Shown here: positions 1 through 64,000 of the stretch, piece after piece | How positions within the stretch are numbered: the stretch's first letter is position 1 | Layout of the letters: the number at the start of each line of letters is the position of its first letter | Source: Amoebophrya sp. A120 | Lineage: Eukaryota; Protista; Dinoflagellata | Direction: 5' to 3' | Assembly (NCBI GenBank): GCA_905178155.1 | Contig: CAJINV010000002.1 | Coordinates: forward strand, 3,114,515-3,178,514 | Length of the DNA: 64,000 bases | Notes under the pieces: generated by a model | Databases searched by the model: none | Told to the model about the DNA's origin: nothing | The model's input: only the letters and a program-made list of their open reading frames with translations | Translations under genes and position numbers: made by a program

Positions 1-30
1 GGGGAGGCGGGGGGGTTTTGCACTTTCATA
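1..30. mobile_element. Right end of a truncated introner-like element
   Basis: Ends ttttgcactttcata, the same terminus type as element 22747-22984 (ggcactttcata). Confidence 0.55.
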
Positions 31-804
31 GTGCTGCGCAGAGTACTACTACGAACTGGACACCACCAACCCTATCAAATGCAAAAATGTCTGGGTCTGG
101 AACATTCTAAACTTGTAATGCTGCCTGTCTCTGGATTCTAAAAAGATTTGTATTGCATGACCAGCAGAAGGACTCCAGTTTGTGCTACGCGGGGATGGCA
201 TTTCTCATGCGGTAGAGGCATCACAAAGTCCTCTACAAATCTGTGATGCTAGGGCATGCATCACAGACATCACGAATCATTCAAAATAAGCATGACAAAC
301 CTGGCAATCTTCCAGACCTAGACACTTTTGCAGTTGATAAACCCCAACAACGTGCAAATCATCAAGATCCCGGCCAAGGAATACGAGGCCCGAGGCACCA
401 CGCGGTCCCCGACCAGCCCGGGCGCCGGGACGCAATATCAAACAAAAAAAGTTCGTCACACTCACCCATGTTGCGCATTTTTGCAATAAGAAACTTTCTG
501 TCATGCGCAAAAATGCATCACAGCCAAACTGCAGAAGGGATGCCCCCAGTGTTTCTGCAATACAGGGGGCAGCTGTATTGCTAAAATTTGTAAAATGCAA
601 AGCCTGCAAATTAGTGACTCTGAGTCTGATTGTGGCAAACTTTGTTCTCGCCATACGCAAGCAGGGGCTTCTTCTAGTAGTCAACGACAACCGACATCGA
701 ATCGGCAACCGACGAATCCGCAGGTGGTCATGGGCGAACCAGTGCCGGTCGCGCAGCCGGGAGCTGGCTACGAGAGGGCCATGGCTGTGCAGCACTTTGT
801 ATAA
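31..804 (+). CDS. 3' part of an unknown protein (gene starts before the window); interrupted by introners 73-339 and 436-655
   Basis: Removing each element plus one TSD gives a continuous frame CAEYYYELDTTNPNNVQIIKIPAKEYEARGTT...AGTQAGASSSS...AVQHFV*, joining ORF 595..804. Confidence 0.7.
73..339. mobile_element. Introner family A (TIR tatNNNNtgcaaaaatgtctgggtctggaa)
   Basis: TIRs at both ends; TSD AACCC at 68-72 and 340-344. Confidence 0.93.
436..655. mobile_element. Introner with degenerate TIR
   Basis: TAT...ATA termini, TSD CGCAA (431-435, 656-660), residual IR aaagttcgtcaca/tgtggcaaacttt. Confidence 0.8.
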
Positions 805-2996
805 ATATTTTTTTTTTTGGCTGTCAATGCAAGTTTCAGTTTCTTACCCTCGATAGTTGTTCTTTCGTAGCTTGAAAACAAAAACTACATGCAACAGAAA
901 ATGCTATTTTCACGCGACACGTTGCAACACAGATATGACTCTTGAAGCAGAAAATCAGTTTGACAAACTTCTACCCGTAGTTCACCATCGATATATGCCA
1001 TTCATGCAACACAAGAAAAACAAACATCAAACAGGAACCCGCGCCCGTCAGCGGACGGTCAAAGAAGTCCAAGCGCCAGGTGCTATCGGAATAGAAAATG
1101 ATTGCTAGCACCAGAGTTGAGTACAACAGTTTAATTTCTTGTCATTTCAGAGCAGGCGAGGCTTGAAAAAATAAAGTGCCTCAAGCATAACTTTTTCGCA
1201 TGACAAATCAGTTCATGTCGTGCAACTGTGCCAGCAGGCATTTTTTGGCATGATACCCTGTTGACGACCAGGTGGAGATCATCGGGTGAAGAAAAGTTAT
1301 CGATGGGTGAAAGCGATTACTTTTCAAAGGGACAGTGGCATCAATGTAGCATGCCTAAATCTAGAAGTTTCGAACGAGAGTGTGTTTATTAGCATCACAG
1401 ATTTGCTCCTTGTTTTTACAGTTTACACATCACAGTATCACAGTTGCTTGTCAGAGTTTCACGCAGCAGAAAATTTCACAGTTTAGAAAACCTTTAATGC
1501 ACAATGAGAGAGAATCAGACGACGAGAATCTGAATTTTTAATATTCATTTTCGAGTGGGAACGAACCAAACGCGGTAGCAACCAGCAGACCAAGACCTTC
1601 TTTTGACTTTTACAGCAGGAATAGCATTTCAGAATCTTTTGACTAACCTAGTTTGAATTTAACAACGTAACTTGAATCAGATTTCCAACTTGTAACAATA
1701 AATTGCATCAGAATCAGTTTTTGTCGAGAACGTAACAGAACCCTTGTTGAAACTAGCTACAATTTAACTTTTATTTGATTTGAACAATTTTACGCATATT
1801 ACTGTTTACCTGTTTGAGCATCTTCAACTAACGTACCGGAATTACGATTTACAATGTAGCCTTGTTTGTTTTGATTTTCAGCTTCTAACAGCGTTTCTAT
1901 CTTTGTTTGACTTTTAGCAGATTTACGAATTTTTTTGTTGCACGATGAACAAAAGTGGCGGGCTTCTATCACACTGAAAAGCGCAACAAGACTCCAACAC
2001 TTACACTAACGCGCCTCACTGTACAATATAACGAGGAGGAAACACTCCCATTGGACTAGACGCACTGCTGCAGCTGCCGTTACATCGGACCAGAGAAGCG
2101 ATTCATCCCACCGGCGTGCTGTAGTCACCGAGGAGCATCAGCACCCTGTTACGTCGACACACCAGCATCAGCAGCAGGTATCTTATCCTTCCCTGTGCCA
2201 TTTCGAAGAAAGTGAAGAACGGTGAAACGAAAGCGAAAGTAGCGGAGGTAGTTCGTTAGCAATGTCTGTCTACTGGGTCGTCTCTGAAGGCGTCGCAGCA
2301 ACATCGAATGAATTTTAAATGTAATACGCGGCTTCTCTATCGCGGGGGAATATGACTTCTAAAAAATCACAAAAAAAAACGTGCGCAAGTAGAACTGCCG
2401 ACCTGCCAGCTAGGTGATATTGTTCCTACGATTTCGTTCTCGGGTGGCGTACGCTTTCTAGTGTGTTTCGTTCAAGATAAGCACTGCATTCGTCACGTGC
2501 ATTCGTCACGTAAGTGCTAGCTGTACTCTTGAGCAGGACTCATCCCGTGATTAAGCGTCTTGTTCGTAACTGATCGTAACGGCTCATGGCAACATCGTCC
2601 TAGTAGTGCCTAAAAATTGCCTCTAATTCCGTCCGCTCCGTTCTCAACGTCGTTCAAATGAACCCTGTCGTGTACTTTCGTTTGTTGAGGTCCAAAACTG
2701 CCTTCGTTAAACTTCATTTCGACCGCCGCTGGTCGTCTTTTAAGAACATGAACATCGTGCACTATGATATTATTTTCACATTCACCCACAGATTTCTTTA
2801 CAACAGGAATTGCTGGTATTTATTGTGAACACCTTATTGACTCTAAGTAGAACCACGTTCTGTTTTGGTTGTTTACGTTGCATCTTTGCATCCCCATGAT
2901 CCACAAGCCGGAAAGTCGCCCCTTGTGCTAGAAAGGGCGTAGAAAACTGAACTCCGACCACTACATCTTCGAGCAGAATAACTATCACACACCAAC

Positions 2997-5900
2997 ATGG
3001 TGCGTAAGTTTTACGTTTCGAAGAAGCAGCGGGAGCTGCAGGCTGCGACTAGGGCGGAGCAGGCGAAACAGCATATGGTGTTCTCAAACGTTACATTCTC
3101 AACTGTTACATGAATCTGTAATGCAAGAATGGCAAAAGCGAAAGGGTGAAGAGTGCAAAAATTGCATTACAAATCCCGCGCAGATAGATTCAGGTGCTGT
3201 TTAGCCCTTCGCAAATTTGTCATGCCAAGCAGCTTGATCTTGTGGATGATGATGGTAGTGTTGCATGACAAATTCATGTAACAGTTGAGAATGTAACGTT
3301 TGAGAACACCATACAGCACCAGGAGCAGTTGCAACGGGAAGTTGACTATGAATTGCAAAAATGTCTGGGTCTGGAAGGTTGAAACTTGTAATGCTAGCTC
3401 TGCATTCCCGGGAAATCTGTATTGCATATCAAACAAAAGTCGCAGCCTCTTTTGTCATGCAAAAACGCAGTTTGTCATGCGGAGTGCCTATGAGAAAGCG
3501 TTTTGGGAAGTTGTCATGCTGGGCTGCATTCGGAAGTGTTTTCATCATGGACATTTTAGCATCACAAGTTTCCAGACCCAGACATTTTTGCATTTGATAT
3601 TGACCTGCTCAACAGTCCCGACTGCCTCATCTTCCCCTCCTGGATCCGCGTTTCCTGCCTGCTCTACTCCGCATTTTTTGCCTTCTGCGCCGGGGCGTAC
3701 TTTGGAAGAATGCTCATGCTCGGCGCACACCATTTGGGTGGGGACCTCAGCGAAAAAGACGTCGACAAAGCCCTGGCTGCTCCTGATACAAGTAGTACAG
3801 GTGCAACTAGTAGCACTGGGGGTGATCATCATCAAGACACAAAGAGTGCCACTGGAGGCGCTGGAGCTGACGCTGCAGCTGCGGAGACCACTGCCGCGGC
3901 CAAAGCAGCAGCGAGAGACGACAAGAAGCAAACCGCCCCGGGCGCTGCAGATGTGGAGAACAAGGGTGGAGCTGACAAGAGTAGCACGGAAGGGGCCGCC
4001 CCCGCGCAGTCTTTCCTCGAATCTAATGAGCACAATGTCTACCCTGTAGTTTCCTACACCGCCACCACTTCGACCAGGTCCACCACGTATCTGCGCAAGA
4101 CGGGCGGTGCCTCTTCACCAGCTTTATCCGGTAGTTCTTACCGAACAGATGTAGTTCAGAGCCATTCCCTTGCGACGTCGAACAAGATGCAAAGTAGGAG
4201 AAGTTTCCTGCAGAAAAAGAACCGCAGTGATGATATTCAATCACAACTTCTACTTCATGATGATCATGCTGGCGGTGCTGGTCCGAGTACCCAACAAGGG
4301 CAGTTTCTCGATGTTCCTCACCGTGAGGACACACCCGAAGATCCTGGAACATCCATTTCATCTCATCTCCACACGACAACATCCAGAAGAACGTCTTTTC
4401 TCGGTAGCCAGAAAATCGTGAGGAGGGCGCGGCTGGCCGTGATGAAAACCGCTGAAAGGCAGGGCTTGCACGATAGAGGTAGAGCAGGAGATGACAAGCA
4501 GAAAAACCAAAACGAGGCGGAGAACAAGAAAGTCGCAACAGCAGATTCAAATCATGTTGAGAAAGATACAACAACATCGGGTGGAGCAGAGAAAGCAAAT
4601 GAAGAGGGACTGGTAGAGGAACCAGATGACTTTTTATCAAATGCAAACATCGGTCGATCTGGGAGGTCGGGATGAGGGCAGGCACTTGTCACGCATTTTT
4701 TGGATCAACACGCAGAAGATGCCTGCAAATATGCTGTACATTCATGTATCTTTTCGATCACCCGCTTGCGCTTCAGAAGACGCCCCTTGAAGATATTAGA
4801 TGCCTATGGTCGTCTCGCATGAGAGATTCGGTTCTCTTTTCATGTTTTTAGCGAGAAATGGACAAGAACTTTTGGTGCGTGACATGCAACAAATTTTTGT
4901 GTGGTTCGGGATGAAGAACATTTGCGTGACAACAAGCTTGAATTCTACCAGAAGACGACCCAGAAGATCTTCGATATCGATGTTTGCAATCGGCATAGCT
5001 TCTGATCGATGCCGATAAAGGCGAGGGATTTCTCGGCGCGGCCGATCCCGATGCGGACTTATGGATTGCAAATATGTCTGGGTCTGGAAACTTGTAATGC
5101 TAAAAGTGAATGGTAAACGCACCGTAATACGCAGATATGCATGACAAATTTTTTGGCTCCCGTGTCTTACGTATTCCGCATGACAAACTGCGTTTTTGCA
5201 TGACAGGTAAGAGGGCCTTTTCGTGCCTATGCAACACAGATTCTCGAATCATACCAGACAAGCATGACAAACTTGCATTCTTCCGGACCCAGACATTTTT
5301 ACATTTGATAGGACTCGAACATTTACCACGAAGCACCAACGGCCGAAGGCACCTCTTCCTACCACCGGTGTGTGCGCCAGGTGCTGTGGCTCCACCTGTA
5401 TCCTGTGCAAAAGTATCGTACTTGTATATATAATTGCAATCATGCGTTACAAATCTTTTTCTTAAGGTAAATCCGCATTACAAATTTCATTTCTCATGCT
5501 GAGGAAAATTGTAATGCATTTATGCAATCGCGATACTTTTGCAGTTCATAATCTGCGGGATGCCTGGGTCGCTGGAGCGCTCGGCTTCGTGGGATTCGCC
5601 TCCACGGTGCACCTCACGAAGGGCCGCCCAGCATTCGCGTTGTATGCTGTGTAAGAACTACGTCCCCACCCCATAGTCCTCAAGACGGGAAATCTGCAAC
5701 ACAAATCTCCAAGTTTTGGGATTTCTGCATGATAAGTTTCCATCTGCTGCAGTCTAGTGCTGGTTAGCAAGGAAAGCCGCAGGAGAAAGCCAGTTTCTCA
5801 TCCTATTTGCAGCATTACAAGTCGTGCCAAAACAGGATTGGAAATGCCTCTCATGGAGATGCGCATTGCAAATGTTTCTGTCATTGCGTATTAGCATGAC

Positions 5901-7554
5901 AACTCTGGCGGATGGGGACGTTTTTGCTGAGGATACGTTGTTATCAAATGTAAAAATGTCTGGGTCTGGAAGAATGCAACTTGTAATGCGTATTTCAGAA
6001 CACAGAAAAGTCTCTCATGTATACGTAGCAAAAGCTCCCACTTTTTGTCAGCAAAATAGGGGGCTTGTCATGCGGATTCGGCATTGCGGAAGGCTCTCGA
6101 AACCTGTGATGCTAGAGCTTCCATGCCAGACCTTCTGTGTCATACAAAAACAGCATGATTCTTCCAGACCCAGACATTTTTGCAATCCATAGTTGTGGGC
6201 CTTGTTCGTCTTCTTTCTCCTCGCGGCGGCGTATTTACTGAATGAAGCCGTATTCCCGGAATTCCACAAGCACTACATCCACTCCGCCGATTTCGCGCAC
6301 GGAGGCGATGACGGGTCCCTGCCCCCGGGGTACCTGTTACCGAGCCCGAAGTTGCAGTTCACGCTTGCGTGTGGCATCACGCTGCACATCTTGGTTATCC
6401 TGTGTAAAAACGTCCCCATCCCAGAGAAAAGAGGCGAATTCTGCAACACAGATCCAGAAGTTTTGGGAGTGACGCATGACAAGTTTTTCTCTCTACTGTA
6501 ATGCGGGTTAGCAAGGACAGCCGCATCACAAAGCCCCCCTGGTATCCTGTTTACAGCATCACAAATTGCATAGACACGATTGAAAATGCCTCTCATGGGG
6601 ATGCGCGTTACAAGTTTTTCTGTGATTGTAAATCTGCATGACAAAAATAACCCTGGGAGGGGAACGTTTTTACACAGGATATTGGTCCTCGTCGCATTCG
6701 GACTCTTCTACTACACGGATGAGTTCCTCTGGAAAGCGTCCACAGTCTACCCCCGGCACTGGCAAAACGAAGTAATGCCCGGCTCGGCTTCGCACGGCCT
6801 TTTCGCGACGAAGAAGGCAAAGAAAATGGCAATGCTGCAACCCAGCAGCGCGCTATCCGAAGACCTCCAAGAGGCAAAGGAACTGCACGCGGAGGAGAGG
6901 GAGCAGCAGCGGGGAAAGATTGCCACTTTCTTGCGAAGCATGAGCGCTTCCTTGTTCGGGCGTGGTGCTGGTGGGGGAAGACGGACGACGGAAAACATGA
7001 ATCAGTCGCGGCCGGTGGTGAAAAACGAAACTGTGGTCTTGGCCCCGGCTACGGGAATTTCGCTGTCAACGGGCGGGGGCTCGTCTTTGCAAGACGGAAC
7101 AGTTGAGGACTACACGGCGGCCACTGGAGAACATCAACCGCACTCCTCGGCCACTGACGACTACCTACCGATCAGCAAGAGCGGCATGGAGGGCCTGTTT
7201 GGGCCGGAAGGTGCTGACGCAAACGGTACTAAGGCGAAAAAGCTGCTCCAGGAAAAAAAACCGCAGCGCAGCAGCCGCGCCCAGTTGCTGATCCCTTCGG
7301 ATGCGTCTTCGTCGGTCGGAGCGGGCGGGGAGGAGTTTATTCCACCTGCGGTTCCTGAGCAACTTCTACCCGAGCAACTACCCGGTACTTCTAAAAATGA
7401 GCTGCCAGTTGTGAATGAGGAAGTGGACGCGGTGGAAGACCAGCAATACAACTACAAATTCGTCGACAACGTGGTCGAGCCCGTCGTGGTCGCTTCTCCT
7501 GCACCAAAAGATGTTGATGGCGTTGGTTCCATCATCCGGGCGAGCATGCAGTAG
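2997..7554 (+). CDS. Hypothetical multi-pass membrane protein with 8 introner-type introns
   Basis: ATG 2997 MVRKFYVSKKQRELQ. Removing elements 3074, 3347, 4635, 5060, 5399, 5643, 5942 and 6396 joins ORFs 3710..4675, 6193..6501 and 6580..7554 in one frame. Hydrophobic segments include CLLYSAFFAFCAGAYFG, ALWALFVFFLLAAAYLL and ILVLVAFGLFYY. The junction at 4635-5000 is not exactly resolved. Confidence 0.75.
3074..3313. mobile_element. Introner family D (single copy, 42-bp perfect TIR)
   Basis: tatggtgttctcaaacgttacattctcaactgttacatgaat and its exact reverse complement; TSD CAGCA. Confidence 0.92.
3347..3599. mobile_element. Introner family A
   Basis: Family A TIRs; TSD TTGAC. Confidence 0.93.
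4635..4997. mobile_element. Degenerate A-like introner
   Basis: tatcaaatgcaaacatcg ... cgatgtttgcaatcggcata; no clean TSD; coding resumes LIDADKGEGFLG. Confidence 0.6.
5060..5310. mobile_element. Introner family A
   Basis: TSD GGACT; near-identical to the reverse complement of 24380-24630. Confidence 0.93.
5399..5550. mobile_element. Introner family B (TIR tatNNNNtgcaaaagtatcgtactcgta)
   Basis: TIRs; TSD ACCTG/ATCTG (1 mismatch). Confidence 0.9.
5643..5935. mobile_element. Introner family C (TIR tatNNNNtgtaaaaacgtcccca)
   Basis: TIRs imperfect; TSD CGTTG. Confidence 0.88.
5942..6191. mobile_element. Introner family A
   Basis: TSD GTTGT, overlapping the TSD of the preceding element. Confidence 0.92.
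6396..6681. mobile_element. Introner family C
   Basis: tatcctgtgtaaaaacgt ... acgtttttacacaggata; TSD TTGGT. Confidence 0.92.
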
Positions 7555-8652
7555 CTGTTGACTCACGAAGTAAGTTTCTTTTTGACCTTCTGTGCATATT
7601 TTTTTTAAGCGGCTTTATTTTTCCTTCTCTTTACCAGCTCCACCAGGAGAGCCTGCCGGTGAGTGCATAATTGTTTCGACCTGAGTATCAACTGTGTATC
7701 CCGTGGTCCCCGTGAATCGATTTGTTCGATAAAGAATCTAGATTTTATTTGTACTACCCTTATTTTCACCTGAGCACAACGCGGCCACGTCTGCGATTTT
7801 TTTACAACCGAGAAGCGTCCCCCTGTGTTTTCAAAACTAGCATCCCCCTTTTTAGTTTTCGAAACTAGCTAAAATTTTTGTCAAGAGCGCTTGATTGTAC
7901 TTGTACTGCCAAGCCAAGCTTCTATGCGAGTGCGCCCTCGCTGATCATCAGTGTTGTAACGTAAAAATATTAACCCGTCGAAAGTACTGGCTCTACTCTG
8001 AGAATGCAAGAAACGACCAGCTCCCAACGTTGCAAAATTTTCCTTCGGCACGTCCACATGTTGCCGCAGCTAGATTAGAATTTGGCGTAAGTACGCATGT
8101 TCATCTATCTTAGTACACGGCCGCGTAAGTAAGCGTATGGAAGGCAATACTAGCGACAGGCATTCTACTTTTACTTTGCGATGACCGTAGAGGATGATCA
8201 CAGTAAAAAAAGGCGCTCCATTTTTTGATGCGCCAATATGATTCGGTGCTAGCACAGAAGGCAGATCGGTGCTAGCACAAGAAGTCGATAGTAGAAAGAT
8301 CTGAAAGGATCTTGGATCCACCTAGCAGTTCATCATGGATCTTGAAGGATAAGGATCCGTCCTCTCTATGAGTAGCATATTAATACCGTAGCTTTTGCTG
8401 CATGCCACTCGCACAGTAGAGCCATTTCATCGGTGTTTTTCTGCATCTTCTGGATAAAAATTTTACGCCTTATAAGTACTGAAAACACAAAATAATCAGG
8501 ACCTCATTAACCCTCTCACTCTCTATTGCACCTTTGACAAGAACACAAGTACGCGCCCCCCCAGAAGAATTTCCCCTGCGCGCGACACTTTTAGTGAGCT
8601 AACATCGTCCCTAGTAGCATTCTTTCCAACCAGATGAAAAATCCAACTTGAT

Positions 8653-10803
8653 ATGGGCAACGGACGCAGTGCGTGTACGGGTGACCAAGTAGACCACAGT
8701 ACTACTTCTACAGCGAACGCATCTGAAACAAGGGGCTACAGGTCCTCCGCATCACAGTTGTTCAACAACTTCCAAAGCTTGTTTGACGCAGCACCAGTAC
8801 AGGCGACAGGACCTCCGAGCCCCGACGCCCCCGTCGAGGACATGTTGGACGAGAAAACCGGCGTTCGCATACGGCGAATCGCGGCCCGGAACGGCGGGCC
8901 GGTGGCTGCGACTGGCAGGCAGGATGCGAATTATGGTGATGCCGAAGTAGTAGCTCCAGGAAGTAGTGCAAGCACGGCTCCTTTCTCAATCAAAACCCCG
9001 GTTCTCGACCAGAAAAAGCAGAACGCGGAGAAGAACAGCAAGAAAAGGAAGCCTTCGCCAAGTACTAGAGACAATGAGGACAATGCCAATTCTGCCACGA
9101 CCGGCGATAAAAATGGAGATGAAATATCAAGTGGTAAAGCAGCGAAGAAACAGAAAGGGAAACAAGAGGCTGGTCCTAGTGCCGCTAGCACAGCGGCAAC
9201 GTCTTCAAACAACTCCTCTGACCAAGACGTTCGGTTTGACCGGGTGATTTTCCTGGGTACGAGTTCCGCTATCCCGGTCCCGGGGAAAAGGAATATGTCC
9301 TCCATGCTGATCACCACCAACACGGGCTCTTCGATGATGGTCGACTGCGGCGAAGGGACGCAACACCAACTAAAGGTCTGCTCCCGGGCGAAGGCGAGCT
9401 CTCTCGACATGATCTGCATCACACATTTACATGGGGACCACTGCTACGGGTTGTTCGGGCTGTTGTTAACGTGTGGGACAGACATGAGGGTAAATCCGCT
9501 GCTAATCGTCGGGCCGGAAGGGGTATAGAGTGGTTTTGACTTCGCTGTTTTATTTTATTTCTCAGCACGGCAGGTAATTCCTCAGCACGGCTGGTTGTGG
9601 TTCAACTTCAATTGCTTCGCTCTCCATCATCTCGTGCGCGCCCTCGGAAGACATGTGTATAAAGTTGTCATACGAGAAGACCATTGTCCCAATCATGGAA
9701 AACGAAATCGCAAAAGGCAATCAATAAAAAAACAGATCCACGACCTGGTGATGAGCGTGTTCAAACACTCCGGCGGCTGGGCGGGTTACTACGACATTCT
9801 CTTCATTGAAATTCCGAACGAGAAGCACAAATTGAAAGAAGACGTGGACTTATCGAAAATGATAGCTACCAGCTCCAACAACTCCATTAAAACCCGGTTA
9901 ACCGCCGTCCCGCTGGTTCACGGCATGACGTGCTGGGGGTACTGTTTCCAAGAGCCCGACCGACCGGGGAAACTGGATATCAACAAGGCGAAGCAGTTAG
10001 GCGTTCCCGTCGGACCGTTGCTAGGGAAATTGAAGAAGGGGGAGGATGTGACTTTCATCCCAAAAGCAGACAAGAAACACCCGGACAGCACTACTTCCGA
10101 ACATCAAATGATAACCGTCAAGGCTTCTGACTGTGTTTCGGAAACCATCCCCGGCCGGAAGGTTTGCATCCTTCAAGACAGCTCCGATAGCAGTTACGCG
10201 GTCGCGAATGGGAGTTTGAAAAACGCAGATTTGTTTATCCACGAAGCGACTTTGGAAGAGGCGATGCGAGAAGAATGTATCGAGAAAGGACATTCTACGC
10301 CGAAAATGGCCGCGGAGTGGGCAAATGATTGCAGCGCGAAAAAATTGGTGTTGACGCATTTCTCCGCCAGGTACAATGAAAGCACCAGTGCGATGTTAGG
10401 GAGGACGAGACTCGGGAGGATATTAAACGTTGATAATATCTCACCAGCGACAATACCAGGAGGTCATGGAGAACTACAAACAGACGCGCTTTGCTGCAGC
10501 ACAGAATCGTCACCCACGACGGATGCACAAGATGTTGATCAAGATTCTTGCATCGTGATCGACCCGGCGGACCAAATATTGGCGGCCGAGGCGCGGGAGG
10601 TGTTTGAAGGTGAGGAAGTGATCGCGGCGAAGGATTTTCTGATGCTGGATGGGCAGAACGGGTTTAAGGCTTGCCAGGAATTGATGGTAAAACGAATGCC
10701 GTGGGGGAGACCGGTAGTTGACGAGGAAAATGTTGTCAACCTCAACAGCGCTGCGGCAAATAAACCTAAAAATGCAGGGGCTGATACCGCGAAAAGAAAA
10801 TGA
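8653..10803 (+). CDS. rnz: Ribonuclease Z (tRNase Z short form, ELAC1/Rnz-like) with N-terminal extension; GT-AG intron 9523-9735
   Basis: FLGTSSAIP, DCGEGTQ, ITHLHGDH (HxHxDH), GP-type exosite GVPVGPLLGKLKKG, HEAT, GHST and LTHFSARY motifs; the intron joins GPEG to IHDLV in frame. Confidence 0.92.
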
Positions 10804-11701
10804 AACTCAACAAATATATACTCGCTCGTAATAGCCGGCTCTCTGAACAACGGATCAAACGACGCTTGTTGGCACGTCGCGATGAAGCAGCGTGCTCATA
10901 ATTTCGTCACTTCACAATATAGCTTCCCTCCTTGCTGATTCATCGCAAGAAGTAAGGAAGGCGTGGTGCTTGTTTCGCGCCGTTCAGTACATAGAAGTGT
11001 TCCTCCAGCAGGCCGGGAATCGCTTTACGAAAGGATACAGATTTGTTGTAAAACTCATCTTCACTGATCTTCAATACTTCGTTGATCTCTATCATCAAAG
11101 CCAAACCGCTTCAAGTATAGCTGCTCCGAAGATCTCCTTGAATAGCACATGTGAGAAGCTCCACGTAATTGTAAAGGTAGGAGAATCTGCATCAATAGTA
11201 GGTCGCATTAGTTCTTCATCCGCGGGGGCAGATGAGGTCATCAAGAAATACCGACAATGTTAGCTCCATCTTGACGCTTAAGTTTGATGTTCGTAAATTC
11301 ACAAAAATGAAAATACTAGAGCTGCAAATTTGCCAAAGGTCTTACTCAACATCCACTGCAAATTCAAAGTACTAAAATGGATATGGATTTCTAGAGAACT
11401 TCTTCTGCGATAACACATACTAGAGCACATGCTGTAACACATACACAGGCACTGATACTGATAGAGGACTCATCTAGTAGCTAGCTTATTGTAGTGGTGT
11501 AGCTGCTAAGAAAGTGTCGTAGTTCTCTTCGTGTTGGGTGTTACTAGTACTAAAACGCTCACGCCTCTAGTTGAGCCGCTACTACCAACCAGTAGTTCCT
11601 GTGGAAAGAACGAGGACGCGGGACGCCAAAAGCTAGTGAGCTCCGAGGACGTCGAAAAGCGGAGCAGCTGCGATCATCCTTGGAGGATCCACTCCAAAAA
11701 G

Positions 11702-14700
11702 ATGTACGGCGGCCACGCAAATGGCGGCGGTCACGGGCAGTACCCAAATTACGCTGCTGCAGCCGCCGCAGCACAGCAGCAGCAGCACCATTACGGGCAG
11801 ATTCCCGGGCAGCAGCAGCAGCCCGGTGGCGGACAACAGGCTCATTACCCACAGCAGTACGGGCAGGTCCCGCATCACCCGCCACCCTACGGGCCGCCAC
11901 CAAACATGATGACCGCTGCGCATCAGCAACAGGCACAGCAGCAGCAACAGCAAATGGCCATGGCGATGGCGGCGCAGCAGCAACAGGCACAAGCCATGGC
12001 AATGGCCCAGGCGCAGCAGCAAATGCACTATAACGCGCAGCAACAGGCTTTTGCGGCAGGATACAATGCGCAACTGCAGCAACAAATGTACACAGCACAA
12101 CAACAAATGCAGGCAGCGGCAGCGCAGAAAGGTTCGTTTGGAATGTTTTTCTTTGATAGTAGAGCTCCTGCCGTGTGACAACATCAATTTCTGTATTTGT
12201 TTTGCAAGCAGCACAGAGCATATTGAGTGGGTTATCGTATATGATTTATTTCGCATGACAAGTTTTTGTTCATCGTACCTACACTACTAGGCACCACTCC
12301 CGGGACCGCGAACGGCGCGAACACAACGCCACCCAACGGTACCACCAGTGGCCCAAACGCGCAGACACCGTCTACCACTTCCGGCACAAAAATGTACGGC
12401 ACCGCACAGCCCTTCGTCCCGATGAGCCAACAGAAAGGCGGAAATAACGCGTCTTCCCCCATGGCAATTTCCAATCCTGCGGACCAAACCCCAACGGCGA
12501 CACCCCAGAAATTATTCCAACAGCAGCAATTTCCTTTGAAACTCGACTCCGAGGAGGCAAAAATCGACCAAATTGCCAAGGCGATGTCGCAGAAAACTAG
12601 CAGTTCCGCGGATTCGGTTTTAAAACCCCACCCGGGTCCTGCGCCGCACAACAACGGGAGCGGCACGGAGTCGACCATTCCGTCAGCGAATGGTACTAAG
12701 GGGCAGGCGTTACCGAAGACGGTCTCGAAGGAAGGCCAGCCGGGGATTGCGGTCTCACTGGAAGAAATTGCGTTTTTCATGGAAGACATGGAACGAACGG
12801 TCTGGTGGCTCATTAAGGCGGGGAAGGTATAGGATTTTTTGCTTGATTTGTGTTGCAGTTCGTTGCAGCATCCGGCGCACGACGACGAAGACGTCGGATG
12901 AAGCAGCACGACTTGCACAACTTCTTGTCATTATGCCATGCAAGGTACAAACTTCAATTTGCTAAAGATTTATACGAACAAAATCCTTATAAATCAGGTG
13001 AAGCAGCAAGAGTTAAAAAACCTGGAGGAATCGAAGAAGAAAGCCACCACCCCCTCCGACCTCAGTTCCCTCGCGGCGCAGCTCCAAGCCAAAACCTTCT
13101 CCACCCAGGCGGATTCGCCGGATAGCATTTTGCTCAAGGGGTCGGAGGAATTGCCGAAGGATGAAGAGTTGGCGAAAACCTGTGACTGGTGGTCAGTGAT
13201 GGAATCGATTGAAAAGAACGTTCTCACCCACATCGATATCCACAGTAAATTTCCCGTACACGTACAAATGCGGTCTCTGCATGAGAAAACCTGGCCCCGA
13301 TCTTAGCTTAGCATGACAAGTATTTTTACTGGTGAAGTCTGTGATGCATTTTGTACATGTACGGGAAATTTGTATTGCATAATCGAAACCCATGAACACC
13401 AGTTACGGTCGAAGATGTTCATCGTGGTGCAGCCGACAAGGGAGCAGAAGGAATTATTAGATATCCTGTGCAAAAGTATCGTACTCGTAGTAATCGCAGT
13501 TATGCATTACAAATCTCCATCTCAAGGCAAAACAGCATCACAAATTCGATTTGTCATGCTGAGCTAATTTGTATTGCAATTACTACTAGTACGATACTTT
13601 TGCAGTTCATACTAGACGTCTTGACACTACTCCGGTTTAACTGCGGGGGGAGAATTATCATCTTCGACATTCCGAACCACGAGATGAACCACAAAGCTTT
13701 GTGGCATTGCCTCCACGAGAACTTGATCAACCAAGTCCCGTTATCCTGTGTAAAAACGTCCCCACCCCAGAGTTGTCATGCAAATCTGCATGAGCTGGAA
13801 TTGGAAATGTTTTTCATGCGGAGCCCCATGAGAAGCATTATCCAGTCGCGTTTTGGAATTTGTAATGCTCCAAGTCCAACCAGCATCATATACTAGATCT
13901 GTGATGCTGCTCAGCTAGCTCAAACAGCCCTAGTACACTACGAATCCAAATTTGTCATGCAAAACAGCCAAAACTTGTGGATTTGTCTAGCCGAGTCCCC
14001 ATCTTGACTATGGGGTGCTGGGGACGTTTTTACATAGGATACCCGTGCTTCGGCGTGCAGGCGGATTTGGTGGAAGGCGGGTTGACGCAGGAGAAATACT
14101 TCATGCAGTGCCTCTCTATCGTCCCCTACATCAAAATATCCAATGCAAAAATGTCTGGATCTGGAAAAGTGTAGACTTGTCATGCAGATTTTCCATGACC
14201 CATGAGGTCTGGAATGCGGGACTTAGCATGACAGACTCTGGGAGGTCTCTGCCATGCCTATCCTGCATGAGAAACTCCCTTCTAACTTGGTCAAAAGTGT
14301 ACAGCTTTTGGCACTCACGCAACACAGATTTTTGCATGCTTCAGATTTACCATGACAAGTTGCAATCTTCCAGACCCAGACACTTTTGCAATTCATACAA
14401 AATCCCGGCGGGCCAGCAGGGAAACTCGCACGACAAAATCAAGTTGTATAGCGTCTTATGAATTGCAAAGATGTCTGGGTCTGGAAGATTGCAACTTGTG
14501 ATGCTATCTTTAGATTCCAAAAAAGTCTGTATTGCATGACCAGCAAGAGGATTCCAGTTTGTGCTACACGGAGAGGGCATTTCTCATGCGGTAGAGGTAA
14601 CACAAAGCGCTCTAAAGATCTGTGATGCTACAGTATGCATCACAGACATCATGGGTCATGGAAAATATGCATGACAAAGCTAAAGATCTCTCAGACCCGG

Positions 14701-17499
14701 ATATTTGTGCATTTGATACGTCTTTTTCCCGGACAAGAAGAGAAAACACTGGTCGTTTGTTAGTGGCGAGGTGAAAGCCGGGGGACAGCACACGAACATC
14801 GCGATGGCGGCGCACGAAATTTGGAGTGAAACCGTTGGGGTTTTTTACCAGTGGACTTGGAACCGATGTTTTACCAGTATAGGATTTTGGATTATATTTT
14901 GCTTACGTTCTTGATGAAGTAATATGAGTGATTGTGTTTGTACGCACAAGCATTTCCCTAACTTGTACCTCCGCATGACAAATTTACACCAAAATAAACG
15001 AATCCATTTATCAGAAACCAAGCCCTTCCTGTACGCGAACCACGAGCGCGACGGGACGAAATACCCCATCCGGCCGTACCTCTTCGTGGAAGCCACCCCA
15101 GAATTCTACGAGTACACGTGTCATGAGCTGAAAGAGGCGATTCCGAACCCACTGGAATCAACCGTCACGGTCAATTACGTGCGTTACGACGAGCCGAAAG
15201 AGGATACCAGGATGATCCACACGCAAGGGCATTATTTCAAGAACCACGACGATGGGGCGTGGTTGGATCTGGACTGGGACAGCGGGCGGTTGTCCAGTCG
15301 GAAGATGGGGGAGAAGAGCCATATCAGGAGGGACGTGGAATTACTGTTCAAACAGCAATATGCACTGCAAAAGTAACTCGTACTGCGTTGTACGAATTGC
15401 ATCACATCAAATTTTTTCAAGAACAAAAATGGAGCTTGTGATGCTATATCCGGTAGAGAGAAATCGATTTGTGATGCATGACGGCAATCAGTACGAGTGC
15501 GAAGATACTTTTGCAATGCATAAGCAACCCAGGAAACTGTGGTCGAGCCTATTCGGGCCGTTGTTAGAGAAATCAGAGGCGGAGTGTAATGCGGTTTTGG
15601 GGAAGGATTTACCAACAGATCCGCCGTTCGTCGTGCAAATGCAGGGGATCGACAAAGCAGCTACGGATGAAGATATTTTAGAGTTTTACCAGGATGGCGC
15701 GCCACACTGTATATGTTGTTTGTAGTTTTGGGGTGATGCGGAACATGCTATGCTGTATTGCAAAAATCTTGTCGCGGCTACTCTTTGGTGTAGCAGGTTT
15801 GGGCCACCAGCAGCCTCACGTGTACGTTCTTGTGTTCTGTGCGAAGTAGATCCAAGAATTTAAAAAATGGCAAAAATACTTTATCAACCAAACTCTCTCA
15901 GGCCAAATCCTGTCCGTGACGCAGATGCAGGAGCCCCGGCACAGTGCCCGAGTTGAATTCGTCGACCAACCATCGCTGCGGGTCGCGCTCCGCAAGCACA
16001 ACGAGTACCTGAAGAGAAGGAAAGTGAAAATTGAGCTGTGGCACGACGGCATGGGCAGTGGGCTGCCCGTCGCGAAACAAAGTTCGGTCACTGGCGGGTC
16101 GTCTGGCGGGAAGGATGCCGTGGTGCCCATGAAGGGGAGGTCACAGGTATAGAAATTATACTCGAGCATTTGTGTTGGAAGATATTTATACCCGCATGCG
16201 AATAGAAAGACAAGGCCCCTGTGAAGAAGCACGCAATAAGTAGGTCTTGCACCTTTTATTCCGAGTTCTGCTTGAGTATCATGCAGAAACGAAATGCTGT
16301 CCAAAACCCTATCAGGTCGAATACTCCGGTCCCTTGCCGAAATCCCCGCCCTACAAGTGCGTCTGCCGCAATCTCGACCGCACGGTGACCGATAACGACC
16401 TAGGGTACTTTTTCTGGGATCGGTATCCCACGAAAAAACTGTTTCACTGGGATGCTTTTGTAAGATCTGCATCACAAGTTTGTTACACATGACACAGAAA
16501 ATCTGCCATGCGCGCTTCCCAAGGGAAAACGTTCCTAAATGTCCAATGTCTTGCGGGTGTAGCAAGACAAATACTTCTGTGTTCCATTCTATACATCACA
16601 AGTTCACACTGAAACAGTTTTTTCTTGTGATAATCGGGAGTGCGAGCCCAAGGTGATCTCTATGGAAGCATGCGGAAAACACACGGGGATCGTGGAGTTC
16701 GGCACGGTGGAATTGTTAAAATCCGCTTTGAAGTGGAACGGAGTGGTTTTCAAGGGGCGGGAAATCTCGGTCTCCCTCTACGACCCGTCGGACGAAAACA
16801 GCCACGCAAATGGAGAGGAGGGCCAAGGTGGGAACAAGAGCAGCTCCGGCGGTAACCCGAGAACGAGTCACAAGTCTTCCATGTCTTCCCCCACAGAACA
16901 CGACTCGGAGACAAGAGAGGGCGGTGATTCGGGGGAAAAGAAATTCGGAAGAAGATCAGGGTTTTTGGGTCGAGGTGGTGATGGCGACGGGAAAGACCGA
17001 GGGGGGAAGAACAAAGGTACTTATAGAATACGATACATTGACTGTGAAATAAAAATGCAGCACATACGGTGTAGTTCTCATGCAAAATCTGCATCAGGAG
17101 ACAAAAACTCTGTCATGCGAATAACCGCAACTCATATCAACCCCCACCCTAGGTAACAAGTATGGGGACCGGGACCGCGACGGTTACTACCCGAAGCTCC
17201 CCGGCTCCACCTACGGTCGCGACAAAAACCCGAGGAAAGGCTCGGGAGAAAAAGACAGCACGGATCGGGACCGGGATATGGACAAGGTCTGGGAACGGGG
17301 AGTGAACCGCGCCGGCGATATTAACCGGGACAACAGTAGTAGTAATCCCCGGAAGGGAAACAATCGCGACAGGGAGAATGGTGGGATGTCGGCGAACAAT
17401 AGTAGAAATCGTGATCGGGGGGACGACGACAAAATCGCGATTAAACAGAATTTCAAGGACACGAAAGCAGACCATGACGACAATTGGCGGCGGGGATAG
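11702..17499 (+). CDS. Q-rich protein with a degenerate Nudix-like segment, two eIF4B/eIF4H-type RRMs and a D/R/Y/G-rich tail; about 13 introns
   Basis: GT-AG introns 12132-12290, 12827-12997, 16147-16315, 17017-17152; probable GC-AG 15697-15901; eight introner-type introns. RRM starts LPTDPPFVVQMQGIDKAATDEDILEFY and LPKSPPYKCVCRNLDRTVTDNDLGYFF; ends ADHDDNWRRG*. Confidence 0.75.
13237..13381. mobile_element. Introner family E
   Basis: IR aaatttcccgtacacgtacaa/ttgtacatgtacgggaaattt; TSD ATCGA. Confidence 0.9.
13462..13611. mobile_element. Introner family B
   Basis: TSD TTAGA/CTAGA. Confidence 0.9.
13742..14041. mobile_element. Introner family C
   Basis: TSD CCCGT. Confidence 0.92.
14137..14397. 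mobile_element. Introner family A
   Basis: TSD CAAAA. Confidence 0.93.
14457..14718. mobile_element. Introner family A
   Basis: TSD CGTCT. Confidence 0.92.
14878..15009. mobile_element. Decayed introner-type intron
   Basis: Starts tataggatttt, residual IR with aatcc, flanks ACCAG/ATCAG; the frame needs a 137-nt removal. Confidence 0.6.
15359..15522. mobile_element. Introner family B
   Basis: TSD AGCAA. Confidence 0.9.
16424..16632. mobile_element. Introner family F
   Basis: IR gaaaaaactgtttca/tgaaacagttttttc; TSD ATCGG. Confidence 0.9.
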
Positions 17500-19411
17500 A
17501 AGTTCTACAGCTTGTTTGTGCTGTCAAATTTAAGTATCACCATGAGGCACGATAGGAAGATGACGGTGCACAATTCTTATGCACCACTCATGTTGACACT
17601 CACACTTGATGACACTAGGCCGCGAACTGTCTCAGTACTATCTGCTTTGTACCTACTTGCGAGAAAGAGCTTCTTCATTTGGAGAGAGGCTTGGTATCTT
17701 GAACATGAACATCTGGACGCATAATGGTACTAGGAGTCATCTCAAATAACGACGGCGACAATCTTAATCTATTCTGAAATCTTTGTACATGAAATAACAT
17801 CTTCTTCGACAGAAAAATTTAGGTTTTTCTGCAAGCGACAGCACAGATTTCGATTTCATATCAGTTACTGGCTAAATATGAAGAGCAAAGCAACAGACGA
17901 ATGAAACTTCTGAATACAACACCCTATGATTTTTACAACAACTACTCGCGGCTTATGTCAAAGCCAAGTCGTTTTCTTTATGTATGTCAAACCTGTACTA
18001 CCGTGCTCAAGGCAGCACTTTTTTACAGGTTGAAGGTTTAATTTCATCGGAATCATGAAAAAAATATGAGTCTTCACGTGCTTGCTTTTTTACTCCTCAC
18101 GAGTAAGAGTATCAGATGGATGAGGAATAAAAAAGGCAGGAAAGTAGACCTAGATCATCATCCACTACAAAAGAAAAGCAGGAAAGGAAAACTCATTTTT
18201 TCTAAATTTGTTTTTGCGATTTAGAAGCGGCGACGCTGTCGTTCGTGTAGTTTGAATGATGCACACATGTGGTTGCATTCCGTTATTTTCTAGCGTAGTA
18301 GTAGAGTGTTTGGACGTTTCGAGCAACGAAATCATTCTCATTTTTCGAAACAAAAGACTCTTTTGCTGAGCTTGTAGTGCGCATGTGACGATTCAACATC
18401 TTTCGTGAAAATCATCCTCTATTAACGATACTTTCTACATAGGCATAGCAGCCACAATTCACGCCGCGGCCAGCGCCTTTTGAGGTGCGACATTCACGCC
18501 ATGCGTTCAATCGTGTTAACACAGAAGTATGCTGGAAGTGTTCTTGATCTCTCCGCACTACTCTCGTCCCGTGATGCTTTGCGGCTACGGTCGTGCGAAG
18601 CGTGACGTCCCGTGCAAATAAACGTGAGCATCACGGGGCCTCTCGTGATGCTTTGCGGCCTTACAGGTTTAGCGAAGAAGCTTCAGAACAATAACCAAGT
18701 TCGGAACAAGGAGGCCTCGAAGCTCGTCCGGTCGTCCACTCTTTTTTGTCGTACGGAATTGCGACGGCTGTCGTGAAGACAGCGCCGCAAGTCCTTAGAA
18801 GTCGTGATTCGTTTTGCAATCTTCGTCCTCGCTGCAGCTTTTACACTCAGGAACGAGCCTCGTGAAGATGATAGCGGCAGCTCGTTCTTTTTCGAAAGCA
18901 AGGTGGGCTCTATCTAATATTGCCATAACCACAGTTGTCCAAAAAACTTGTCGAAAAGGTGATACGATAGCAAAGGCATCCGGCACATTGCCACAGGACC
19001 CTTCAACTTTGACTTTATTTCTTCCCCGTGGGAGCAGGTGTGTTTGTAGATGTGCAAGGCATGATATTAGACTTCACTAGAACTACTTCTTTTCCAGGTG
19101 AATCCTAGAAACAGTTCTGCCAACACGACAAGCGAGAACCCATTTCAGCAAAAGCAAAAGGTAGAAAGGAATTCAACAGGCCGAGGGAGAATGAAGATCG
19201 GAAGAGCGAAATAAAATGGTGAAGCAAGGCGCACTCTACTTATCCGATGTGGAAACGTACCCGCGCTAGAATTGTCATGCAATACAATAAATTGGAGAGG
19301 AACAAGGAAATAATGGCCAAGACGAAGGTGAAGGCCAAAGCCAAGGCGGCCGCCAAACAAACAGCATGCAGGTCCTTCTGAAGACGGCCCTGGGCTGCTG
19401 GTGTTCCCGTT

Positions 19412-20760
19412 TATCTGGTAACCAAATGCGTGCGCGCGCGCGCGCAGAGCGCGCGCCGGCCCACGAAGCCGGCGCGCGCGCTCTGCGCGCTTGCGATATT
19501 GCTTAGCAAACGCAGCGCGAAGGCAGTTGCCGTTACCATATAGGGCAACCGCCGGGAGCCGTGAAGGTCAGGGAAATGGCCAGAAATGAAGCGGGAGAAG
19601 GGAAAAAAAGCGGACCAGATGGGAAAATGGCCAGGAGGGCAAAAATGTCGCAAAAACGGCAGAAACCAAGCGGGAGAAGGTGAAAAAAGAGCACTTTTGC
19701 GGTTTGGCCCACTTGATATCTGAAAAAGAGACGGACTATTTTTTGCTCCGCCCGGTGGCCAGCTGCGTTGGAGAAGCAGGCCCGCGACCTGTTCGGAAGC
19801 CTTGGGCCGCTTCGTAAATGGAAAAAGTTTGAAAAAAATGGCAAAAAATTGCTTCATAACGTGGGTGGGAGCAATCGTCGGATTTTGTCCAGATCACCCG
19901 GGCCACTTGGAAAATGGAAAAAGAGAAAAAAATGCGCAAAAGCGCAATCCCTCCGCAGGCTCCAAAATTGCCAGTCAGCTGCGGTCGGTGAAAATGTGCA
20001 GGTCGCCCGGGCCACTTGAAAACCAGAAAAAAGAGCGAAAATTAAAAAAAATCGAGAACCCTCGGCAGGCTCAGAAACTGGCCACCAAGGGCGGTCCGGC
20101 GGGCGCGCGCTTGCGCCGTACCATCGCGATTGGGAAAAAAAAACCGCATTAGAAGCGGGCGGGGGTATGTCACAAAATCCCCATTTGCCCTAGGTTGTGA
20201 GCAGAAATTCGGCATCTTCTCCGGGTCTGAAATGGCCGATTTTGGTGGCCCAGCCCGGGTTCTTTGGTTTGCGGTTTTCCACATACCTTCTTGGCCAGGA
20301 GGCCAGTTTGTCATGCAGGGGGCTAGAAAGGATGCCCCGCTGCGAAGGGGGATGGGGGGGGGCTTGCCCCCCCCGGCCACATACCTTCTGGGCCAGGAGG
20401 CCAGTTTGTCATGCAGGGGGCTAGAAAGGATGCCCCGCTGCGAAATAGCAAACCGGATTTCGCCTTCAATGCTTATCGCAGGAGCCTGCGGGCCGCCGCG
20501 GGCGACAGTAGTTGTCCGCGGCCCTTTAGGGCCGCGGGGAAGTGGTGGGGCCCGCGGCGGCCCGCAGGCTCCTGCGATAAGCTTTGAATGCGAATCCGGA
20601 AGCCTCCGATGACCCGGGATAGAAGTGGGATTCTAATTAAAAAGAAATGGCGGCGGCAGCCGTGCGGCGAAAGCGCGGCCCGCAGGGTCGCGCTTTCGCC
20701 GCGCGGCTGGTTAGGCTTTCGCGCTGGTTAGATTTTCGCGCACGCATTTGGTTACCAATA
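19412..20760. repeat. GC-rich intergenic element bounded by a 21-bp inverted repeat, with internal hairpins and a 68-bp direct repeat
   Basis: tggtaaccaaatgcgtgcgcg 19416-19436 vs reverse complement 20737-20757; hairpin 19441-19489; direct repeat 20279-20346/20377-20444; perfect 33-bp IR 20471-20503/20550-20582. Confidence 0.75.
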
Positions 20761-22213
20761 TCGCCCTCCGGGCGCGACCTTCATAAAAGAAACAGCCAAG
20801 GAGTTTGGGGGGGACGGGAAAGTCGCGGCCACCATTGGAGGTCTTGCGACTGGCGGAGCGAAGACGCTAGAGTGGTTAGCGGACGGCACGGCTAGCGGGA
20901 TTTCTGGGGTGGGTGCGGCGGCGTCCAGCGGCGTTGCTCGCCTCCTCCCAGCAAGCGAAGTCGGTGTGGCGATGTTGTAGCAGATTTGGCACGAGATCGA
21001 GAGCGATCTGCTATATTGCCATCGCAGCAGCGAAAGAAGGCTCGTTCCAGATGCTCATGAACTCTATTTTGTTAAGGCTTCTTGTTTTATTTCTACTGTG
21101 AATAAAGAAATAGATCGGCGTTCAGCTGCTCTCGGGCTGGAGGAGGGAGTAGCACGCAGCAGTCCGCTAAAGGGCACACTGCCAACATCATCAAAGAAAT
21201 AGAATGAAAAAGAGAGAGACCCTTTTGTTCATCACGTACGACAATGGCATAGCGCCGGGCGGCGGAGTGTTTTTTCAACCGTGGCGAGCCCGACCTGCTC
21301 GATAACGGAAAACCCAGCGCCAGTGGTCCTGCCCGCAAAAATGTTTATCAACAGGAGTTCGCAAATTTTGATTTATTTTTGATCATGAATTAATAATAAA
21401 TACCCATCCGGATCCCAACCCCTCCACCTCCTCCTGTTGTTCCGTACTAGTTCGTCTTCCTGTTCTTCCGTCTCTGCAAATAAGAAATACAACGAACCGA
21501 TTTTATCATGAATACGAGTAGTTGTGCCCGCAATAAGAAGAGTTCTGAATTTGCTTCAATGTATCTATAGGAGTCTGAAAGCACCAGCACATCTTCGCAC
21601 GTGACGATTCCACATCTTTCGTGAAGATCATCTGCTATCAAAGATACTACACGACAACACGCACAATTCATGCCACGACCAGGCTATTATTTGAAGTCAG
21701 TGGAGCCTCCACACCTTGCGTTCGATCGTGTCCGTGTGGTAAGTAGGGAGTGTTCTTTATCATTTCTCCCCCCACTATCATCGTTTCGTCATGATTCGTG
21801 GCTGTAGTCGTCTTCCTCGATTCGGCCGCCCTTTTGAGAGTCCTAGCTCGAAAGTCTTGCCGTGAACTGGTGGAGCGAAGCATCGACCAGCTAGCTGCTC
21901 GACACAGTATTATTAATTTTTGTGCAAAACACAACTGGAGCGATGCGGGACTACAACTTTGGATGTTGATAGGGCGCTCGGTCTCGGTCCCGGCCTTTGA
22001 TTTCTCGTTGATTTTGATTTCTCCTGCTTGTCTCCTGCCTCTGTTTCAGAATGGAAAAAGAAACCGTCAATTAGTAGTGTCTGCGACAAGCGGGAGCCTC
22101 TGTAGCTCTCCCAGGCAGGTCCTCTCTCGACCCTCAGGAGAAGATAGAGACACCTGTGAATAAGCCTCAAGTACAACAATCAACATCCTCCGCAATATTT
22201 AGACTAAACCAAG

Positions 22214-25135
22214 ATGTCAGGCGTAGAACCGGGCGTTCCGCCCGCGCAACTGAACTACTCCGCAAGCGCGCCAGTAATAAGGGAACCGCCACCAATATGC
22301 ATTGCAAAAGTATTGTACCGGTATAAATCGCATGAGACATTTCCTTAGGCTTAGCATGAGACATGAACAAATGTGTAATGAGGATTTGACTTGAGAAAGA
22401 AATTTGTAAGGCATGACAGCGATGATTACGAGTGCGATACTCTTGCAATGCATAACCAACCAACGCAGAATATTTCTTGCCCGTGAAGACATTGGAGCGT
22501 ATTATAGAACGGGTTGCTGTTATTTTGCCAGCATGACAAATCTCCTGATCACTGGCGCATGGGCACGCTTTTTTGCAATACAAATTTCATCGTCAACATG
22601 CACCGAATCCTATGAAATACAAACCGAGACAAAAACTAATATCTAAACCACAGCGAGGGTACCACTCGGTCGGTTTCCGAAGGACAGTGGGAAAACGAGT
22701 AGCCGCCTCGCAGACATCGAGAGACAAGCAAAAAAGTGCCCAGCACTATGACAGTGCACAACTCCCCCTCGTCCCCCTCATTTGTCATGCAAAACAGCAG
22801 ATCCACCCTACCTTACCCTTCTCCCTTAGGCACTGCTTGCATGACAAATTCCGGAAGCCGAAACAGCACTAGAGTCGGTTGCGAATTTGTCATGCAAAAG
22901 CTGCATTTTTGATGCCAGGACTTGTCTTGCTGTTCATGCAATACAAATCATGAGGGCGAGAGGGAGTTGCTAGGCACTTTCATAAGCACCAGGGAAATAC
23001 GACAAGGTCTCAACATGGGCGGATCCGGGAAAGAAAAGTAGAAATGTTGGTTTTTTGAAGTTTTGTCATGCATAATTCGCATTGAAGATGGAATTTGTGA
23101 TGCGTGGCCGCATGCTTTTCGACGTGTAACAAAATCTACTCCACCAGCCGGGACGCGTGGCATCAACGAGTCATGCAGCGGTTTTGGGTTCGCCTTCATG
23201 AAGGATTTATCCATTGCAAAAACATGGTGAACATTTCGGTTTTTTTGCCTTACAACTACAGGGGCTCTAGCATGATTAGCATTGCAAGAGGGAGCTGTCA
23301 TGCGCTATGCGCAACAACTACAGAAAGAGCGATTTGAATTTTGTTTTTGCAGTGCATAGATCTCCAGATGGAAGGGCGACGCAGAGGATATGGTGAAGAA
23401 AAGGGGATATCCTGTGCAAAAGTATCGTACTCGTATGAATGCAAGTCTTGCATTACAAATCTTTTTCTTAAGGTAAATCCGCATTACAGCTTTTATCTCT
23501 CATGCTAAGGAAATTTGCAATGCATTTATACGAGTACTACGATGCTTTTGCAGTTCATAGGGGACCGCAGCCCGGGCCGGGCCAGTATGAGAACAAGGAG
23601 GTACTATTTTTTCCATCTTCCATATGATTTTTGTCATGCACAATCTGCACTTTAATCGCGGTTTCTCATGCAGCATGTACATAATTACTGTATGTAGAAC
23701 GCAAAAAAACCATTAAAAAATCCAGTTCAACGTGAAGGGCGTAAATGCGGTGAAGCAGTCTTTGTCAGACATCAAGAGACCAGTCCTCGGCTACTTCCCA
23801 AAAGGCAAGAACCTCACATTCCTCGACAAGATAGGAAAGGGCGGTCCACCGGGACCACCACCATCGAAATACGGCGCTATTACGAAAAGCGCGGTATAGT
23901 TTGGGTGAGTTTTTTTGTCATGCGGCAACAGGTACATGAGACTTGCTTTGTGATGCAAAATGCCAGTACAAAATCCATGCTTAAGAAAATGAAACCCAAT
24001 CACAGGTTGCCCGAAACATGCTGGAGCCGCATCAACCCGCTTATCAAGTGCAAATATGTCTGTGTTTGAAAGAGTGCAACTTGTGATGCTGTGTTTGGAT
24101 TCTAAAAAAACCTGTGTTGCATGAGCAGCAAAAGGAGTCCAATTCTTGCTACGCGAAGAGGGCATTTTTCATGCGGGATAGGCATCAAGACGGCCGCAAA
24201 AAATCTGTGATGCTAGGGCGGACATCACGGAAATCATGCCTCATGCGAAACGTGCATGACAAGTTGCACCCTTCCAGACCTAGACATATTTGCATTGGAT
24301 ACCGCTCTGGCATGGACCAAGTCAAAGACGGAGTCGAGGAAAAAAGCGTCTGGTGGTTCGCTGGCACCAAATCACTACATATCAAATGCAAAAATGTCTT
24401 GGTCTGGAAGAATGCAAGTTTGTCATGCTTGTCTGGCATGACTCGAGAATCTGCGTTGCATAGGCACGAAAAAGCTCTCTTACCTGTCATGCAGAAACGC
24501 AGTGTGCCATGCGGAATACGTAAGACATGGCAGCCAAAAAATTTGTCATGCAAAGCTGCGTATTGCAGTGCGTCTATCATTCACTTTTAGCATTACAAGT
24601 TTCCAGACCCAGACATATTTGCAATCCATACTACACCATCAACTACAAAACGAAGGATTTGAAGATGCCAGCATGCTCTTTTCCGAAGGCGAAAGACACA
24701 AATTTTATCGACCAGACGGTAATACTAAAAATATGTTTCGCAAACAGATGGTTTTTGAGACTGCCCAAGATGGGGAGGATCATACTCATGACAAAAAAAT
24801 TTCCCAAAGCACCATGACGCATGACAAATTCGAAAAAAAAAAATCCCAAAGGTCCGCGCAAAGAATTGGCAGCCAGCACCTGGCAAGTACGATTTGATCA
24901 AGGTGGAGAAGTATTCCCGAGGTTTATCAAATTGAAAATAAACACGACATTGATGATGTTGATAAGTCTGTATTGCAATTTTCCCATTTGAAACGGTAAT
25001 ATCGGACTGGAATTCTTGCAACACAAATTTCACAATTTTGCAGAGTCATCCTTGTTGTGTTTTTCAATTTGATACATCGCAAAGTACTGCCAAGTCAACA
25101 ACGTGGGGAGGAGCTCTCTGAACGGTTTGTTCTAA
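22214..25135 (+). CDS. Sperm-tail PG-rich repeat (STPGR/SHIPPO/ODF3-like) protein; about 12 introns; not visible in the ORF track
   Basis: Reconstructed frame MSGVEPGVPP...CPAPGKY...QPGPGQY...GPPPSKY...LAPNHY...QPAPGKY. GT-AG introns 22499-22653, 23038-23147, 23601-23725, 23894-24005, 24719-24851, plus introners. The last junction and stop (TAA 25133-25135, or TGA near 25398) are uncertain. Confidence 0.72.
22296..22454. mobile_element. Introner family B (reverse orientation)
   Basis: TSD ACCAA. Confidence 0.9.
22747..22984. mobile_element. Introner family G
   Basis: tatgacagtgcacaactcccc ... gggagttgctaggcactttcata; TSD AGCAC. Confidence 0.85.
23208..23358. mobile_element. Degenerate introner
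   Basis: tatccattgcaaaaaca ... tgtttttgcagtgcata; TSD not clean (GGATT/GATCT). Confidence 0.7.
23408..23559. mobile_element. Introner family B
   Basis: TSD GGGGA. Confidence 0.92.
24042..24301. mobile_element. Introner family A
   Basis: TSD CCGCT. Confidence 0.92.
24380..24630. mobile_element. Introner family A
   Basis: TSD CTACA. Confidence 0.93.
24925..25074. mobile_element. Introner-like element without a recognisable TSD
   Basis: tatcaaattgaaaa ... ttttcaatttgata. Confidence 0.75.
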
Positions 25136-25137
25136 GG

Positions 25138-25325
25138 TATCCTGTGCAAAAGTATCGTAGTACTCGTATTGCAATCATGCATTACAAATCTTTTTCCTGA
25201 GGTAAATCAGCATTACAGATTTTATTTCTCATGCTGAGGAAATTTGTAGGTTATTAACCCATATTTCTATACTTTACCAATAAGAATAATGCATTTATAC
25301 GAGTGCGATACTTTTGCAGTTCATA
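25138..25325. mobile_element. Introner family B with an extra internal ~36 bp
   Basis: TSD TAAGG. Confidence 0.9.
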
Positions 25326-26837
25326 TAAGGAGGAGGGGAGCGACGTAGTGCTACCGGATGAAGCTTTTCACGCGGCCTATCGTTCGAGAAGGCGATGAAA
25401 TAATAGGTCTCGCGAGAGAACTCATCTGAAAATGAAAAATGTATCTATACTAAAATCTTCTTCAAAACGCATCAACCTGAAACTACTTTACGCATCTTCT
25501 TCAACAAGTACACGTAATTATATCGTATAGGATCATTTACAGCTTATCCATTGTTTCCTACTAGTAAATCTTGCAACTGATACTATTTTCAGTACCCTTT
25601 GATAGGGTATTGAAACTCGTCCTACTTCTGAACAAATCTAGCAAAAGGTACTGCACTAGCGATATGCTGCTATACTGCTTAAATAAACTTGGCAAAACTT
25701 CATACAATTTCGAGGATATTCATATTAGAAACTAGTACTCTGGCACGTGTTTGATATCCTCAAAGCTTGTCCTGTCAGTGTGGCGCAACAAGAGACGAGC
25801 GCCTTCAACTGTATGATTGAACTACCGGCGAATCACGAGAAGACACCGAATCGCCTCGGCCGTGCTTTCGAACTAAACAGTATCAAGAAAAGACTATGTA
25901 CATAAACGGAAAGCGAAAGCTTCGAATCGAACCGATCGGGGGCAGCTCATGCCTTGCAGACTTGCTACAATCTTCCGCTTTGGGAATCGGGGTGATGCTA
26001 CTGGGACAAGGAAATCAAAGCCACTTCCTCGTACACTCGTCCTGGAAAGCAAGTTATCACTCGGCAGGCCGTTCGTGGGGTTTATAGCCTGAAGATCGTG
26101 CTGTGAGAGTGAATTCGTTGTAGCTGCCGCGAGTGCAGGAGCTCCTGAGCGGAAGAGACATATTTGAATGGTTGCTTGGCGTGAGCTCTTGACGTCTTGT
26201 ACTAATATTGCCATTCCTTGCTGGCCCATATAATATTTCCCTGTCAGAACTAGTAGGTCTAGGTAGAGGTCGTACTAAGTAGTTGTGTGTATCAAAGGAA
26301 ATCACTCGGACGAACGAGGACAAGGCTGGTGTCAAGAACAGAAGGCCCAGGCCGCTAGAACAAGTAGTAGGTACAAAAAAATGCTCAACTCCGTAATCAG
26401 TAGCGGGGTGAATTCCCTTTCCGCTGCTCTCACCGGGCAATCGTCTATATCCCCGTTGAAACTGAAATTCTAGTTCCGCGATTCGGAGTTGCCATCCATT
26501 GTTCGGTGTAGAAGTTGTTAGTTTGTTCTTGCTCATGTTAGATTCTGATAGAGGCCCTTTTGCATTCCTTGTGTGTCGAGACTAACAGCCTCCTTTCTTT
26601 TAGCCACCTGGAGTGGCTTAGTCAGGTCGTGTCGTGGGCCTATTTCCGGGGAGGTTTTCTTTTCAACTTTGCCCCCTACAAATGGCCCGCTTTTGACCGC
26701 CCTGAAGTGGCGATGTCAGGTCGTGATTTGGGTACGATTTCGTGCTGAAATTTATTGCTCTTTTTCACGAACGCAACCAGCCAGGAGTGGTCCAGCTCTC
26801 AGTACCTCAAAAAAAACTGCTTCTTGATTTTGCTTGT

Positions 26838-27372
26838 AATAAAAATAAAATTTTAAAATTTCGCGGATTTGGTAAGCTTTAAATGAGCCAATGGAGCAAG
26901 AGAAATGGTGTGACTCGCCCTGCTTAAAGACAAAAAGCAACACGATGTTGACGCACCCTCCGATAAAGATGAAGCTTCAAAGTTTCGCTGATTTGCTATT
27001 GCAATAAAAATAAAATTTTAAAATTTCGCGGATTTGGCTAAGCCATAAAAATAAAATTTTAAAATTTCGCGGATTTGGGATCATCTGTATTGGTGACAAG
27101 TCGTCGCCAGACCACGACGCTTGTAGGACCGCTTCGGATGTATCAGTTTCGTTCGAAAACCATTCTAGCTTTGTCGTTTGGTTTTTGAGCTCAATAAAAA
27201 TAAAATTTTCAAATTTCGCGGATTTGTCATCGTGTCTATTGGCGACAAGTCGTCGCCAGACCACGACGCTTCAATCGCTTCGGATGTATCAGTTTCGTTC
27301 GAAAACCATTCTACCTCAGTCGTTTTGGTTTTTGAACTCAATAAAAATAAAATTTTGAAATTTCGCGGATTT
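26838..27372. repeat. Five copies of aataaaaataaaattttaaaatttcgcggattt, including a ~147-bp tandem duplication
   Basis: Copies near 26838, 27003, 27046, 27193, 27340; block tattggYgacaagtcgtcgccagaccacgacgctt...gaaaaccattcta occurs twice. Confidence 0.85.
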
Positions 27373-27458
27373 CCGCGAAGTTTGAAACTTTCGTGAACAG
27401 CAATTGGTCGATGTTACAGTATTATCGTGTCCTTATTTCGATCGAAAACCGACGGGAA

Positions 27459-28291
27459 ATGAAGAAAAAAAGCAGTGTGGTGGAAGTATGTATTCAGTAT
27501 GAGTTTGTACGACGTACCACGACCCAGATCTCCATCATATCAACGAACTTTTTTGATCTGAAGCAACTCCAACTCCGGGGAACAGAATTTCAAATTTTTC
27601 CTACCCATAATCCTCCACTTCCTCCCGACAGCAGCGAGCCAGCGTGAACAGCCACTTTTTCGAGTCGAAGCAGGAAAATCAACGGAACAAGGAGAAATTT
27701 GAGGAAGTCGCTTCGGATGAGGAACAATTACAGTGGGAGCACGAAGATGAAGTCGAAGAGTTTAACAACAACCATCCCGACTCCAAACCCATCCCCTTCG
27801 ACTACGAAAGAGAAGTCTCGGAGGATTTGCGAAAGCAGGAATCCGCAAAAATCCTCGAGAAATTTCCCACCCGCGTCCCCCTGATTTGCGAAAAGCACCC
27901 AACCAACGGGAAGTTTTTGCCGACACTGAAAAGGAAGAAATTTCTAGTGCCGGAAGTGATGACGCTGGCGCAGTTTTCGCTGTTGTTGAAGCAGCAAATG
28001 GACTCGGAGGCGCAGGAGGAAGCGGACGCAGGAGGGGGAAGGAGCAGTGCTATTGCAAGATCACCCGCCGGCGGCGGTTCTTGTCAACCGGATCACCAAG
28101 CCGCAGTGCAGCAACCCAGGCGCCGCCGGTCGGTCAAGAACACGGCGCTGTATTTCCTCTTGAAAAACCGGCAAGCGCCGATGTTGAGCCACGAATTGAA
28201 GCAGTTATATGGGAAGAACGTAAGTGAGGACGGGTTTCTCTACCTGCACTTGTGCGAAGAGGCGGTTTTTGGTGCTGGGGGTGGTGTGTGA
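27459..28291 (+). CDS. ATG8: ATG8/LC3/GABARAP-family ubiquitin-like protein with acidic N-extension and internal insertion; probable intron 27486-27631
   Basis: RKQESAKILEKFPTRVPLICEK, KKFLVP, EDGFLYL and C-terminal EAVFG-AGGGV. The ORF lacks an ATG; upstream exon MKKKSSVVE followed by GTATGT joins in frame. Confidence 0.85.
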
Positions 28292-29126
28292 AGCGCTGCA
28301 GCTTTGGTCTACAAAGTCGAAAATACGTATACGAGTTTTTGAAAGAATGAATTCAGATTGAATTGCAGGCAAGATGAACATCAGTATTTGTGTGCCACCT
28401 CTCCGAGAATTTTTTAGTCTGCTACTACGCCTAGTATCTACGGTCGTTTTTACGTCGTCTTCTGGAGGTGCCTTGTTTCCTACTCCAAGATATTGCGCAT
28501 GATGTGCCCTTTCGTCCTCGTTTCAGATTGTTTAACAGGTTCCAGTCTTCGTGCAGCTCTACGGCATCTTGTTCTCTTCGTGTTGTTGTATATTCGATTG
28601 TGATCATTTTGTTGCTAGATAAAAGTAAGTAGACTGATCCGCTACTTGATGTTGTTGACACTTTTTTACATGTACACCACCACCTGATTCCATTTCTTCA
28701 GCAGCAAAAATCACACAGTTTCTGTTTCAAACACAAGAGCTGCGGCTGCGGCATGCTTCTTGTTGGAACGCAACAAGGCAGATGTTTTGTTCCGCCTCTG
28801 GTAGTTTTTTTTGCAAGTTCGCAAGACCGTGCAGGAGGACACGCGGGCTTTTTCTTTCGAAAGCTGCTGATTCATGCAGCCACTGCAGGAGCGGGGGGTG
28901 GGTAAAAATGACAACCGAGGTTCCTTTTTTGATTAAGGAGTGGGAGAATAGGGAAAGGGATCTTCGTGATATATTTTTTGGCGATTTATTTGAGGCCGCG
29001 AAGATGGCAAGTATTTTCTGGTCGCTTGAATCGAGTGTAGATACGACCAAGAATTTGATCACTTCCTCTCATCGCATGCGCAGCAAGTAAGTGTGAAAAA
29101 CTTTCTACTAAAGTTGCAAACACAAC

Positions 29127-32100
29127 ATGGCCGCTCCCGCTGCTACCTCGCTGACTCTTTTGGAAGACGTGTCCTCGCCTTGGGACAGTTTTCCAGTGAG
29201 GAAAAGTGAGACTCTGAAAGAAGTGCCGGCCACAAGCGGTAGCAACATGCAAGACAGCACGACAGGACCAAGAGCTACACCTTCACGCTGCAGCGACATA
29301 AACGCGGACGCAGTAAATGTAAAAGTAGACGCCGTGGCACAAGAGCCCCCCCGGCTACTGACCGACCTCCAACTGGCCCAGTACCTTGTGGACTCGCAAA
29401 TCTGTGCAAACTTGCAACATCAACGTCAAACGACGGTGGAGGTGGTGTTTGAGAGTAGAAGTGCGTCGTGTCCTGTCCGACGTGAAGAAGAAGATGCTCT
29501 TGCAACAACCTCCAAAACAGGTACTAGTAAAAATACAACTGGCGCCACATCACAGCCGCTGCGAATTGTGAAGAAGAGCAGCGCAACTGCAACTGCAACA
29601 GAAGACGGTGGACAAGGGGAACAAGATATTAGCTCGTTTTCTGAACTAGCCAGCCTGAGTGTCCACGTGTGCCAAGCGGCGGTGGAGGAAGGGATGCAAA
29701 CAAGCGATAACGACGATCCGTCGGAAAGAAGCTGGCATGAGGAAACTACATCAGACCACGTTGAGGAACATCAAGAACTACATCCTACTTGTGTTGCAGC
29801 ACAGCATGACAACCCGAATAATTTACTTGCTGAGCAGCATGACAAAAACGACCGCGACCCAGCGACGGACGACGACCTAAACGACGCCGAGCTCGATGTC
29901 GCTCAGGACGACGACGATAGCAGCAGCGTGACCTTTTCGGTCGCGGAATTTGATGTCATGCAGAAGGACAAGCCGCAGTCAGGAACAGCAGGCTTGCGAA
30001 CTGCAGAGTCCGCGCATAAACAGGCAAATCGTCATCCATCTCCGAAGACATCATCTTCGAGGCCGACGCCGGTCGTTGTAAACAAAAATCGCATGATGCG
30101 AACCAGACCCGCGACAGCCGGGGCGACTGCAACAGCTGCGACCCCCGTCCGCCCTCTGACCGCGGGGGGAACCAGACAACGGCCACAGCAGCAGGCGGAG
30201 CATAACTTTCTCACTTCCGGTTGTTCCACGGTTCTTGGCAGCAGTTGTGGAGAATATCAAAATTCGAGAACGCCTGCTCCGGGAGTGACAGTGAACTCGA
30301 CATCAAAGACGGCAAAGAAATCCTTCCTGGAGAAAACGCCGTGGTTCTTCGAAAGTCAAAACGACGCGTCTACTGCCCACGACCTCCAAGTAGGACCACT
30401 ACAACAGCAGGCCGCGAACTACGACAGCCACATACCGTTCCAAAAACGCAAAGAAGCCTTGGAATGGGATTTCAACTCGACATTGAAAAAGCTCCGAGAC
30501 CTCTCTGGACAGGGGAAGAGACCGCAGATTCAGGAGTTTTTGGACATTGTGGACTCCGGGATTGTGTTCGACCGGTATGGGAATTTGAACACGACGGGGG
30601 CTCATCTTTCCACTTCTCCAAACAACACCGGCACGACGGGAAACTGGCACTCCATCTTCTCCACCTCCGCGCAAGACGTCGGAGCAGGTTGGAGAAATAA
30701 GCAAAACTACAGCTCCCGACCAAACACGGCTTCTGGCGCTGGGACTGCAGCTTCTGATACACGCAAGAACTGCAGCCGACCTGCTAGTCGGAGCGGTGGG
30801 AGAACGAAGAAAAGTTCTTACCAACACCGTCAGGTCCCGGGTGATGTTGCAAATGATGAAAGAGGAGGCGTTCTTGCAGGTGAGCAGCAGAATGTGAATG
30901 TCACCACGATAGACCCGCACGACGTTGACAACGCCACTCCCTCTCCGCAGAAGAAAAAACAATTTTACGATACCAAGCGGCCCAAATCTTCCGGGCAGTA
31001 TGGCGGTCGAGGCAGTAGTACGACCAGCCGCCCGACCACGCCCCGCCCCGCGCCAATCATAAACCCGTTTACAGTGACCTTGCAGCCCAAGCCGCCGGCG
31101 GGTGGAGTGGGTGGCGCTGGTCGAACTAGAAGCAGCAACACCACCAGGCCGGTTTCCGCCCGTCCCGGTGCTCAGCACAATCTAAACCTGGCAGGCGGGC
31201 GGGTGAATGTCAGCACGAGACCGAAGTCTGCGGCGCCGGGCAGAAGCACGACAATTCAGTTGAATGTCAACAAAATGAAGAGCGGGAATACGGGGGTGCC
31301 TGTAGCTAGTGTTTTGGCACCAGATGCCGGTCCTGCAGAAGATCACAGTAACAGCAAGAATGCCGGCGTGGAGAAGTCAACGCGGCCAACGACCTTGAAA
31401 CCAAAACTTCCAGGTCAACATCAAGGTCGAGCTACTACAGCGGCAATTTCTACAGCTACAAAAGATGTTGAAAATAAAGAAACCAAACAAAATAACTCCC
31501 CCCTCTTCCCACCCGTCCTGCCTCAACAACAGACTGAGTCGACTTCTTCCCTGCAATTCACCGAGATTGACAACCAAGTCTCGCCGAAAGCCTGGAAAAC
31601 GCAGATGCGGAAAAACAAGAAGGAGTTCTGCCAAAGGTGGAAACGAGAGCAGGAGACGCAGGAATTTGAGTTGAAGCAGGCGTTCGAGAAAATTGAGGAG
31701 GAGTGCCAGATATCCTGTGCAAAAGTATCGTACTGCTCGTAGTAATTGCAGCCATGCAGTACAAATCTTTGTCTTAAGGGAAATCTGCATTACAAATTTT
31801 CGTTGTCACGCTGAGGATATTTGTATTGCTATTCCTACTAGTACGATGCTTTTGCAGTTCATACCAGAACACGGATCTGATGCACCCGAAAATGAAAGAA
31901 GCGAAGGAGATTTTGAAAAGGGAAGTATCCCCGGAGTCTTTCCGCTACGGAAGATATTGGGAATACGATGCGGACGAAGCGTTTATTTTGCAGGAACAAA
32001 AAGAGGAAGAAGAGCGGAAGCTGAAAATCGAACAGGAGTTAATGGCTGGAACTTGTTCTAGTGGGGGTAGACGGAGGGGAAGTGACTTGAAAAGGAAAAC

Positions 32101-34518
32101 AACAACGTCGAATTTAATATCGGGGCAGAACATCAAAAGTGGGACTGCTGTAGCAGCAGGTTCTTCCGGCGGCGCAACCGGAACGACTGCAGGTACTTTC
32201 AATGCGGCAACACCAATGCACCAGACGGGAGCAGCTCCGGGAAGCACAACTCACACGAATCCCTCTTCGCCGATGTCAGTCTTCGCCGGCTCTCCGAAAA
32301 CTGGAAAGAACACGACCACGGTAACAACATCAGCCGAAGCCGCAGCTCTCTCTTCAACCAGTAAACTGAAAAAGCGGATGAAAAAGAAAGTAGAAGCGAA
32401 ATCTGCGAACGCCTCGCCCGCGAAGGGAGGCTGCACGACAAGTGCTGGACATAGTCAAATAACGCAGCAAGATGTTGGTGCCGCTGGTGGCGTTGATAGA
32501 AGCAAGAAGGAGAAGAAAAACGAAAAAGGATCGACGTGTAACACAACTGGTCCACCAACTACGAAAGCTGCAACTAAGAAACCCGATGCAGCTTCATCTA
32601 CAACTAATCCCGCAAACGACCCGCCTTTACTCTTCTCCGCTTTTCTCGACCAAGAGCTCACAACCGAGGATAAAGAGATCCGCGCTCTAGCGAAGCGGAC
32701 GAACATCCCGGTGTTATCCTGTGAGAGGATCAAACAGGTTTTCGACCTCTACGACGAAGATGAGTCTGGGAAGATGGAGTACCCAGAATTCGAAAAAGTG
32801 TTTCTCCAGCTGTTAGGAATCGCCCCTCCCTCCCCAATCGTCCAAGATGAGGACCAAAACGTATCCGATTCCGATTTTTTCTCCTCCGAAGAGGATGAAG
32901 AGACCCGGCAGAAGCGGAAGCAGATTTTATCCCGGCAGAGCAGTAAAGAGAACGAACAGCGGAGGATGACCAGACAGCGGTTGTTTTCCTCATTGGGGCT
33001 GGGGCCGGGCATGTTCCAGGAGAAGTTGGAATTGAAAAACTTGGAGTACAAACACATACTGGGAGCAGCCGCGACGGGAACAAGCAGCAATAGTGCGAAA
33101 AAACCGCATGACAAGTCGTCTTCTTCACCGACAAACACCAACACACATCTTACCAAAAGCCACGTGAACAGCATGATTCCGCCGACACGGGTGAAATCTT
33201 TTTGGTTAGACGTCGACCGAGATAACTCGGGCGAGATTGAATTCGAGGAATTCTTGATCTGGTTTTACCACACTTTTGAACTCCCAACCAGGTCGGAAGA
33301 AGACCTCCGGTTCGAACGCATGAATGAAACCGCGAAGCAGTTGTCACCGGGGAACCGGGGGTTGTCGAAAAAGGAGGTGAATCGGTTACGGGAGAAACGG
33401 GAAGAGGATTTAGTGGTGCGGAAATTGTTGTTCGGACCTGGGTTTGACGGCGGTGGTGGAGCAACAGGGGGAATTAGCTTGGAGGAACAAGAAGGAACAC
33501 TTCAAACTTCTGATGCAAAACATCAACAAGCAGCGAAAAATACTAAGATCACGACCCACAACAAGCTCCCGATCCGAACGTTAGATGACGATGAATCCTT
33601 CTACCCGCCACCCTTTGTTTACAAGCCCGAGCTCTGTGAACGGCCGAACTCCGCGGTGCCTGGGGGGAGTAGAGCGAGGCGGATGCCGCGGACGTCTATG
33701 AATTCCACAACGAACGACACCGGTGTCCACTTCGTCCCGGATCACGTGCACGAAATGCAGATGAGTTTGCCACCACGGCCGGCTACCGCAGGTGGGGGAT
33801 CCAGAGTGCGAAACCGTTCGGGACTCGCGGGGGAGGGTACTAGAAACCAGCAATTTAATATCCCGATGAACAAGCAGGACCTGTTTTCCACGACCGAGAA
33901 CCAGCCACCGCGGTCCCTCACTCCCCAGGAACTCTTCTACTCGGTCGCCATCGGCGGGCGGGGGCGATCCGGGCTAGTCCGGGAGCAGATTATGCGGGGC
34001 GGGCAGTTTTATCAAATGCAAAAATGTCTGGGTCTGGAACCTTGCTCGACTTGTCATGCAGGTTTTCCATGATCCATATGATCTGTAATGGAGGACCTAG
34101 CATGACAGGTTCCGCGAGATCACTATCATGCCTATCCTGCATGAGAAACTGCCTCTCAACTTGATCAAAAGTTGGCAGCATTTGGTAATCATGCAACACA
34201 GATTTTTGCGCGATTCAGATTTAGCATGACAAGTTCCAACTTCCAGACCCAGACAGTTTTGCAGTGCATAAGTTTAAGAAAAATTCGGAACTCGATTCGG
34301 AATTTCAGCAGTGGAAGATGGAAAACTGCCCCTGGCACAACGAAGAGAAGGATCGAAAGGCGAATTTCCTAGTGCAGAAAAACCAACAGATTGCGAACGC
34401 GAAGCGGAATAGACATTCGGTCAGCCCAGGGTCGCCGAAGGTTTTGAACGCACTCTCTCTGCGAGGCGGAACTCACGGTGGAGCTATGGCGGCGACGGCA
34501 TTTGTGGCCAGGAGCTGA
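29127..34518 (+). CDS. Large low-complexity protein with two EF-hand motifs; two introner introns
   Basis: ORFs 29127..31742, 31826..34072 and 34264..34518 join in frame after removing 31711-31868 and 34010-34275; EF-hands DEDESGKMEYPE and DRDNSGEIEFEE. Confidence 0.82.
31711..31863. mobile_element. Introner family B
   Basis: TSD CCAGA. Confidence 0.93.
34010..34270. mobile_element. Introner family A
   Basis: TSD AGTTT; body similar to 14137-14397. Confidence 0.93.
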
Positions 34519-35807
34519 TCAGGTTCAAAAGCTTAGCGTAATTGAGGAACAAAGGATGAATATGAAAGGTGGAACTGGCGAGTACTAGTAGTAGCAAGTC
34601 ATTCTGTGGCAGCTCGAATAGGAATATAGTAGTACCAGATTCGTTTTCGCATGAAGAACCAGAAACAGTCGCATTAGTTAATTTAGTTTAGTAAAATTTG
34701 TCAGCTTCAGATACCTAAGTTCAGATTGAAGACCGTTTAGTTCTCTACACGCAGTACAACACGATAAGGTGAAGCGAGCACATGAGCAGTAAGAGAAACC
34801 GAAGAAAAATCGTATAGCATGATTTTGCAAAGAAAGACCACTTCACGAAGCAAGACGAGCTAAAAGCACTACATAAAAACGAAGGAATATCAAGATCGAG
34901 TGGTGATCATTATCGGTAGCATAGCCTCATTGCTGTACAATGCACGGTCCGGAAACTGCCCTGCTTTTCAAGACCTATTTTGCTATTAAAGTTGATGAAA
35001 GACATAGACAACACTTGTTGCTCCAAGTTCGCAGTCATTTTCTACTTGTGCGTGGTCCTATTGTTCCTCTAAGAACCGCGGCAAAAAATCGTACGACCAC
35101 GGCGCTGCAATAAGAACGAAGCACATCACTTGAGAGCCCCCGAAGAACAAACATCTCGGTTGTTTTTTTTCATGCACGACGTCAGCGCAGTCTTCACCCT
35201 GAGAGAGCAACGAAATGACGAAGCGCAGACACTGTTTTCGGTCATCGTGATGAATACAACAGCTCTAAGAAGCGGAAGCCGATGGAATGGTGATGTCGGT
35301 CGTTTTTTTCTGGTGAGCCTGAGCCTGAGCTCGAGTGCACGTGTTGAAATTGGAATTCAAAAAAATTTTCGGTTTCTCGTGTCTGTAATGGCCATAATAA
35401 GGTCGTGTCGTACGTACAAGCAAATGCGAACGTTATTATATCACAATACGTCCAAGAACTAGAACTACACGTCGTTTTTTTCGTCACGTACAAATATGCG
35501 TACTACTATGTTGTTGGAACGTTCTATCGCTGAACCATCTTCCACTACTCCACAGGATTCTGAAGAGCAGCTACACAGGCACACTTCCCCGTGCTCTTGT
35601 GTAGTTTAGCTTCTTGTTGTCCTCTCCCGCCTATAATAAGTAGTACTTATTACAGGATTTTACCTCGTCTGCAGTAGCAGATTATACCTACAAGAGCATC
35701 CTGTGCAGGATATCATAATTTTCAACAAGCTTATTGCAGCTTAGTTGCAGAAGTTTGAATCTTGGTTTCGCACACGAACCCCCTACTGACAAACCTAACT
35801 CGACAAG

Positions 35808-38800
35808 ATGGCGACCAAGTTGGGTGCGATCGCTGAGTTGACTCACGATGACAAGAAGGAGATCGTGAAGCAGATGTTGGACGATGACGACGAGGACGAC
35901 GTATTGATTTTGATTTTGTTTGCTCGTATGCATGACAAATCATGGCTTTCATGTACGGCTCCGCATGAGAAATCGAAATGTGAAAATGTAAATTGTACAA
36001 CTACATCGCCTCTGTCATGCCAAAACCACAATAAAAACTACAGGAACCGTCCGACTACGATTCCGATGCGGATGGCGTCCTGCCGCCCTCCAAGCCGGTC
36101 CCAGCGTCCCACTGGGTGAAGGGAGCTCTTTATGAAATGCAAAAATGTCTGGGTCTGGAAGGATGCAACTTGTGATGCTGAATTTGGATTGCTACAAAAA
36201 TCTGTATTGCGTGAACAGCAAAAGAGGTCCAGTTTTTGCCACGGCGAGAGGGTATTTCTCATGCGGTATAGGCATCAGGAAGCCCTCACAAAATGAAAAT
36301 CTGTGATGCTGAGGCATGCATCACAGACATCATGAGTCATGCAAAATGTACATGACAAACCTTGCATCCTTCCAGACCCAGACACTTTTGCACTTGATAC
36401 GCTTGTCCGCGAGACAATGGAAGCCGTGGAACAGATGGCCAAGGATGGACAGCTGGTGAAGGAGACGGACAACCGAGGCAAATCGAAGATGAGCTTCATT
36501 GCACCGGTATAGAACTTGTACGCGTTTTTTGTCATGCATGTTGAAACCGCAGAATAGGTGGCACTTGTCATGACAGGATAGCATGCTAGCTATCCTGCTC
36601 GCAAGAAATCGAACAGCAACTCCTCAACATCAATTACAATTTCTCATACACAAAAACAAACAGGACGGGAGCAAGGAGTTGGTCGGCAAGGTGGCTCGGG
36701 AGCAAGGCCAGAAGTCCATGGCGTTGAAGTCCATGATGACCAGCAAGATCGGCTCCGGCGGCGGCGCTGGCTGGGCGAAGGGATCCATGATTCTCGCCGG
36801 TGCGTACAAAGGTGCGGATAAGCCGTCTGACGCGACCTTCAACCACAAGCGGTCTTTATGGATTGCAAAAATGTCTGGGTCTGGAAGGTTGTAACTTGTG
36901 ATGCTGTCTTCGGATTCGAAAAACATCTGTATTGCATGAGGAGCAAAAGGAGTCCAGCTTGTTCTACACGGCGAGGGCGTTTCTCATGCAGATAAGGCAT
37001 CAGGATTCCCTCTAAAAATCTGTTGTGCCTGCCTTTTCGCGCGCCAGCCCCTTTTGCTTCTACTGCTACAGCTCGTCTTACGAAAGGCCTTAGAATTTAT
37101 TCCCATACATATTTAGATTTACAAGCGCTTAAGTAGCAGTACTAAGTTTTCCGATTTACTTACTTTTTCAGTAGAAGTTTACGTTGCGCAGTATTAGCAT
37201 TCATATATCAGTTTTAGTAGGCCTCTGAACGGCAAAGGGACGAACAGCCCGTAGACCTCCGATGTGATGCCAGGTTATGCATTACAGACAACATGGGTCA
37301 TGGAATATCTGCATGACAAATCTACAAATCTTCCAGACCCAGACATTTTTGCATTTGATAGTCTTCCATTGGCTGGGGTGACCCGACCACGTCGAGCTTA
37401 ATGAAGATGGCGCTGGACCCGACGAAAGTATATTAATGGGCTAGAATTTGATAAACTGATCTAGAACTAGATATCAATGCCTGACCATGCATGAGAAACC
37501 GTGATGTTTTTACGCATCTCGCATGACAAATCCATGAAACACTAAACCCTCACCCTGAACACGAAAAAACACCACAGCCCATCCCTCACCTGCACAAGGG
37601 TGCGGACGTGAAGGTCGCTTTGGTTGGTGACCTCGGTACCAAGTGTGTCTCGCACTTGCCGCGACGGTGGCACGAGGCGGCTTTGTCGGTGCGGGACACG
37701 ATTTACGACCCCGATTTCTACGATGATGGCACCTACGGCCCGCTCTACATCCGGTATTATAATAGTGCTTTTTCTTGCAGTCTGTGCATGAGTAGAAAAT
37801 GTAGCTGTCATGCCGAAAGATGCAACACAAATAAGAACCGGAAGAACCTGCCTGTCTGCAGAACAAGTCTCATACATTCTGTCATGCTAAAAAACTATTA
37901 CAACAACCATTACAGTAACTGCATCCACTCGTCCCTGACCTACAACAAACACGACGGTACCGGAGGGTTAGAAGGCGCCACCATGCGCTTCCGCCCGGAG
38001 AGATCCGACGCGCACAACCGGGCGTGTGACCACGTGCACAAGAGAATCGAGACCCTCGTGAAGAACAAGCATCCCTGGATTTCCTTCGCGGACGCGTTTG
38101 CACTCGCCGCGTACGTCGTGATTGAGGTGTCCGGCGGGCCGATCATCCCGCTGAGCGTCGGCAGGAGAGACAGCGACGGTAAGGTGTTTGAGGGAACCAA
38201 TATCGAGCGGAAACCGGTCATGCCGGGGAGATTGCCCATGCCGGAACAAGGTATGATTTTTCGATTTGTATTGCGTTTTTTGGTTGAAAGCTTGACTTTG
38301 CCATGCATGATCTGCACCGAAATGGAGATGACTACAGTTTTCGCATGTAATATCGATACAACTCTGTGTTTGTCATCATGCAAAAATACAATAAAAACTT
38401 CAGGTATCCACGACGAGGAGCAAGAATTACTGGCTATTGCCGACCAGATGCGCCGCATCTTTCTCGATCGCGCGGGCGTTACCGAGCAGCAGATGGTGTG
38501 CTTAATTCTCGGCGGTCACTCCTACGGGCGCTGCCACCAGCATATCTCCGGCTACGCGGGCCCCTGGCAGCACAACCCGGGAAGGTTTAACAATATGATG
38601 GCGTGGAATCTGCTGAATCACGAGTGGAAACTGGTCGATAAGACGATGGAGGACTGCAGTGGAGATTTGATCACCGGTCTGAAGCCGAGAGGTATTGATT
38701 CATATTTTTGTGTTACATGGAATTTTCGCATAACAACAAAGACGAAGAGTTTGTGATGCGTTGTAACCCTAACCTACATGGATGACCATTAGCAAATGAG

Positions 38801-39156
38801 AGAGAGATCATTTTTGTCATGCAGAAACGCAATATCGAAAATCTAAATTAGGTATCCGACGGCAGTACGTGAACGAGAACGGTAAGGGCGGCATCATGAT
38901 GTTGATGTCCGATATGTGCCTGATCCGGCAGCCGGCGTGGCGCAAATGGGTGGAGATCTACGCCAAGGATTCGAACCGGCTGAAGCGCGATTTCGGCATC
39001 ACCTTCAAAGCCGCAACGGAGCTCGGCTGGGTCAAGCCGAAGCAGCCGGAGTCCTTCTGGGAGGGAGTGGTGATGAAGGTCAAGGCTATTCCGCAGATGA
39101 AATTGCGGGAGATCGCGGAGTTCGTCTGCTGCCGGGAGGAAACTTATTACCGATAG
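35808..39156 (+). CDS. Class I heme peroxidase (cytochrome c peroxidase/APX-like) with a ~200-aa N-terminal extension; 8 introns
   Basis: YDDGTYGPLYIR-NCIHSSLTY, GTGGLEGATMRF, ISFADAFALAA, GRRD, GRLP, LGGHSYGRCH, SGYAGPW, MMLMSD. GT-AG introns 35901-36043, 36507-36663, 37428-37577, 37754-37915, 38251-38403, 38692-38851, plus two A introners. Joining the N-terminal exons to the peroxidase depends on intron 37428-37577. Confidence 0.82.
36131..36399. mobile_element. Introner family A
   Basis: TSD CTCTT/CGCTT. Confidence 0.92.
36857..37360. mobile_element. Introner family A carrying a ~240-bp internal insertion
   Basis: TSD GTCTT; family A body interrupted at about 37024-37262. Confidence 0.9.
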
Positions 39157-41031
39157 ATAAGATTCATCGTTGAGAACTTTTCAAGTCCTCTGATCATTTT
39201 TCTCTACTTCGAGCGAAAACGTACATAGAAGCATGGTGTTGTATCTAGTGTATGATTTGCTTTAAAAAATCAGTGTTGTTTCGATCGTCCTGAAGAAGAT
39301 GAAGATGAACACAAGATGAACCTCCATGTGGTCGTGCTAAGATTCCTATCCAGGTGGTGGCTCTTTTAGCACGGTGGGTCGTTTCTAACTTCACTCGTTT
39401 CTTGTCTTAGTCTAATATTACATTTTTTCACTCATTGTTCTCTATCAAGTCTTCTAAATCAACTTCGTACTACACCAATTTTTAATCCTATTTTTCATGT
39501 TGACTTTTTTGCTGAGGTAACCGTATGAATCTGATTTTACCCGCCGAGACAAAAATCTTCATATCTCTGTTATGCTTACTTGGTAGTTGAAGGAGCAAGT
39601 GTCTGCTTGTAAACCACGATCTATTTTGAAAGGAAAAGAAAAAAATGGTGTTGACCCTTCGATTCGTATGAAGAACAACTCGAAGATCACCAGGTCAAGA
39701 AAAGGTCACTTCTTCCGCCTTCACTAGTTTAAAAACCGTATAAAGCTCGTTCTTCTACTTTGGGTAGCTGCTGGTGCGACTACAACACGACGTGAGTATT
39801 ACCACCAGCAGTAGAATGAGCAACTAGAAAACCAGAACCTCCGATAGGCGACAGGACCACGAGGAGCGGAAAGCGTTTCATTTATTTTCCAGAGACTTCG
39901 ACGCAAGAAGTCAAAGTCTCAATCTATTCTGTACAAAAAAATACAACGTCGCCCAATGAAAAATAAGGAAATGAAACCCCGTTATAAACTAGAATTTTGA
40001 AGAGCAGTATTAGGAGAGAGGAAATTGTCAAGGAAAACGAATAAAAAATCCAAAACAGTAAAAGGCGAAAAAACACGAATATTTCACGGTATGCAGCCGT
40101 CGATAGAAGATCCGTACTCGAATTTTATGAATAATTTTGTCAATCTTCAAGACGAGTCAGCTAAGCCACACAAAAACCAAATCACCAACTTCCGAAAAGA
40201 ACGCGAGTTGCCCACTGCAACAGCGGAGCGAGAACTAGACTGCATCACTTTACCATGCACGTTGAGGATGTTCTTTGCGACCACTCGTTGCAACTGCAAA
40301 AAGATCCAATAGAAGATCCCCGCCAAGAAGAGCAGCAAGTGTAGATGTTCATGTTGTGCCTGGTGCAGCTCCTTGAGCTTGTCTCACTCGTGTCATTGTA
40401 GCTGACCGACAAGATCCTAAGCTCCTTGTTGTAGCGGCTCTGGTCGTGATTTGAGCCTGCAACAAACGATCCATCTCGCCGCGCAGTCGTGACCATGGAT
40501 CGTTGCAAGAACAAACGATCCATCTCGCGCATAATTCGCCATCGTACAACCTCGTGAGTCATTCATGGGGTCGCAACATCTCATCGTCAACTCTGAGGTC
40601 GAGATACATTGACTTTTTTTTTTCAACTTCTCAACGACAAATTTTGATTTTCCATGTATTTCACATCAGGTTGCTTGCTTCTCTGTTATGCTGCATTCTT
40701 GAGGATAAACCATTTTTACACCTATTGCATCCAACTTTTACGCATCTCTCTCGCTGCTTCAGCGGCTGCCCAGAGCCTGGGTTAGTCTAGAAGTTTGATT
40801 TAGAAGTGCGATACAACTACGAAGAACTTTTAATACCATTCTACTAGCGACGAGAAATTGCAATCTATTTCAATTGCGATTGTTGTTTCACCCCGCAAAT
40901 AGAAATACTACACCTCGTAAACTAACTACCTGACATACATTTTATTGACCTGACTCGCTTCCACATCCACCCTCCTTCCTTTAGTCCTCTCAACCTGTAT
41001 TGATAAATCCCGAAACGAAAACACAAAAAAA

Positions 41032-42989
41032 ATGCCGAAGCCAGCTGGAGCTCATGACTTGCTCAAGGCCAAGAAGGCCGCGAAGGAACACAAGATTTCT
41101 GTTAAAATTGTCAAGAAAAAGGACGAGAAGGGAAGCAAGAATTTGAAATCGAAGTTGAAAGACGTGAAGAAATTGAAGTCGAAAATGGTGTTCAAGGACA
41201 CGAAAGAGAAGGGAAAAGATCCGAAATTTTCCAAGAAGGACAAAGACAAGGCGAAATTTGACAAGTTGAAATACGACAAGTTGAAGTACGACAAGAACAA
41301 GAAAATGAAGTACGATAAGGGCATGAAGGAGCTGAAGGACAAGGGCGCGAAGTTTGACAAGCTGTTCATGCAGCACTCGATGGCGTCGATTAAAAAGAAG
41401 AAAGGCGTGAAGACCGCAATGAAGAAAAAAGCCTCCACCTCCGGTGTAATTCAAAAGATCAAATCTTCCACGAAACTGTTCCGTCCGAACAAAAAGAAAA
41501 ACCGCGCGAAGCCGGGGGAGCGGGTGAAAGAAGCGATCAAGTTTTACCAAGAACAGGTGTGCCCGACGGAAAATCTGGTCCGCTTTTGTCACGCGAAAAA
41601 GTTCACTGCGCTGTGCTTGCAGAATTTCCGACAGGCGGCAGCTTCGGTGGGGAAAAGTGGTAAGAAGAAGGATGGCGCGGGTCATCTTTCGATGAAGAAA
41701 CACGATGGCCAGCAGGAAGAAGAAGAAGAACCCAGCAAGATCCGCGTTAAGGAGCTAGCTGTCGAGCATCTTCTAACCGTCACCGAGGAGCACATCCAGA
41801 AGCTGATCCAGAATTCCCAATCCTTCAGCTACTGCCGGGGCAACCAAACTTTACAGTCGAAGGATTTGCAGTTTGGGAAGATGAATTTAGAGAACAAATC
41901 CTCGAAAGTCACTATTCAAAATACCGCGCCGTTTCTAGATCCTATGCACTGCAAAAGCATCGCACTCGTATTGCAATCATGCATTACAGATTTCTTTCTT
42001 CAGCTCAATCAGCATTACAAATTTTATTTCTCATGCTGAGGAAATTTGTAATGCATTTATACGAGTGCGATACTTTTGCACTGGATAGACCCGAAAACGG
42101 AGCAAATCAACACGAAAACGCGGAACAAGCTGCAAGTCCTGTATTCCCCACAAAACAAGTGTCGTACTCGTATAAATGCATTACAAATTTTCTCAGCATG
42201 AGAACTTGACTTTGTCATGCTGTTTTACCTTAAGGACAAGAATTGTCGTGCATAGTTGGAAGTAGTAAGTACGAGTGCGATACTTGTTTTGCAATGCATA
42301 TCCTGCACGACGGCTCGATTGACGCCAGCCAGTGGTGGGATCCGGAATTGGATGAGAATTTCCAGCATTTGTGTGGTGGGAAGAAGGACAAAGACAAAGA
42401 TGTTGGGAAGAAGTGCGTGATCGCCTTTGACGACGGGACGGATTTTTTCGGAGGAGAAGCTTACCATGCAGATAAGGATCATTTCAAAGCCGGTACCGCT
42501 TCTTTTGATAAGAATTTCAAAGACGACAAAGACAACAAGCAGCTCCTGTTCAAAGACGTCAAAGACTTGAAATTTGCGAAGAAAGGAATGAAGACCCCAG
42601 CACTTTTGAACTCCTCGGAAAACCACTACACTTCCTCGAGCAGCAAGACAAGCACTATCAAGACCCACTTCCACCCGCCGGGGCAAACGAATCTCCAGAT
42701 CCCCTACGAGCTGAAGGAACTCCGTTTTCCGAATGACGCCGATATCCGAAAGTTATGCCATCGTGCCGGGGTCTTGCGCCTCGGCGGACAAATGAGCGTG
42801 ACGAGGTTACGGGCGGAATTCAAAGATTACTTCTTCAAGGTCTTGCAGAAGGCCAACATCTTGCGGGATTTCTGCGGCGAAAAGAAGACTCTGATGAAGA
42901 AGCACGTCACGGAGGCGTTGGGAGTGCTGGCGCGGAATAACTCCGGAGTGGGATCAGCCGCGAAGAGCAGCAGCAGTAAAAATGGCTGA
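41032..42989 (+). CDS. Lys-rich protein with an H3-like followed by an H4-like histone fold (~547 aa); two introner introns
   Basis: Exons 41032-41942, 42093-42141, 42306-42989 are in frame. KKNRAKPGERVKEAIKFYQ...IRVKELAVEHLLTVTEEHIQKLIQNSQSFSYCRGNQTLQSKDLQ aligns by eye with H3; DADIRKLCHRAGVLRLGG...LRAEFKDYFFKVLQKANILRDFCGEKKTLMKKHVTEAL aligns with H4. Confidence 0.78.
41943..42087. mobile_element. Introner family B
   Basis: TSD GATCC/GACCC. Confidence 0.9.
42142..42300. mobile_element. Introner family B variant
   Basis: TSD TCCTG; IR aaaacaagtgtcgtactcgta/tacgagtgcgatacttgtttt. Confidence 0.88.
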
Positions 42990-44449
42990 GTGGCTCCAGA
43001 GATCCGAGAAACACTTTTGGCGGAGTTTTACTAGAAGCAAAACCGCCATACCAGATATCCACACTGTGAGCGATTCCAGTGTGTGCTTATGGGAAACAGA
43101 AGAAGATGAATTTTTTGTACAATCTGACAGCAAGAATGGACGTTTTCTACACATCATACTATGACGTAGAAAACGCAAAGCAAAATCACATGACAAAAAA
43201 TCATAAAAACGAAAACCGCCTTCTGCGAAGAACAAATTGGATGCCGCGGAGGGGTTTTGAAAAAGCCGACCGAAAACGACTTTTACACCGGGAAACAATA
43301 AAAAAACGCTGTGCAAAACACGAACATACACAATTACATGGGTAAGCATACAGAAAAAACGAAAATGCAAAAAACCGACAAAAAGCGAAGACACCGTGGT
43401 GCAAAACAACCAGCCCGATGCCGATGCCCCGCAAGGAACTACAACCGAAAAACACCACCTGCAACAGACAAGAACGTCGTGCCACGCCGGGACGATCATG
43501 ACCGCCGACCGCAGCTACCAGAAGGTCTACGAGGATCACGATTGCCAGTTTTGAAAAACATCAGTGCAACCCCGACGAGCGACAAGACAAGTAGGTTCCA
43601 GAATGAAAGGACAAACGCGAGCGCAGCGGCAACTGGCGGTACTATTGATTGTGAAGGAAGCAAGAAACTGCACGTTAAGGACAGGCCGTGTATTGCAGGA
43701 GCTTGCCGATGCTGCCGTTTTGGTTTTACAAGACCACATTTTCGAGCCTGTTGTGGAGAGGAACACCGAGAAAATTGATGCCTCCACAGACGGGTACGGA
43801 CCGAAGTGTGAAGATATGGGAAGAAGACGAAAACGAGACAAACTTTTTGTCACGTTTCTATATATCACTGACCAGGAATTCAAAAAACTTCGTTAGAGTT
43901 GTTTACCAACTTGGACGTTTTACTAGCCATAACCTGCAACACCTTTTGGAAAAAATCTAAAACGTTTAAGTCACAGCATATTTTTCATGAAACTGCGAAA
44001 AAAAAATGAAAAATCAAATTATGTTGCCAGAAAGTAGAAGAAGAAGTCGACGTTACCTATGAAGAAGCTTATTTCCCTGGAATTCTCTTACTGTACCAAA
44101 CCCAGAGGCATCGCCAGAACACGTTCACTCGTTCCAAGATTTCTAAAAGGCACAGCCGCGCGGAGCACTCGAAAGCGTTTTTGGATGCAAGCGTGTTAGA
44201 AGTAGTGTGTAAAGAGGAACAAGCGGCAGTAAGAGCCAGAGAACGAAGGTGAAGGTCAACCTCAGAAACTTTTTTAGACAGAATTACATGTCTGCGAGTG
44301 CGAAAATGAAGAAAAAACAATAATCAGATGAAGTGAAAGCGCTTCCAGTGGTGGTTGCTGAAATGGCTTTGCGAAGGGAAGAATGTCTATGACGTCGATC
44401 TTGGCACTCCACTTGTGTTCCCGGTGTGTCTTAAGCTGGTCGCTTTTCT

Positions 44450-45840
44450 GTAGCATTGTGGCTCCCCGTCTCGGCATGTAGCGCATCGACGTCGCCGATA
44501 CCCCGCTACGTAGGGGGGAGCTCCGAGGTTTTTGCCTGGGGCCGATGGCTTCTCATGGCTGGAGACATCCTGGCGCCGCCTTATTGCCGCGGCCCCTTCT
44601 CTTCGGTTGGAGTGTGGGCGCCCGTATACGATGGGCCCGCCCGGGTATGTGCTTGCTCCTGTTTTCTCTGTTCCAGGAATCGGCAAGGGCGCAAGAAGCA
44701 GCCGCCCAAGCGCGGAAGGGTGTGGCCTGTTGGGTGGCCAAGGGGGCCCGGGTTGTCTCCCCAGGCCCCACCGCTACGACGCCCTCTTGAAGAGGTTCGA
44801 CAAAATGCAGGACAGCATGGAATTCCAGAAGGCCGCCCTGCAGACGGAAGTGATGAACTGGCGCAACTTGTTTGAGCCGGAAGGGGGTAAAGTGGTGACA
44901 TGGCAACCCCGGCGGCGCCTACCGCATTGGGGCCGAGCCAGCGAGCCCCGCGGGCTTGGCGGGGCTTGCAACTGGTGGCCCCGGGGCGGTCGCCGTAATG
45001 CGGCCCTGGGGCCGGGGCATCGGGGTGGCGCGCCTGTGTGTGCCCGAGCGGCCGCGCGCTCTATGTCGCCCGCCCGACAGGCTGCGGCCGGCGCGTCTGT
45101 CCTCGTCCAAGCCGCGGCAGCTCCTGTTTCCCATGCCAGGGCCAGGCGCGCAGACAGCGGCGCCGAAGCCCAAGCGGTTTCCTTCGGCCCCCGGGATAAC
45201 GAAAGAGAAACTGCGCAACTCATCCCAGGCCGGTCGCCGCCGCTGCGTGCTAGCTTCCTTCGCGGGCGCCCGCATTCCTTGGGCCCGCCCCCCCCCGTCC
45301 GCGGTCCGCCGGGCGGGCGGGCTGGATGGTGGGCCTTTGGGTTCCTCGTCGGTCGCTCGGCCGACCTTGATTGGCGCCCGCGCGCCCGCCCCTTGGGCCC
45401 GGCCGCCCGTAGGCCGTTGCTTGCGCTTGCCGGGCCTGCCGCTGAGCCCCGGCGCCGCGGGCTTGTGTGTGTTTGTAATGTTCCTACCGAGCCGGCGGGC
45501 GCCGGCCAACCAGAAATGTGGTGCGTGTGCGCAGTGGGCCGCGGCTGGCTGGCGCGGTTTGGCCGGCCCGGCTGCCCGATAGCCCCCCGCCTCCCCCCCG
45601 TTTGATTGTTTGGCACCAATGGGGCCCTCCGGCGCATTTTTTCTTTTATTCTTTGTTCTTATCTATGCAGCCACTAGCGCCCGCGGAACGAACATGATCG
45701 CGTGTCCCGGCCTCGCAGGGAGTGGCCCCTGCGTTCGATGCGTAGGTACCGGGGGAGGGTCGCGTGACCAGCCACACGTATGGCCAGCCTCTCATGTTCT
45801 CGAGCTCCTGAAGCGTGTCGGCCGCGCCGCCCCCCTGTAA
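44450..45840. other. GC-rich intergenic island of unknown function
   Basis: Abrupt GC increase; overlapping R/G/P/A-rich ORFs on both strands with no recognisable domain. Confidence 0.5.
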
Positions 45841-46277
45841 TTCTTTTCTGCGCATATTTCTCACTACAGACATCCGCTTTGGTACTTGCATTCACCTGTA
45901 TGTGCAGGCGCCTATTCCCTGGGCGAAAGTCTAGGAGGCTTCCTCATGGCCCCGTGGTGGATAATATTGCGGCGCCATTGAGTGCGGGCTTTTGGTGAAT
46001 ATTGTTCTGGCGCTTGAATTTCGAAGAGCGTTCTTGCGTTGCAAGGAAGAGGCCCCTCCGCCTGTCGTTTCCTCTGGGATCACGTTTGTTTTTGTGGGTT
46101 TTGATTTTCGTGTCTGTGTAGTCCCGCAGCTCTTCTTCCACTAGAAGCGATTCTTGCGAGGTCTTCGTCAACGTTCAGACTAAAGTACTTATTAGAATTT
46201 CGACGAGTATGTTCATGTTGTGATCGCACAGGCTGCATCAAACTCCTCTTATTTTTATCTCCTCTGGTCCACAAAAG

Positions 46278-47870
46278 ATGGCTCCGCTCCACTCGTCCGT
46301 TCGTTCTGTTTTGTGCCTCTACTTACTCCAGTTGCTGGAAACGGCGATCCCAGTTCACACAGCCGCTGCGGGTCCAACCTACTTCAATATTGGAGACGAT
46401 GAACAGGGGCCACCGTGGCGAGGAATTAGTGCGCGATGTGCTGCGACCCCGAGCACTTCTTCTGCGCAGGAACTGACTTGTCCCAGCAATAACAACATTC
46501 CCATTCTCTCTACGACCGGTACTAGCCCTAGCAGTCTCTCGCCTAAGACGGTCTGCGGTAGTGCTAGCAGCGCCAGCAGCCCGAGGACCGCAACCCATGC
46601 GAGACCACGGGGAGGTGGCCGTACTAGAAATGGAGTTTCGACCAACACCGGCGTGGTGCAACACAAGCGACCCCGAGTTCTCGCACTGGTCGGCGGCTTG
46701 GCGACGCTGTCGTACATTCTGAGCGGGGGAAAGACGAGCGGCTCTTCGTACGGCGGAGTGAATACAGGAGTCGGCAGCTCTTGTCATCCCGCGTGCTCCT
46801 CGGTGTTTGCAGACGCATCTTCTTCACGCGATGGTGGTGTCGCACAACTTCCAAGAACCTCTGACGACAGTGAAACAACAGCTTTCCTGGATCTAGAAAA
46901 AGCGAATCGGTTCAAAGACGAAAAACTGCAGCAGGCCAGGAAGCTGTTCGCGAAATTGAAACAGGATGAACAGCAGTTACAGCAGTCTGAAACGGCAATC
47001 GAAGTGGAAAAAATCGCAGAGAAATCGATCGAGGAACTAGAAAAATTTGCGGAAAAAGCGGAGAGAGAAATCACTTCCGAATACCAAGACAACGTCAAAC
47101 CCTTTGTCAAAAAGGAAGCAAAAGCCGCCGAGACTTTCCTGCGAAAAGCGAAGCAGTCCGCGTCAGCCTTTTCCACCAATTTCTCCTCCACCTGGACCTG
47201 CCCGGACCCGGTTTCGATCCAAGATCCCAAAGTGAAAGACACGTTTGACATTGAAAAACTACAAGGCACCTACAAAGAACTCTTCCTCCACGACTTCACG
47301 CAGTACCCTGCGTGCGTCAAAGGCCCGTCTTGTGTGCAGTCGGTGAAGTATTTGGACAAAGAAAATCCGTTTCTGTTGCACGACAAGTTCACGCTTGCCT
47401 GTTTCGACAAGCCGTACGCCTCCGACCTGAAGTTCGAACTCAATACCTCTACTCCGGGGATTTTCACGGGAAAATGGAACGCGGTGACGGGGGGCCTGAG
47501 GATTCCGGACACGGTCGTGGCGTTTAAGGAGCAAGAAGAAGACGATGAGAACATGAACAACGAAGGTGAGCAGGATGTCGGTGATAAGGTTAAAGAAACG
47601 AGCACAGTCGTTCTTTCTCGTCCGAAGCTGCAGTACAAGTGGGTGATCGAACTCCAGTGTGTGGATTTGAAACAAGTTTCCTCGCACATCCCCAGCGACT
47701 ACGCTTTTTTCGTCGGAATTAACTTCTACGCGAAGGACGACACGCCGGAAATCCGGGCGGAGATGCTGGCGGCGGCGAAGGAGCGGGGCATTGATGCGTA
47801 CATGTACGGAAAACCGTTTGGGCTGTACGAAGTGCCCCACCCGGATACGTGCTGGTACAATAAGGATTGA
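46278..47870 (+). CDS. Putative secreted or membrane-anchored protein with coiled coil and lipocalin-like C-terminal domain
   Basis: Intronless 530-aa ORF; hydrophobic N-terminus; second hydrophobic segment VLALVGGLATLSYILSG; FDIEKLQGTYKEL resembles the lipocalin SCR1 motif (with Y for W); several Cys. Confidence 0.65.
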   Translation: MAPLHSSVRSVLCLYLLQLLETAIPVHTAAAGPTYFNIGDDEQGPPWRGISARCAATPSTSSAQELTCPSNNNIPILSTTGTSPSSLSPKTVCGSASSASSPRTATHARPRGGGRTRNGVSTNTGVVQHKRPRVLALVGGLATLSYILSGGKTSGSSYGGVNTGVGSSCHPACSSVFADASSSRDGGVAQLPRTSDDSETTAFLDLEKANRFKDEKLQQARKLFAKLKQDEQQLQQSETAIEVEKIAEKSIEELEKFAEKAEREITSEYQDNVKPFVKKEAKAAETFLRKAKQSASAFSTNFSSTWTCPDPVSIQDPKVKDTFDIEKLQGTYKELFLHDFTQYPACVKGPSCVQSVKYLDKENPFLLHDKFTLACFDKPYASDLKFELNTSTPGIFTGKWNAVTGGLRIPDTVVAFKEQEEDDENMNNEGEQDVGDKVKETSTVVLSRPKLQYKWVIELQCVDLKQVSSHIPSDYAFFVGINFYAKDDTPEIRAEMLAAAKERGIDAYMYGKPFGLYEVPHPDTCWYNKD

Positions 47871-49093
47871 GCTCATGATGAAGATCTTCAACTCGTCGGA
47901 CAGAGAAAGGCGAGGGAACTGCAGCTGCTTCTAGTGGGATGATGAACTAGAACTAGCAGAGGCCTACTTGCTGTGCTGGTTCTGGCGGGAAGGCATGATA
48001 AAGTTTTGGTGATGAGCCGAGTGTAATGAAAAACGTTGCGACTGTTACTGCTCTCGTGTACAAAAAGCGTGGTTGGTGTAACATAGATATGCTCAACGGC
48101 TCTGACAATGGTGCGAAATCCACACGATAAGCGTTTCCGTTTCTGTTTGCTAAAAAAGAATACAGGCTACTTCCCGTAGTAAGTAGTACACTTGTATTTA
48201 TATTGCGTTTGAGAAAAAAATGAAACTCCAGTCAAGAACATGAGAACATGACACGACGTTGACGTCGTCCAAATTTTGCTCATCTTCATGAGGCCACCGC
48301 CAGGAGATTGTAATAAAGAGATATCGATGACGACGTCATGAAGACAGTAAGTCGTGACACGGCTGTTGAATTTCTCTTGCGTCCAACGACGATGAAGATC
48401 TTCTTTATTCGCCCCAGAGATTCCATTGATGCACCGCAGACACTGCAGTCGCGAGAAGATCCCCGAAGACGATCCACGACCGTGACGACCGTTTTAACGC
48501 GTTGCATAGAGTAGTTTTTCAAGTTTTGGTGCATCGAACAGTATTACAGCAAAGAGGTCTTGTGCTGAGTGACCGCCTCCTGGTCGTTTTGCCTCGGGGT
48601 TACCTTTTTCTCATGGTACGAGACATCAGTTACAGCTACAGGCCGAAGTACCAAAAGGGTACTAAGCAGGTAGAAAAAAGATCTCCCGTGACTTCTAAGA
48701 CTATTATTTTTTTTCAACGTCAAATAACGATAAACGGTAATGAAAAACAAGCACTCGGCGTACAAAATTCGTTTTTTGTCCTGATAAATATGTACTCGGC
48801 AGCATTGTAAGATCATTTTTCCTTCAAGTTCAACATGAAGATTCCGACGGGCGCTTGAAAAGAAAACGACAAGACGTAGCGATACCAGGTTTCTACTGGC
48901 AGTAGCAAGACAAGAATCTGAATCATTTATCACGTTGTCGTCAACGTAAGTATGCAGTTACAACAAGTGTAGTGCAAGTCCAAGTGAAAAATCGTGAAAA
49001 AGATCTTTTTTTTCGTTCTACAAGCCGGTGTCGGTTTGTCTTTCTCGTTGTCCCATTTACAAGAAAATACATAAGACCGTTCCTTTCATCAAA

Positions 49094-52000
49094 ATGTTGG
49101 GTTTCCAAGGGGGAAAGACGTCGCCGCATGTACTCAAAGCAGTCGTAGCTTTGTTCGCGAACTACTTGGCTACGATAGACAACGTGTGCAGCAGCAGCAG
49201 CACTAGTAGAACGAACTACACGACAGCACCAGGCGGATTCTTTTTCCTAGCAGAAGCAGCGCAGGCGAGGGCCTCCTCGTTGCCTGAACGAAGAACTCTC
49301 GGGCCAGCTTTTCATGCTGGCTCGCAGTCTCGCGGAAATGATGAAAATAACAGCAGCTCGTCCACGACCTATGATCCGCGAAATGACCCCCCTTCCCGGC
49401 CGCCCTCGGCACCGCTACTCGGGCCGCGACGAGAGGACACCTTGGACGACATGCCACCCCTCTCTCCATTGGTCGGACCGCATGATGTTGAAGCTGCGGG
49501 CACCAGGACTCCTCCCGAGCAGGAGCCCCAGGGACAACATGATGTTCTTGACCAAGCGGACTTTGATATGTTCAACTCAACTTTTAGAACTACACCTACA
49601 CCCCCGCCTCCGCCGGAAGATGAATTTCACGGTACTTCTAGAGATACCCTCGGTCCGCTGCCGTCACGAAGAGGTGGAACCCCACTCGACTTCTTCGCAC
49701 TCGGCGCAGAGGCCGTGGGGGCGCGGAATCGCACCGGGTCCTCTCCGCTCGTGTCCTCGGACGAGGACTTTGAGGGTCACCCCATGGAGCCGCAAGTCAC
49801 GCGCATGCTAGCGCCGATTCCGCGGAGACCGAGCTCTACCGCGGGGGGCTCGGGCTCGTTTTTAGATGATTTTGAGCCTGTTGATGTTGACCGGGGCGGC
49901 AACGAGGATCTTCGTGTTCGGGCGGGAGAGGAAGAAATTTATGGACCGCGCGACAGAGTGGGAAGTATAGGCAGTGCTAACGCGATGAATCCTTCTACGA
50001 ATTCCTCGCTCTTTCAGGAGCAGCTGCAAGAGGACCATGATTTCCAGCTGAGTGAAGCGGCAGTTGACGCCGATCATCCGGACTTTCAGAACAAGCAGAA
50101 CAGTACAACTGTTTCAACTGGTGCAGCTGCCCCGGAAGACGTGCATCAGCGTCTTGATTCCGACGATTTCAAAAGTACCTGGCCCAGCAAGGGCGACTCT
50201 GCATCGGCGAAAGGGAAGATGCATCCAGGCGTACTATCCAACAAGAGCGCTATTGCTGGAGCGGAAGATGATCTCCAATTGCAGAAACACGCTCCCGTCC
50301 CCCTTTCCCCAGACGATTTGCAACGCATGCAGCAAGATCAATTGACAACGCCGTTGTCAAGGTGCAACACCACAACGCCCGGAGCGATGTCGGACGGCCC
50401 ATTGTTCAGTTACTTCGCCGGAGGTGGGGGCGGAAGCGGCGGTAGATATGGGGAAGATCCGCAGTACTTGCAACACGAACACGACGAAGAATCCGATGAC
50501 GAATGCTGGGGTCGCGGAACCTCGTCTTCGCTGCTAGAGGACCAAGAACGCGCATCGTACACAGCGAGTCGGCCCTCCACGCCGGGGTTAGACCACCTGG
50601 CGAATCAACATGCTCAACTCCGACAAATTGCTGTTGACCAGTTAAACCGCCGCGGCTCACCGACCATTCCCGAAGACGGGGAGCATCATTTTGAGGATCA
50701 TGACCATCAAGATCAAGAATCTTCACACTCCGTGGCGGACCTTCAAGACCTGAAAGATTTTGACCAAAAGCCGGCAATCGACGCGTTCCTCGCAGAAAGT
50801 GACTTGTTTCCGAAAGATTTACTGAGGCACGATTCTCCCTCGATCCCCGAGGGGAGCGAGGAAGATGAAGCAGAGGCGGAAATCCAAGCACGGGCGTTGA
50901 TGACGCAGCGGGCAAAGGACGCGGGGTGGCAGGATAACAATATCGAAATCTGGAAGAGTGGGGTTATGGAATTCCGGGGCACGCCGAAAGTACCAGAGCA
51001 TGTTGGTGTTGTTTCTCAAGAACAGCCAGCTGGTGAGAACGAGAAGACGTCTCACGCTAATACTGTCGCGCCGGCAGTACATGTACAACATCTTCAAGCT
51101 GCGTCTTCTTCATCTAGTAGCTCTGCTGCAGCGGGGGCTCTTCAATCGACCATCCCGTTGGTGCTTGCCACCGAGCCGACGTCCCCACCTACTGCTCGTC
51201 CGGGTACTACGACTTCTAGTGCCTCGCCGATTCGGAAGCAATTACTAGAAAACGGGGATTTGCGAGTCAATACCGGACCTCACAACCTGCACATGGCATC
51301 CGACGAGGACGAAACTTCGCCCGAGCGGCTAGACCAAACTTTATACGACATAAAGCACCACTCTCCAAAACAGGCAGAGAAAGTGCAAATCCCCTGGCGC
51401 CCGAGCCTGTTTCCGCGCCCGAAGATGGGACAGGGAAGAAGTGAGCCGTCTTCCCCTCTGGTTTCTCCTTCCGATGAGGATGAGTCGCTGGATCGTGGGA
51501 GGAAAAGAGGTCGAGGGCCAGCTCCACCATCTTCCTCGGGTAGCGCTTCTGCTTCACCTGTTTCTGGTAGTCGGACTTTTGGAAGCCAGAAACAAGAATC
51601 GCATCGAGATTTTCTCGCCTGGGCCTCGGAGCGACAGAAACAGCACTCGGAGAACAAGACCTTACAACGGGGCCGGGAGGTGCATGCCACGGGGAATGAT
51701 ACGACAGCGAACGAGGAGCAAAGCCGGGCATCAGTGGAGAGAGATGTTTCATCTCCGCAAGCAGAGCACCATACCGGTGGACGAAGCCGTGCTGCTTCTG
51801 TTAGTTCTAGCCCAGTTCCCGGTGACCCAGAAACAAAACATTCCGGAACTACCGTCGATTGGCGGAATTTATCCGCATTGCACATCGACGCCTCGCCCGA
51901 CCCAGATCACCAGGCGCAGAGGGAGAAGGTCCTGAGAAGCCTCTTCGGCCCGCCAGGGAAAGCAACGCCACTGGGAGGTGGTCCTGCGCCGGGCAACAGC

Positions 52001-55000
52001 AGCCGAAACGTGTCCAGAACCAGTTCGGGGTCTTCGTTGTTCTCTTTCCCAGCAGAGAAGGGCCGGTCGCAATCTGTGTCTTTACCTTCCACGACGACCG
52101 GCGGGTTGTACTACGACCATTATCAAGTGCAAATATGTCTGGGTCTGGAATGTCATGCACATTTTGCATGACTCCTGATGTCTGTGATGCATGCCCTAGC
52201 ATTACAAATTTTGTGAGGGCTTCCTGATGCCTATATCGCATGAGAAATGCCCTCTCGCCCTGGCAAAAACTGGACCTCCTTTGCTGTTCATGCAATACAC
52301 ATTTTTGTAGAATTCAGACACAGCATCACAAGTTGCATCCTTCCAGACCCAGACATATTTGCAATGCATAACCATCATGAAGCTAGTCAACAAGGGCTGT
52401 CAGGACCGGCAGGTGTAGTAGTTTCATCCAGTCGCCAGAACAAGGTCGTGAAACGAGGAGACCAGCAACGGTTGACGGAGCTGCGGAGACAAATGTCGCA
52501 CCAGACGAAACAAGCGAAAACGTCTGTGGAGGAAGCGGGGAAGGCGAGTTCATCTACTTCTTCGCAGAAGAAAACATATGCGGAGGCTTTGAACAATGCT
52601 ACTGCGAGTAGTGCTGGTGCTGCTGCTAGTGGCACGACACATGCAACTGTTACAGAGCAGGATGATGTTGTTGTTTCACCTGAGCAGGCGAGTTTCCATG
52701 TAGTGCCTGCTGAACACCAAACTTCCGATCCTACCCCGGCAGAGCTACGCACGTTGAGCTTGAGGAAGAGCATCAGCCACACCTCCAGTGGTGCTGCCTT
52801 GTCCAAAAAGAAGAAGACGAAGGAAGATGTTGTGGAGAATGAAGCCACGATGATGGAAGGGCACCAGCAACAAGCTGAAGCCACGACTGGTGCTGACAAA
52901 CTTGTTCCGGCAGGACCAGGAGCCAATCTGAAGAAGTATACAGGAACAACGCCAGATGCTTCACCAGTTTCCGATGCTGCTTCGTCGGAGTTCGAAGTCG
53001 TTGGCGCGTCGGGGGCTTATCATGATCACGAATACAACCAGCAGAAGCGTGGGTATTCTCTCCGCGACAGTGGCGCACTTCTTTCTTCTTCTCCCGGAGG
53101 AGAAGATCCTGGCCGCGCAGCAGCTTCCACCTCTTCTCGAGATGATGGCACAACCACTTCTAAAACACCAAAGAAAGAGCAAGAACACAAGCAGAGCAGC
53201 TCCTACCTCCCGATCCGGAAAGGCACGTCCTCCACCCGGGAATTGTCTATCAACGCCTTGAACCTCCAGTTTGCCCAACACCCGCGGGAAAGACAAGTCG
53301 ATTCGTTGGCTCAGCAAAAAGCGGGCCGTGTGGTCGGTGAATTCAACGCGGCGGAACGAAACCAAGTACATTACAGCCTGGGTGGCGGAGTCGGAAATCG
53401 AAACAGTTACAACCCAACCGGTTTAGGCGGTAGAGAAAGGGATTTTTCTTGGCTTTACGAAGTGGAACGACGCCGGGCCGAAAAGCGGGCCAAGGGGGAG
53501 TTGCCGGGTCGTGAGGTGAAGCCTTTTGCAGCGCACGACGATGCAGGAGCTCCAGTACAATCGCAGCCGCAAGAAGTACCGTTTTCAAGCGGTCGTGCTG
53601 GAGATCATGCTAGTAGTCGTAGCCCTTCCGTTCAACGTGTGCAATTTCCGACAACCGCAGAAAAAGCAGCGAAAAAGATGACGCTGGAAGAACGAGCGCA
53701 CGCACAGAAGAGCTGGAATGTTCGGCACAAAGTTGGCGTTCTAGATGGAGCTGCGTCGAGGACCGCTTCGAGTGCCGCGGGCACGGACACGTCACCTCCA
53801 GAAGATGCTGTAGTTCTTGGTGCAGCAAGAGTTGCTGGAAGCACAGGAGAGGTTGCAGCTTCTGCTTCGAGCAGCGACAAGGCTGCTGGTTCCAGTGGTT
53901 TGGACTTGCAGGACCACCAGTCTTCGTTTCTGCACAGCTTGCGCACTGCCAGTCACGAAGCTTCTGCGGCCTCATTTAACTCGTATAAAACGCACGATGA
54001 ACGAAAAGAAAATGTAGCACGAGAAGCGCATGAAGCCTTTCGCGTTGAGCAGGAAGCCACCTACCGTAAAGACCAGATTTTGTCTGCTGCACGCAATAGT
54101 AGAGCTCCTGCAGCACAGGGTCCTGCTGGCCCATCGCCATCCTCAGAGGACGTGGTGCAACAGCACAAACGACTGGAGCCGAAGAAGGTCATGCTTACCT
54201 CGACTGCTGCGCCTATTCCGCCTAGCGTGATTTCCCAAGAATTGCAGAAGTACCAGCAACAGAAATTGGTTTCGCAGCATTGGAACATGCACTCTGGAAC
54301 TGATGTTGCTGGTCTTGTTGATTCCGGTGCGGGGGCCTCATCATCTACTTCTCGAGCTGCGCAGATTCCGATTCCCGCAGGAGCTGCCCACCAGCTTCCG
54401 TATTACCCCGTCTCGCAGCAGCAGCAGATCTTGCAACCGAATTCAGGGATTGTGAACACCCAGAGTCCGATGCAACGGACTTTCTTTCCTTCGAATTTCA
54501 ATTTGGTAGAACGCGGAGCTCCGCAGATGCCAGCGCACCCTGCAGTAGGAAGGAGAAGTTTTCAAATTCGGTCGGTTTTGATTCCAATACGTGTCTTCTC
54601 GTGAGTAATTTGGTTTTGATCATGCAACATTTGTTTGCATGATAGCTTTGAACGTCATCGATTACAGCGTGTCCTGTTGCGTAGCAGTCACGCGAAGCTG
54701 GATTTCAGTTCGTCAACTGATCATTCTCAACTAAATAGTCATGCAGAGCTCAAAAGGTGAAGCTTCCATCGCTTCAAACCAAACTTGCAAACTAGTAAAG
54801 CACAACAAAATAAACTACACCATTCACAAATTTGAAAACTCCACTTCCATACCTGCAACCTCCCGCAAATAGTCCCACCACTTCCTACTTAACGCCGCCT
54901 TGCCCTCCGCCCCCGTACTTTCCGCCAGTGCTCGAAGACACCCACGGTTATCAACTGCAAATATGTCTGGGTCTGGAAGGATCCAACTTGTGATGCTGTC

Positions 55001-55623
55001 TTTGGATTCTAATGAAAAAATCTGCATTCGTATTGCTTGACCAGCAAGTAGAGGAGTCCAGTTTGCGCTACATGGAGAGGGCATTTCTCATGCGGAATCG
55101 GCATCAGGAAGCCCTATCAAAATCTGCGATGCTAGGGCATGCCTTACAGGCGTCACGGGTCATGCAAAATACGCATGACAAGCCTGGCAATCTTCCAGAC
55201 CCAGACATATTTGCATTCCATAACGGTTTTCCGCATCCAATTCTCGGCAAAAAACAGGTGCCGGGGAACGTCGCGGGAGCGGTGTTTCAAGCGGAGCCGG
55301 ACTTGCTTTGGGAATGGCAGGACGGAGTGTGCGGACAGGTTTTACCGCTTCTTGGGGATACTACTTCTAGTCGAGGCGTGTTGACGAACAATGGCTTGTC
55401 TTGCGTCCCTGTAGTTCCTGCTCCAGCTACAACTCCCGCAGTAGCAGCTCCAACGGGAGGCACAACCGCAAGCTCCTCGTCCTCTAGCAGTACTAAAACT
55501 GCGCTGGCTGCGATGATGCGGCATGCGAATGATCCGATTGGCAGCCGGTTTTGGGAAAGCGCTCGCGGGGCAGAATTGCGTCTGCCGGAAGTTGGTTCAG
55601 GTGCTGCAGGGTCTGGGTTATGA
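49094..55623 (+). CDS. Very large low-complexity hypothetical protein with signal-like N-terminus
   Basis: ORFs 49028..52171 and 52247..54604 join after removing 52121-52375; probable further exons about 54873-54948 and 55228-55610. Later junctions are unresolved. Confidence 0.65.
52121..52370. mobile_element. Introner family A (reverse orientation relative to 73-339)
   Basis: TSD ACCAT. Confidence 0.93.
54949..55222. mobile_element. Introner family A
   Basis: TSD ACGGT. Confidence 0.93.
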
Positions 55624-56092
55624 ACGAAGAAAATAATCAAACAAGATCTTGTGTGGGCTTTGTATGTAGATGTGCGACCACTTCGGAGACGAGAATGCCT
55701 AAATTCCTCTTCGCAGATTGCCGTGCAGAATGATGTTACTCAGCATGGTATGAATGTCATGCGAATTTATGAGCTTCACACCGTCGTGCAAGATGTTACC
55801 CGCCATGGTATCAGGCCCACCACAATTCCATGCGCTTCACACCGTCGCGGAGAATGTTTTGCGCCTTGGTGTCATGTCCACCATGCAAGAAAGCGGCTTC
55901 GTGTGATCAATTCGACAGCACCTCCTAATGGTCGTGCAGAAAATGGTCCTTGGTGCTTTGAAATTAAAATTGTTTGTTTCATAAATTGAAATGTACGAGC
56001 GAAGCAAGAGTGAAATTCCTCCTTCTTGCACTGCCCACACAAGGCTCCACGACTTTCCATTTCCATAACCCAATCTACGCGGAACGGAACAG

Positions 56093-59000
56093 GATGTGGA
56101 TCAGGTCTCCGGCGAAGAAGCATCCTCCGTCGGTGTTGGTACTAGCGGCGGTTCCGTGGCAACAAGCTTGCTGAGAAAAGAAGATACCAAGCCGGGATCA
56201 TCTTCTCGAGGACGCGAGGCTGGACAATTGAAAGTCACAAAGATTTTGCAGCGCAAGCAGGACCAGCACCAGTCGGACCGCGATGCTGTACCGAAATCTA
56301 CCAGCAGCAGCCGGGATCAACACTGGAAACCAGTGAACGTTCGAGATTTGTTTCCCAATCTGGAACAAGACAAACCAGGACTAAGCCACGGGGCCGGTAG
56401 TTCAAGCACAGGCAGAAGAATTGAGGATGCTAGTACTGCAACTGCTCCGCAACAGCCTGCTGCGAGTAGTTCTTCGTCCGCCTGGAAACCAAAACTGCCG
56501 ACAGCAGATCCTATCTCCGCGAGTCCGGCTTTGCCAGTCGGCAAACACATCGACGTCGCAGAGCTGTTTCAAGCGAAAAAGCCGAAGGGAACAAGATCTA
56601 CTCCGGTTGGAGGTGCATCTTCAAAGAAGCCTGCGTGGGAAGCAGAGTCGCCCTTAGGGCGCAACAGCAGGAGGAACAAAGGAGGGAACTTCACTGCAAC
56701 AGCAGTGCACGAGGAAGGAGACGATGAACATTTCCCAGAACAACATTCCGAGCGGACGAGACAGCAAAAAATCAAGAACCGCAAGTTTCCGATCGAAAAC
56801 GAAGGAGTGAATCAAACGGCGAGGCTTGGCGGAAGACCGATTGTATCTGTTCCGAAGCAGGGGCCGGCTCTTGGACGGGCAGGAAAGGCTGGAAGAGCGA
56901 ATGTAGTTCAAAAGAGCAGCTACTACCCAGCACCTGTAGTTGGTGCAAGAGGACGAGCATCTGCATCTGCCGGCAGCGACCGCAACTCAACCTCCACCCC
57001 CGCTGCTTCCCCCCCGCCGGCCGCTCGGGGGGATAAAAACTATTTGGAAGATTTCCCGGCTTTGTTGAAAAAAGACCTGGACGATATGGTCAGGTTTTCC
57101 TCCCCGAGGCCGGGAGTGGGACAAGAAGGGGCCACTTCGGCCTCATCTTCATTGCAAAATGCTGGTCCACCCGGAACGGCAACGGGTACCGCTACTACCG
57201 TACAAGTAGCACGTGAGAACAACACGACTCTACCAATCGTACCTCGCCGCCCCGTCCCAGCTGCCCTATCCGCCTCCGCAGTTTTCTCCTCCCTAAGTGA
57301 GATCGGCCTCCCGCCGGGCTTGGAAATGCTCACCCCCTGCGCACCAAACGTCACCGTTACTTGTGAAGGGGTTTCGGACACGGATCTACTGCCCGCGAGT
57401 AAGAACGGCTTCTTCTCCGCGCTGTCGGGAAATAGCATCGGGTTTATTCAGCAGAGCGATGCTGGAGATTCTCCTTTTGCGGAAGGTGAAGCGGTACTAG
57501 GAGCCGAACAGCCCCAGCCTCAATCGCAAGTCCAGCATCACAACATCGGCACCCCTCTTGGAGGTACTAGCCAACAATCCGGAGCTTCGTCGGCCGAATC
57601 CTCCTCCTCGAATGCTGTTTCCCCCGTCACAGCCAATTCCTCTACCAAGGCCGTTGCCGAACCGATTTTGCCACTGTCTGATCCGAGCTCACCTGCAAAC
57701 GTCGCTCCGACCGAGCAGTTGGTGGAGCAGGACAACATGGTCTTGGTCAACACGGAATCGACTGCTGCCGCCTCTGCCCGACCTCCTGCGCCTCCAGTTC
57801 TCCCGGAATCATCCCGCCCCGACGCCAGCATGCGGGTTCCTCCCGTTCGACCACTGTATTACCACGTGGGCAGGGATGGGCAGCAATTCACCAGTGTGGA
57901 TCGTTTCGCAAACGAGGCCGCGGGAGTTGTGCCACCTTCTCAGATCATGCCGACGACCTACACCGGCGAAGCTGCCGCGTCTGGAATTGCGATGTCGCAG
58001 CAGCAGCTGCTGCAACCACAGCAGCAAGAGCAGCAGCCTTTCTACCCGGTGATCCCACCGGCGCCAGGTGCAGGTGCGTCGAACAATTTTCTTGAGATGA
58101 ACCCAGCTTATGCCATGGGCTTGCTAGTAGGCGATCCCGCGACGCCGTATGCGGGCACAGTAGATCCGAATTCGTACACAGTTCACGACCCATCCGGGCA
58201 CCTGCAGTACTCGTCTCCGGACAACTACGGTGCACAGCAAGCGGCATTGCAGCAAGAAGCTGCTTATGCGCACCGTCAGCAACAGGTTGTGGCCGCGCAG
58301 CAACAGCGCCACAACCAGCTTTTGCAGCAATTGCAGCACCAGGAAGTATTTGTCCCCGGAGCGGGTCAACATCAAAGCCAGCAGTTACCAAACCCAGAAT
58401 TCGTTCATCAAACAATTCAACACATGCTGCAGCAAAACCAGCCACTCCCCCCCTACATCTCCAGTATGAGGGAATTTGGCTCTGGGCAGGTTCACCACGT
58501 CAGTGAAGGGAGGGAATTCCGGTGTGTGACGAATTACAACAGCTATGGGGACGCGGGTGACCGGGCTTTTCAGACTACATCCATAAGTCAAGACGGTTCT
58601 GGGCAGCCGGTCCGGACCACGCACTATTTCCACACAGATCCGAATAGTGGGCGCTGCTTTCACTATACCACGAACGTTCCGATGGGGGCTGTGGTGGGAA
58701 ACGGGGAAGGTTTTGGGCATGACTTTGCGTCGAACGCAGCAGCTTTCAATGCTGATCCCAATGGTCCGGTAGGAATTGTTTCCGCTACCGTTTCTACTGG
58801 CGGCGGTGCAAATTTCTTTGCCGGCCAACAGCCGCAATTTATTCCACCGGCTGCTCGCTCTTGGTCCTCTCGTGCGGGCAGGGGCGGCCGTGGAGGTGGA
58901 GGTGCTACCGGTAGTCAACTACAACACGGCCGGGGACGAAATGCAAATGGTAATGGTCGCGGGCGCGGGCGGAATGTATTAACTGCAAGTTGGGCTGCTG

Positions 59001-59155
59001 CTCCTCGACCAGTTCTTTCGGAAGCGAGTGCAGCTGGTGCTGCAACGCTGGGCGCTGATGTTTCCTCTGTGCCTCCTCCACCCGTCCGGGATGTTATTGC
59101 TGGACCTCCGGAGATTCCGATGGCAGAGCAAGCACCACCACTGGAGCTATCTTAA
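56093..59155 (+). CDS. Long terminal exon, S/A/P/Q-rich with RGG tail; probably continues the preceding gene
   Basis: 1019-aa ORF with no ATG at its start, preceded by aacag (acceptor-like) and an in-frame stop at 56066. Confidence 0.65.
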   Translation, partial: DVDQVSGEEASSVGVGTSGGSVATSLLRKEDTKPGSSSRGREAGQLKVTKILQRKQDQHQSDRDAVPKSTSSSRDQHWKPVNVRDLFPNLEQDKPGLSHGAGSSSTGRRIEDASTATAPQQPAASSSSSAWKPKLPTADPISASPALPVGKHIDVAELFQAKKPKGTRSTPVGGASSKKPAWEAESPLGRNSRRNKGGNFTATAVHEEGDDEHFPEQHSERTRQQKIKNRKFPIENEGVNQTARLGGRPIVSVPKQGPALGRAGKAGRANVVQKSSYYPAPVVGARGRASASAGSDRNSTSTPAASPPPAARGDKNYLEDFPALLKKDLDDMVRFSSPRPGVGQEGATSASSSLQNAGPPGTATGTATTVQVARENNTTLPIVPRRPVPAALSASAVFSSLSEIGLPPGLEMLTPCAPNVTVTCEGVSDTDLLPASKNGFFSALSGNSIGFIQQSDAGDSPFAEGEAVLGAEQPQPQSQVQHHNIGTPLGGTSQQSGASSAESSSSNAVSPVTANSSTKAVAEPILPLSDPSSPANVAPTEQLVEQDNMVLVNTESTAAASARPPAPPVLPESSRPDASMRVPPVRPLYYHVGRDGQQFTSVDRFANEAAGVVPPSQIMPTTYTGEAAASGIAMSQQQLLQPQQQEQQPFYPVIPPAPGAGASNNFLEMNPAYAMGLLVGDPATPYAGTVDPNSYTVHDPSGHLQYSSPDNYGAQQAALQQEAAYAHRQQQVVAAQQQRHNQLLQQLQHQEVFVPGAGQHQSQQLPNPEFVHQTIQHMLQQNQPLPPYISSMREFGSGQVHHVSEGREFRCVTNYNSYGDAGDRAFQTTSISQDGSGQPVRTTHYFHTDPNSGRCFHYTTNVPMGAVVGNGEGFGHDFASNAAAFNADPNGPVGIVSATVSTGGGANFFAGQQPQFIPPAARSWSSRAGRGGRGGGGATGSQLQHGRGRNANGNGRGRGRNVLTASWAAAPRPVLSEASAAGAATLGADVSSVPPPPVRDVIAGPPEIPMAEQAPPLELS

Positions 59156-59603
59156 CAGAGCTCCTCAGTGGCTACTTCAGATGTGGTTAAAGTCAAGAAC
59201 CTACGGTCTAAAGTGACCGCTGTAGACATTAACTTATCGAAACATAAATCAAAAGCTCGTACATCTCATGCATCCATAGCGTTCGAAAAAAATGAAAATC
59301 GTCAGAGGCTAAAAGACCTCCTTATGCTAAAGAAAGAATAGAGTCAGTTTCATGCTGTAGAAAAGAACTTCACTTCTAAAGAAATCCGGCACTTGCATAC
59401 GAAAAACTTCTTCAGATGTCTAGACATTCAAGGACAAGCTAAAAAGTAAAGATTAACCACGAAAGATGAACCATGATTAGGAGATACACGTATAAAGCCA
59501 CGAATAGGTGGGAAAGAGGATGATGTACTTACCACAAAACGAAATTAATACATAAATGATAGACAAATCCAAAAAAAAGTTCAGCAAGTAGGAGGAGGTC
59601 TAC

Positions 59604-60354
59604 AGCTGGAAGAGTCGTTAACGAAATGGCCTCCGGTTTTCGTGCGGCTTTCGGTGAGGACCCTGGGCCCAACCCCTGTCCCTTCCTTGGCCCAACCCCT
59701 GCCCCTACCTGGGCCCAGCCCCTGCCCCTCCCTTGGCCCAACCCCTGCCCCTTCCTGGGCCCAACCCCTGCCCCTCCCTGGGCTCAACCCCTCCCCTGGG
59801 CCGCGCGCGGGGATGCCGGCCGGGAAGGCTTTTCGGCCTCCCCGAGGAGGCTATCCCGCGTGCCATGGTGGCCCGGAGGCTGCCCCAAAGCACCCCCCAT
59901 GTGGAAGATAGGGGGGGTCCAGCGGGTTTGCCGCGGGATTAGCAAGGCCACATCCTTTCGGAAAGCCTCCCCCGCGGCTATTTCGGTCGATTTCTGAAGC
60001 GCAAAAACGACCAACTTTCTAAACCCGCGGCCAAACCCGCTGGACCCACCCTATCTTCCACAAGGGGGCGCTTTGGGGCAGCCTCCGCGCCACCATAGCA
60101 TGCGGGATAGCCACCTCGGGTAGGCCGAAAAGCCCTCCCGGCCGGCCGGCGCCCCCGCGCGCGGCCCAGGGGCAGGGGCTGGGCCCAGGGGAAGGGGCTG
60201 GGCCCAGGGGCAGGGGTTGGGCCCAGGGAGGGGCAGGGGTCTGGCCCAGGAAGAGGCAGGGGTTGGGTCCCCTTGTTGGGGTCTCTGGGGGCGCTCTTTG
60301 CCAAACCCGCACGAAAACCCACCGGAAGGCTTCAAATTAACGACCCTTCCAGCT
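59604..60354. repeat. ~750-bp imperfect palindrome (foldback-like) with 23-bp tandem units in the arms
   Basis: Ends agctggaagagtcgttaa / ttaacgacccttccagct; unit gggcccaacccctgcccctccct at 59665, 59688, 59711, 59734, 59757, 59780 and reversed at about 60160-60270; inner arms 59919-59942/60019-60043. Confidence 0.88.
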
Positions 60355-61287
60355 CTAAGAGGAAGGAAATTCACTTTAGACCAGAATACAAGATACGCCA
60401 CTAGACTTAATCGAGATGTTGAAAGCAGAGTCACACATAGAGGCGGTCCTGTGCAGCTGGTCAGACATAAGTAGCGGTACTCATTTGTATTTTTCGATTT
60501 ACGGAGCGGGAGCGCGCGGAAAGATTCTCTAAAGTGCCAGAAGTTTCATCACAGCTTCATCTCTGAAAAGCGCATGTTTGTATAAGGGTTTTTCTGTCGT
60601 GACTCCGAGTTTTTTCTTTTTGTCAAGATTCATTACAGCTACTTCATCTTGTTGACCGAGCACTGCTTTCCCGAAGTCAACGTGATGCTTTTAAGGACTT
60701 TGAAACAATAGCGAGGCTGTAATCTAGTTGTGAAGTTCGATTTTTCTTCCGTCCACAAAAAACTCAGGACGTTGCGCCCACGTCTCTGATAAGATATAGT
60801 TTGAGAACGAAGATTTGTCAGTTAACGGAAAAATACAAAAAGACATTGATAGGCAGGAAGTCGACCTGCCGCGCAGCATCGACGGTTGGCGGCGCGGTTG
60901 TGTCCCTGTTATCGCTGTGCTTGCGTACTCATGTGCATGATAGCTCTCGGCAGAAATCGTCCATCACTCGTCTGCCTCACGCAATAATTGTGGTCTTCAA
61001 GACCGCGAAGAAGCAAAATGAACCGTCTTCGGACTCGTATCGTGTCATCGTGAACAAGAATGTGAAGAGAGCAATCAAGTTCTTGATGAGTGTCGTCTTG
61101 CTTCATCGCTCGTCTCGAATAAAAACCTGAAAAATTTGTTCATGTTTTGCGACGTCGTGTATCTTCAAAATCTTGTACTTGAGGTCTTCTTGTGGTTAGC
61201 AGGCTCATCCTTTGAATTGCGTTTTTGTTATGTTTTCGCTAAGATCACAACTCAATCTCAACGACACAAACCCGTCTTTACAACAAT

Positions 61288-63933
61288 ATGGAGTGCACCG
61301 TTTGCTTCCACCCCTACACGGAGACTGACCGTGCGCCAAAGATCCTCCAATGTGGCCACACCTATTGTTACCAATGTTGTTTGAACCTAGTGCAACAACG
61401 AGAAGAAACCGCGGGGCAGGACGAAGAAACGCCGGTGATCGTCTGTCCGATGTGCCGCACCCACAGTCTGATCACCCAAGTGAGGAACAACTACGCCTTG
61501 GCAGAAATTCTCGCCGCAAACGCCGAGCAAGCGGCGAAAGCAAATGCGGCGGGTGGAACAAGTCAGAAACAAAATGAAACCGACGGCGGTTCTGGTTCGT
61601 CTTCAGGTGGTCAACAGCAGCAGCTCCTTTTGCTACAACAGCAGAACCAACTACAGCCAAACAACACACTTCAAGACGCCACCTTCTGCACGGAGCATGT
61701 CAACGAGCAAGTCGACACCTTCTGCCTTACCTGCGAGAAGTTCATTTGCCGCTATTGCTACCAATCTTCCAATTCTTTCCACGGCAAGCACGACCGGTGC
61801 ACACCAGTGCAGCTCCGGGACCAATTATTAACCACTCTCTCTACGAAAATCCAAAAATTGGAACAAACCAGGCGGAAAAAAACTACCGCGTTGCAAAACT
61901 GGGAGGAAAAACAGGAGCAGTCCTACGAAATTTGCAAGCAGTCCGGGCTGTTTTACTTTGAGCAGTTGATGTTTGAAATCACAAAGCAACGGACAAAGTT
62001 TTTGCAGTTGATGCAAAACGCGTCGTCCGTGATGAACAGCAGATTACGGGAACAGCAGTTGTCGATTGATTTGCTGAGTGGGGACTATCACGAGATGGTG
62101 AGATTGGACCAGGAGTTGAAAAATGTCGTCATGCTGTCCTCTTCGGGGAGTGCAGGCCAAGGCGGTTCCAGCAGCTCTTCTTCTGCCAACGTGAACACCA
62201 ACATGCAGAATGAAGATCAGAAAGTGATCAAGGCGATTGGCAAATACCTGGAGCACCACATGCTTTTGCAGCAGCGGACGCAGAGCCGGGAGGTGAGCGG
62301 GCGGGATGTTGTGTACGGAGGTGCTAGTACAACAACTGCTGGAAGAATAAATGCCGTCGGAGTAGGTGGTCAAGTCAGCAGCACCCCGGGTTTCACCCTT
62401 CGAGACCTGCTGCATAGCAGTGAAGACGACATTAATCTCCAGGACCAAAACGAAAACTCAGCGGAAGACGATTTGAATCTCGCGAGCAGCATCGCGAGAC
62501 TCGGTTATCCGAGTTCTGGTTCGATGTTGAACGCGAGTCCGAGTAGAGGGGAAAACCAAACTTCATCAGCGATGCGCACCTCCACCTCCTCCGACCAACG
62601 GGAAAGATCCAGGAGACGGTCTAGTGGGGAGTTGGAGTTGCAACAACGGGAGACGACCGAGATGGCGATCTCGGATTTGAGCTTCGTCCCGCTGGTTCGA
62701 ATCCCGCTGGAGAACGACTTGTTCCGCGTGGATGAGCGCGAACAGCATGCGACTGGTGTGGTAAACCAGCGGCAGGGGCAGGTGTATCAGCAGCAAGTGC
62801 CTGGTACTACGCCGCAGCAACACGCTGGTCAAGTGTCGTCGCCATCGGTACAGGGAATTCAGCATCAGATTCAGCAGCAGCAGCAGCAACAAAGCCCGTC
62901 GTCCTTTCAACAACAGCAGCAGCAATTTTACCAGCAGCAGCAGCAGCAGCCTTCAAACATTCCCAGCAACACAAACTACACTTCCGCAGCGGCGGCTTTG
63001 AACAACCAACTCCGGAACATCACCGCCATGGGAACCTCCCCGACTTCCGCGCAACCCCCACCCGGCTCCGCATCCTCGTCTTCCTCCGGGTCCGGGCCGG
63101 TTGGCACTTTTCAACACCCCGCGAGCCGAACGGTGCCACCTCCGAGTCCCGGGACAATGCGCGGGGGGTATTTTACGGGGATAACAGGACCGAGCGGAGC
63201 ACCAGGTGGCTCCATTCAGAGTCAGCAATTTTTCGCAAATAGCAATACCAATCAGCAGCAGCAAAATGTCGGTGGTTTCGGAGGGGTTGTTGCACCAGGA
63301 GGAGGAAATATTAACAATAGCTACACCGGAATCAATATCGGTAGTTCTGCACCGGCCCCGGGTCCTTCGTTCCGCTACCCGGGATTGAACCCACCGGCGA
63401 GTAATTTGTTGAACGGCAATGACTATCCTGTGCAAAAGTATCGTACTCGTAGTGATTGCTGCTATGCATAACAAATCTCCTTTTTATAGGTAAAACAGCA
63501 TTACAAATTTCAGTTGTAGTGCTAAGCAAATTTGTAATGCAATTGCTACTAGTACGATGCTTTTGCAAGGCATAATGACAATGACATTAATTACACGGTG
63601 AATCAGCGGCTCTTCTCCGCTACCTACGGAACGGGGATCCGAGCAGGCGTGCCGCCCGGAACAACAACTGGAGTACTAGCGGGGAATATTAATCCCCTCG
63701 CCGTGACGAGAACCAACGCCACTGTCGAGTCTCAGTCGTTGTCCCAACAGTCCGGAAGTAGTTTTGGAGCTTTAGGTGGTGGTGTCGGGGCGGGAAATGA
63801 ACAAGATTTTCAGGCGGATAGCCCGAGCAGGAGACTGTCCTTTGCCAACATCGCAGCCTCGCCGTCGAGGTTTGGGAATCCGAATCAACAATTGAATGGT
63901 GGTGGTGTTGGGGATCAGCAGCAGTGGCGATAG
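61288..63933 (+). CDS. RING finger + B-box + coiled-coil (TRIM/RBCC-like) E3 ligase with Q-rich tail; one introner intron
   Basis: CTVC...CGHTYCYQC...CPMC (C3HC4); CTEH...FCLTCEKFICRYC...HGKH (B-box); removing 63424-63579 joins ORF 63598..63933. Confidence 0.9.
63424..63574. mobile_element. Introner family B
   Basis: TSD ATGAC. Confidence 0.93.
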
Positions 63934-64000
63934 AGAATGAACTACTGTTATCATGGCGCCCTTTTTGAAGCTTTGAACTTTTGCTTGTTTCTGTTTCTGC

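Follow-up and report, generated by a model that had tools for sequence, protein, structure and literature searches.

GT-AG introns and TAT...ATA introners share a 5' TAT and an internal box in a 64-kb window of Amoebophrya sp. A120

Results

We analysed one 64-kb window of Amoebophrya sp. A120 (the whole stretch of DNA considered here), which contains 19 GT-AG introns that are not introners and 35 introners, hairpins of the form TAT...ATA with a 5-bp TSD. All 19 GT-AG introns lie on the + strand and combine a GT donor with a YAG acceptor, and their removal from mRNA is supported by RNA joints (nine), by an annotated protein (six) or by reading frame (four). The RNA joints, taken from the 15 of 61 that were listed, define introns at 22499..22653 (donor GTATTA), 23038..23147 (GTAG), 23601..23725 (GTAC), 35901..36043 in a peroxidase gene (GTATTG, 263 raw reads), 36507..36663 (GTATAG), 37428..37577 (GTATAT), 37754..37915 (GTATTA), 38251..38403 (GTATGA) and 38692..38851 (GTATTG). 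Six introns of a single gene, at 12132..12290 (GTTC), 12827..12997 (GTATAG), 14877..15014 (GTATAG), 15709..15901 (GTATAT), 16147..16315 (GTATAG) and 17017..17152 (GTAC), belong to a gene model whose spliced product is identical to P0121, an annotated A120 protein. Frame continuity defines the remaining four, at 799..1034 (GTATAA), 9523..9735 (GTATAG, with an open frame across the domain), 23894..24005 (GTATAG) and 24719..24851 (GTAA). The gene holding intron 9523..9735 matches Pfam Lactamase_B and is presumably an RNase Z-like metallo-beta-lactamase. Intron 1080-1271 was left out as ambiguous because, by eye, an aged-introner reading is likewise in frame; an intron near 54550-54870 was also left out. 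Since the flanks of 1080-1271 match at 5/5 positions, excluding it lowers the TSD count. Counts of exact 8-mer density, base +5 and base -3 used 20 introns including 1080-1271 (in 19 of these 20, base -3 is a pyrimidine), and later counts used 19. An Rfam search of the whole window gave 0 matches and no snRNA.

Among the introners, the TSD matches at 5/5 positions in 27 of 35, partly by selection of the set. Aged introners have lost the TSD and retain TAT...ATA. Families A and B occur in reversed orientation in 4/12 and 3/10 copies, respectively, and 9/35 introners are singletons within the window. Introner 36856-37364 is about twice the length of family A, suggesting that insertion inside introns may happen here.

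All eight introners shown by RNA to be removed are compatible with a single register, N|TAT...ATA-NNNN, in which the second cut falls four bases past ATA. This is the sole cut allowed at 26447..27613 (+ strand), a 1,167-nt non-canonical intron of the Atg8 gene defined by RNA contig pieces (A-TAT...ATA-ATCC). The register is fixed there because the TSD has decayed, and the unambiguous assignment depends on this one contig joint. For the introners at 23207 and 36130 few cuts are possible, and the same register is among them. The available text of Farhat et al. (Fig. 3 legend, PMC7789003) describes splice sites as variable relative to the hairpin, and a single fixed register for A120 introners was not found in the accessible portions of the published work.

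One introner of the 35 is a true GT-AG intron. Located at 25137..25329 (+ strand) directly after a modelled stop codon, it has a TIR matching at 12/16 positions and a 5/5 TSD (TAAGG), clusters with family B and reads GT...AG in the introner register; an RNA contig piece beginning at 25326 fits its removal. A first-pass annotation of this DNA had proposed that introners become GT-AG introns, preferentially at TSDs with a final G or AGG. This single case bears out that an AGG-ending TSD can yield a GT-AG introner. A preference for G-ending TSDs finds no such backing (5/35 introners), and the frequency of 1/35 is close to the 1/64 expected for a random NNAGG site. The headline of that annotation, that some canonical introns are introners, was already in print: the available text of Farhat et al. 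2021 (PMC7789003) states that, among the canonical introns of A120, 15% carry DR and IR.

Twelve introns had been proposed to start with GTAT. The letters are present at all 12 coordinates and 11 of the donors are real or well supported, seven by RNA (22499, 35901, 36507, 37428, 37754, 38251 and 38692), two by the P0121-identical model (12827 and 16147) and two by open frame (9523 and 23894). The twelfth, 27486, is no donor: in an RNA contig, 26446 is followed directly by 27614, which places this position within the non-canonical intron 26447-27613. With the introns at 14877 and 15709, absent from that list, and at 799, outside its span, GTAT opens 14 of 19 GT-AG introns (7/9 of those shown by RNA; binomial p ~1e-13 versus 1/16). 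Also as described, 5' ends are T-rich (T 0.44-0.53 over +1..+30), 3' ends are A-rich without a pyrimidine tract (A 0.42-0.55) and lengths overlap those of family B (110-236 versus 150-193 nt). The YTRAY branch consensus occurs within the last 60 nt of 2/19 introns.

The same annotation held that intron ends pair with each other, that some flanks resemble TSDs and that a visible continuum leads from transposon to spliceosomal intron. We rejected intron-specific pairing: an intron pairs with its own 3' end (7.9 bp) as with that of another (7.6 bp, p 0.80). Pairing is instead class-wide, exceeding the 3.8 bp of shuffled controls across the 19 introns (p 6e-4). Ungapped scores were also higher than those of within-end shuffles (p ~0.03), an excess accounted for by T and A runs. 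The match pointed out between 12828 and 12980, in intron 12827..12997, does exist (11 bp with one bulge), but its score is reached by 15.5% of the 342 cross pairs. In-register TIR matches number 0-8 of 14 in GT-AG introns (own versus cross p 0.51) versus 4-14 in introners, 32/35 of which have at least 9; end-to-end pairs range from 0.8 to 19.4 (mean 7.9) versus 13-26 in the 32 introners shorter than 320 nt. Intron 23894..24005 has the strongest end pairing of the set, above 99.7% of cross pairs (~0.06 corrected for 19 introns), and is the best candidate for an intermediate.

A continuum was not apparent at the intron ends. An in-register terminal ATA, and with it an introner TIR (8-20 nt, TAT...ATA), is found in 0/19 GT-AG introns. 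TSD-like flanks show no excess (41 matches versus 42.9 permuted, p 0.88; 46 versus 47.0, p 0.76, with 1080-1271 kept), and the two cases quoted as TSD-like, at 16147 and 38251, are ordinary AG|G junctions. Base +5 is C or G in 1/14 GTAT introns versus 34/35 introners (Fisher p 7e-10). Polarity differs too, the order of T run and A run in GT-AG introns being the reverse of that in the introner TIR: TTTT lies within the first 45 nt of 16/19 GT-AG introns versus 3/35 introners, and AAAA within the first 45 nt of 3/19 versus 24/35, so that the A run found ~10 nt after the 5' TAT of introners is not a feature of the class. BLAST of GT-AG introns against the introner families within the window gave no match at E 1e-4, and at the thresholds used GT-AG introns contained no TAT...ATA with a TSD in their interior. 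Alignments of GT-AG introns to introners averaged 30.7 versus motif-preserving shuffle means of 26.4-29.1; the matches span only 15-50 nt, mostly around the box described below, and 1/19 introns scored above all 25 shuffles. Descent would give the same small excess. Fossil transposon ends were therefore not confirmed in the 19 GT-AG introns.

The real link between the classes lies in the shared N-TAT register, as the introner is cut one base before TAT and GTAT falls in register with it, and in an internal 9-base box absent from the first-pass annotation. This GCATGACAA-type box, GCA(TG/TC/TT/AT)A(C/G)AA, lies on either strand in 17/19 GT-AG introns and 34/35 introners, ~30-fold above exons. 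The top 8-mer of GT-AG introns alone (13/19) is also the top 8-mer of introner interiors alone (23/35). Per kb, the strict 9-mer occurs 9.0 times in introners, 6.7 in GT-AG introns, 0.23 in exons and 0.16 in intergenic DNA; the exact 8-mer occurs 5.1 times in the set of 20 GT-AG introns versus 4.2 in introners. That the 8-mer is equally dense in GT-AG introns although TIR and TSD are gone argues for selection. The 30 box sites in GT-AG introns compare with a shuffled mean of 1.8 and maximum of 7 (1,000 shuffles).

Box sites are also regularly spaced. Within GT-AG introns, six of 12 same-strand pairs are 31-33 nt apart versus 0.53 expected (0/20,000): 891/924, 23916/23949 and 35930/35963 (33 nt; introns at 799, 23894 and 35901) and 23064/23096, 23632/23664 and 37489/37521 (32 nt; introns at 23038, 23601 and 37428). 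In intron 38251..38403 a strong box lies 32 nt from a weak one, two boxes are separated by 35 nt in 17017..17152 and by 63 nt in 38692..38851, and boxes are present in 12132..12290 and 24719..24851. Matches are only weak in introns 9523 (by PWM) and 16147 and in the spliced intron of 1,167 nt, so the box is not strictly required. Within introner families, conservation in the box columns equals that of the TIR (0.87-0.91, versus 0.75-0.82 elsewhere), a comparison that is partly circular. An intergenic inverted-repeat element carries three box sites, as expected of a transposase site. Pairing of boxes inside one intron was considered and rejected, since 13/17 box-bearing introns have a single orientation by strict count.

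A literature search for the 9-mer returned nothing on these organisms among the matches listed, and a box doublet common to introners and TIR-less GT-AG introns was not found in the accessible portions of published work. Viral contigs and prokaryote genomes searched for genomic DNA of relatives gave 0 matches. Metagenome contigs yielded three related loci (45-53% identity), two aligning as a single uninterrupted segment and one as two in-frame segments, with the exact 9-mer in none.

Discussion

We place roughly even confidence in the reading that GT-AG introns and TAT...ATA introners share a 5' TAT (bases 2-4) and the box as parts of one adapted splicing system. The signature of GT-AG introns, GTAT(A/T), YAG, interchangeable U-rich and A-rich ends and neither TIR nor TSD, would then include GTAT as a likely working donor signal and not a leftover transposon end. 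As in budding yeast, +4 U may pair with the ACAGA box of U6. Introner ends would be brought together by the hairpin, and those of GT-AG introns through YAG together with loose U/A pairing. Selection probably acts on the box, which, being strand-neutral and spaced three helical turns apart, would most likely be bound as double-stranded DNA by a putative intron-defining protein.

Genome-wide figures in print tend to speak against GT-AG introns being recent. Of all A120 introns, ~19% are position-conserved canonical introns and 30-35% are GT-AG introns according to the available text of Farhat et al. (PMC7789003), from which we calculate that roughly 55-63% of GT-AG introns are older than the A25/A120 split; introner families are given as strain-specific. 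In line with the shared register, T stands at +2 in 9/9 leading A120 splice-site pairs (Table S4 of the same work). Preference for +4 U tracks loss of METTL16/SNRNP27K (PMC10581693), and neither snRNP27 nor U1 snRNA was detected in A120 (PMC7789003, available text). The same source reports snRNP27 as likewise undetected in A25, where introner ends are TTA-purine-purine, so that +4 U may not be due to snRNP27 loss.

A bolder extension, which we regard as unlikely, is that the intron mark resides in DNA. Helically phased GCATGACAA-type doublets would be bound by a protein, perhaps the DNA-binding domain of a domesticated transposase, and this protein would recruit a U1-less spliceosome during transcription. 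If true, a transposon binding site has turned into a genome-wide intron signal, ancestral GT-AG introns included.

Ancient domestication is a tenable though less probable account. Most GT-AG introns would derive from an earlier wave of introners, and the box would be a transposase subterminal site, relic or co-opted, with TIR and TSD erased and the ends rebuilt as GTAT...YAG. The same box at the same 31-33-nt spacing without strand bias is what TIR elements inserting either way would leave, and the reversed copies of families A and B, the (partly circular) TIR-like conservation of box columns, the overlapping lengths and the small similarity excess to introners all fit, as does the decay of fungal introner-like elements into regular introns (PMC3609843, available text). 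Yet end polarity would have to be reversed and base +5 changed, aged introners without a TSD still keep TAT...ATA, and intact boxes lacking other homology require selection anyway. Far less probable is the first-pass version, in which present-day TAT introners with a G- or AGG-ending TSD become GT-AG introns and decay along a visible continuum. The case at 25137-25329, GTAT in register with N-TAT, the published 15% of canonical introns with DR and IR (PMC7789003, available text) and the end pairing of intron 23894 speak for it; GT-AG introners near random frequency, the scarcity of G-ending TSDs, end pairing below that of introners and the lack of in-register ATA, TSD excess, intron-specific pairing or BLAST match speak against it. 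Least credible, and very improbable, is insertion of introners inside old short GT-AG introns with later trimming, which would account for ancestral ends around transposon-like interiors with boxes as debris and recalls the doubled length of introner 36856-37364, but would be needed in 17/19 introns while intergenic DNA is nearly box-free and no GT-AG intron holds an internal TAT...ATA with TSD at the thresholds used.

The shared-system reading bears on the question, posed in 2021, of how non-canonical introns are removed by the tens of thousands in A120, where U1 snRNA is not detectable. The fixed register and shared box offer concrete sequences for mutation, pull-down and genome-wide counts, and our results separate two look-alike ideas: introns descended from transposons, and a spliceosome code that both classes fit.

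Several known systems invite comparison. Euglenid nonconventional introns (PMC11282704) and Fritillaria non-canonical introns (PMC13326754) resemble those of A120 in having TIR/TSD and non-GT-AG ends beside canonical ones, in Fritillaria with an altered spliceosome; their termini differ from A120, and the available text of these papers mentions no shared internal box. Saccharomycotina with +4 U donors (Parker et al. 2023, PMC10581693) are like A120 with its GTAT donors and undetected snRNP27, whereas A120 is intron-rich, has A/T and not G at +5 and lacks a detected U1 snRNA. Fungal introner-like elements (Collemare et al. 2013, PMC3609843) embody the same idea of repeated, structured introns becoming ordinary ones; as far as the available text goes, they are spliceosomal from the start, whereas young A120 elements are non-canonical, with no clear graded similarity between the classes. 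Closest are the A120 introners of Farhat et al. 2021 (PMC7789003), with the same TAT-starting inverted repeats, A run and direct repeats; where the available text of that work describes variable cut sites and no internal motif, we find one register and a shared box doublet.

Gene models and intron sets

Every statistic reported here derives from the 64-kb window alone, and RNA evidence is confined to 22100-42000 (contig sets X1, X3 and X5). The X1 and X3 contigs are assumed to be RNA; they are spliced and match raw RNA reads (set X11) at the peroxidase gene. The RNA joints listed are 15 of 61, and the contig pieces listed 24 of 1,334. For 35809-39157, the spliced gene model matches, at every residue, a 546-aa heme peroxidase that carries the label Amoebophrya sp. 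A120, and the product of a 13-intron model at 11702-17499 is identical to the annotated A120 protein P0121 (1,101 aa). The peroxidase gene carries a ~1-kb 3' UTR (39158-40181), its poly(A) end being placed at 40181 by raw RNA reads. All modelled genes of 1-64000 lie on the plus strand, resembling the unidirectional clusters reported for the genus.

We assembled 35 introners, the transposon-derived non-canonical introns with TAT...ATA ends, by hand-picking 34 (from a scan for TAT...ATA with TIR and TSD, or from RNA) and adding 4635-4997 by eye. Most of them were checked by reading frame, the exceptions including 25137, which follows the stop codon of the model, and 54948, which lies downstream of the ambiguous intron near 54550-54870. 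Because the scan selected for these ends, TAT and ATA in 35/35 is circular; the eight introners taken from RNA joints or pieces, independently of the end scan, have both in 8/8. Clustering gave families A (13), B (10) and C (3) and nine singletons. The comparison set comprised 19 GT-AG non-introner introns, nine shown by RNA, six via P0121 and four by frame alone. Left out were an intron near 54550-54870 and the ambiguous 1080-1271, which some counts still include (n=20).

Donors and ends of GT-AG introns

The first-pass annotation had listed 12 introns with GTAT donors. GTAT is present at all 12 coordinates and is the donor at 11; 27486 is instead internal to a 1,167-nt non-canonical intron (26447-27613), and an intact Atg8 protein results when that intron is removed. 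GTAT donors occur in 14/19 GT-AG introns, and window-wide AT follows GT only ~5% of the time. The T-rich 5' and A-rich 3' ends described earlier were borne out: T and G are enriched at 5' ends, A and C at 3' ends, and over 30 nt the two compositions nearly mirror each other. No pyrimidine tract was found at the 3' ends (n=19), and YTRAY occurs in 2/19. A probable intron in a very long gene (54547-54871) is also T-rich 5' and A-rich 3'.

Introner cut register

RNA joints give the introner layout as TSD(5)-TAT...ATA-TSD(5). Decay of the TSD allows the cut to be located: the 26447 intron puts it exactly at N/TAT...ATA-NNNN/, and the other seven RNA-shown introners are compatible. Among the leading A120 splice-site pairs of Table S4 (PMC7789003), all nine have T at +2, which fits this register. 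Aged introners (4634, 23207, 24924 and 26447) have lost the TSD and retained TAT...ATA, which is no route to GT-AG.

At 5642-6195, the N-TAT...ATA-NNNN register would leave one exon base (5940) between two introners with overlapping TSDs; on frame evidence, the 809-aa frame stays open. A family A introner at 36856-37364, about twice the usual length with an apparent ~240-nt internal insert, is spliced out in its entirety according to 388 raw RNA reads.

Tests for introner ancestry in GT-AG introns

Birth from an introner requires a GT-AG intron to have the form G-TAT...ATA-NNAG and an NNAGG duplication. This holds for one introner of 35 (25137-25329, family B, TSD TAAGG), and in-register ATA is found in 0/19 GT-AG non-introner introns. 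The proposed TSD-like flanks do not exceed chance (41 flank matches across the 19 introns versus 42.9 permuted). C or G occupies +5 in 1/14 GTAT introns versus 34/35 introners, and the T runs (5') and A runs (3') of GT-AG introns have opposite polarity to the introner TIR. Within the window, BLAST of the 19 returned no matches to introners or among themselves.

End pairing in GT-AG introns averages 7.9 bp versus 3.8 in whole-intron shuffles, but it is not intron-specific, as 3' ends borrowed from other introns give 7.6 bp. The pairing put forward as an example at 12827 is equalled by 15.5% of cross pairs; 23894 alone stands out, marginally. The 32 introners under 320 nt pair over 13-26 bp, far above the 19 GT-AG introns, although weak terminal duplexes in two introners make the ranges touch.

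At 1080-1271, a GT-AG reading has a perfect CCAGG flank repeat and an aged TAT...ATA reading is 15 nt shorter, both in frame, making it a candidate intermediate between the classes.

A shared internal box

GCATGACAA and its variants, an internal 9-base box, are the most frequent non-repetitive words of the window. Since the pattern initially came from the full window, 8-mer counts within single classes are the fairer test: taken separately, GT-AG introns (13/19) and introner interiors (23/35) both have GCATGACA as their leading 8-mer. A degenerate 8-mer has 30 sites over 17/19 GT-AG introns (1,000 shuffles: mean 1.8, maximum 7) and occurs in 34/35 introners. Densities per kb in introners, GT-AG introns, exons and intergenic DNA are 9.0, 6.7, 0.23 and 0.16 for the strict 9-mer, and 15.1, 9.4, 0.53 and 0.22 for a matrix trained on introner interiors. 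Strand use is near equal (14 and 17 in the set of 20 GT-AG introns; 64 and 65 in introners). Same-strand pairs at 31-33 nt, three turns of B-DNA, number 6/12 in GT-AG introns versus 0.53 expected; introner pairs peak at the same spacing (22 pairs, non-independent within families).

Two observations count against a strict requirement. Only weak matches occur in 9523, 16147 and the plus-strand Atg8 intron (26447-27613), which contains a 49-nt repeat in five internal copies and, subterminally, a 30-nt inverted repeat. Three box sites lie in a GC-rich intergenic element (19412-20760) with TAT...ATA ends, internal hairpins and a perfect 21-nt inverted repeat (19416-19436/20737-20757), possibly a non-intronic relative of introners. 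An intergenic fold-back element (59600-60357; nested inverted arms, 23-nt tandem repeats) lacks the box.

Discussion

Our favoured reading, held with about as much doubt as belief, is one splicing code common to GT-AG introns and introners, in which the splicing machinery would likely read UAU at +2 to +4 in both. In yeast, +4 U is described as pairing with unmethylated U6 ACAGA and, in the text of PMC10581693, as tracking METTL16/SNRNP27K loss; the text of PMC7789003 gives snRNP27 and U1 snRNA as undetected in A120. By analogy, we infer that the A120 UAU reading may be tied to snRNP27 loss. As a cause of +4 U, such loss is weakened by the related strain A25, where snRNP27 is also undetected, yet introner ends are TTA-purine. 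Introns that lack TIR and TSD still carry an intact box, which is thus likely under selection; its strand neutrality and helical spacing point to a putative DNA-level reader.

A strong rival, to which we give about one chance in three, is an older introner wave with the box co-opted later, itself compatible with a shared code. In the text of PMC7789003, canonical introns are 98.6% of position-conserved A120 introns (~19% of all introns) and GT-AG introns 30-35% of A120 introns, figures that, by our estimate, put the origin of more than half of A120 GT-AG introns before the split from A25. Provided the window is typical, the strain-specific TAT families are younger than many of the introns that have both GTAT and the box. 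The visible transposon-to-intron continuum of the first-pass annotation, confined to a minority of introns, is improbable overall: 25137-25329 exemplifies it, but the 19 others show neither in-register ATA, flank excess nor BLAST match, and +5 and run polarity are opposite.

The earlier observation is thus partly borne out and its interpretation partly supported. A search of printed text, that of Farhat et al. (PMC7789003) included, turned up neither the box nor the fixed register. "GTAT", "subterminal", "branch point" and "polypyrimidine" are absent from the PMC7789003 main text, as is "GTAT" from its supplement text; its Fig. 3 logos and Figs. S19-S25 may already display GTAT and the register. 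The introner system and canonical introns bearing inverted or direct repeats are already known, and the fixed register, mirror-composition ends and shared box doublet appear, on one window's evidence, to be new.

Follow-up and report, generated by a model that had tools for sequence, protein, structure and literature searches.

A gene of three exons lies on the forward strand at positions 41032 to 42989 of the window, as the whole stretch of 64,000 nucleotides analysed here from Amoebophrya sp. A120 is called. Exon 1 (41032..41940) starts with the ATG at 41032 and provides 303 codons, corresponding to residues 1-303 of the protein, for a Lys-rich tail and an H3-like domain. Exon 2 (42091..42136) is a micro-exon of 46 nt that encodes PKTEQINTKTRNKLQ plus 1 nt inside the inter-domain linker, including N310, which is invariant across the family alignment, and exon 3 (42301..42989) encodes the D/K-rich part of the linker, an H4-like domain, and a Ser-rich C-terminal tail before the stop at 42987-42989. 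The three exons join in frame into 1644 nt, that is, 547 amino acids and the stop. The original prediction had proposed such a single spliced ORF of about 547 residues, to be checked by cDNA covering both folds, and this gene model is confirmed by two sources. In run X1, presumed to be RNA, one contig of 3359 nt with a depth of 37.5 covers both folds and lies on 40668-41940, 42091-42136, and 42301-43800+, omitting exactly 41941-42090 (150 nt) and 42137-42300 (164 nt). Moreover, the spliced frame is exactly identical to a database protein of 547 residues, P0001, entered as 'unnamed protein product [Amoebophrya sp. A120]', a nameless entry without a precomputed Pfam domain. The motifs on which the prediction was based are also found where it had placed them. 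Thus, the gene is spliced, and it is conserved in relatives, as described below.

The two omitted segments had been taken for introners, and both turn out to be introner-type introns, skipped in the X1 contig and carrying repeats and non-canonical ends. Introner 1 (41941..42090, forward strand) has the ends CC..AC, a 2-nt boundary repeat that leaves an equal ambiguity of the cut, and terminal inverted repeats of 30 nt (41942-41971/42059-42088, 90%). Introner 2 (42137..42300, forward strand) has the ends TC..TA, the 5-nt direct repeat TCCTG at both boundaries (cut ambiguity of 5), and inverted repeats of 22 nt (42151-42172/42270-42291, 91%), and shares its repeat family with introner 1. Across the window, the repeat word TACGAGTGCGATACTT is present 11 times, where 0.01 would be expected. 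Non-canonical ends, inverted repeats that link one end of the intron with the other, short direct repeats at the boundaries, and membership of a repeated family are the published features of Amoebophrya introners (Farhat et al. 2021, PMC7789003), and all four are found in both introns, although the inverted repeats are somewhat longer here than the 8-20 nt published (PMC7789003). The gene also offers an example of introners inserted into a flexible linker, with neither fold disturbed. The unspliced frame does contain the predicted in-frame stop at 42037-42039, within introner 1, so that retention of this introner could, on paper, give a truncated H3-only product.

When 1.84 billion representative proteins were searched exhaustively, with viral matches judged at E 0.001, four relatives were returned, two from Amoebophrya AT5.2, one from Amoebophrya A25, and one marine-metagenome protein, and three of the four have both domains in the same order. 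Here, P0001 designates the A120 protein, P0002 the AT5.2 orthologue, and P0003 the A25 orthologue (260 aa). The inter-domain linker varies in length within the family from about 50 to 165 residues, while the whole-protein charge of all members is strongly basic, with a net value between +31 and +47. IMG/VR and two scans of metagenome contigs gave zero relatives, and word-based homologue searches, with the protein and with the family alignment, returned P0001 only, probably because Lys-rich words dominate them. As judged from the sequences searched, the family is conserved only among close relatives of Amoebophrya. In addition, the A120 genome contains a complete separate set of H2A, H2B, H3, and H4 genes and, therefore, the fused gene is an addition to the core histones and not a replacement.

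The first 150 residues (41032..41481, forward strand) form a basic tail that is rich in Lys (36%), free of Arg, and has a net charge of +37, despite 17 acidic residues, with few Ala or Pro. It bears DK(x)K(F/Y) repeats, as had been predicted, with DKAKF/DKLKY/DKLKY at residues 72-86. The description of this tail as linker-histone-like does not hold beyond a resemblance in composition, since the winged-helix domain of linker histone H1 (PF00538) has no match in P0001 at E values up to 10 and the tail is missing in the A25 and AT5.2 gene models. A comparable tail is present in the family member P0005, and none in the gene models of P0002 or P0003.

The H3-like domain (residues about 155-290; 41494..41901, forward strand) comprises the alpha-N motif AKPGERVKEAIKFYQ, alpha1, a long acidic/basic insertion in loop 1, alpha2, and alpha3 (TLQSKDLQ). 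Both domains were compared by hhalign with class alignments built from the histone genes of the A120 genome itself, with column shuffles as the control (top shuffle score about 16). The N-terminal domain scored 32.2 with H3 (E 6.3e-5), 20.0 with H2B, 11.9 with H4, and 8.7 with H2A. For the alpha-N segment alone (AKPGERVKEAIKFYQ), H3 was the sole class matched, with a score of 20.6 (shuffles up to 11.6), whereas the fold without alpha-N did not discriminate between H3 (18.3) and H2B (18.9). The family does not vary at K160, F171, Y172, and Q173 of the alpha-N motif, nor at D278, the equivalent of H3 Asp123, while the equivalent of H3 His113 is C, A, or S, and an ARTK-type H3 tail is absent from P0001. 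The relation to H3 was detected only by profile-profile comparison: a single-sequence search of the PDB with the H3-like part gave nothing at E values up to 10, a two-row profile of the domain did not match PDB histones, and a HMMER profile of the domain scored below 8 bits with every one of the genome's own histones. In the ESM Atlas, the neighbours of the H3-like part are histone-fold clusters. The predicted H3-like fold is thus supported by the hhalign comparison with the genome's own H3, by alpha-N, and by the Pfam matches of the orthologues given below. Sequence comparison accordingly shows the domain as a histone fold with an H3-like alpha-N, which appears most like H3 chiefly by virtue of that H3-specific motif.

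The H4-like histone-fold domain (residues 456-530; 42711..42935, forward strand) consists of IRKLCHRAGVLRLGG at alpha1-L1, a long alpha2, EKKT at L2, and alpha3. When the family profile was run against the PDB, the 60 best matches were all histone H4 (E 1.2e-6 to 2e-4), with the register kept from alpha1 to alpha3, and the sub-profile of the domain matched, in the A120 genome, only its own H4 loci. By hhalign, the domain scored 44.5 with the genome's own H4 (E 4.6e-8, 95%) and at most 25.2 (H3) with the other classes. R473, G475, V476, and R478, which make up the R-x-G-V-x-R motif of H4 L1, are invariant in the family, and the ESM Atlas model of residues 455-533 matched histone clusters at TM 0.55-0.61. 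Searched as a single sequence, the H4-like part matched PDB H4 chains no better than E 0.047, next to a chance match to a prolyl oligopeptidase. The GRGK tail of H4 (K16/K20) is absent, its place before the domain being taken by the linker, and so is the C-terminal RTLYGFGG strand, family members ending 2-20 residues past alpha3 without it; the H4 genes of the A120 genome retain (I/L)(Y/L)G(Y/F)G at that strand. The family profile and the hhalign comparison confirm the H4-like fold of the original prediction, and the C-terminal domain can be assigned by its sequence profile to the H4-like histone folds.

The Pfam search that had been suggested as a check supports the histone folds in the orthologues, which pass the cut-offs, and not in P0001 itself, which remains below them. 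Against PF00125 (Histone; cut-off 26.4 bits), P0001 scored 11.4-18.6 bits, and its H3-like domain alone reached E 0.0023, also under the cut-off, while P0003 scored 29.2 bits over two stretches. PF00808 (CBFD_NFYB_HMF) was above its cut-off in P0003 and P0005, with the best stretch within the N-terminal domain. A six-frame search of the whole genome with Pfam Histone did not pick up the fused-gene locus. AlphaFold gave low-confidence models for P0001 as a single sequence (pLDDT 41.5) and for P0003 with a 4-row alignment (pLDDT 51.1, pTM 0.30). In the latter, the low-confidence helices span 57-69, 88-123, and 131-145, followed by 195-204, 212-239, and 247-259, so that its secondary structure reads as alpha-N and then a helix / long-helix / helix unit twice, in agreement with the profile alignments and the ESM Atlas neighbours; histone-fold clusters are nearest to both halves in that atlas, by features and by structure. 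Nearly all the top PDB matches of the P0003 model in Foldseek were H3 chains, the best at E 0.2 only, and none of the fold searches with this model was significant (PDB E 0.2, VIA Z at most 6.8, BFVD E 0.028). Because both AlphaFold models are of low confidence, intramolecular pairing of the two folds is something that we infer.

The protein probably unites two histone folds in one chain, a combination confined to the Amoebophrya lineage (Syndiniales, MALV-II), with a divergent H3-type fold on the N-terminal side, a divergent H4-type fold on the C-terminal side, and a linker of variable length between them. The reading that fits best is that of a lineage-specific candidate chromatin protein of the single-chain H3/H4 type. 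Such a fused protein would be expected in the nucleus, pairing its folds intramolecularly, binding DNA, and acting in chromatin. The two folds could pair head-to-tail like H3 and H4, within one chain or between chains, and the paired folds might bind DNA via two loop1-loop2 sites. The equivalents of H4 R40, G42, V43, and R45 and of H3 T118 and D123, which belong to the nucleosomal H4-L1/H3-L2 site, are invariant in the family. The Lys-rich tail, with its net charge of +37, may contribute non-specific DNA affinity. Since the family lacks both the H4 C-terminal strand RTLYGFGG, which docks H2A in nucleosomes, and His113 of H3, a residue of the H3-H3' bundle, it is unlikely to form a canonical octamer, and a tetrasome-like or stand-alone particle that binds or compacts DNA beside the ordinary histones would be more likely.

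Several other explanations have to be weighed against this single-chain H3/H4-type pair. The protein could be a non-nucleosomal adaptor built of histone folds, either a fused, divergent TAF9/TAF6 pair (TFIID/SAGA) or a kinetochore CENP-T/W or CENP-S/X module, that serves in protein-DNA scaffolding and not in bulk packaging, a proposal that we regard as rather unlikely. A six-frame genome search gave no match to the TAF6 histone fold (PF02969) and, for TAF9 (PF02291), one of 18.3 bits only, elsewhere in the genome, so those subunits are unaccounted for; however, such an absence is weak evidence in a fast-evolving, intron-rich genome. The top VIA matches include CENP-W, TAF9/TAF6, and CENP-S/X (Z 5.8-6.8), CENP-S and TAF clusters are among the ESM feature neighbours, P0005 weakly matches PF02291 (E 0.045), and both the tail motifs of histones and the C-terminal strand of H4 are missing from the family. 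Nevertheless, no TAF6 or CENP chain is found among the 60 best PDB sequence matches, which are all H4; the alpha-N motif (KPG..R...AI+FYQ) is H3-specific and matches H3 alone; the Pfam cut-offs are passed by Histone and CBFD_NFYB_HMF and not by the TAF families; and the HEAT domain of TAF6 is missing from the protein. That the resemblance arose by chance in a fast-evolving, helical orphan protein without real histone folds is highly improbable. P0001 by itself yields only sub-threshold matches and its structure predictions are poor, but the family-profile and profile-profile scores are class-specific and far above the shuffled controls, and one orthologue clears the curated Pfam cut-off.

The original prediction had also raised a viral origin and an action on host chromatin. 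Capture of a histone doublet from a giant virus (Nucleocytoviricota), followed by its domestication, would have a parallel in the dinoflagellate DVNP, which is thought to be of viral capture. In favour of such a capture, the fusion of histones is a typical trait of giant viruses, the taxonomic range of the family is narrow, and the top BFVD matches include viral doublets and the Medusavirus stheno 'Fused protein of histone H3 and histone H4'. These BFVD matches, obtained with a low-confidence model, fall short of significance (E 0.03-1.5, TM about 0.2). Moreover, the exhaustive search of 1.84 billion proteins gave no viral protein at E 0.001, IMG/VR contained no relative, the closest sequence matches are cellular H4s together with H4 and H3 of the A120 genome itself, and the domain order in Marseilleviridae is the opposite one, H4-H3 (Liu et al. 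2021). A viral origin is thus left unsupported and seems very unlikely. As little credit can be given to a secreted effector that enters the nucleus of the host dinoflagellate and remodels its chromatin. Effectors are typically lineage-specific and fast-evolving, as is this gene, and a very basic DNA-binding protein of an intracellular parasite could act on host DNA; however, the first 30 residues are charged and offer no hydrophobic signal segment, which leaves this role without support, and the domains are conserved across three divergent strains. We know of no export motif for Amoebophrya.

In the lineage of Amoebophrya, histones have been largely displaced by DVNP, and in cellular eukaryotes core histones are almost always separate proteins. 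Archaea, bacteria, and giant viruses are the main groups for which fused histone pairs have been discussed, and such pairs are used in models of nucleosome origin (PMC10919886, PMC11222145). A conserved, expressed H3-like/H4-like fusion would add a cellular eukaryotic case from a group already known for exceptional chromatin, and would give studies of Syndiniales chromatin, which is poorly understood, a concrete candidate. Such a fusion would show, too, that core chromatin folds can hide in unannotated 'orphan' proteins of fast-evolving parasites. More tentatively, and with considerable doubt, a cellular, single-chain H3-H4 particle that needs no H2A-H2B for its assembly might serve Amoebophrya and its MALV-II relatives in packaging a portion of the genome, perhaps at the dinospore stage, which is highly condensed. 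If so, eukaryotes would have arrived independently at the fused-histone solution that giant viruses and archaea also use, and the lineage would offer a natural experiment for examining the 'tethered intermediate' hypothesis of how the nucleosome evolved.

The giant-virus doublets (H4-H3 and H2B-H2A in Marseilleviridae, H3-H4 in Medusavirus stheno) likewise carry two folds of core-histone type per chain, an arrangement that guarantees a 1:1 stoichiometry, and those of Melbournevirus form nucleosome-like particles (PMC8357426). The Medusavirus stheno protein has the same order as here, H3 and then H4, and a similar length (263 aa, against 260 aa for the A25 orthologue). Unlike these doublets, the Amoebophrya gene is cellular, contains introners, and lies on a eukaryotic chromosome, and its protein has a long, variable linker and a Lys-rich tail; no partner H2B-H2A doublet was found, and homology to the viral doublets beyond the shared fold was undetected in the exhaustive search, IMG/VR, and BFVD. 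With respect to the canonical histones, the alpha1-L1 R-x-G-V-x-R and L2 KKT motifs of H4 are kept in the C-terminal domain and the alpha-N motif and alpha3 T-L-x-x-K-D-L of H3 in the N-terminal one, whereas the pair differs from them in being fused, in its long loop 1 insertion, and in an identity of only about 10-25%. Marinov and Lynch (2015, PMC4751559) reported from an Amoebophrya (Ameob2) transcriptome four H4 variants that are very divergent and in many cases elongated and without H4K20, one of which could be the AT5.2 orthologue P0002, although that text mentions neither a fusion nor an H3-like half. Two folds per polypeptide also occur in double-histone-fold proteins, such as archaeal HMk, haloarchaeal doublets, bacterial DUF1931, and eukaryotic Sos1, ABTB2/Cca3, and SPT3, in which the folds are expected to associate as a pseudodimer (review PMC13088155), and DUF1931 and SPT3 clusters are among the ESM structure neighbours. 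However, the eukaryotic examples are H2A/H2B- or TAF-like and belong to signalling or transcription proteins, whereas the Amoebophrya protein is H3/H4-like, very basic, and has no further domain. Finally, the 'H3-H4 doublets' reported from animals are 88% or more identical to canonical histones (PMC13520046), in contrast to the Amoebophrya family, which is divergent yet conserved.

The doublet gene (41032-42989, + strand) comprises two long frames, 41032-42039 and 42243-42989. A transcript-type contig of the public sequence run X1, presumed to be RNA (3359 nt, depth 37.5), aligns to 40668-41940, 42091-42136, 42301-43800 and beyond, and lacks two segments. The first, 41941-42090, is 150 nt long with ends CC..AC, its cut being ambiguous by 2; the second, 42137-42300, is 164 nt long with ends TC..TA and a cut ambiguous by 5, since TCCTG is found at both borders. 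Exon 1 (41032-41940, 303 codons), exon 2 (42091-42136, 46 nt) and exon 3 (42301-42989, frame restored at 42303), all on the + strand, join in frame to 1644 nt, that is, 547 aa plus a stop. The gene model is already public and its product lacks a name: the protein databases hold the exact spliced product as P0001, 'unnamed protein product [Amoebophrya sp. A120]', 547 aa, with no precomputed Pfam domain. Since transcriptomes served to build the A120 gene models, on account of the non-canonical introns (Farhat et al. 2021, PMC7789003), this annotation also reflects RNA evidence, not necessarily independent of X1. Raw RNA-seq data from three 2026 runs contain zero reads on the stretch and are uninformative on splicing. 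The original prediction of one spliced chain with two introner interruptions is borne out by the presumed RNA contig, which covers both folds, and by the identical P0001.

Both missing segments fit the published definition of Amoebophrya introners, namely, non-canonical ends, inverted repeats uniting the intron ends, and 3-5-nt border direct repeats (Farhat et al. 2021, PMC7789003). Inverted repeats lie at 41942-41971/42059-42088 in introner 1 (30 nt, 90%) and at 42151-42172/42270-42291 in introner 2 (22 nt, 91%), with border direct repeats of 2 and 5 nt, respectively. The two belong to the same repeat family (shared repeats D4, D5, and I4), whose terminal word is found 11 times across the 64-kb window vs 0.01 expected; these 11 sites span 5411-63451 on both strands (e.g., 13474, 22427, 25298, and 63436). 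Both introners are located in the inter-domain linker, outside either fold, and, read from the sequence alone, an unspliced introner 1 would bring a frame stop at 42037-42039. Many short X1 contigs originating elsewhere pile up on inner introner 1 (42007-42078; summed depth up to 170 vs 37.5 for the gene), and, thus, introner-family copies are abundant in the X1 data.

When 1.84 billion representative proteins were searched in full with HMMER (E up to 0.001), only four relatives emerged: P0002 from Amoebophrya AT5.2 (335 aa, E 7.6e-34), P0003 from Amoebophrya A25 (260 aa, E 2.9e-20), P0004, a second AT5.2 protein matching in the N-domain only (2206 aa, E 1e-9), and P0005, from a 1393-bp JGI marine-metagenome contig (367 aa, E 1.4e-6). 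P0001, P0002, P0003, and P0005 share the order H3-like block, variable linker, H4-like block; the linker keeps a small conserved patch, D-x-S-x-W-W/N-x-K-T-G, and the Lys-rich N-tail is limited to P0001 and P0005. P0004 begins with a close copy of the H3-like half and linker and runs on for about 2000 unrelated residues, with no H4-like half; this is probably a gene model that is fused or mis-spliced, but could be a genuine paralogue bearing a new C-terminus. No second doublet copy was found in the A120 genome, where the family profile matches only the doublet locus plus a single ordinary H4 gene. IMG/VR and two scans of metagenome contigs brought up no relatives.

At the family level, both folds are solidly assigned. 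The C-domain of P0001 (aa 456-530) alone matches H4 in the PDB only at E 0.047, whereas the four-member family profile matches 160 PDB sequences at E up to 1, every one of the best 60 being histone H4 (E 1.2e-6 to 2e-4), with alignments running from alpha1 to alpha3 (H4 residues about 28-96). Against the genome's own histone genes, the C-domain sub-profile finds H4 loci only (L021, L015, and L017, at 33, 19, and 12 bits). In profile-profile comparison, using class alignments cut from A120's own histone loci as references and column shuffles as controls, the C-domain scores 44.5 with H4 (E 4.6e-8, 95%), 25.2 with H3, 16.4 with H2A, and 15.4 with H2B, the highest score over sixty shuffles being 16.2. 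Residues 455-533, as modelled in the ESM Atlas itself, match histone clusters at TM 0.55-0.61. In the family alignment, invariant R473, G475, V476, and R478 are equivalent to H4 R40, G42, V43, and R45, and the loop 2 KKT to H4 R78-K79-T80. The predicted H4-like C-terminal fold is thereby supported.

That the N-domain (aa ~155-290) is a histone fold is well supported. In P0001 alone, the domain stays sub-threshold with Pfam Histone (E 0.0023, 18.6 bits), and it had no match in the PDB in searches at HMMER level; the best Pfam stretches of the orthologues fall in this domain, above curated cut-offs (P0003: PF00125, 29.2 bits, cut-off 26.4, and PF00808, 22.1, cut-off 21.4; P0005: PF00808, 24.6 bits, cut-off 21.4). 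Profile-profile scores are 32.2 with H3 (E 6.3e-5, 64%, 98 columns, alpha-N to alpha3), 20.0 with H2B, 11.9 with H4, and 8.7 with H2A (shuffle maximum 16.4). For the alpha-N segment AKPGERVKEAIKFYQ (H3 counterpart RYRPGTVALREIRRYQ), H3 is the sole match (20.6 vs shuffle maximum 11.6), while the fold proper, without alpha-N, is in register with H3 over 55 columns at 18.3, no better than H2B at 18.9. The alpha3 motif reads T-L-x-x-K-D-L, with equivalents of H3 T118 and D123 invariant in the family. The original H3 assignment, therefore, stands as to histone fold and alpha-N, the fold proper being equally close to H3 and H2B; H3-likeness, for which alpha-N, specific to H3, and the alpha3 motif are the main evidence, is moderately supported.

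AlphaFold gave low confidence for P0001 alone (pLDDT 41.5) and for P0003 with four rows (pLDDT 51.1, pTM 0.30). The helices of the low-confidence P0003 model (alpha-N 32-46; 57-69/88-123/131-145; 195-204/212-239/247-259) still follow the expected double histone-fold pattern; the H3/H4 handshake anticipated originally did not emerge with confidence. Foldseek found nothing significant in the PDB for this model (best E 0.2), although H3 and CENP-A chains, aligned over about 114 columns, make up nearly all of the non-significant top rows. VIA-align against 48,161 chains returned mostly histone-fold proteins over residues 47-147 at Z 5-6.8, too low to exclude a common helical arrangement. By analogy with histone-fold biology, both folds would pair within the chain.

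The H4-L1/H3-L2 DNA contact, the classical SIN mutation site (H4 V43, H4 R45, and H3 T118), requires paired H3-type and H4-type folds. The doublet would most likely function as a DNA-binding H3/H4-type pseudodimer, or as a domain-swapped dimer, because every member of the family is highly basic (net +31 to +47), their invariant residues are those that build this contact, and the site is formed only by paired folds. The family lacks the H4 C-terminal strand and H3 His113, which makes it doubtful that a canonical octamer forms. One rival reading is a scaffold of TAF9/TAF6-like or CENP type: neither the TAF6 nor the TAF9 fold turned up in the A120 genome (six-frame search: no match for the TAF6 histone fold PF02969, and for TAF9, PF02291, a single one of 18.3 bits at C37:103861-104055); however, the sequence signals of the doublet are specific to H3 and H4. 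Chance resemblance is strongly disfavoured, as family and profile-profile scores exceed the shuffled controls. For the viral capture suggested originally, no evidence was found: IMG/VR yielded no relatives, and BFVD nothing significant for the P0003 model, with viral doublets and the Medusavirus stheno fused H3-H4 among non-significant rows (E 0.03-1.5). A secreted host-chromatin effector is at odds with the lack of a signal segment in P0001.

The doublet is an additional histone gene, not a replacement, since separate A120 genes exist for all four core histones: H2A (L006, L010, L018), H2B (L003, L005, L012), H3 (L001/L014, L007/L008/L016, L009/L011/L013, and the divergent long-tailed variants L002 and L004), and H4 (L015, L017, L021). 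Other A120 variants also carry long extensions and K/D-rich tails; the K/D-rich tails seem to be recurrent on Amoebophrya histone variants. H2B L003 (G000:C2:11534434-11537781, minus-strand frame 2175-1270) has a long N-terminal DKDKMK-repeat tail, whose composition is like that of the doublet's own Lys/Asp-rich tail and linker. Thus, the Lys-rich tail of P0001, once read as linker-histone-like, fits a local habit instead, and the linker-histone domain PF00538 has no match in the protein. L002 (G000:C2:10157154-10157423) and L004 (G000:C2:12429042-12429293) are divergent H3-type loci in which the N-terminal region is long, loop 1 is longer, and RRDP(W/F)..KRF replaces the usual alpha-N motif; both may be candidates for a centromeric H3. 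In the H3 variant L016/L007/L008 (G000:C4:5218938-5219771), about 400 Gln/Ser/Gly-rich residues in open frame precede the alpha-N motif, and the H4 variant L015 (G000:C3:2183010-2183195) has an N-terminal extension of 250 residues.

Double histone folds are known from archaea, bacteria, giant viruses, and a few eukaryotic proteins, e.g., Sos1, ABTB2, and SPT3 (PMC13088155), and animal 'H3-H4 doublets' have at least 88% identity to canonical histones (PMC13520046). For dinoflagellates and Syndiniales, no published description of a fused histone was found. Marinov and Lynch (PMC4751559) reported 'elongated', very divergent Amoebophrya H4 variants, with fusion unmentioned; the L016/L007/L008 H3 and L015 H4 variants may be among their elongated variants, and the AT5.2 orthologue of the doublet may be one of their elongated H4 variants.
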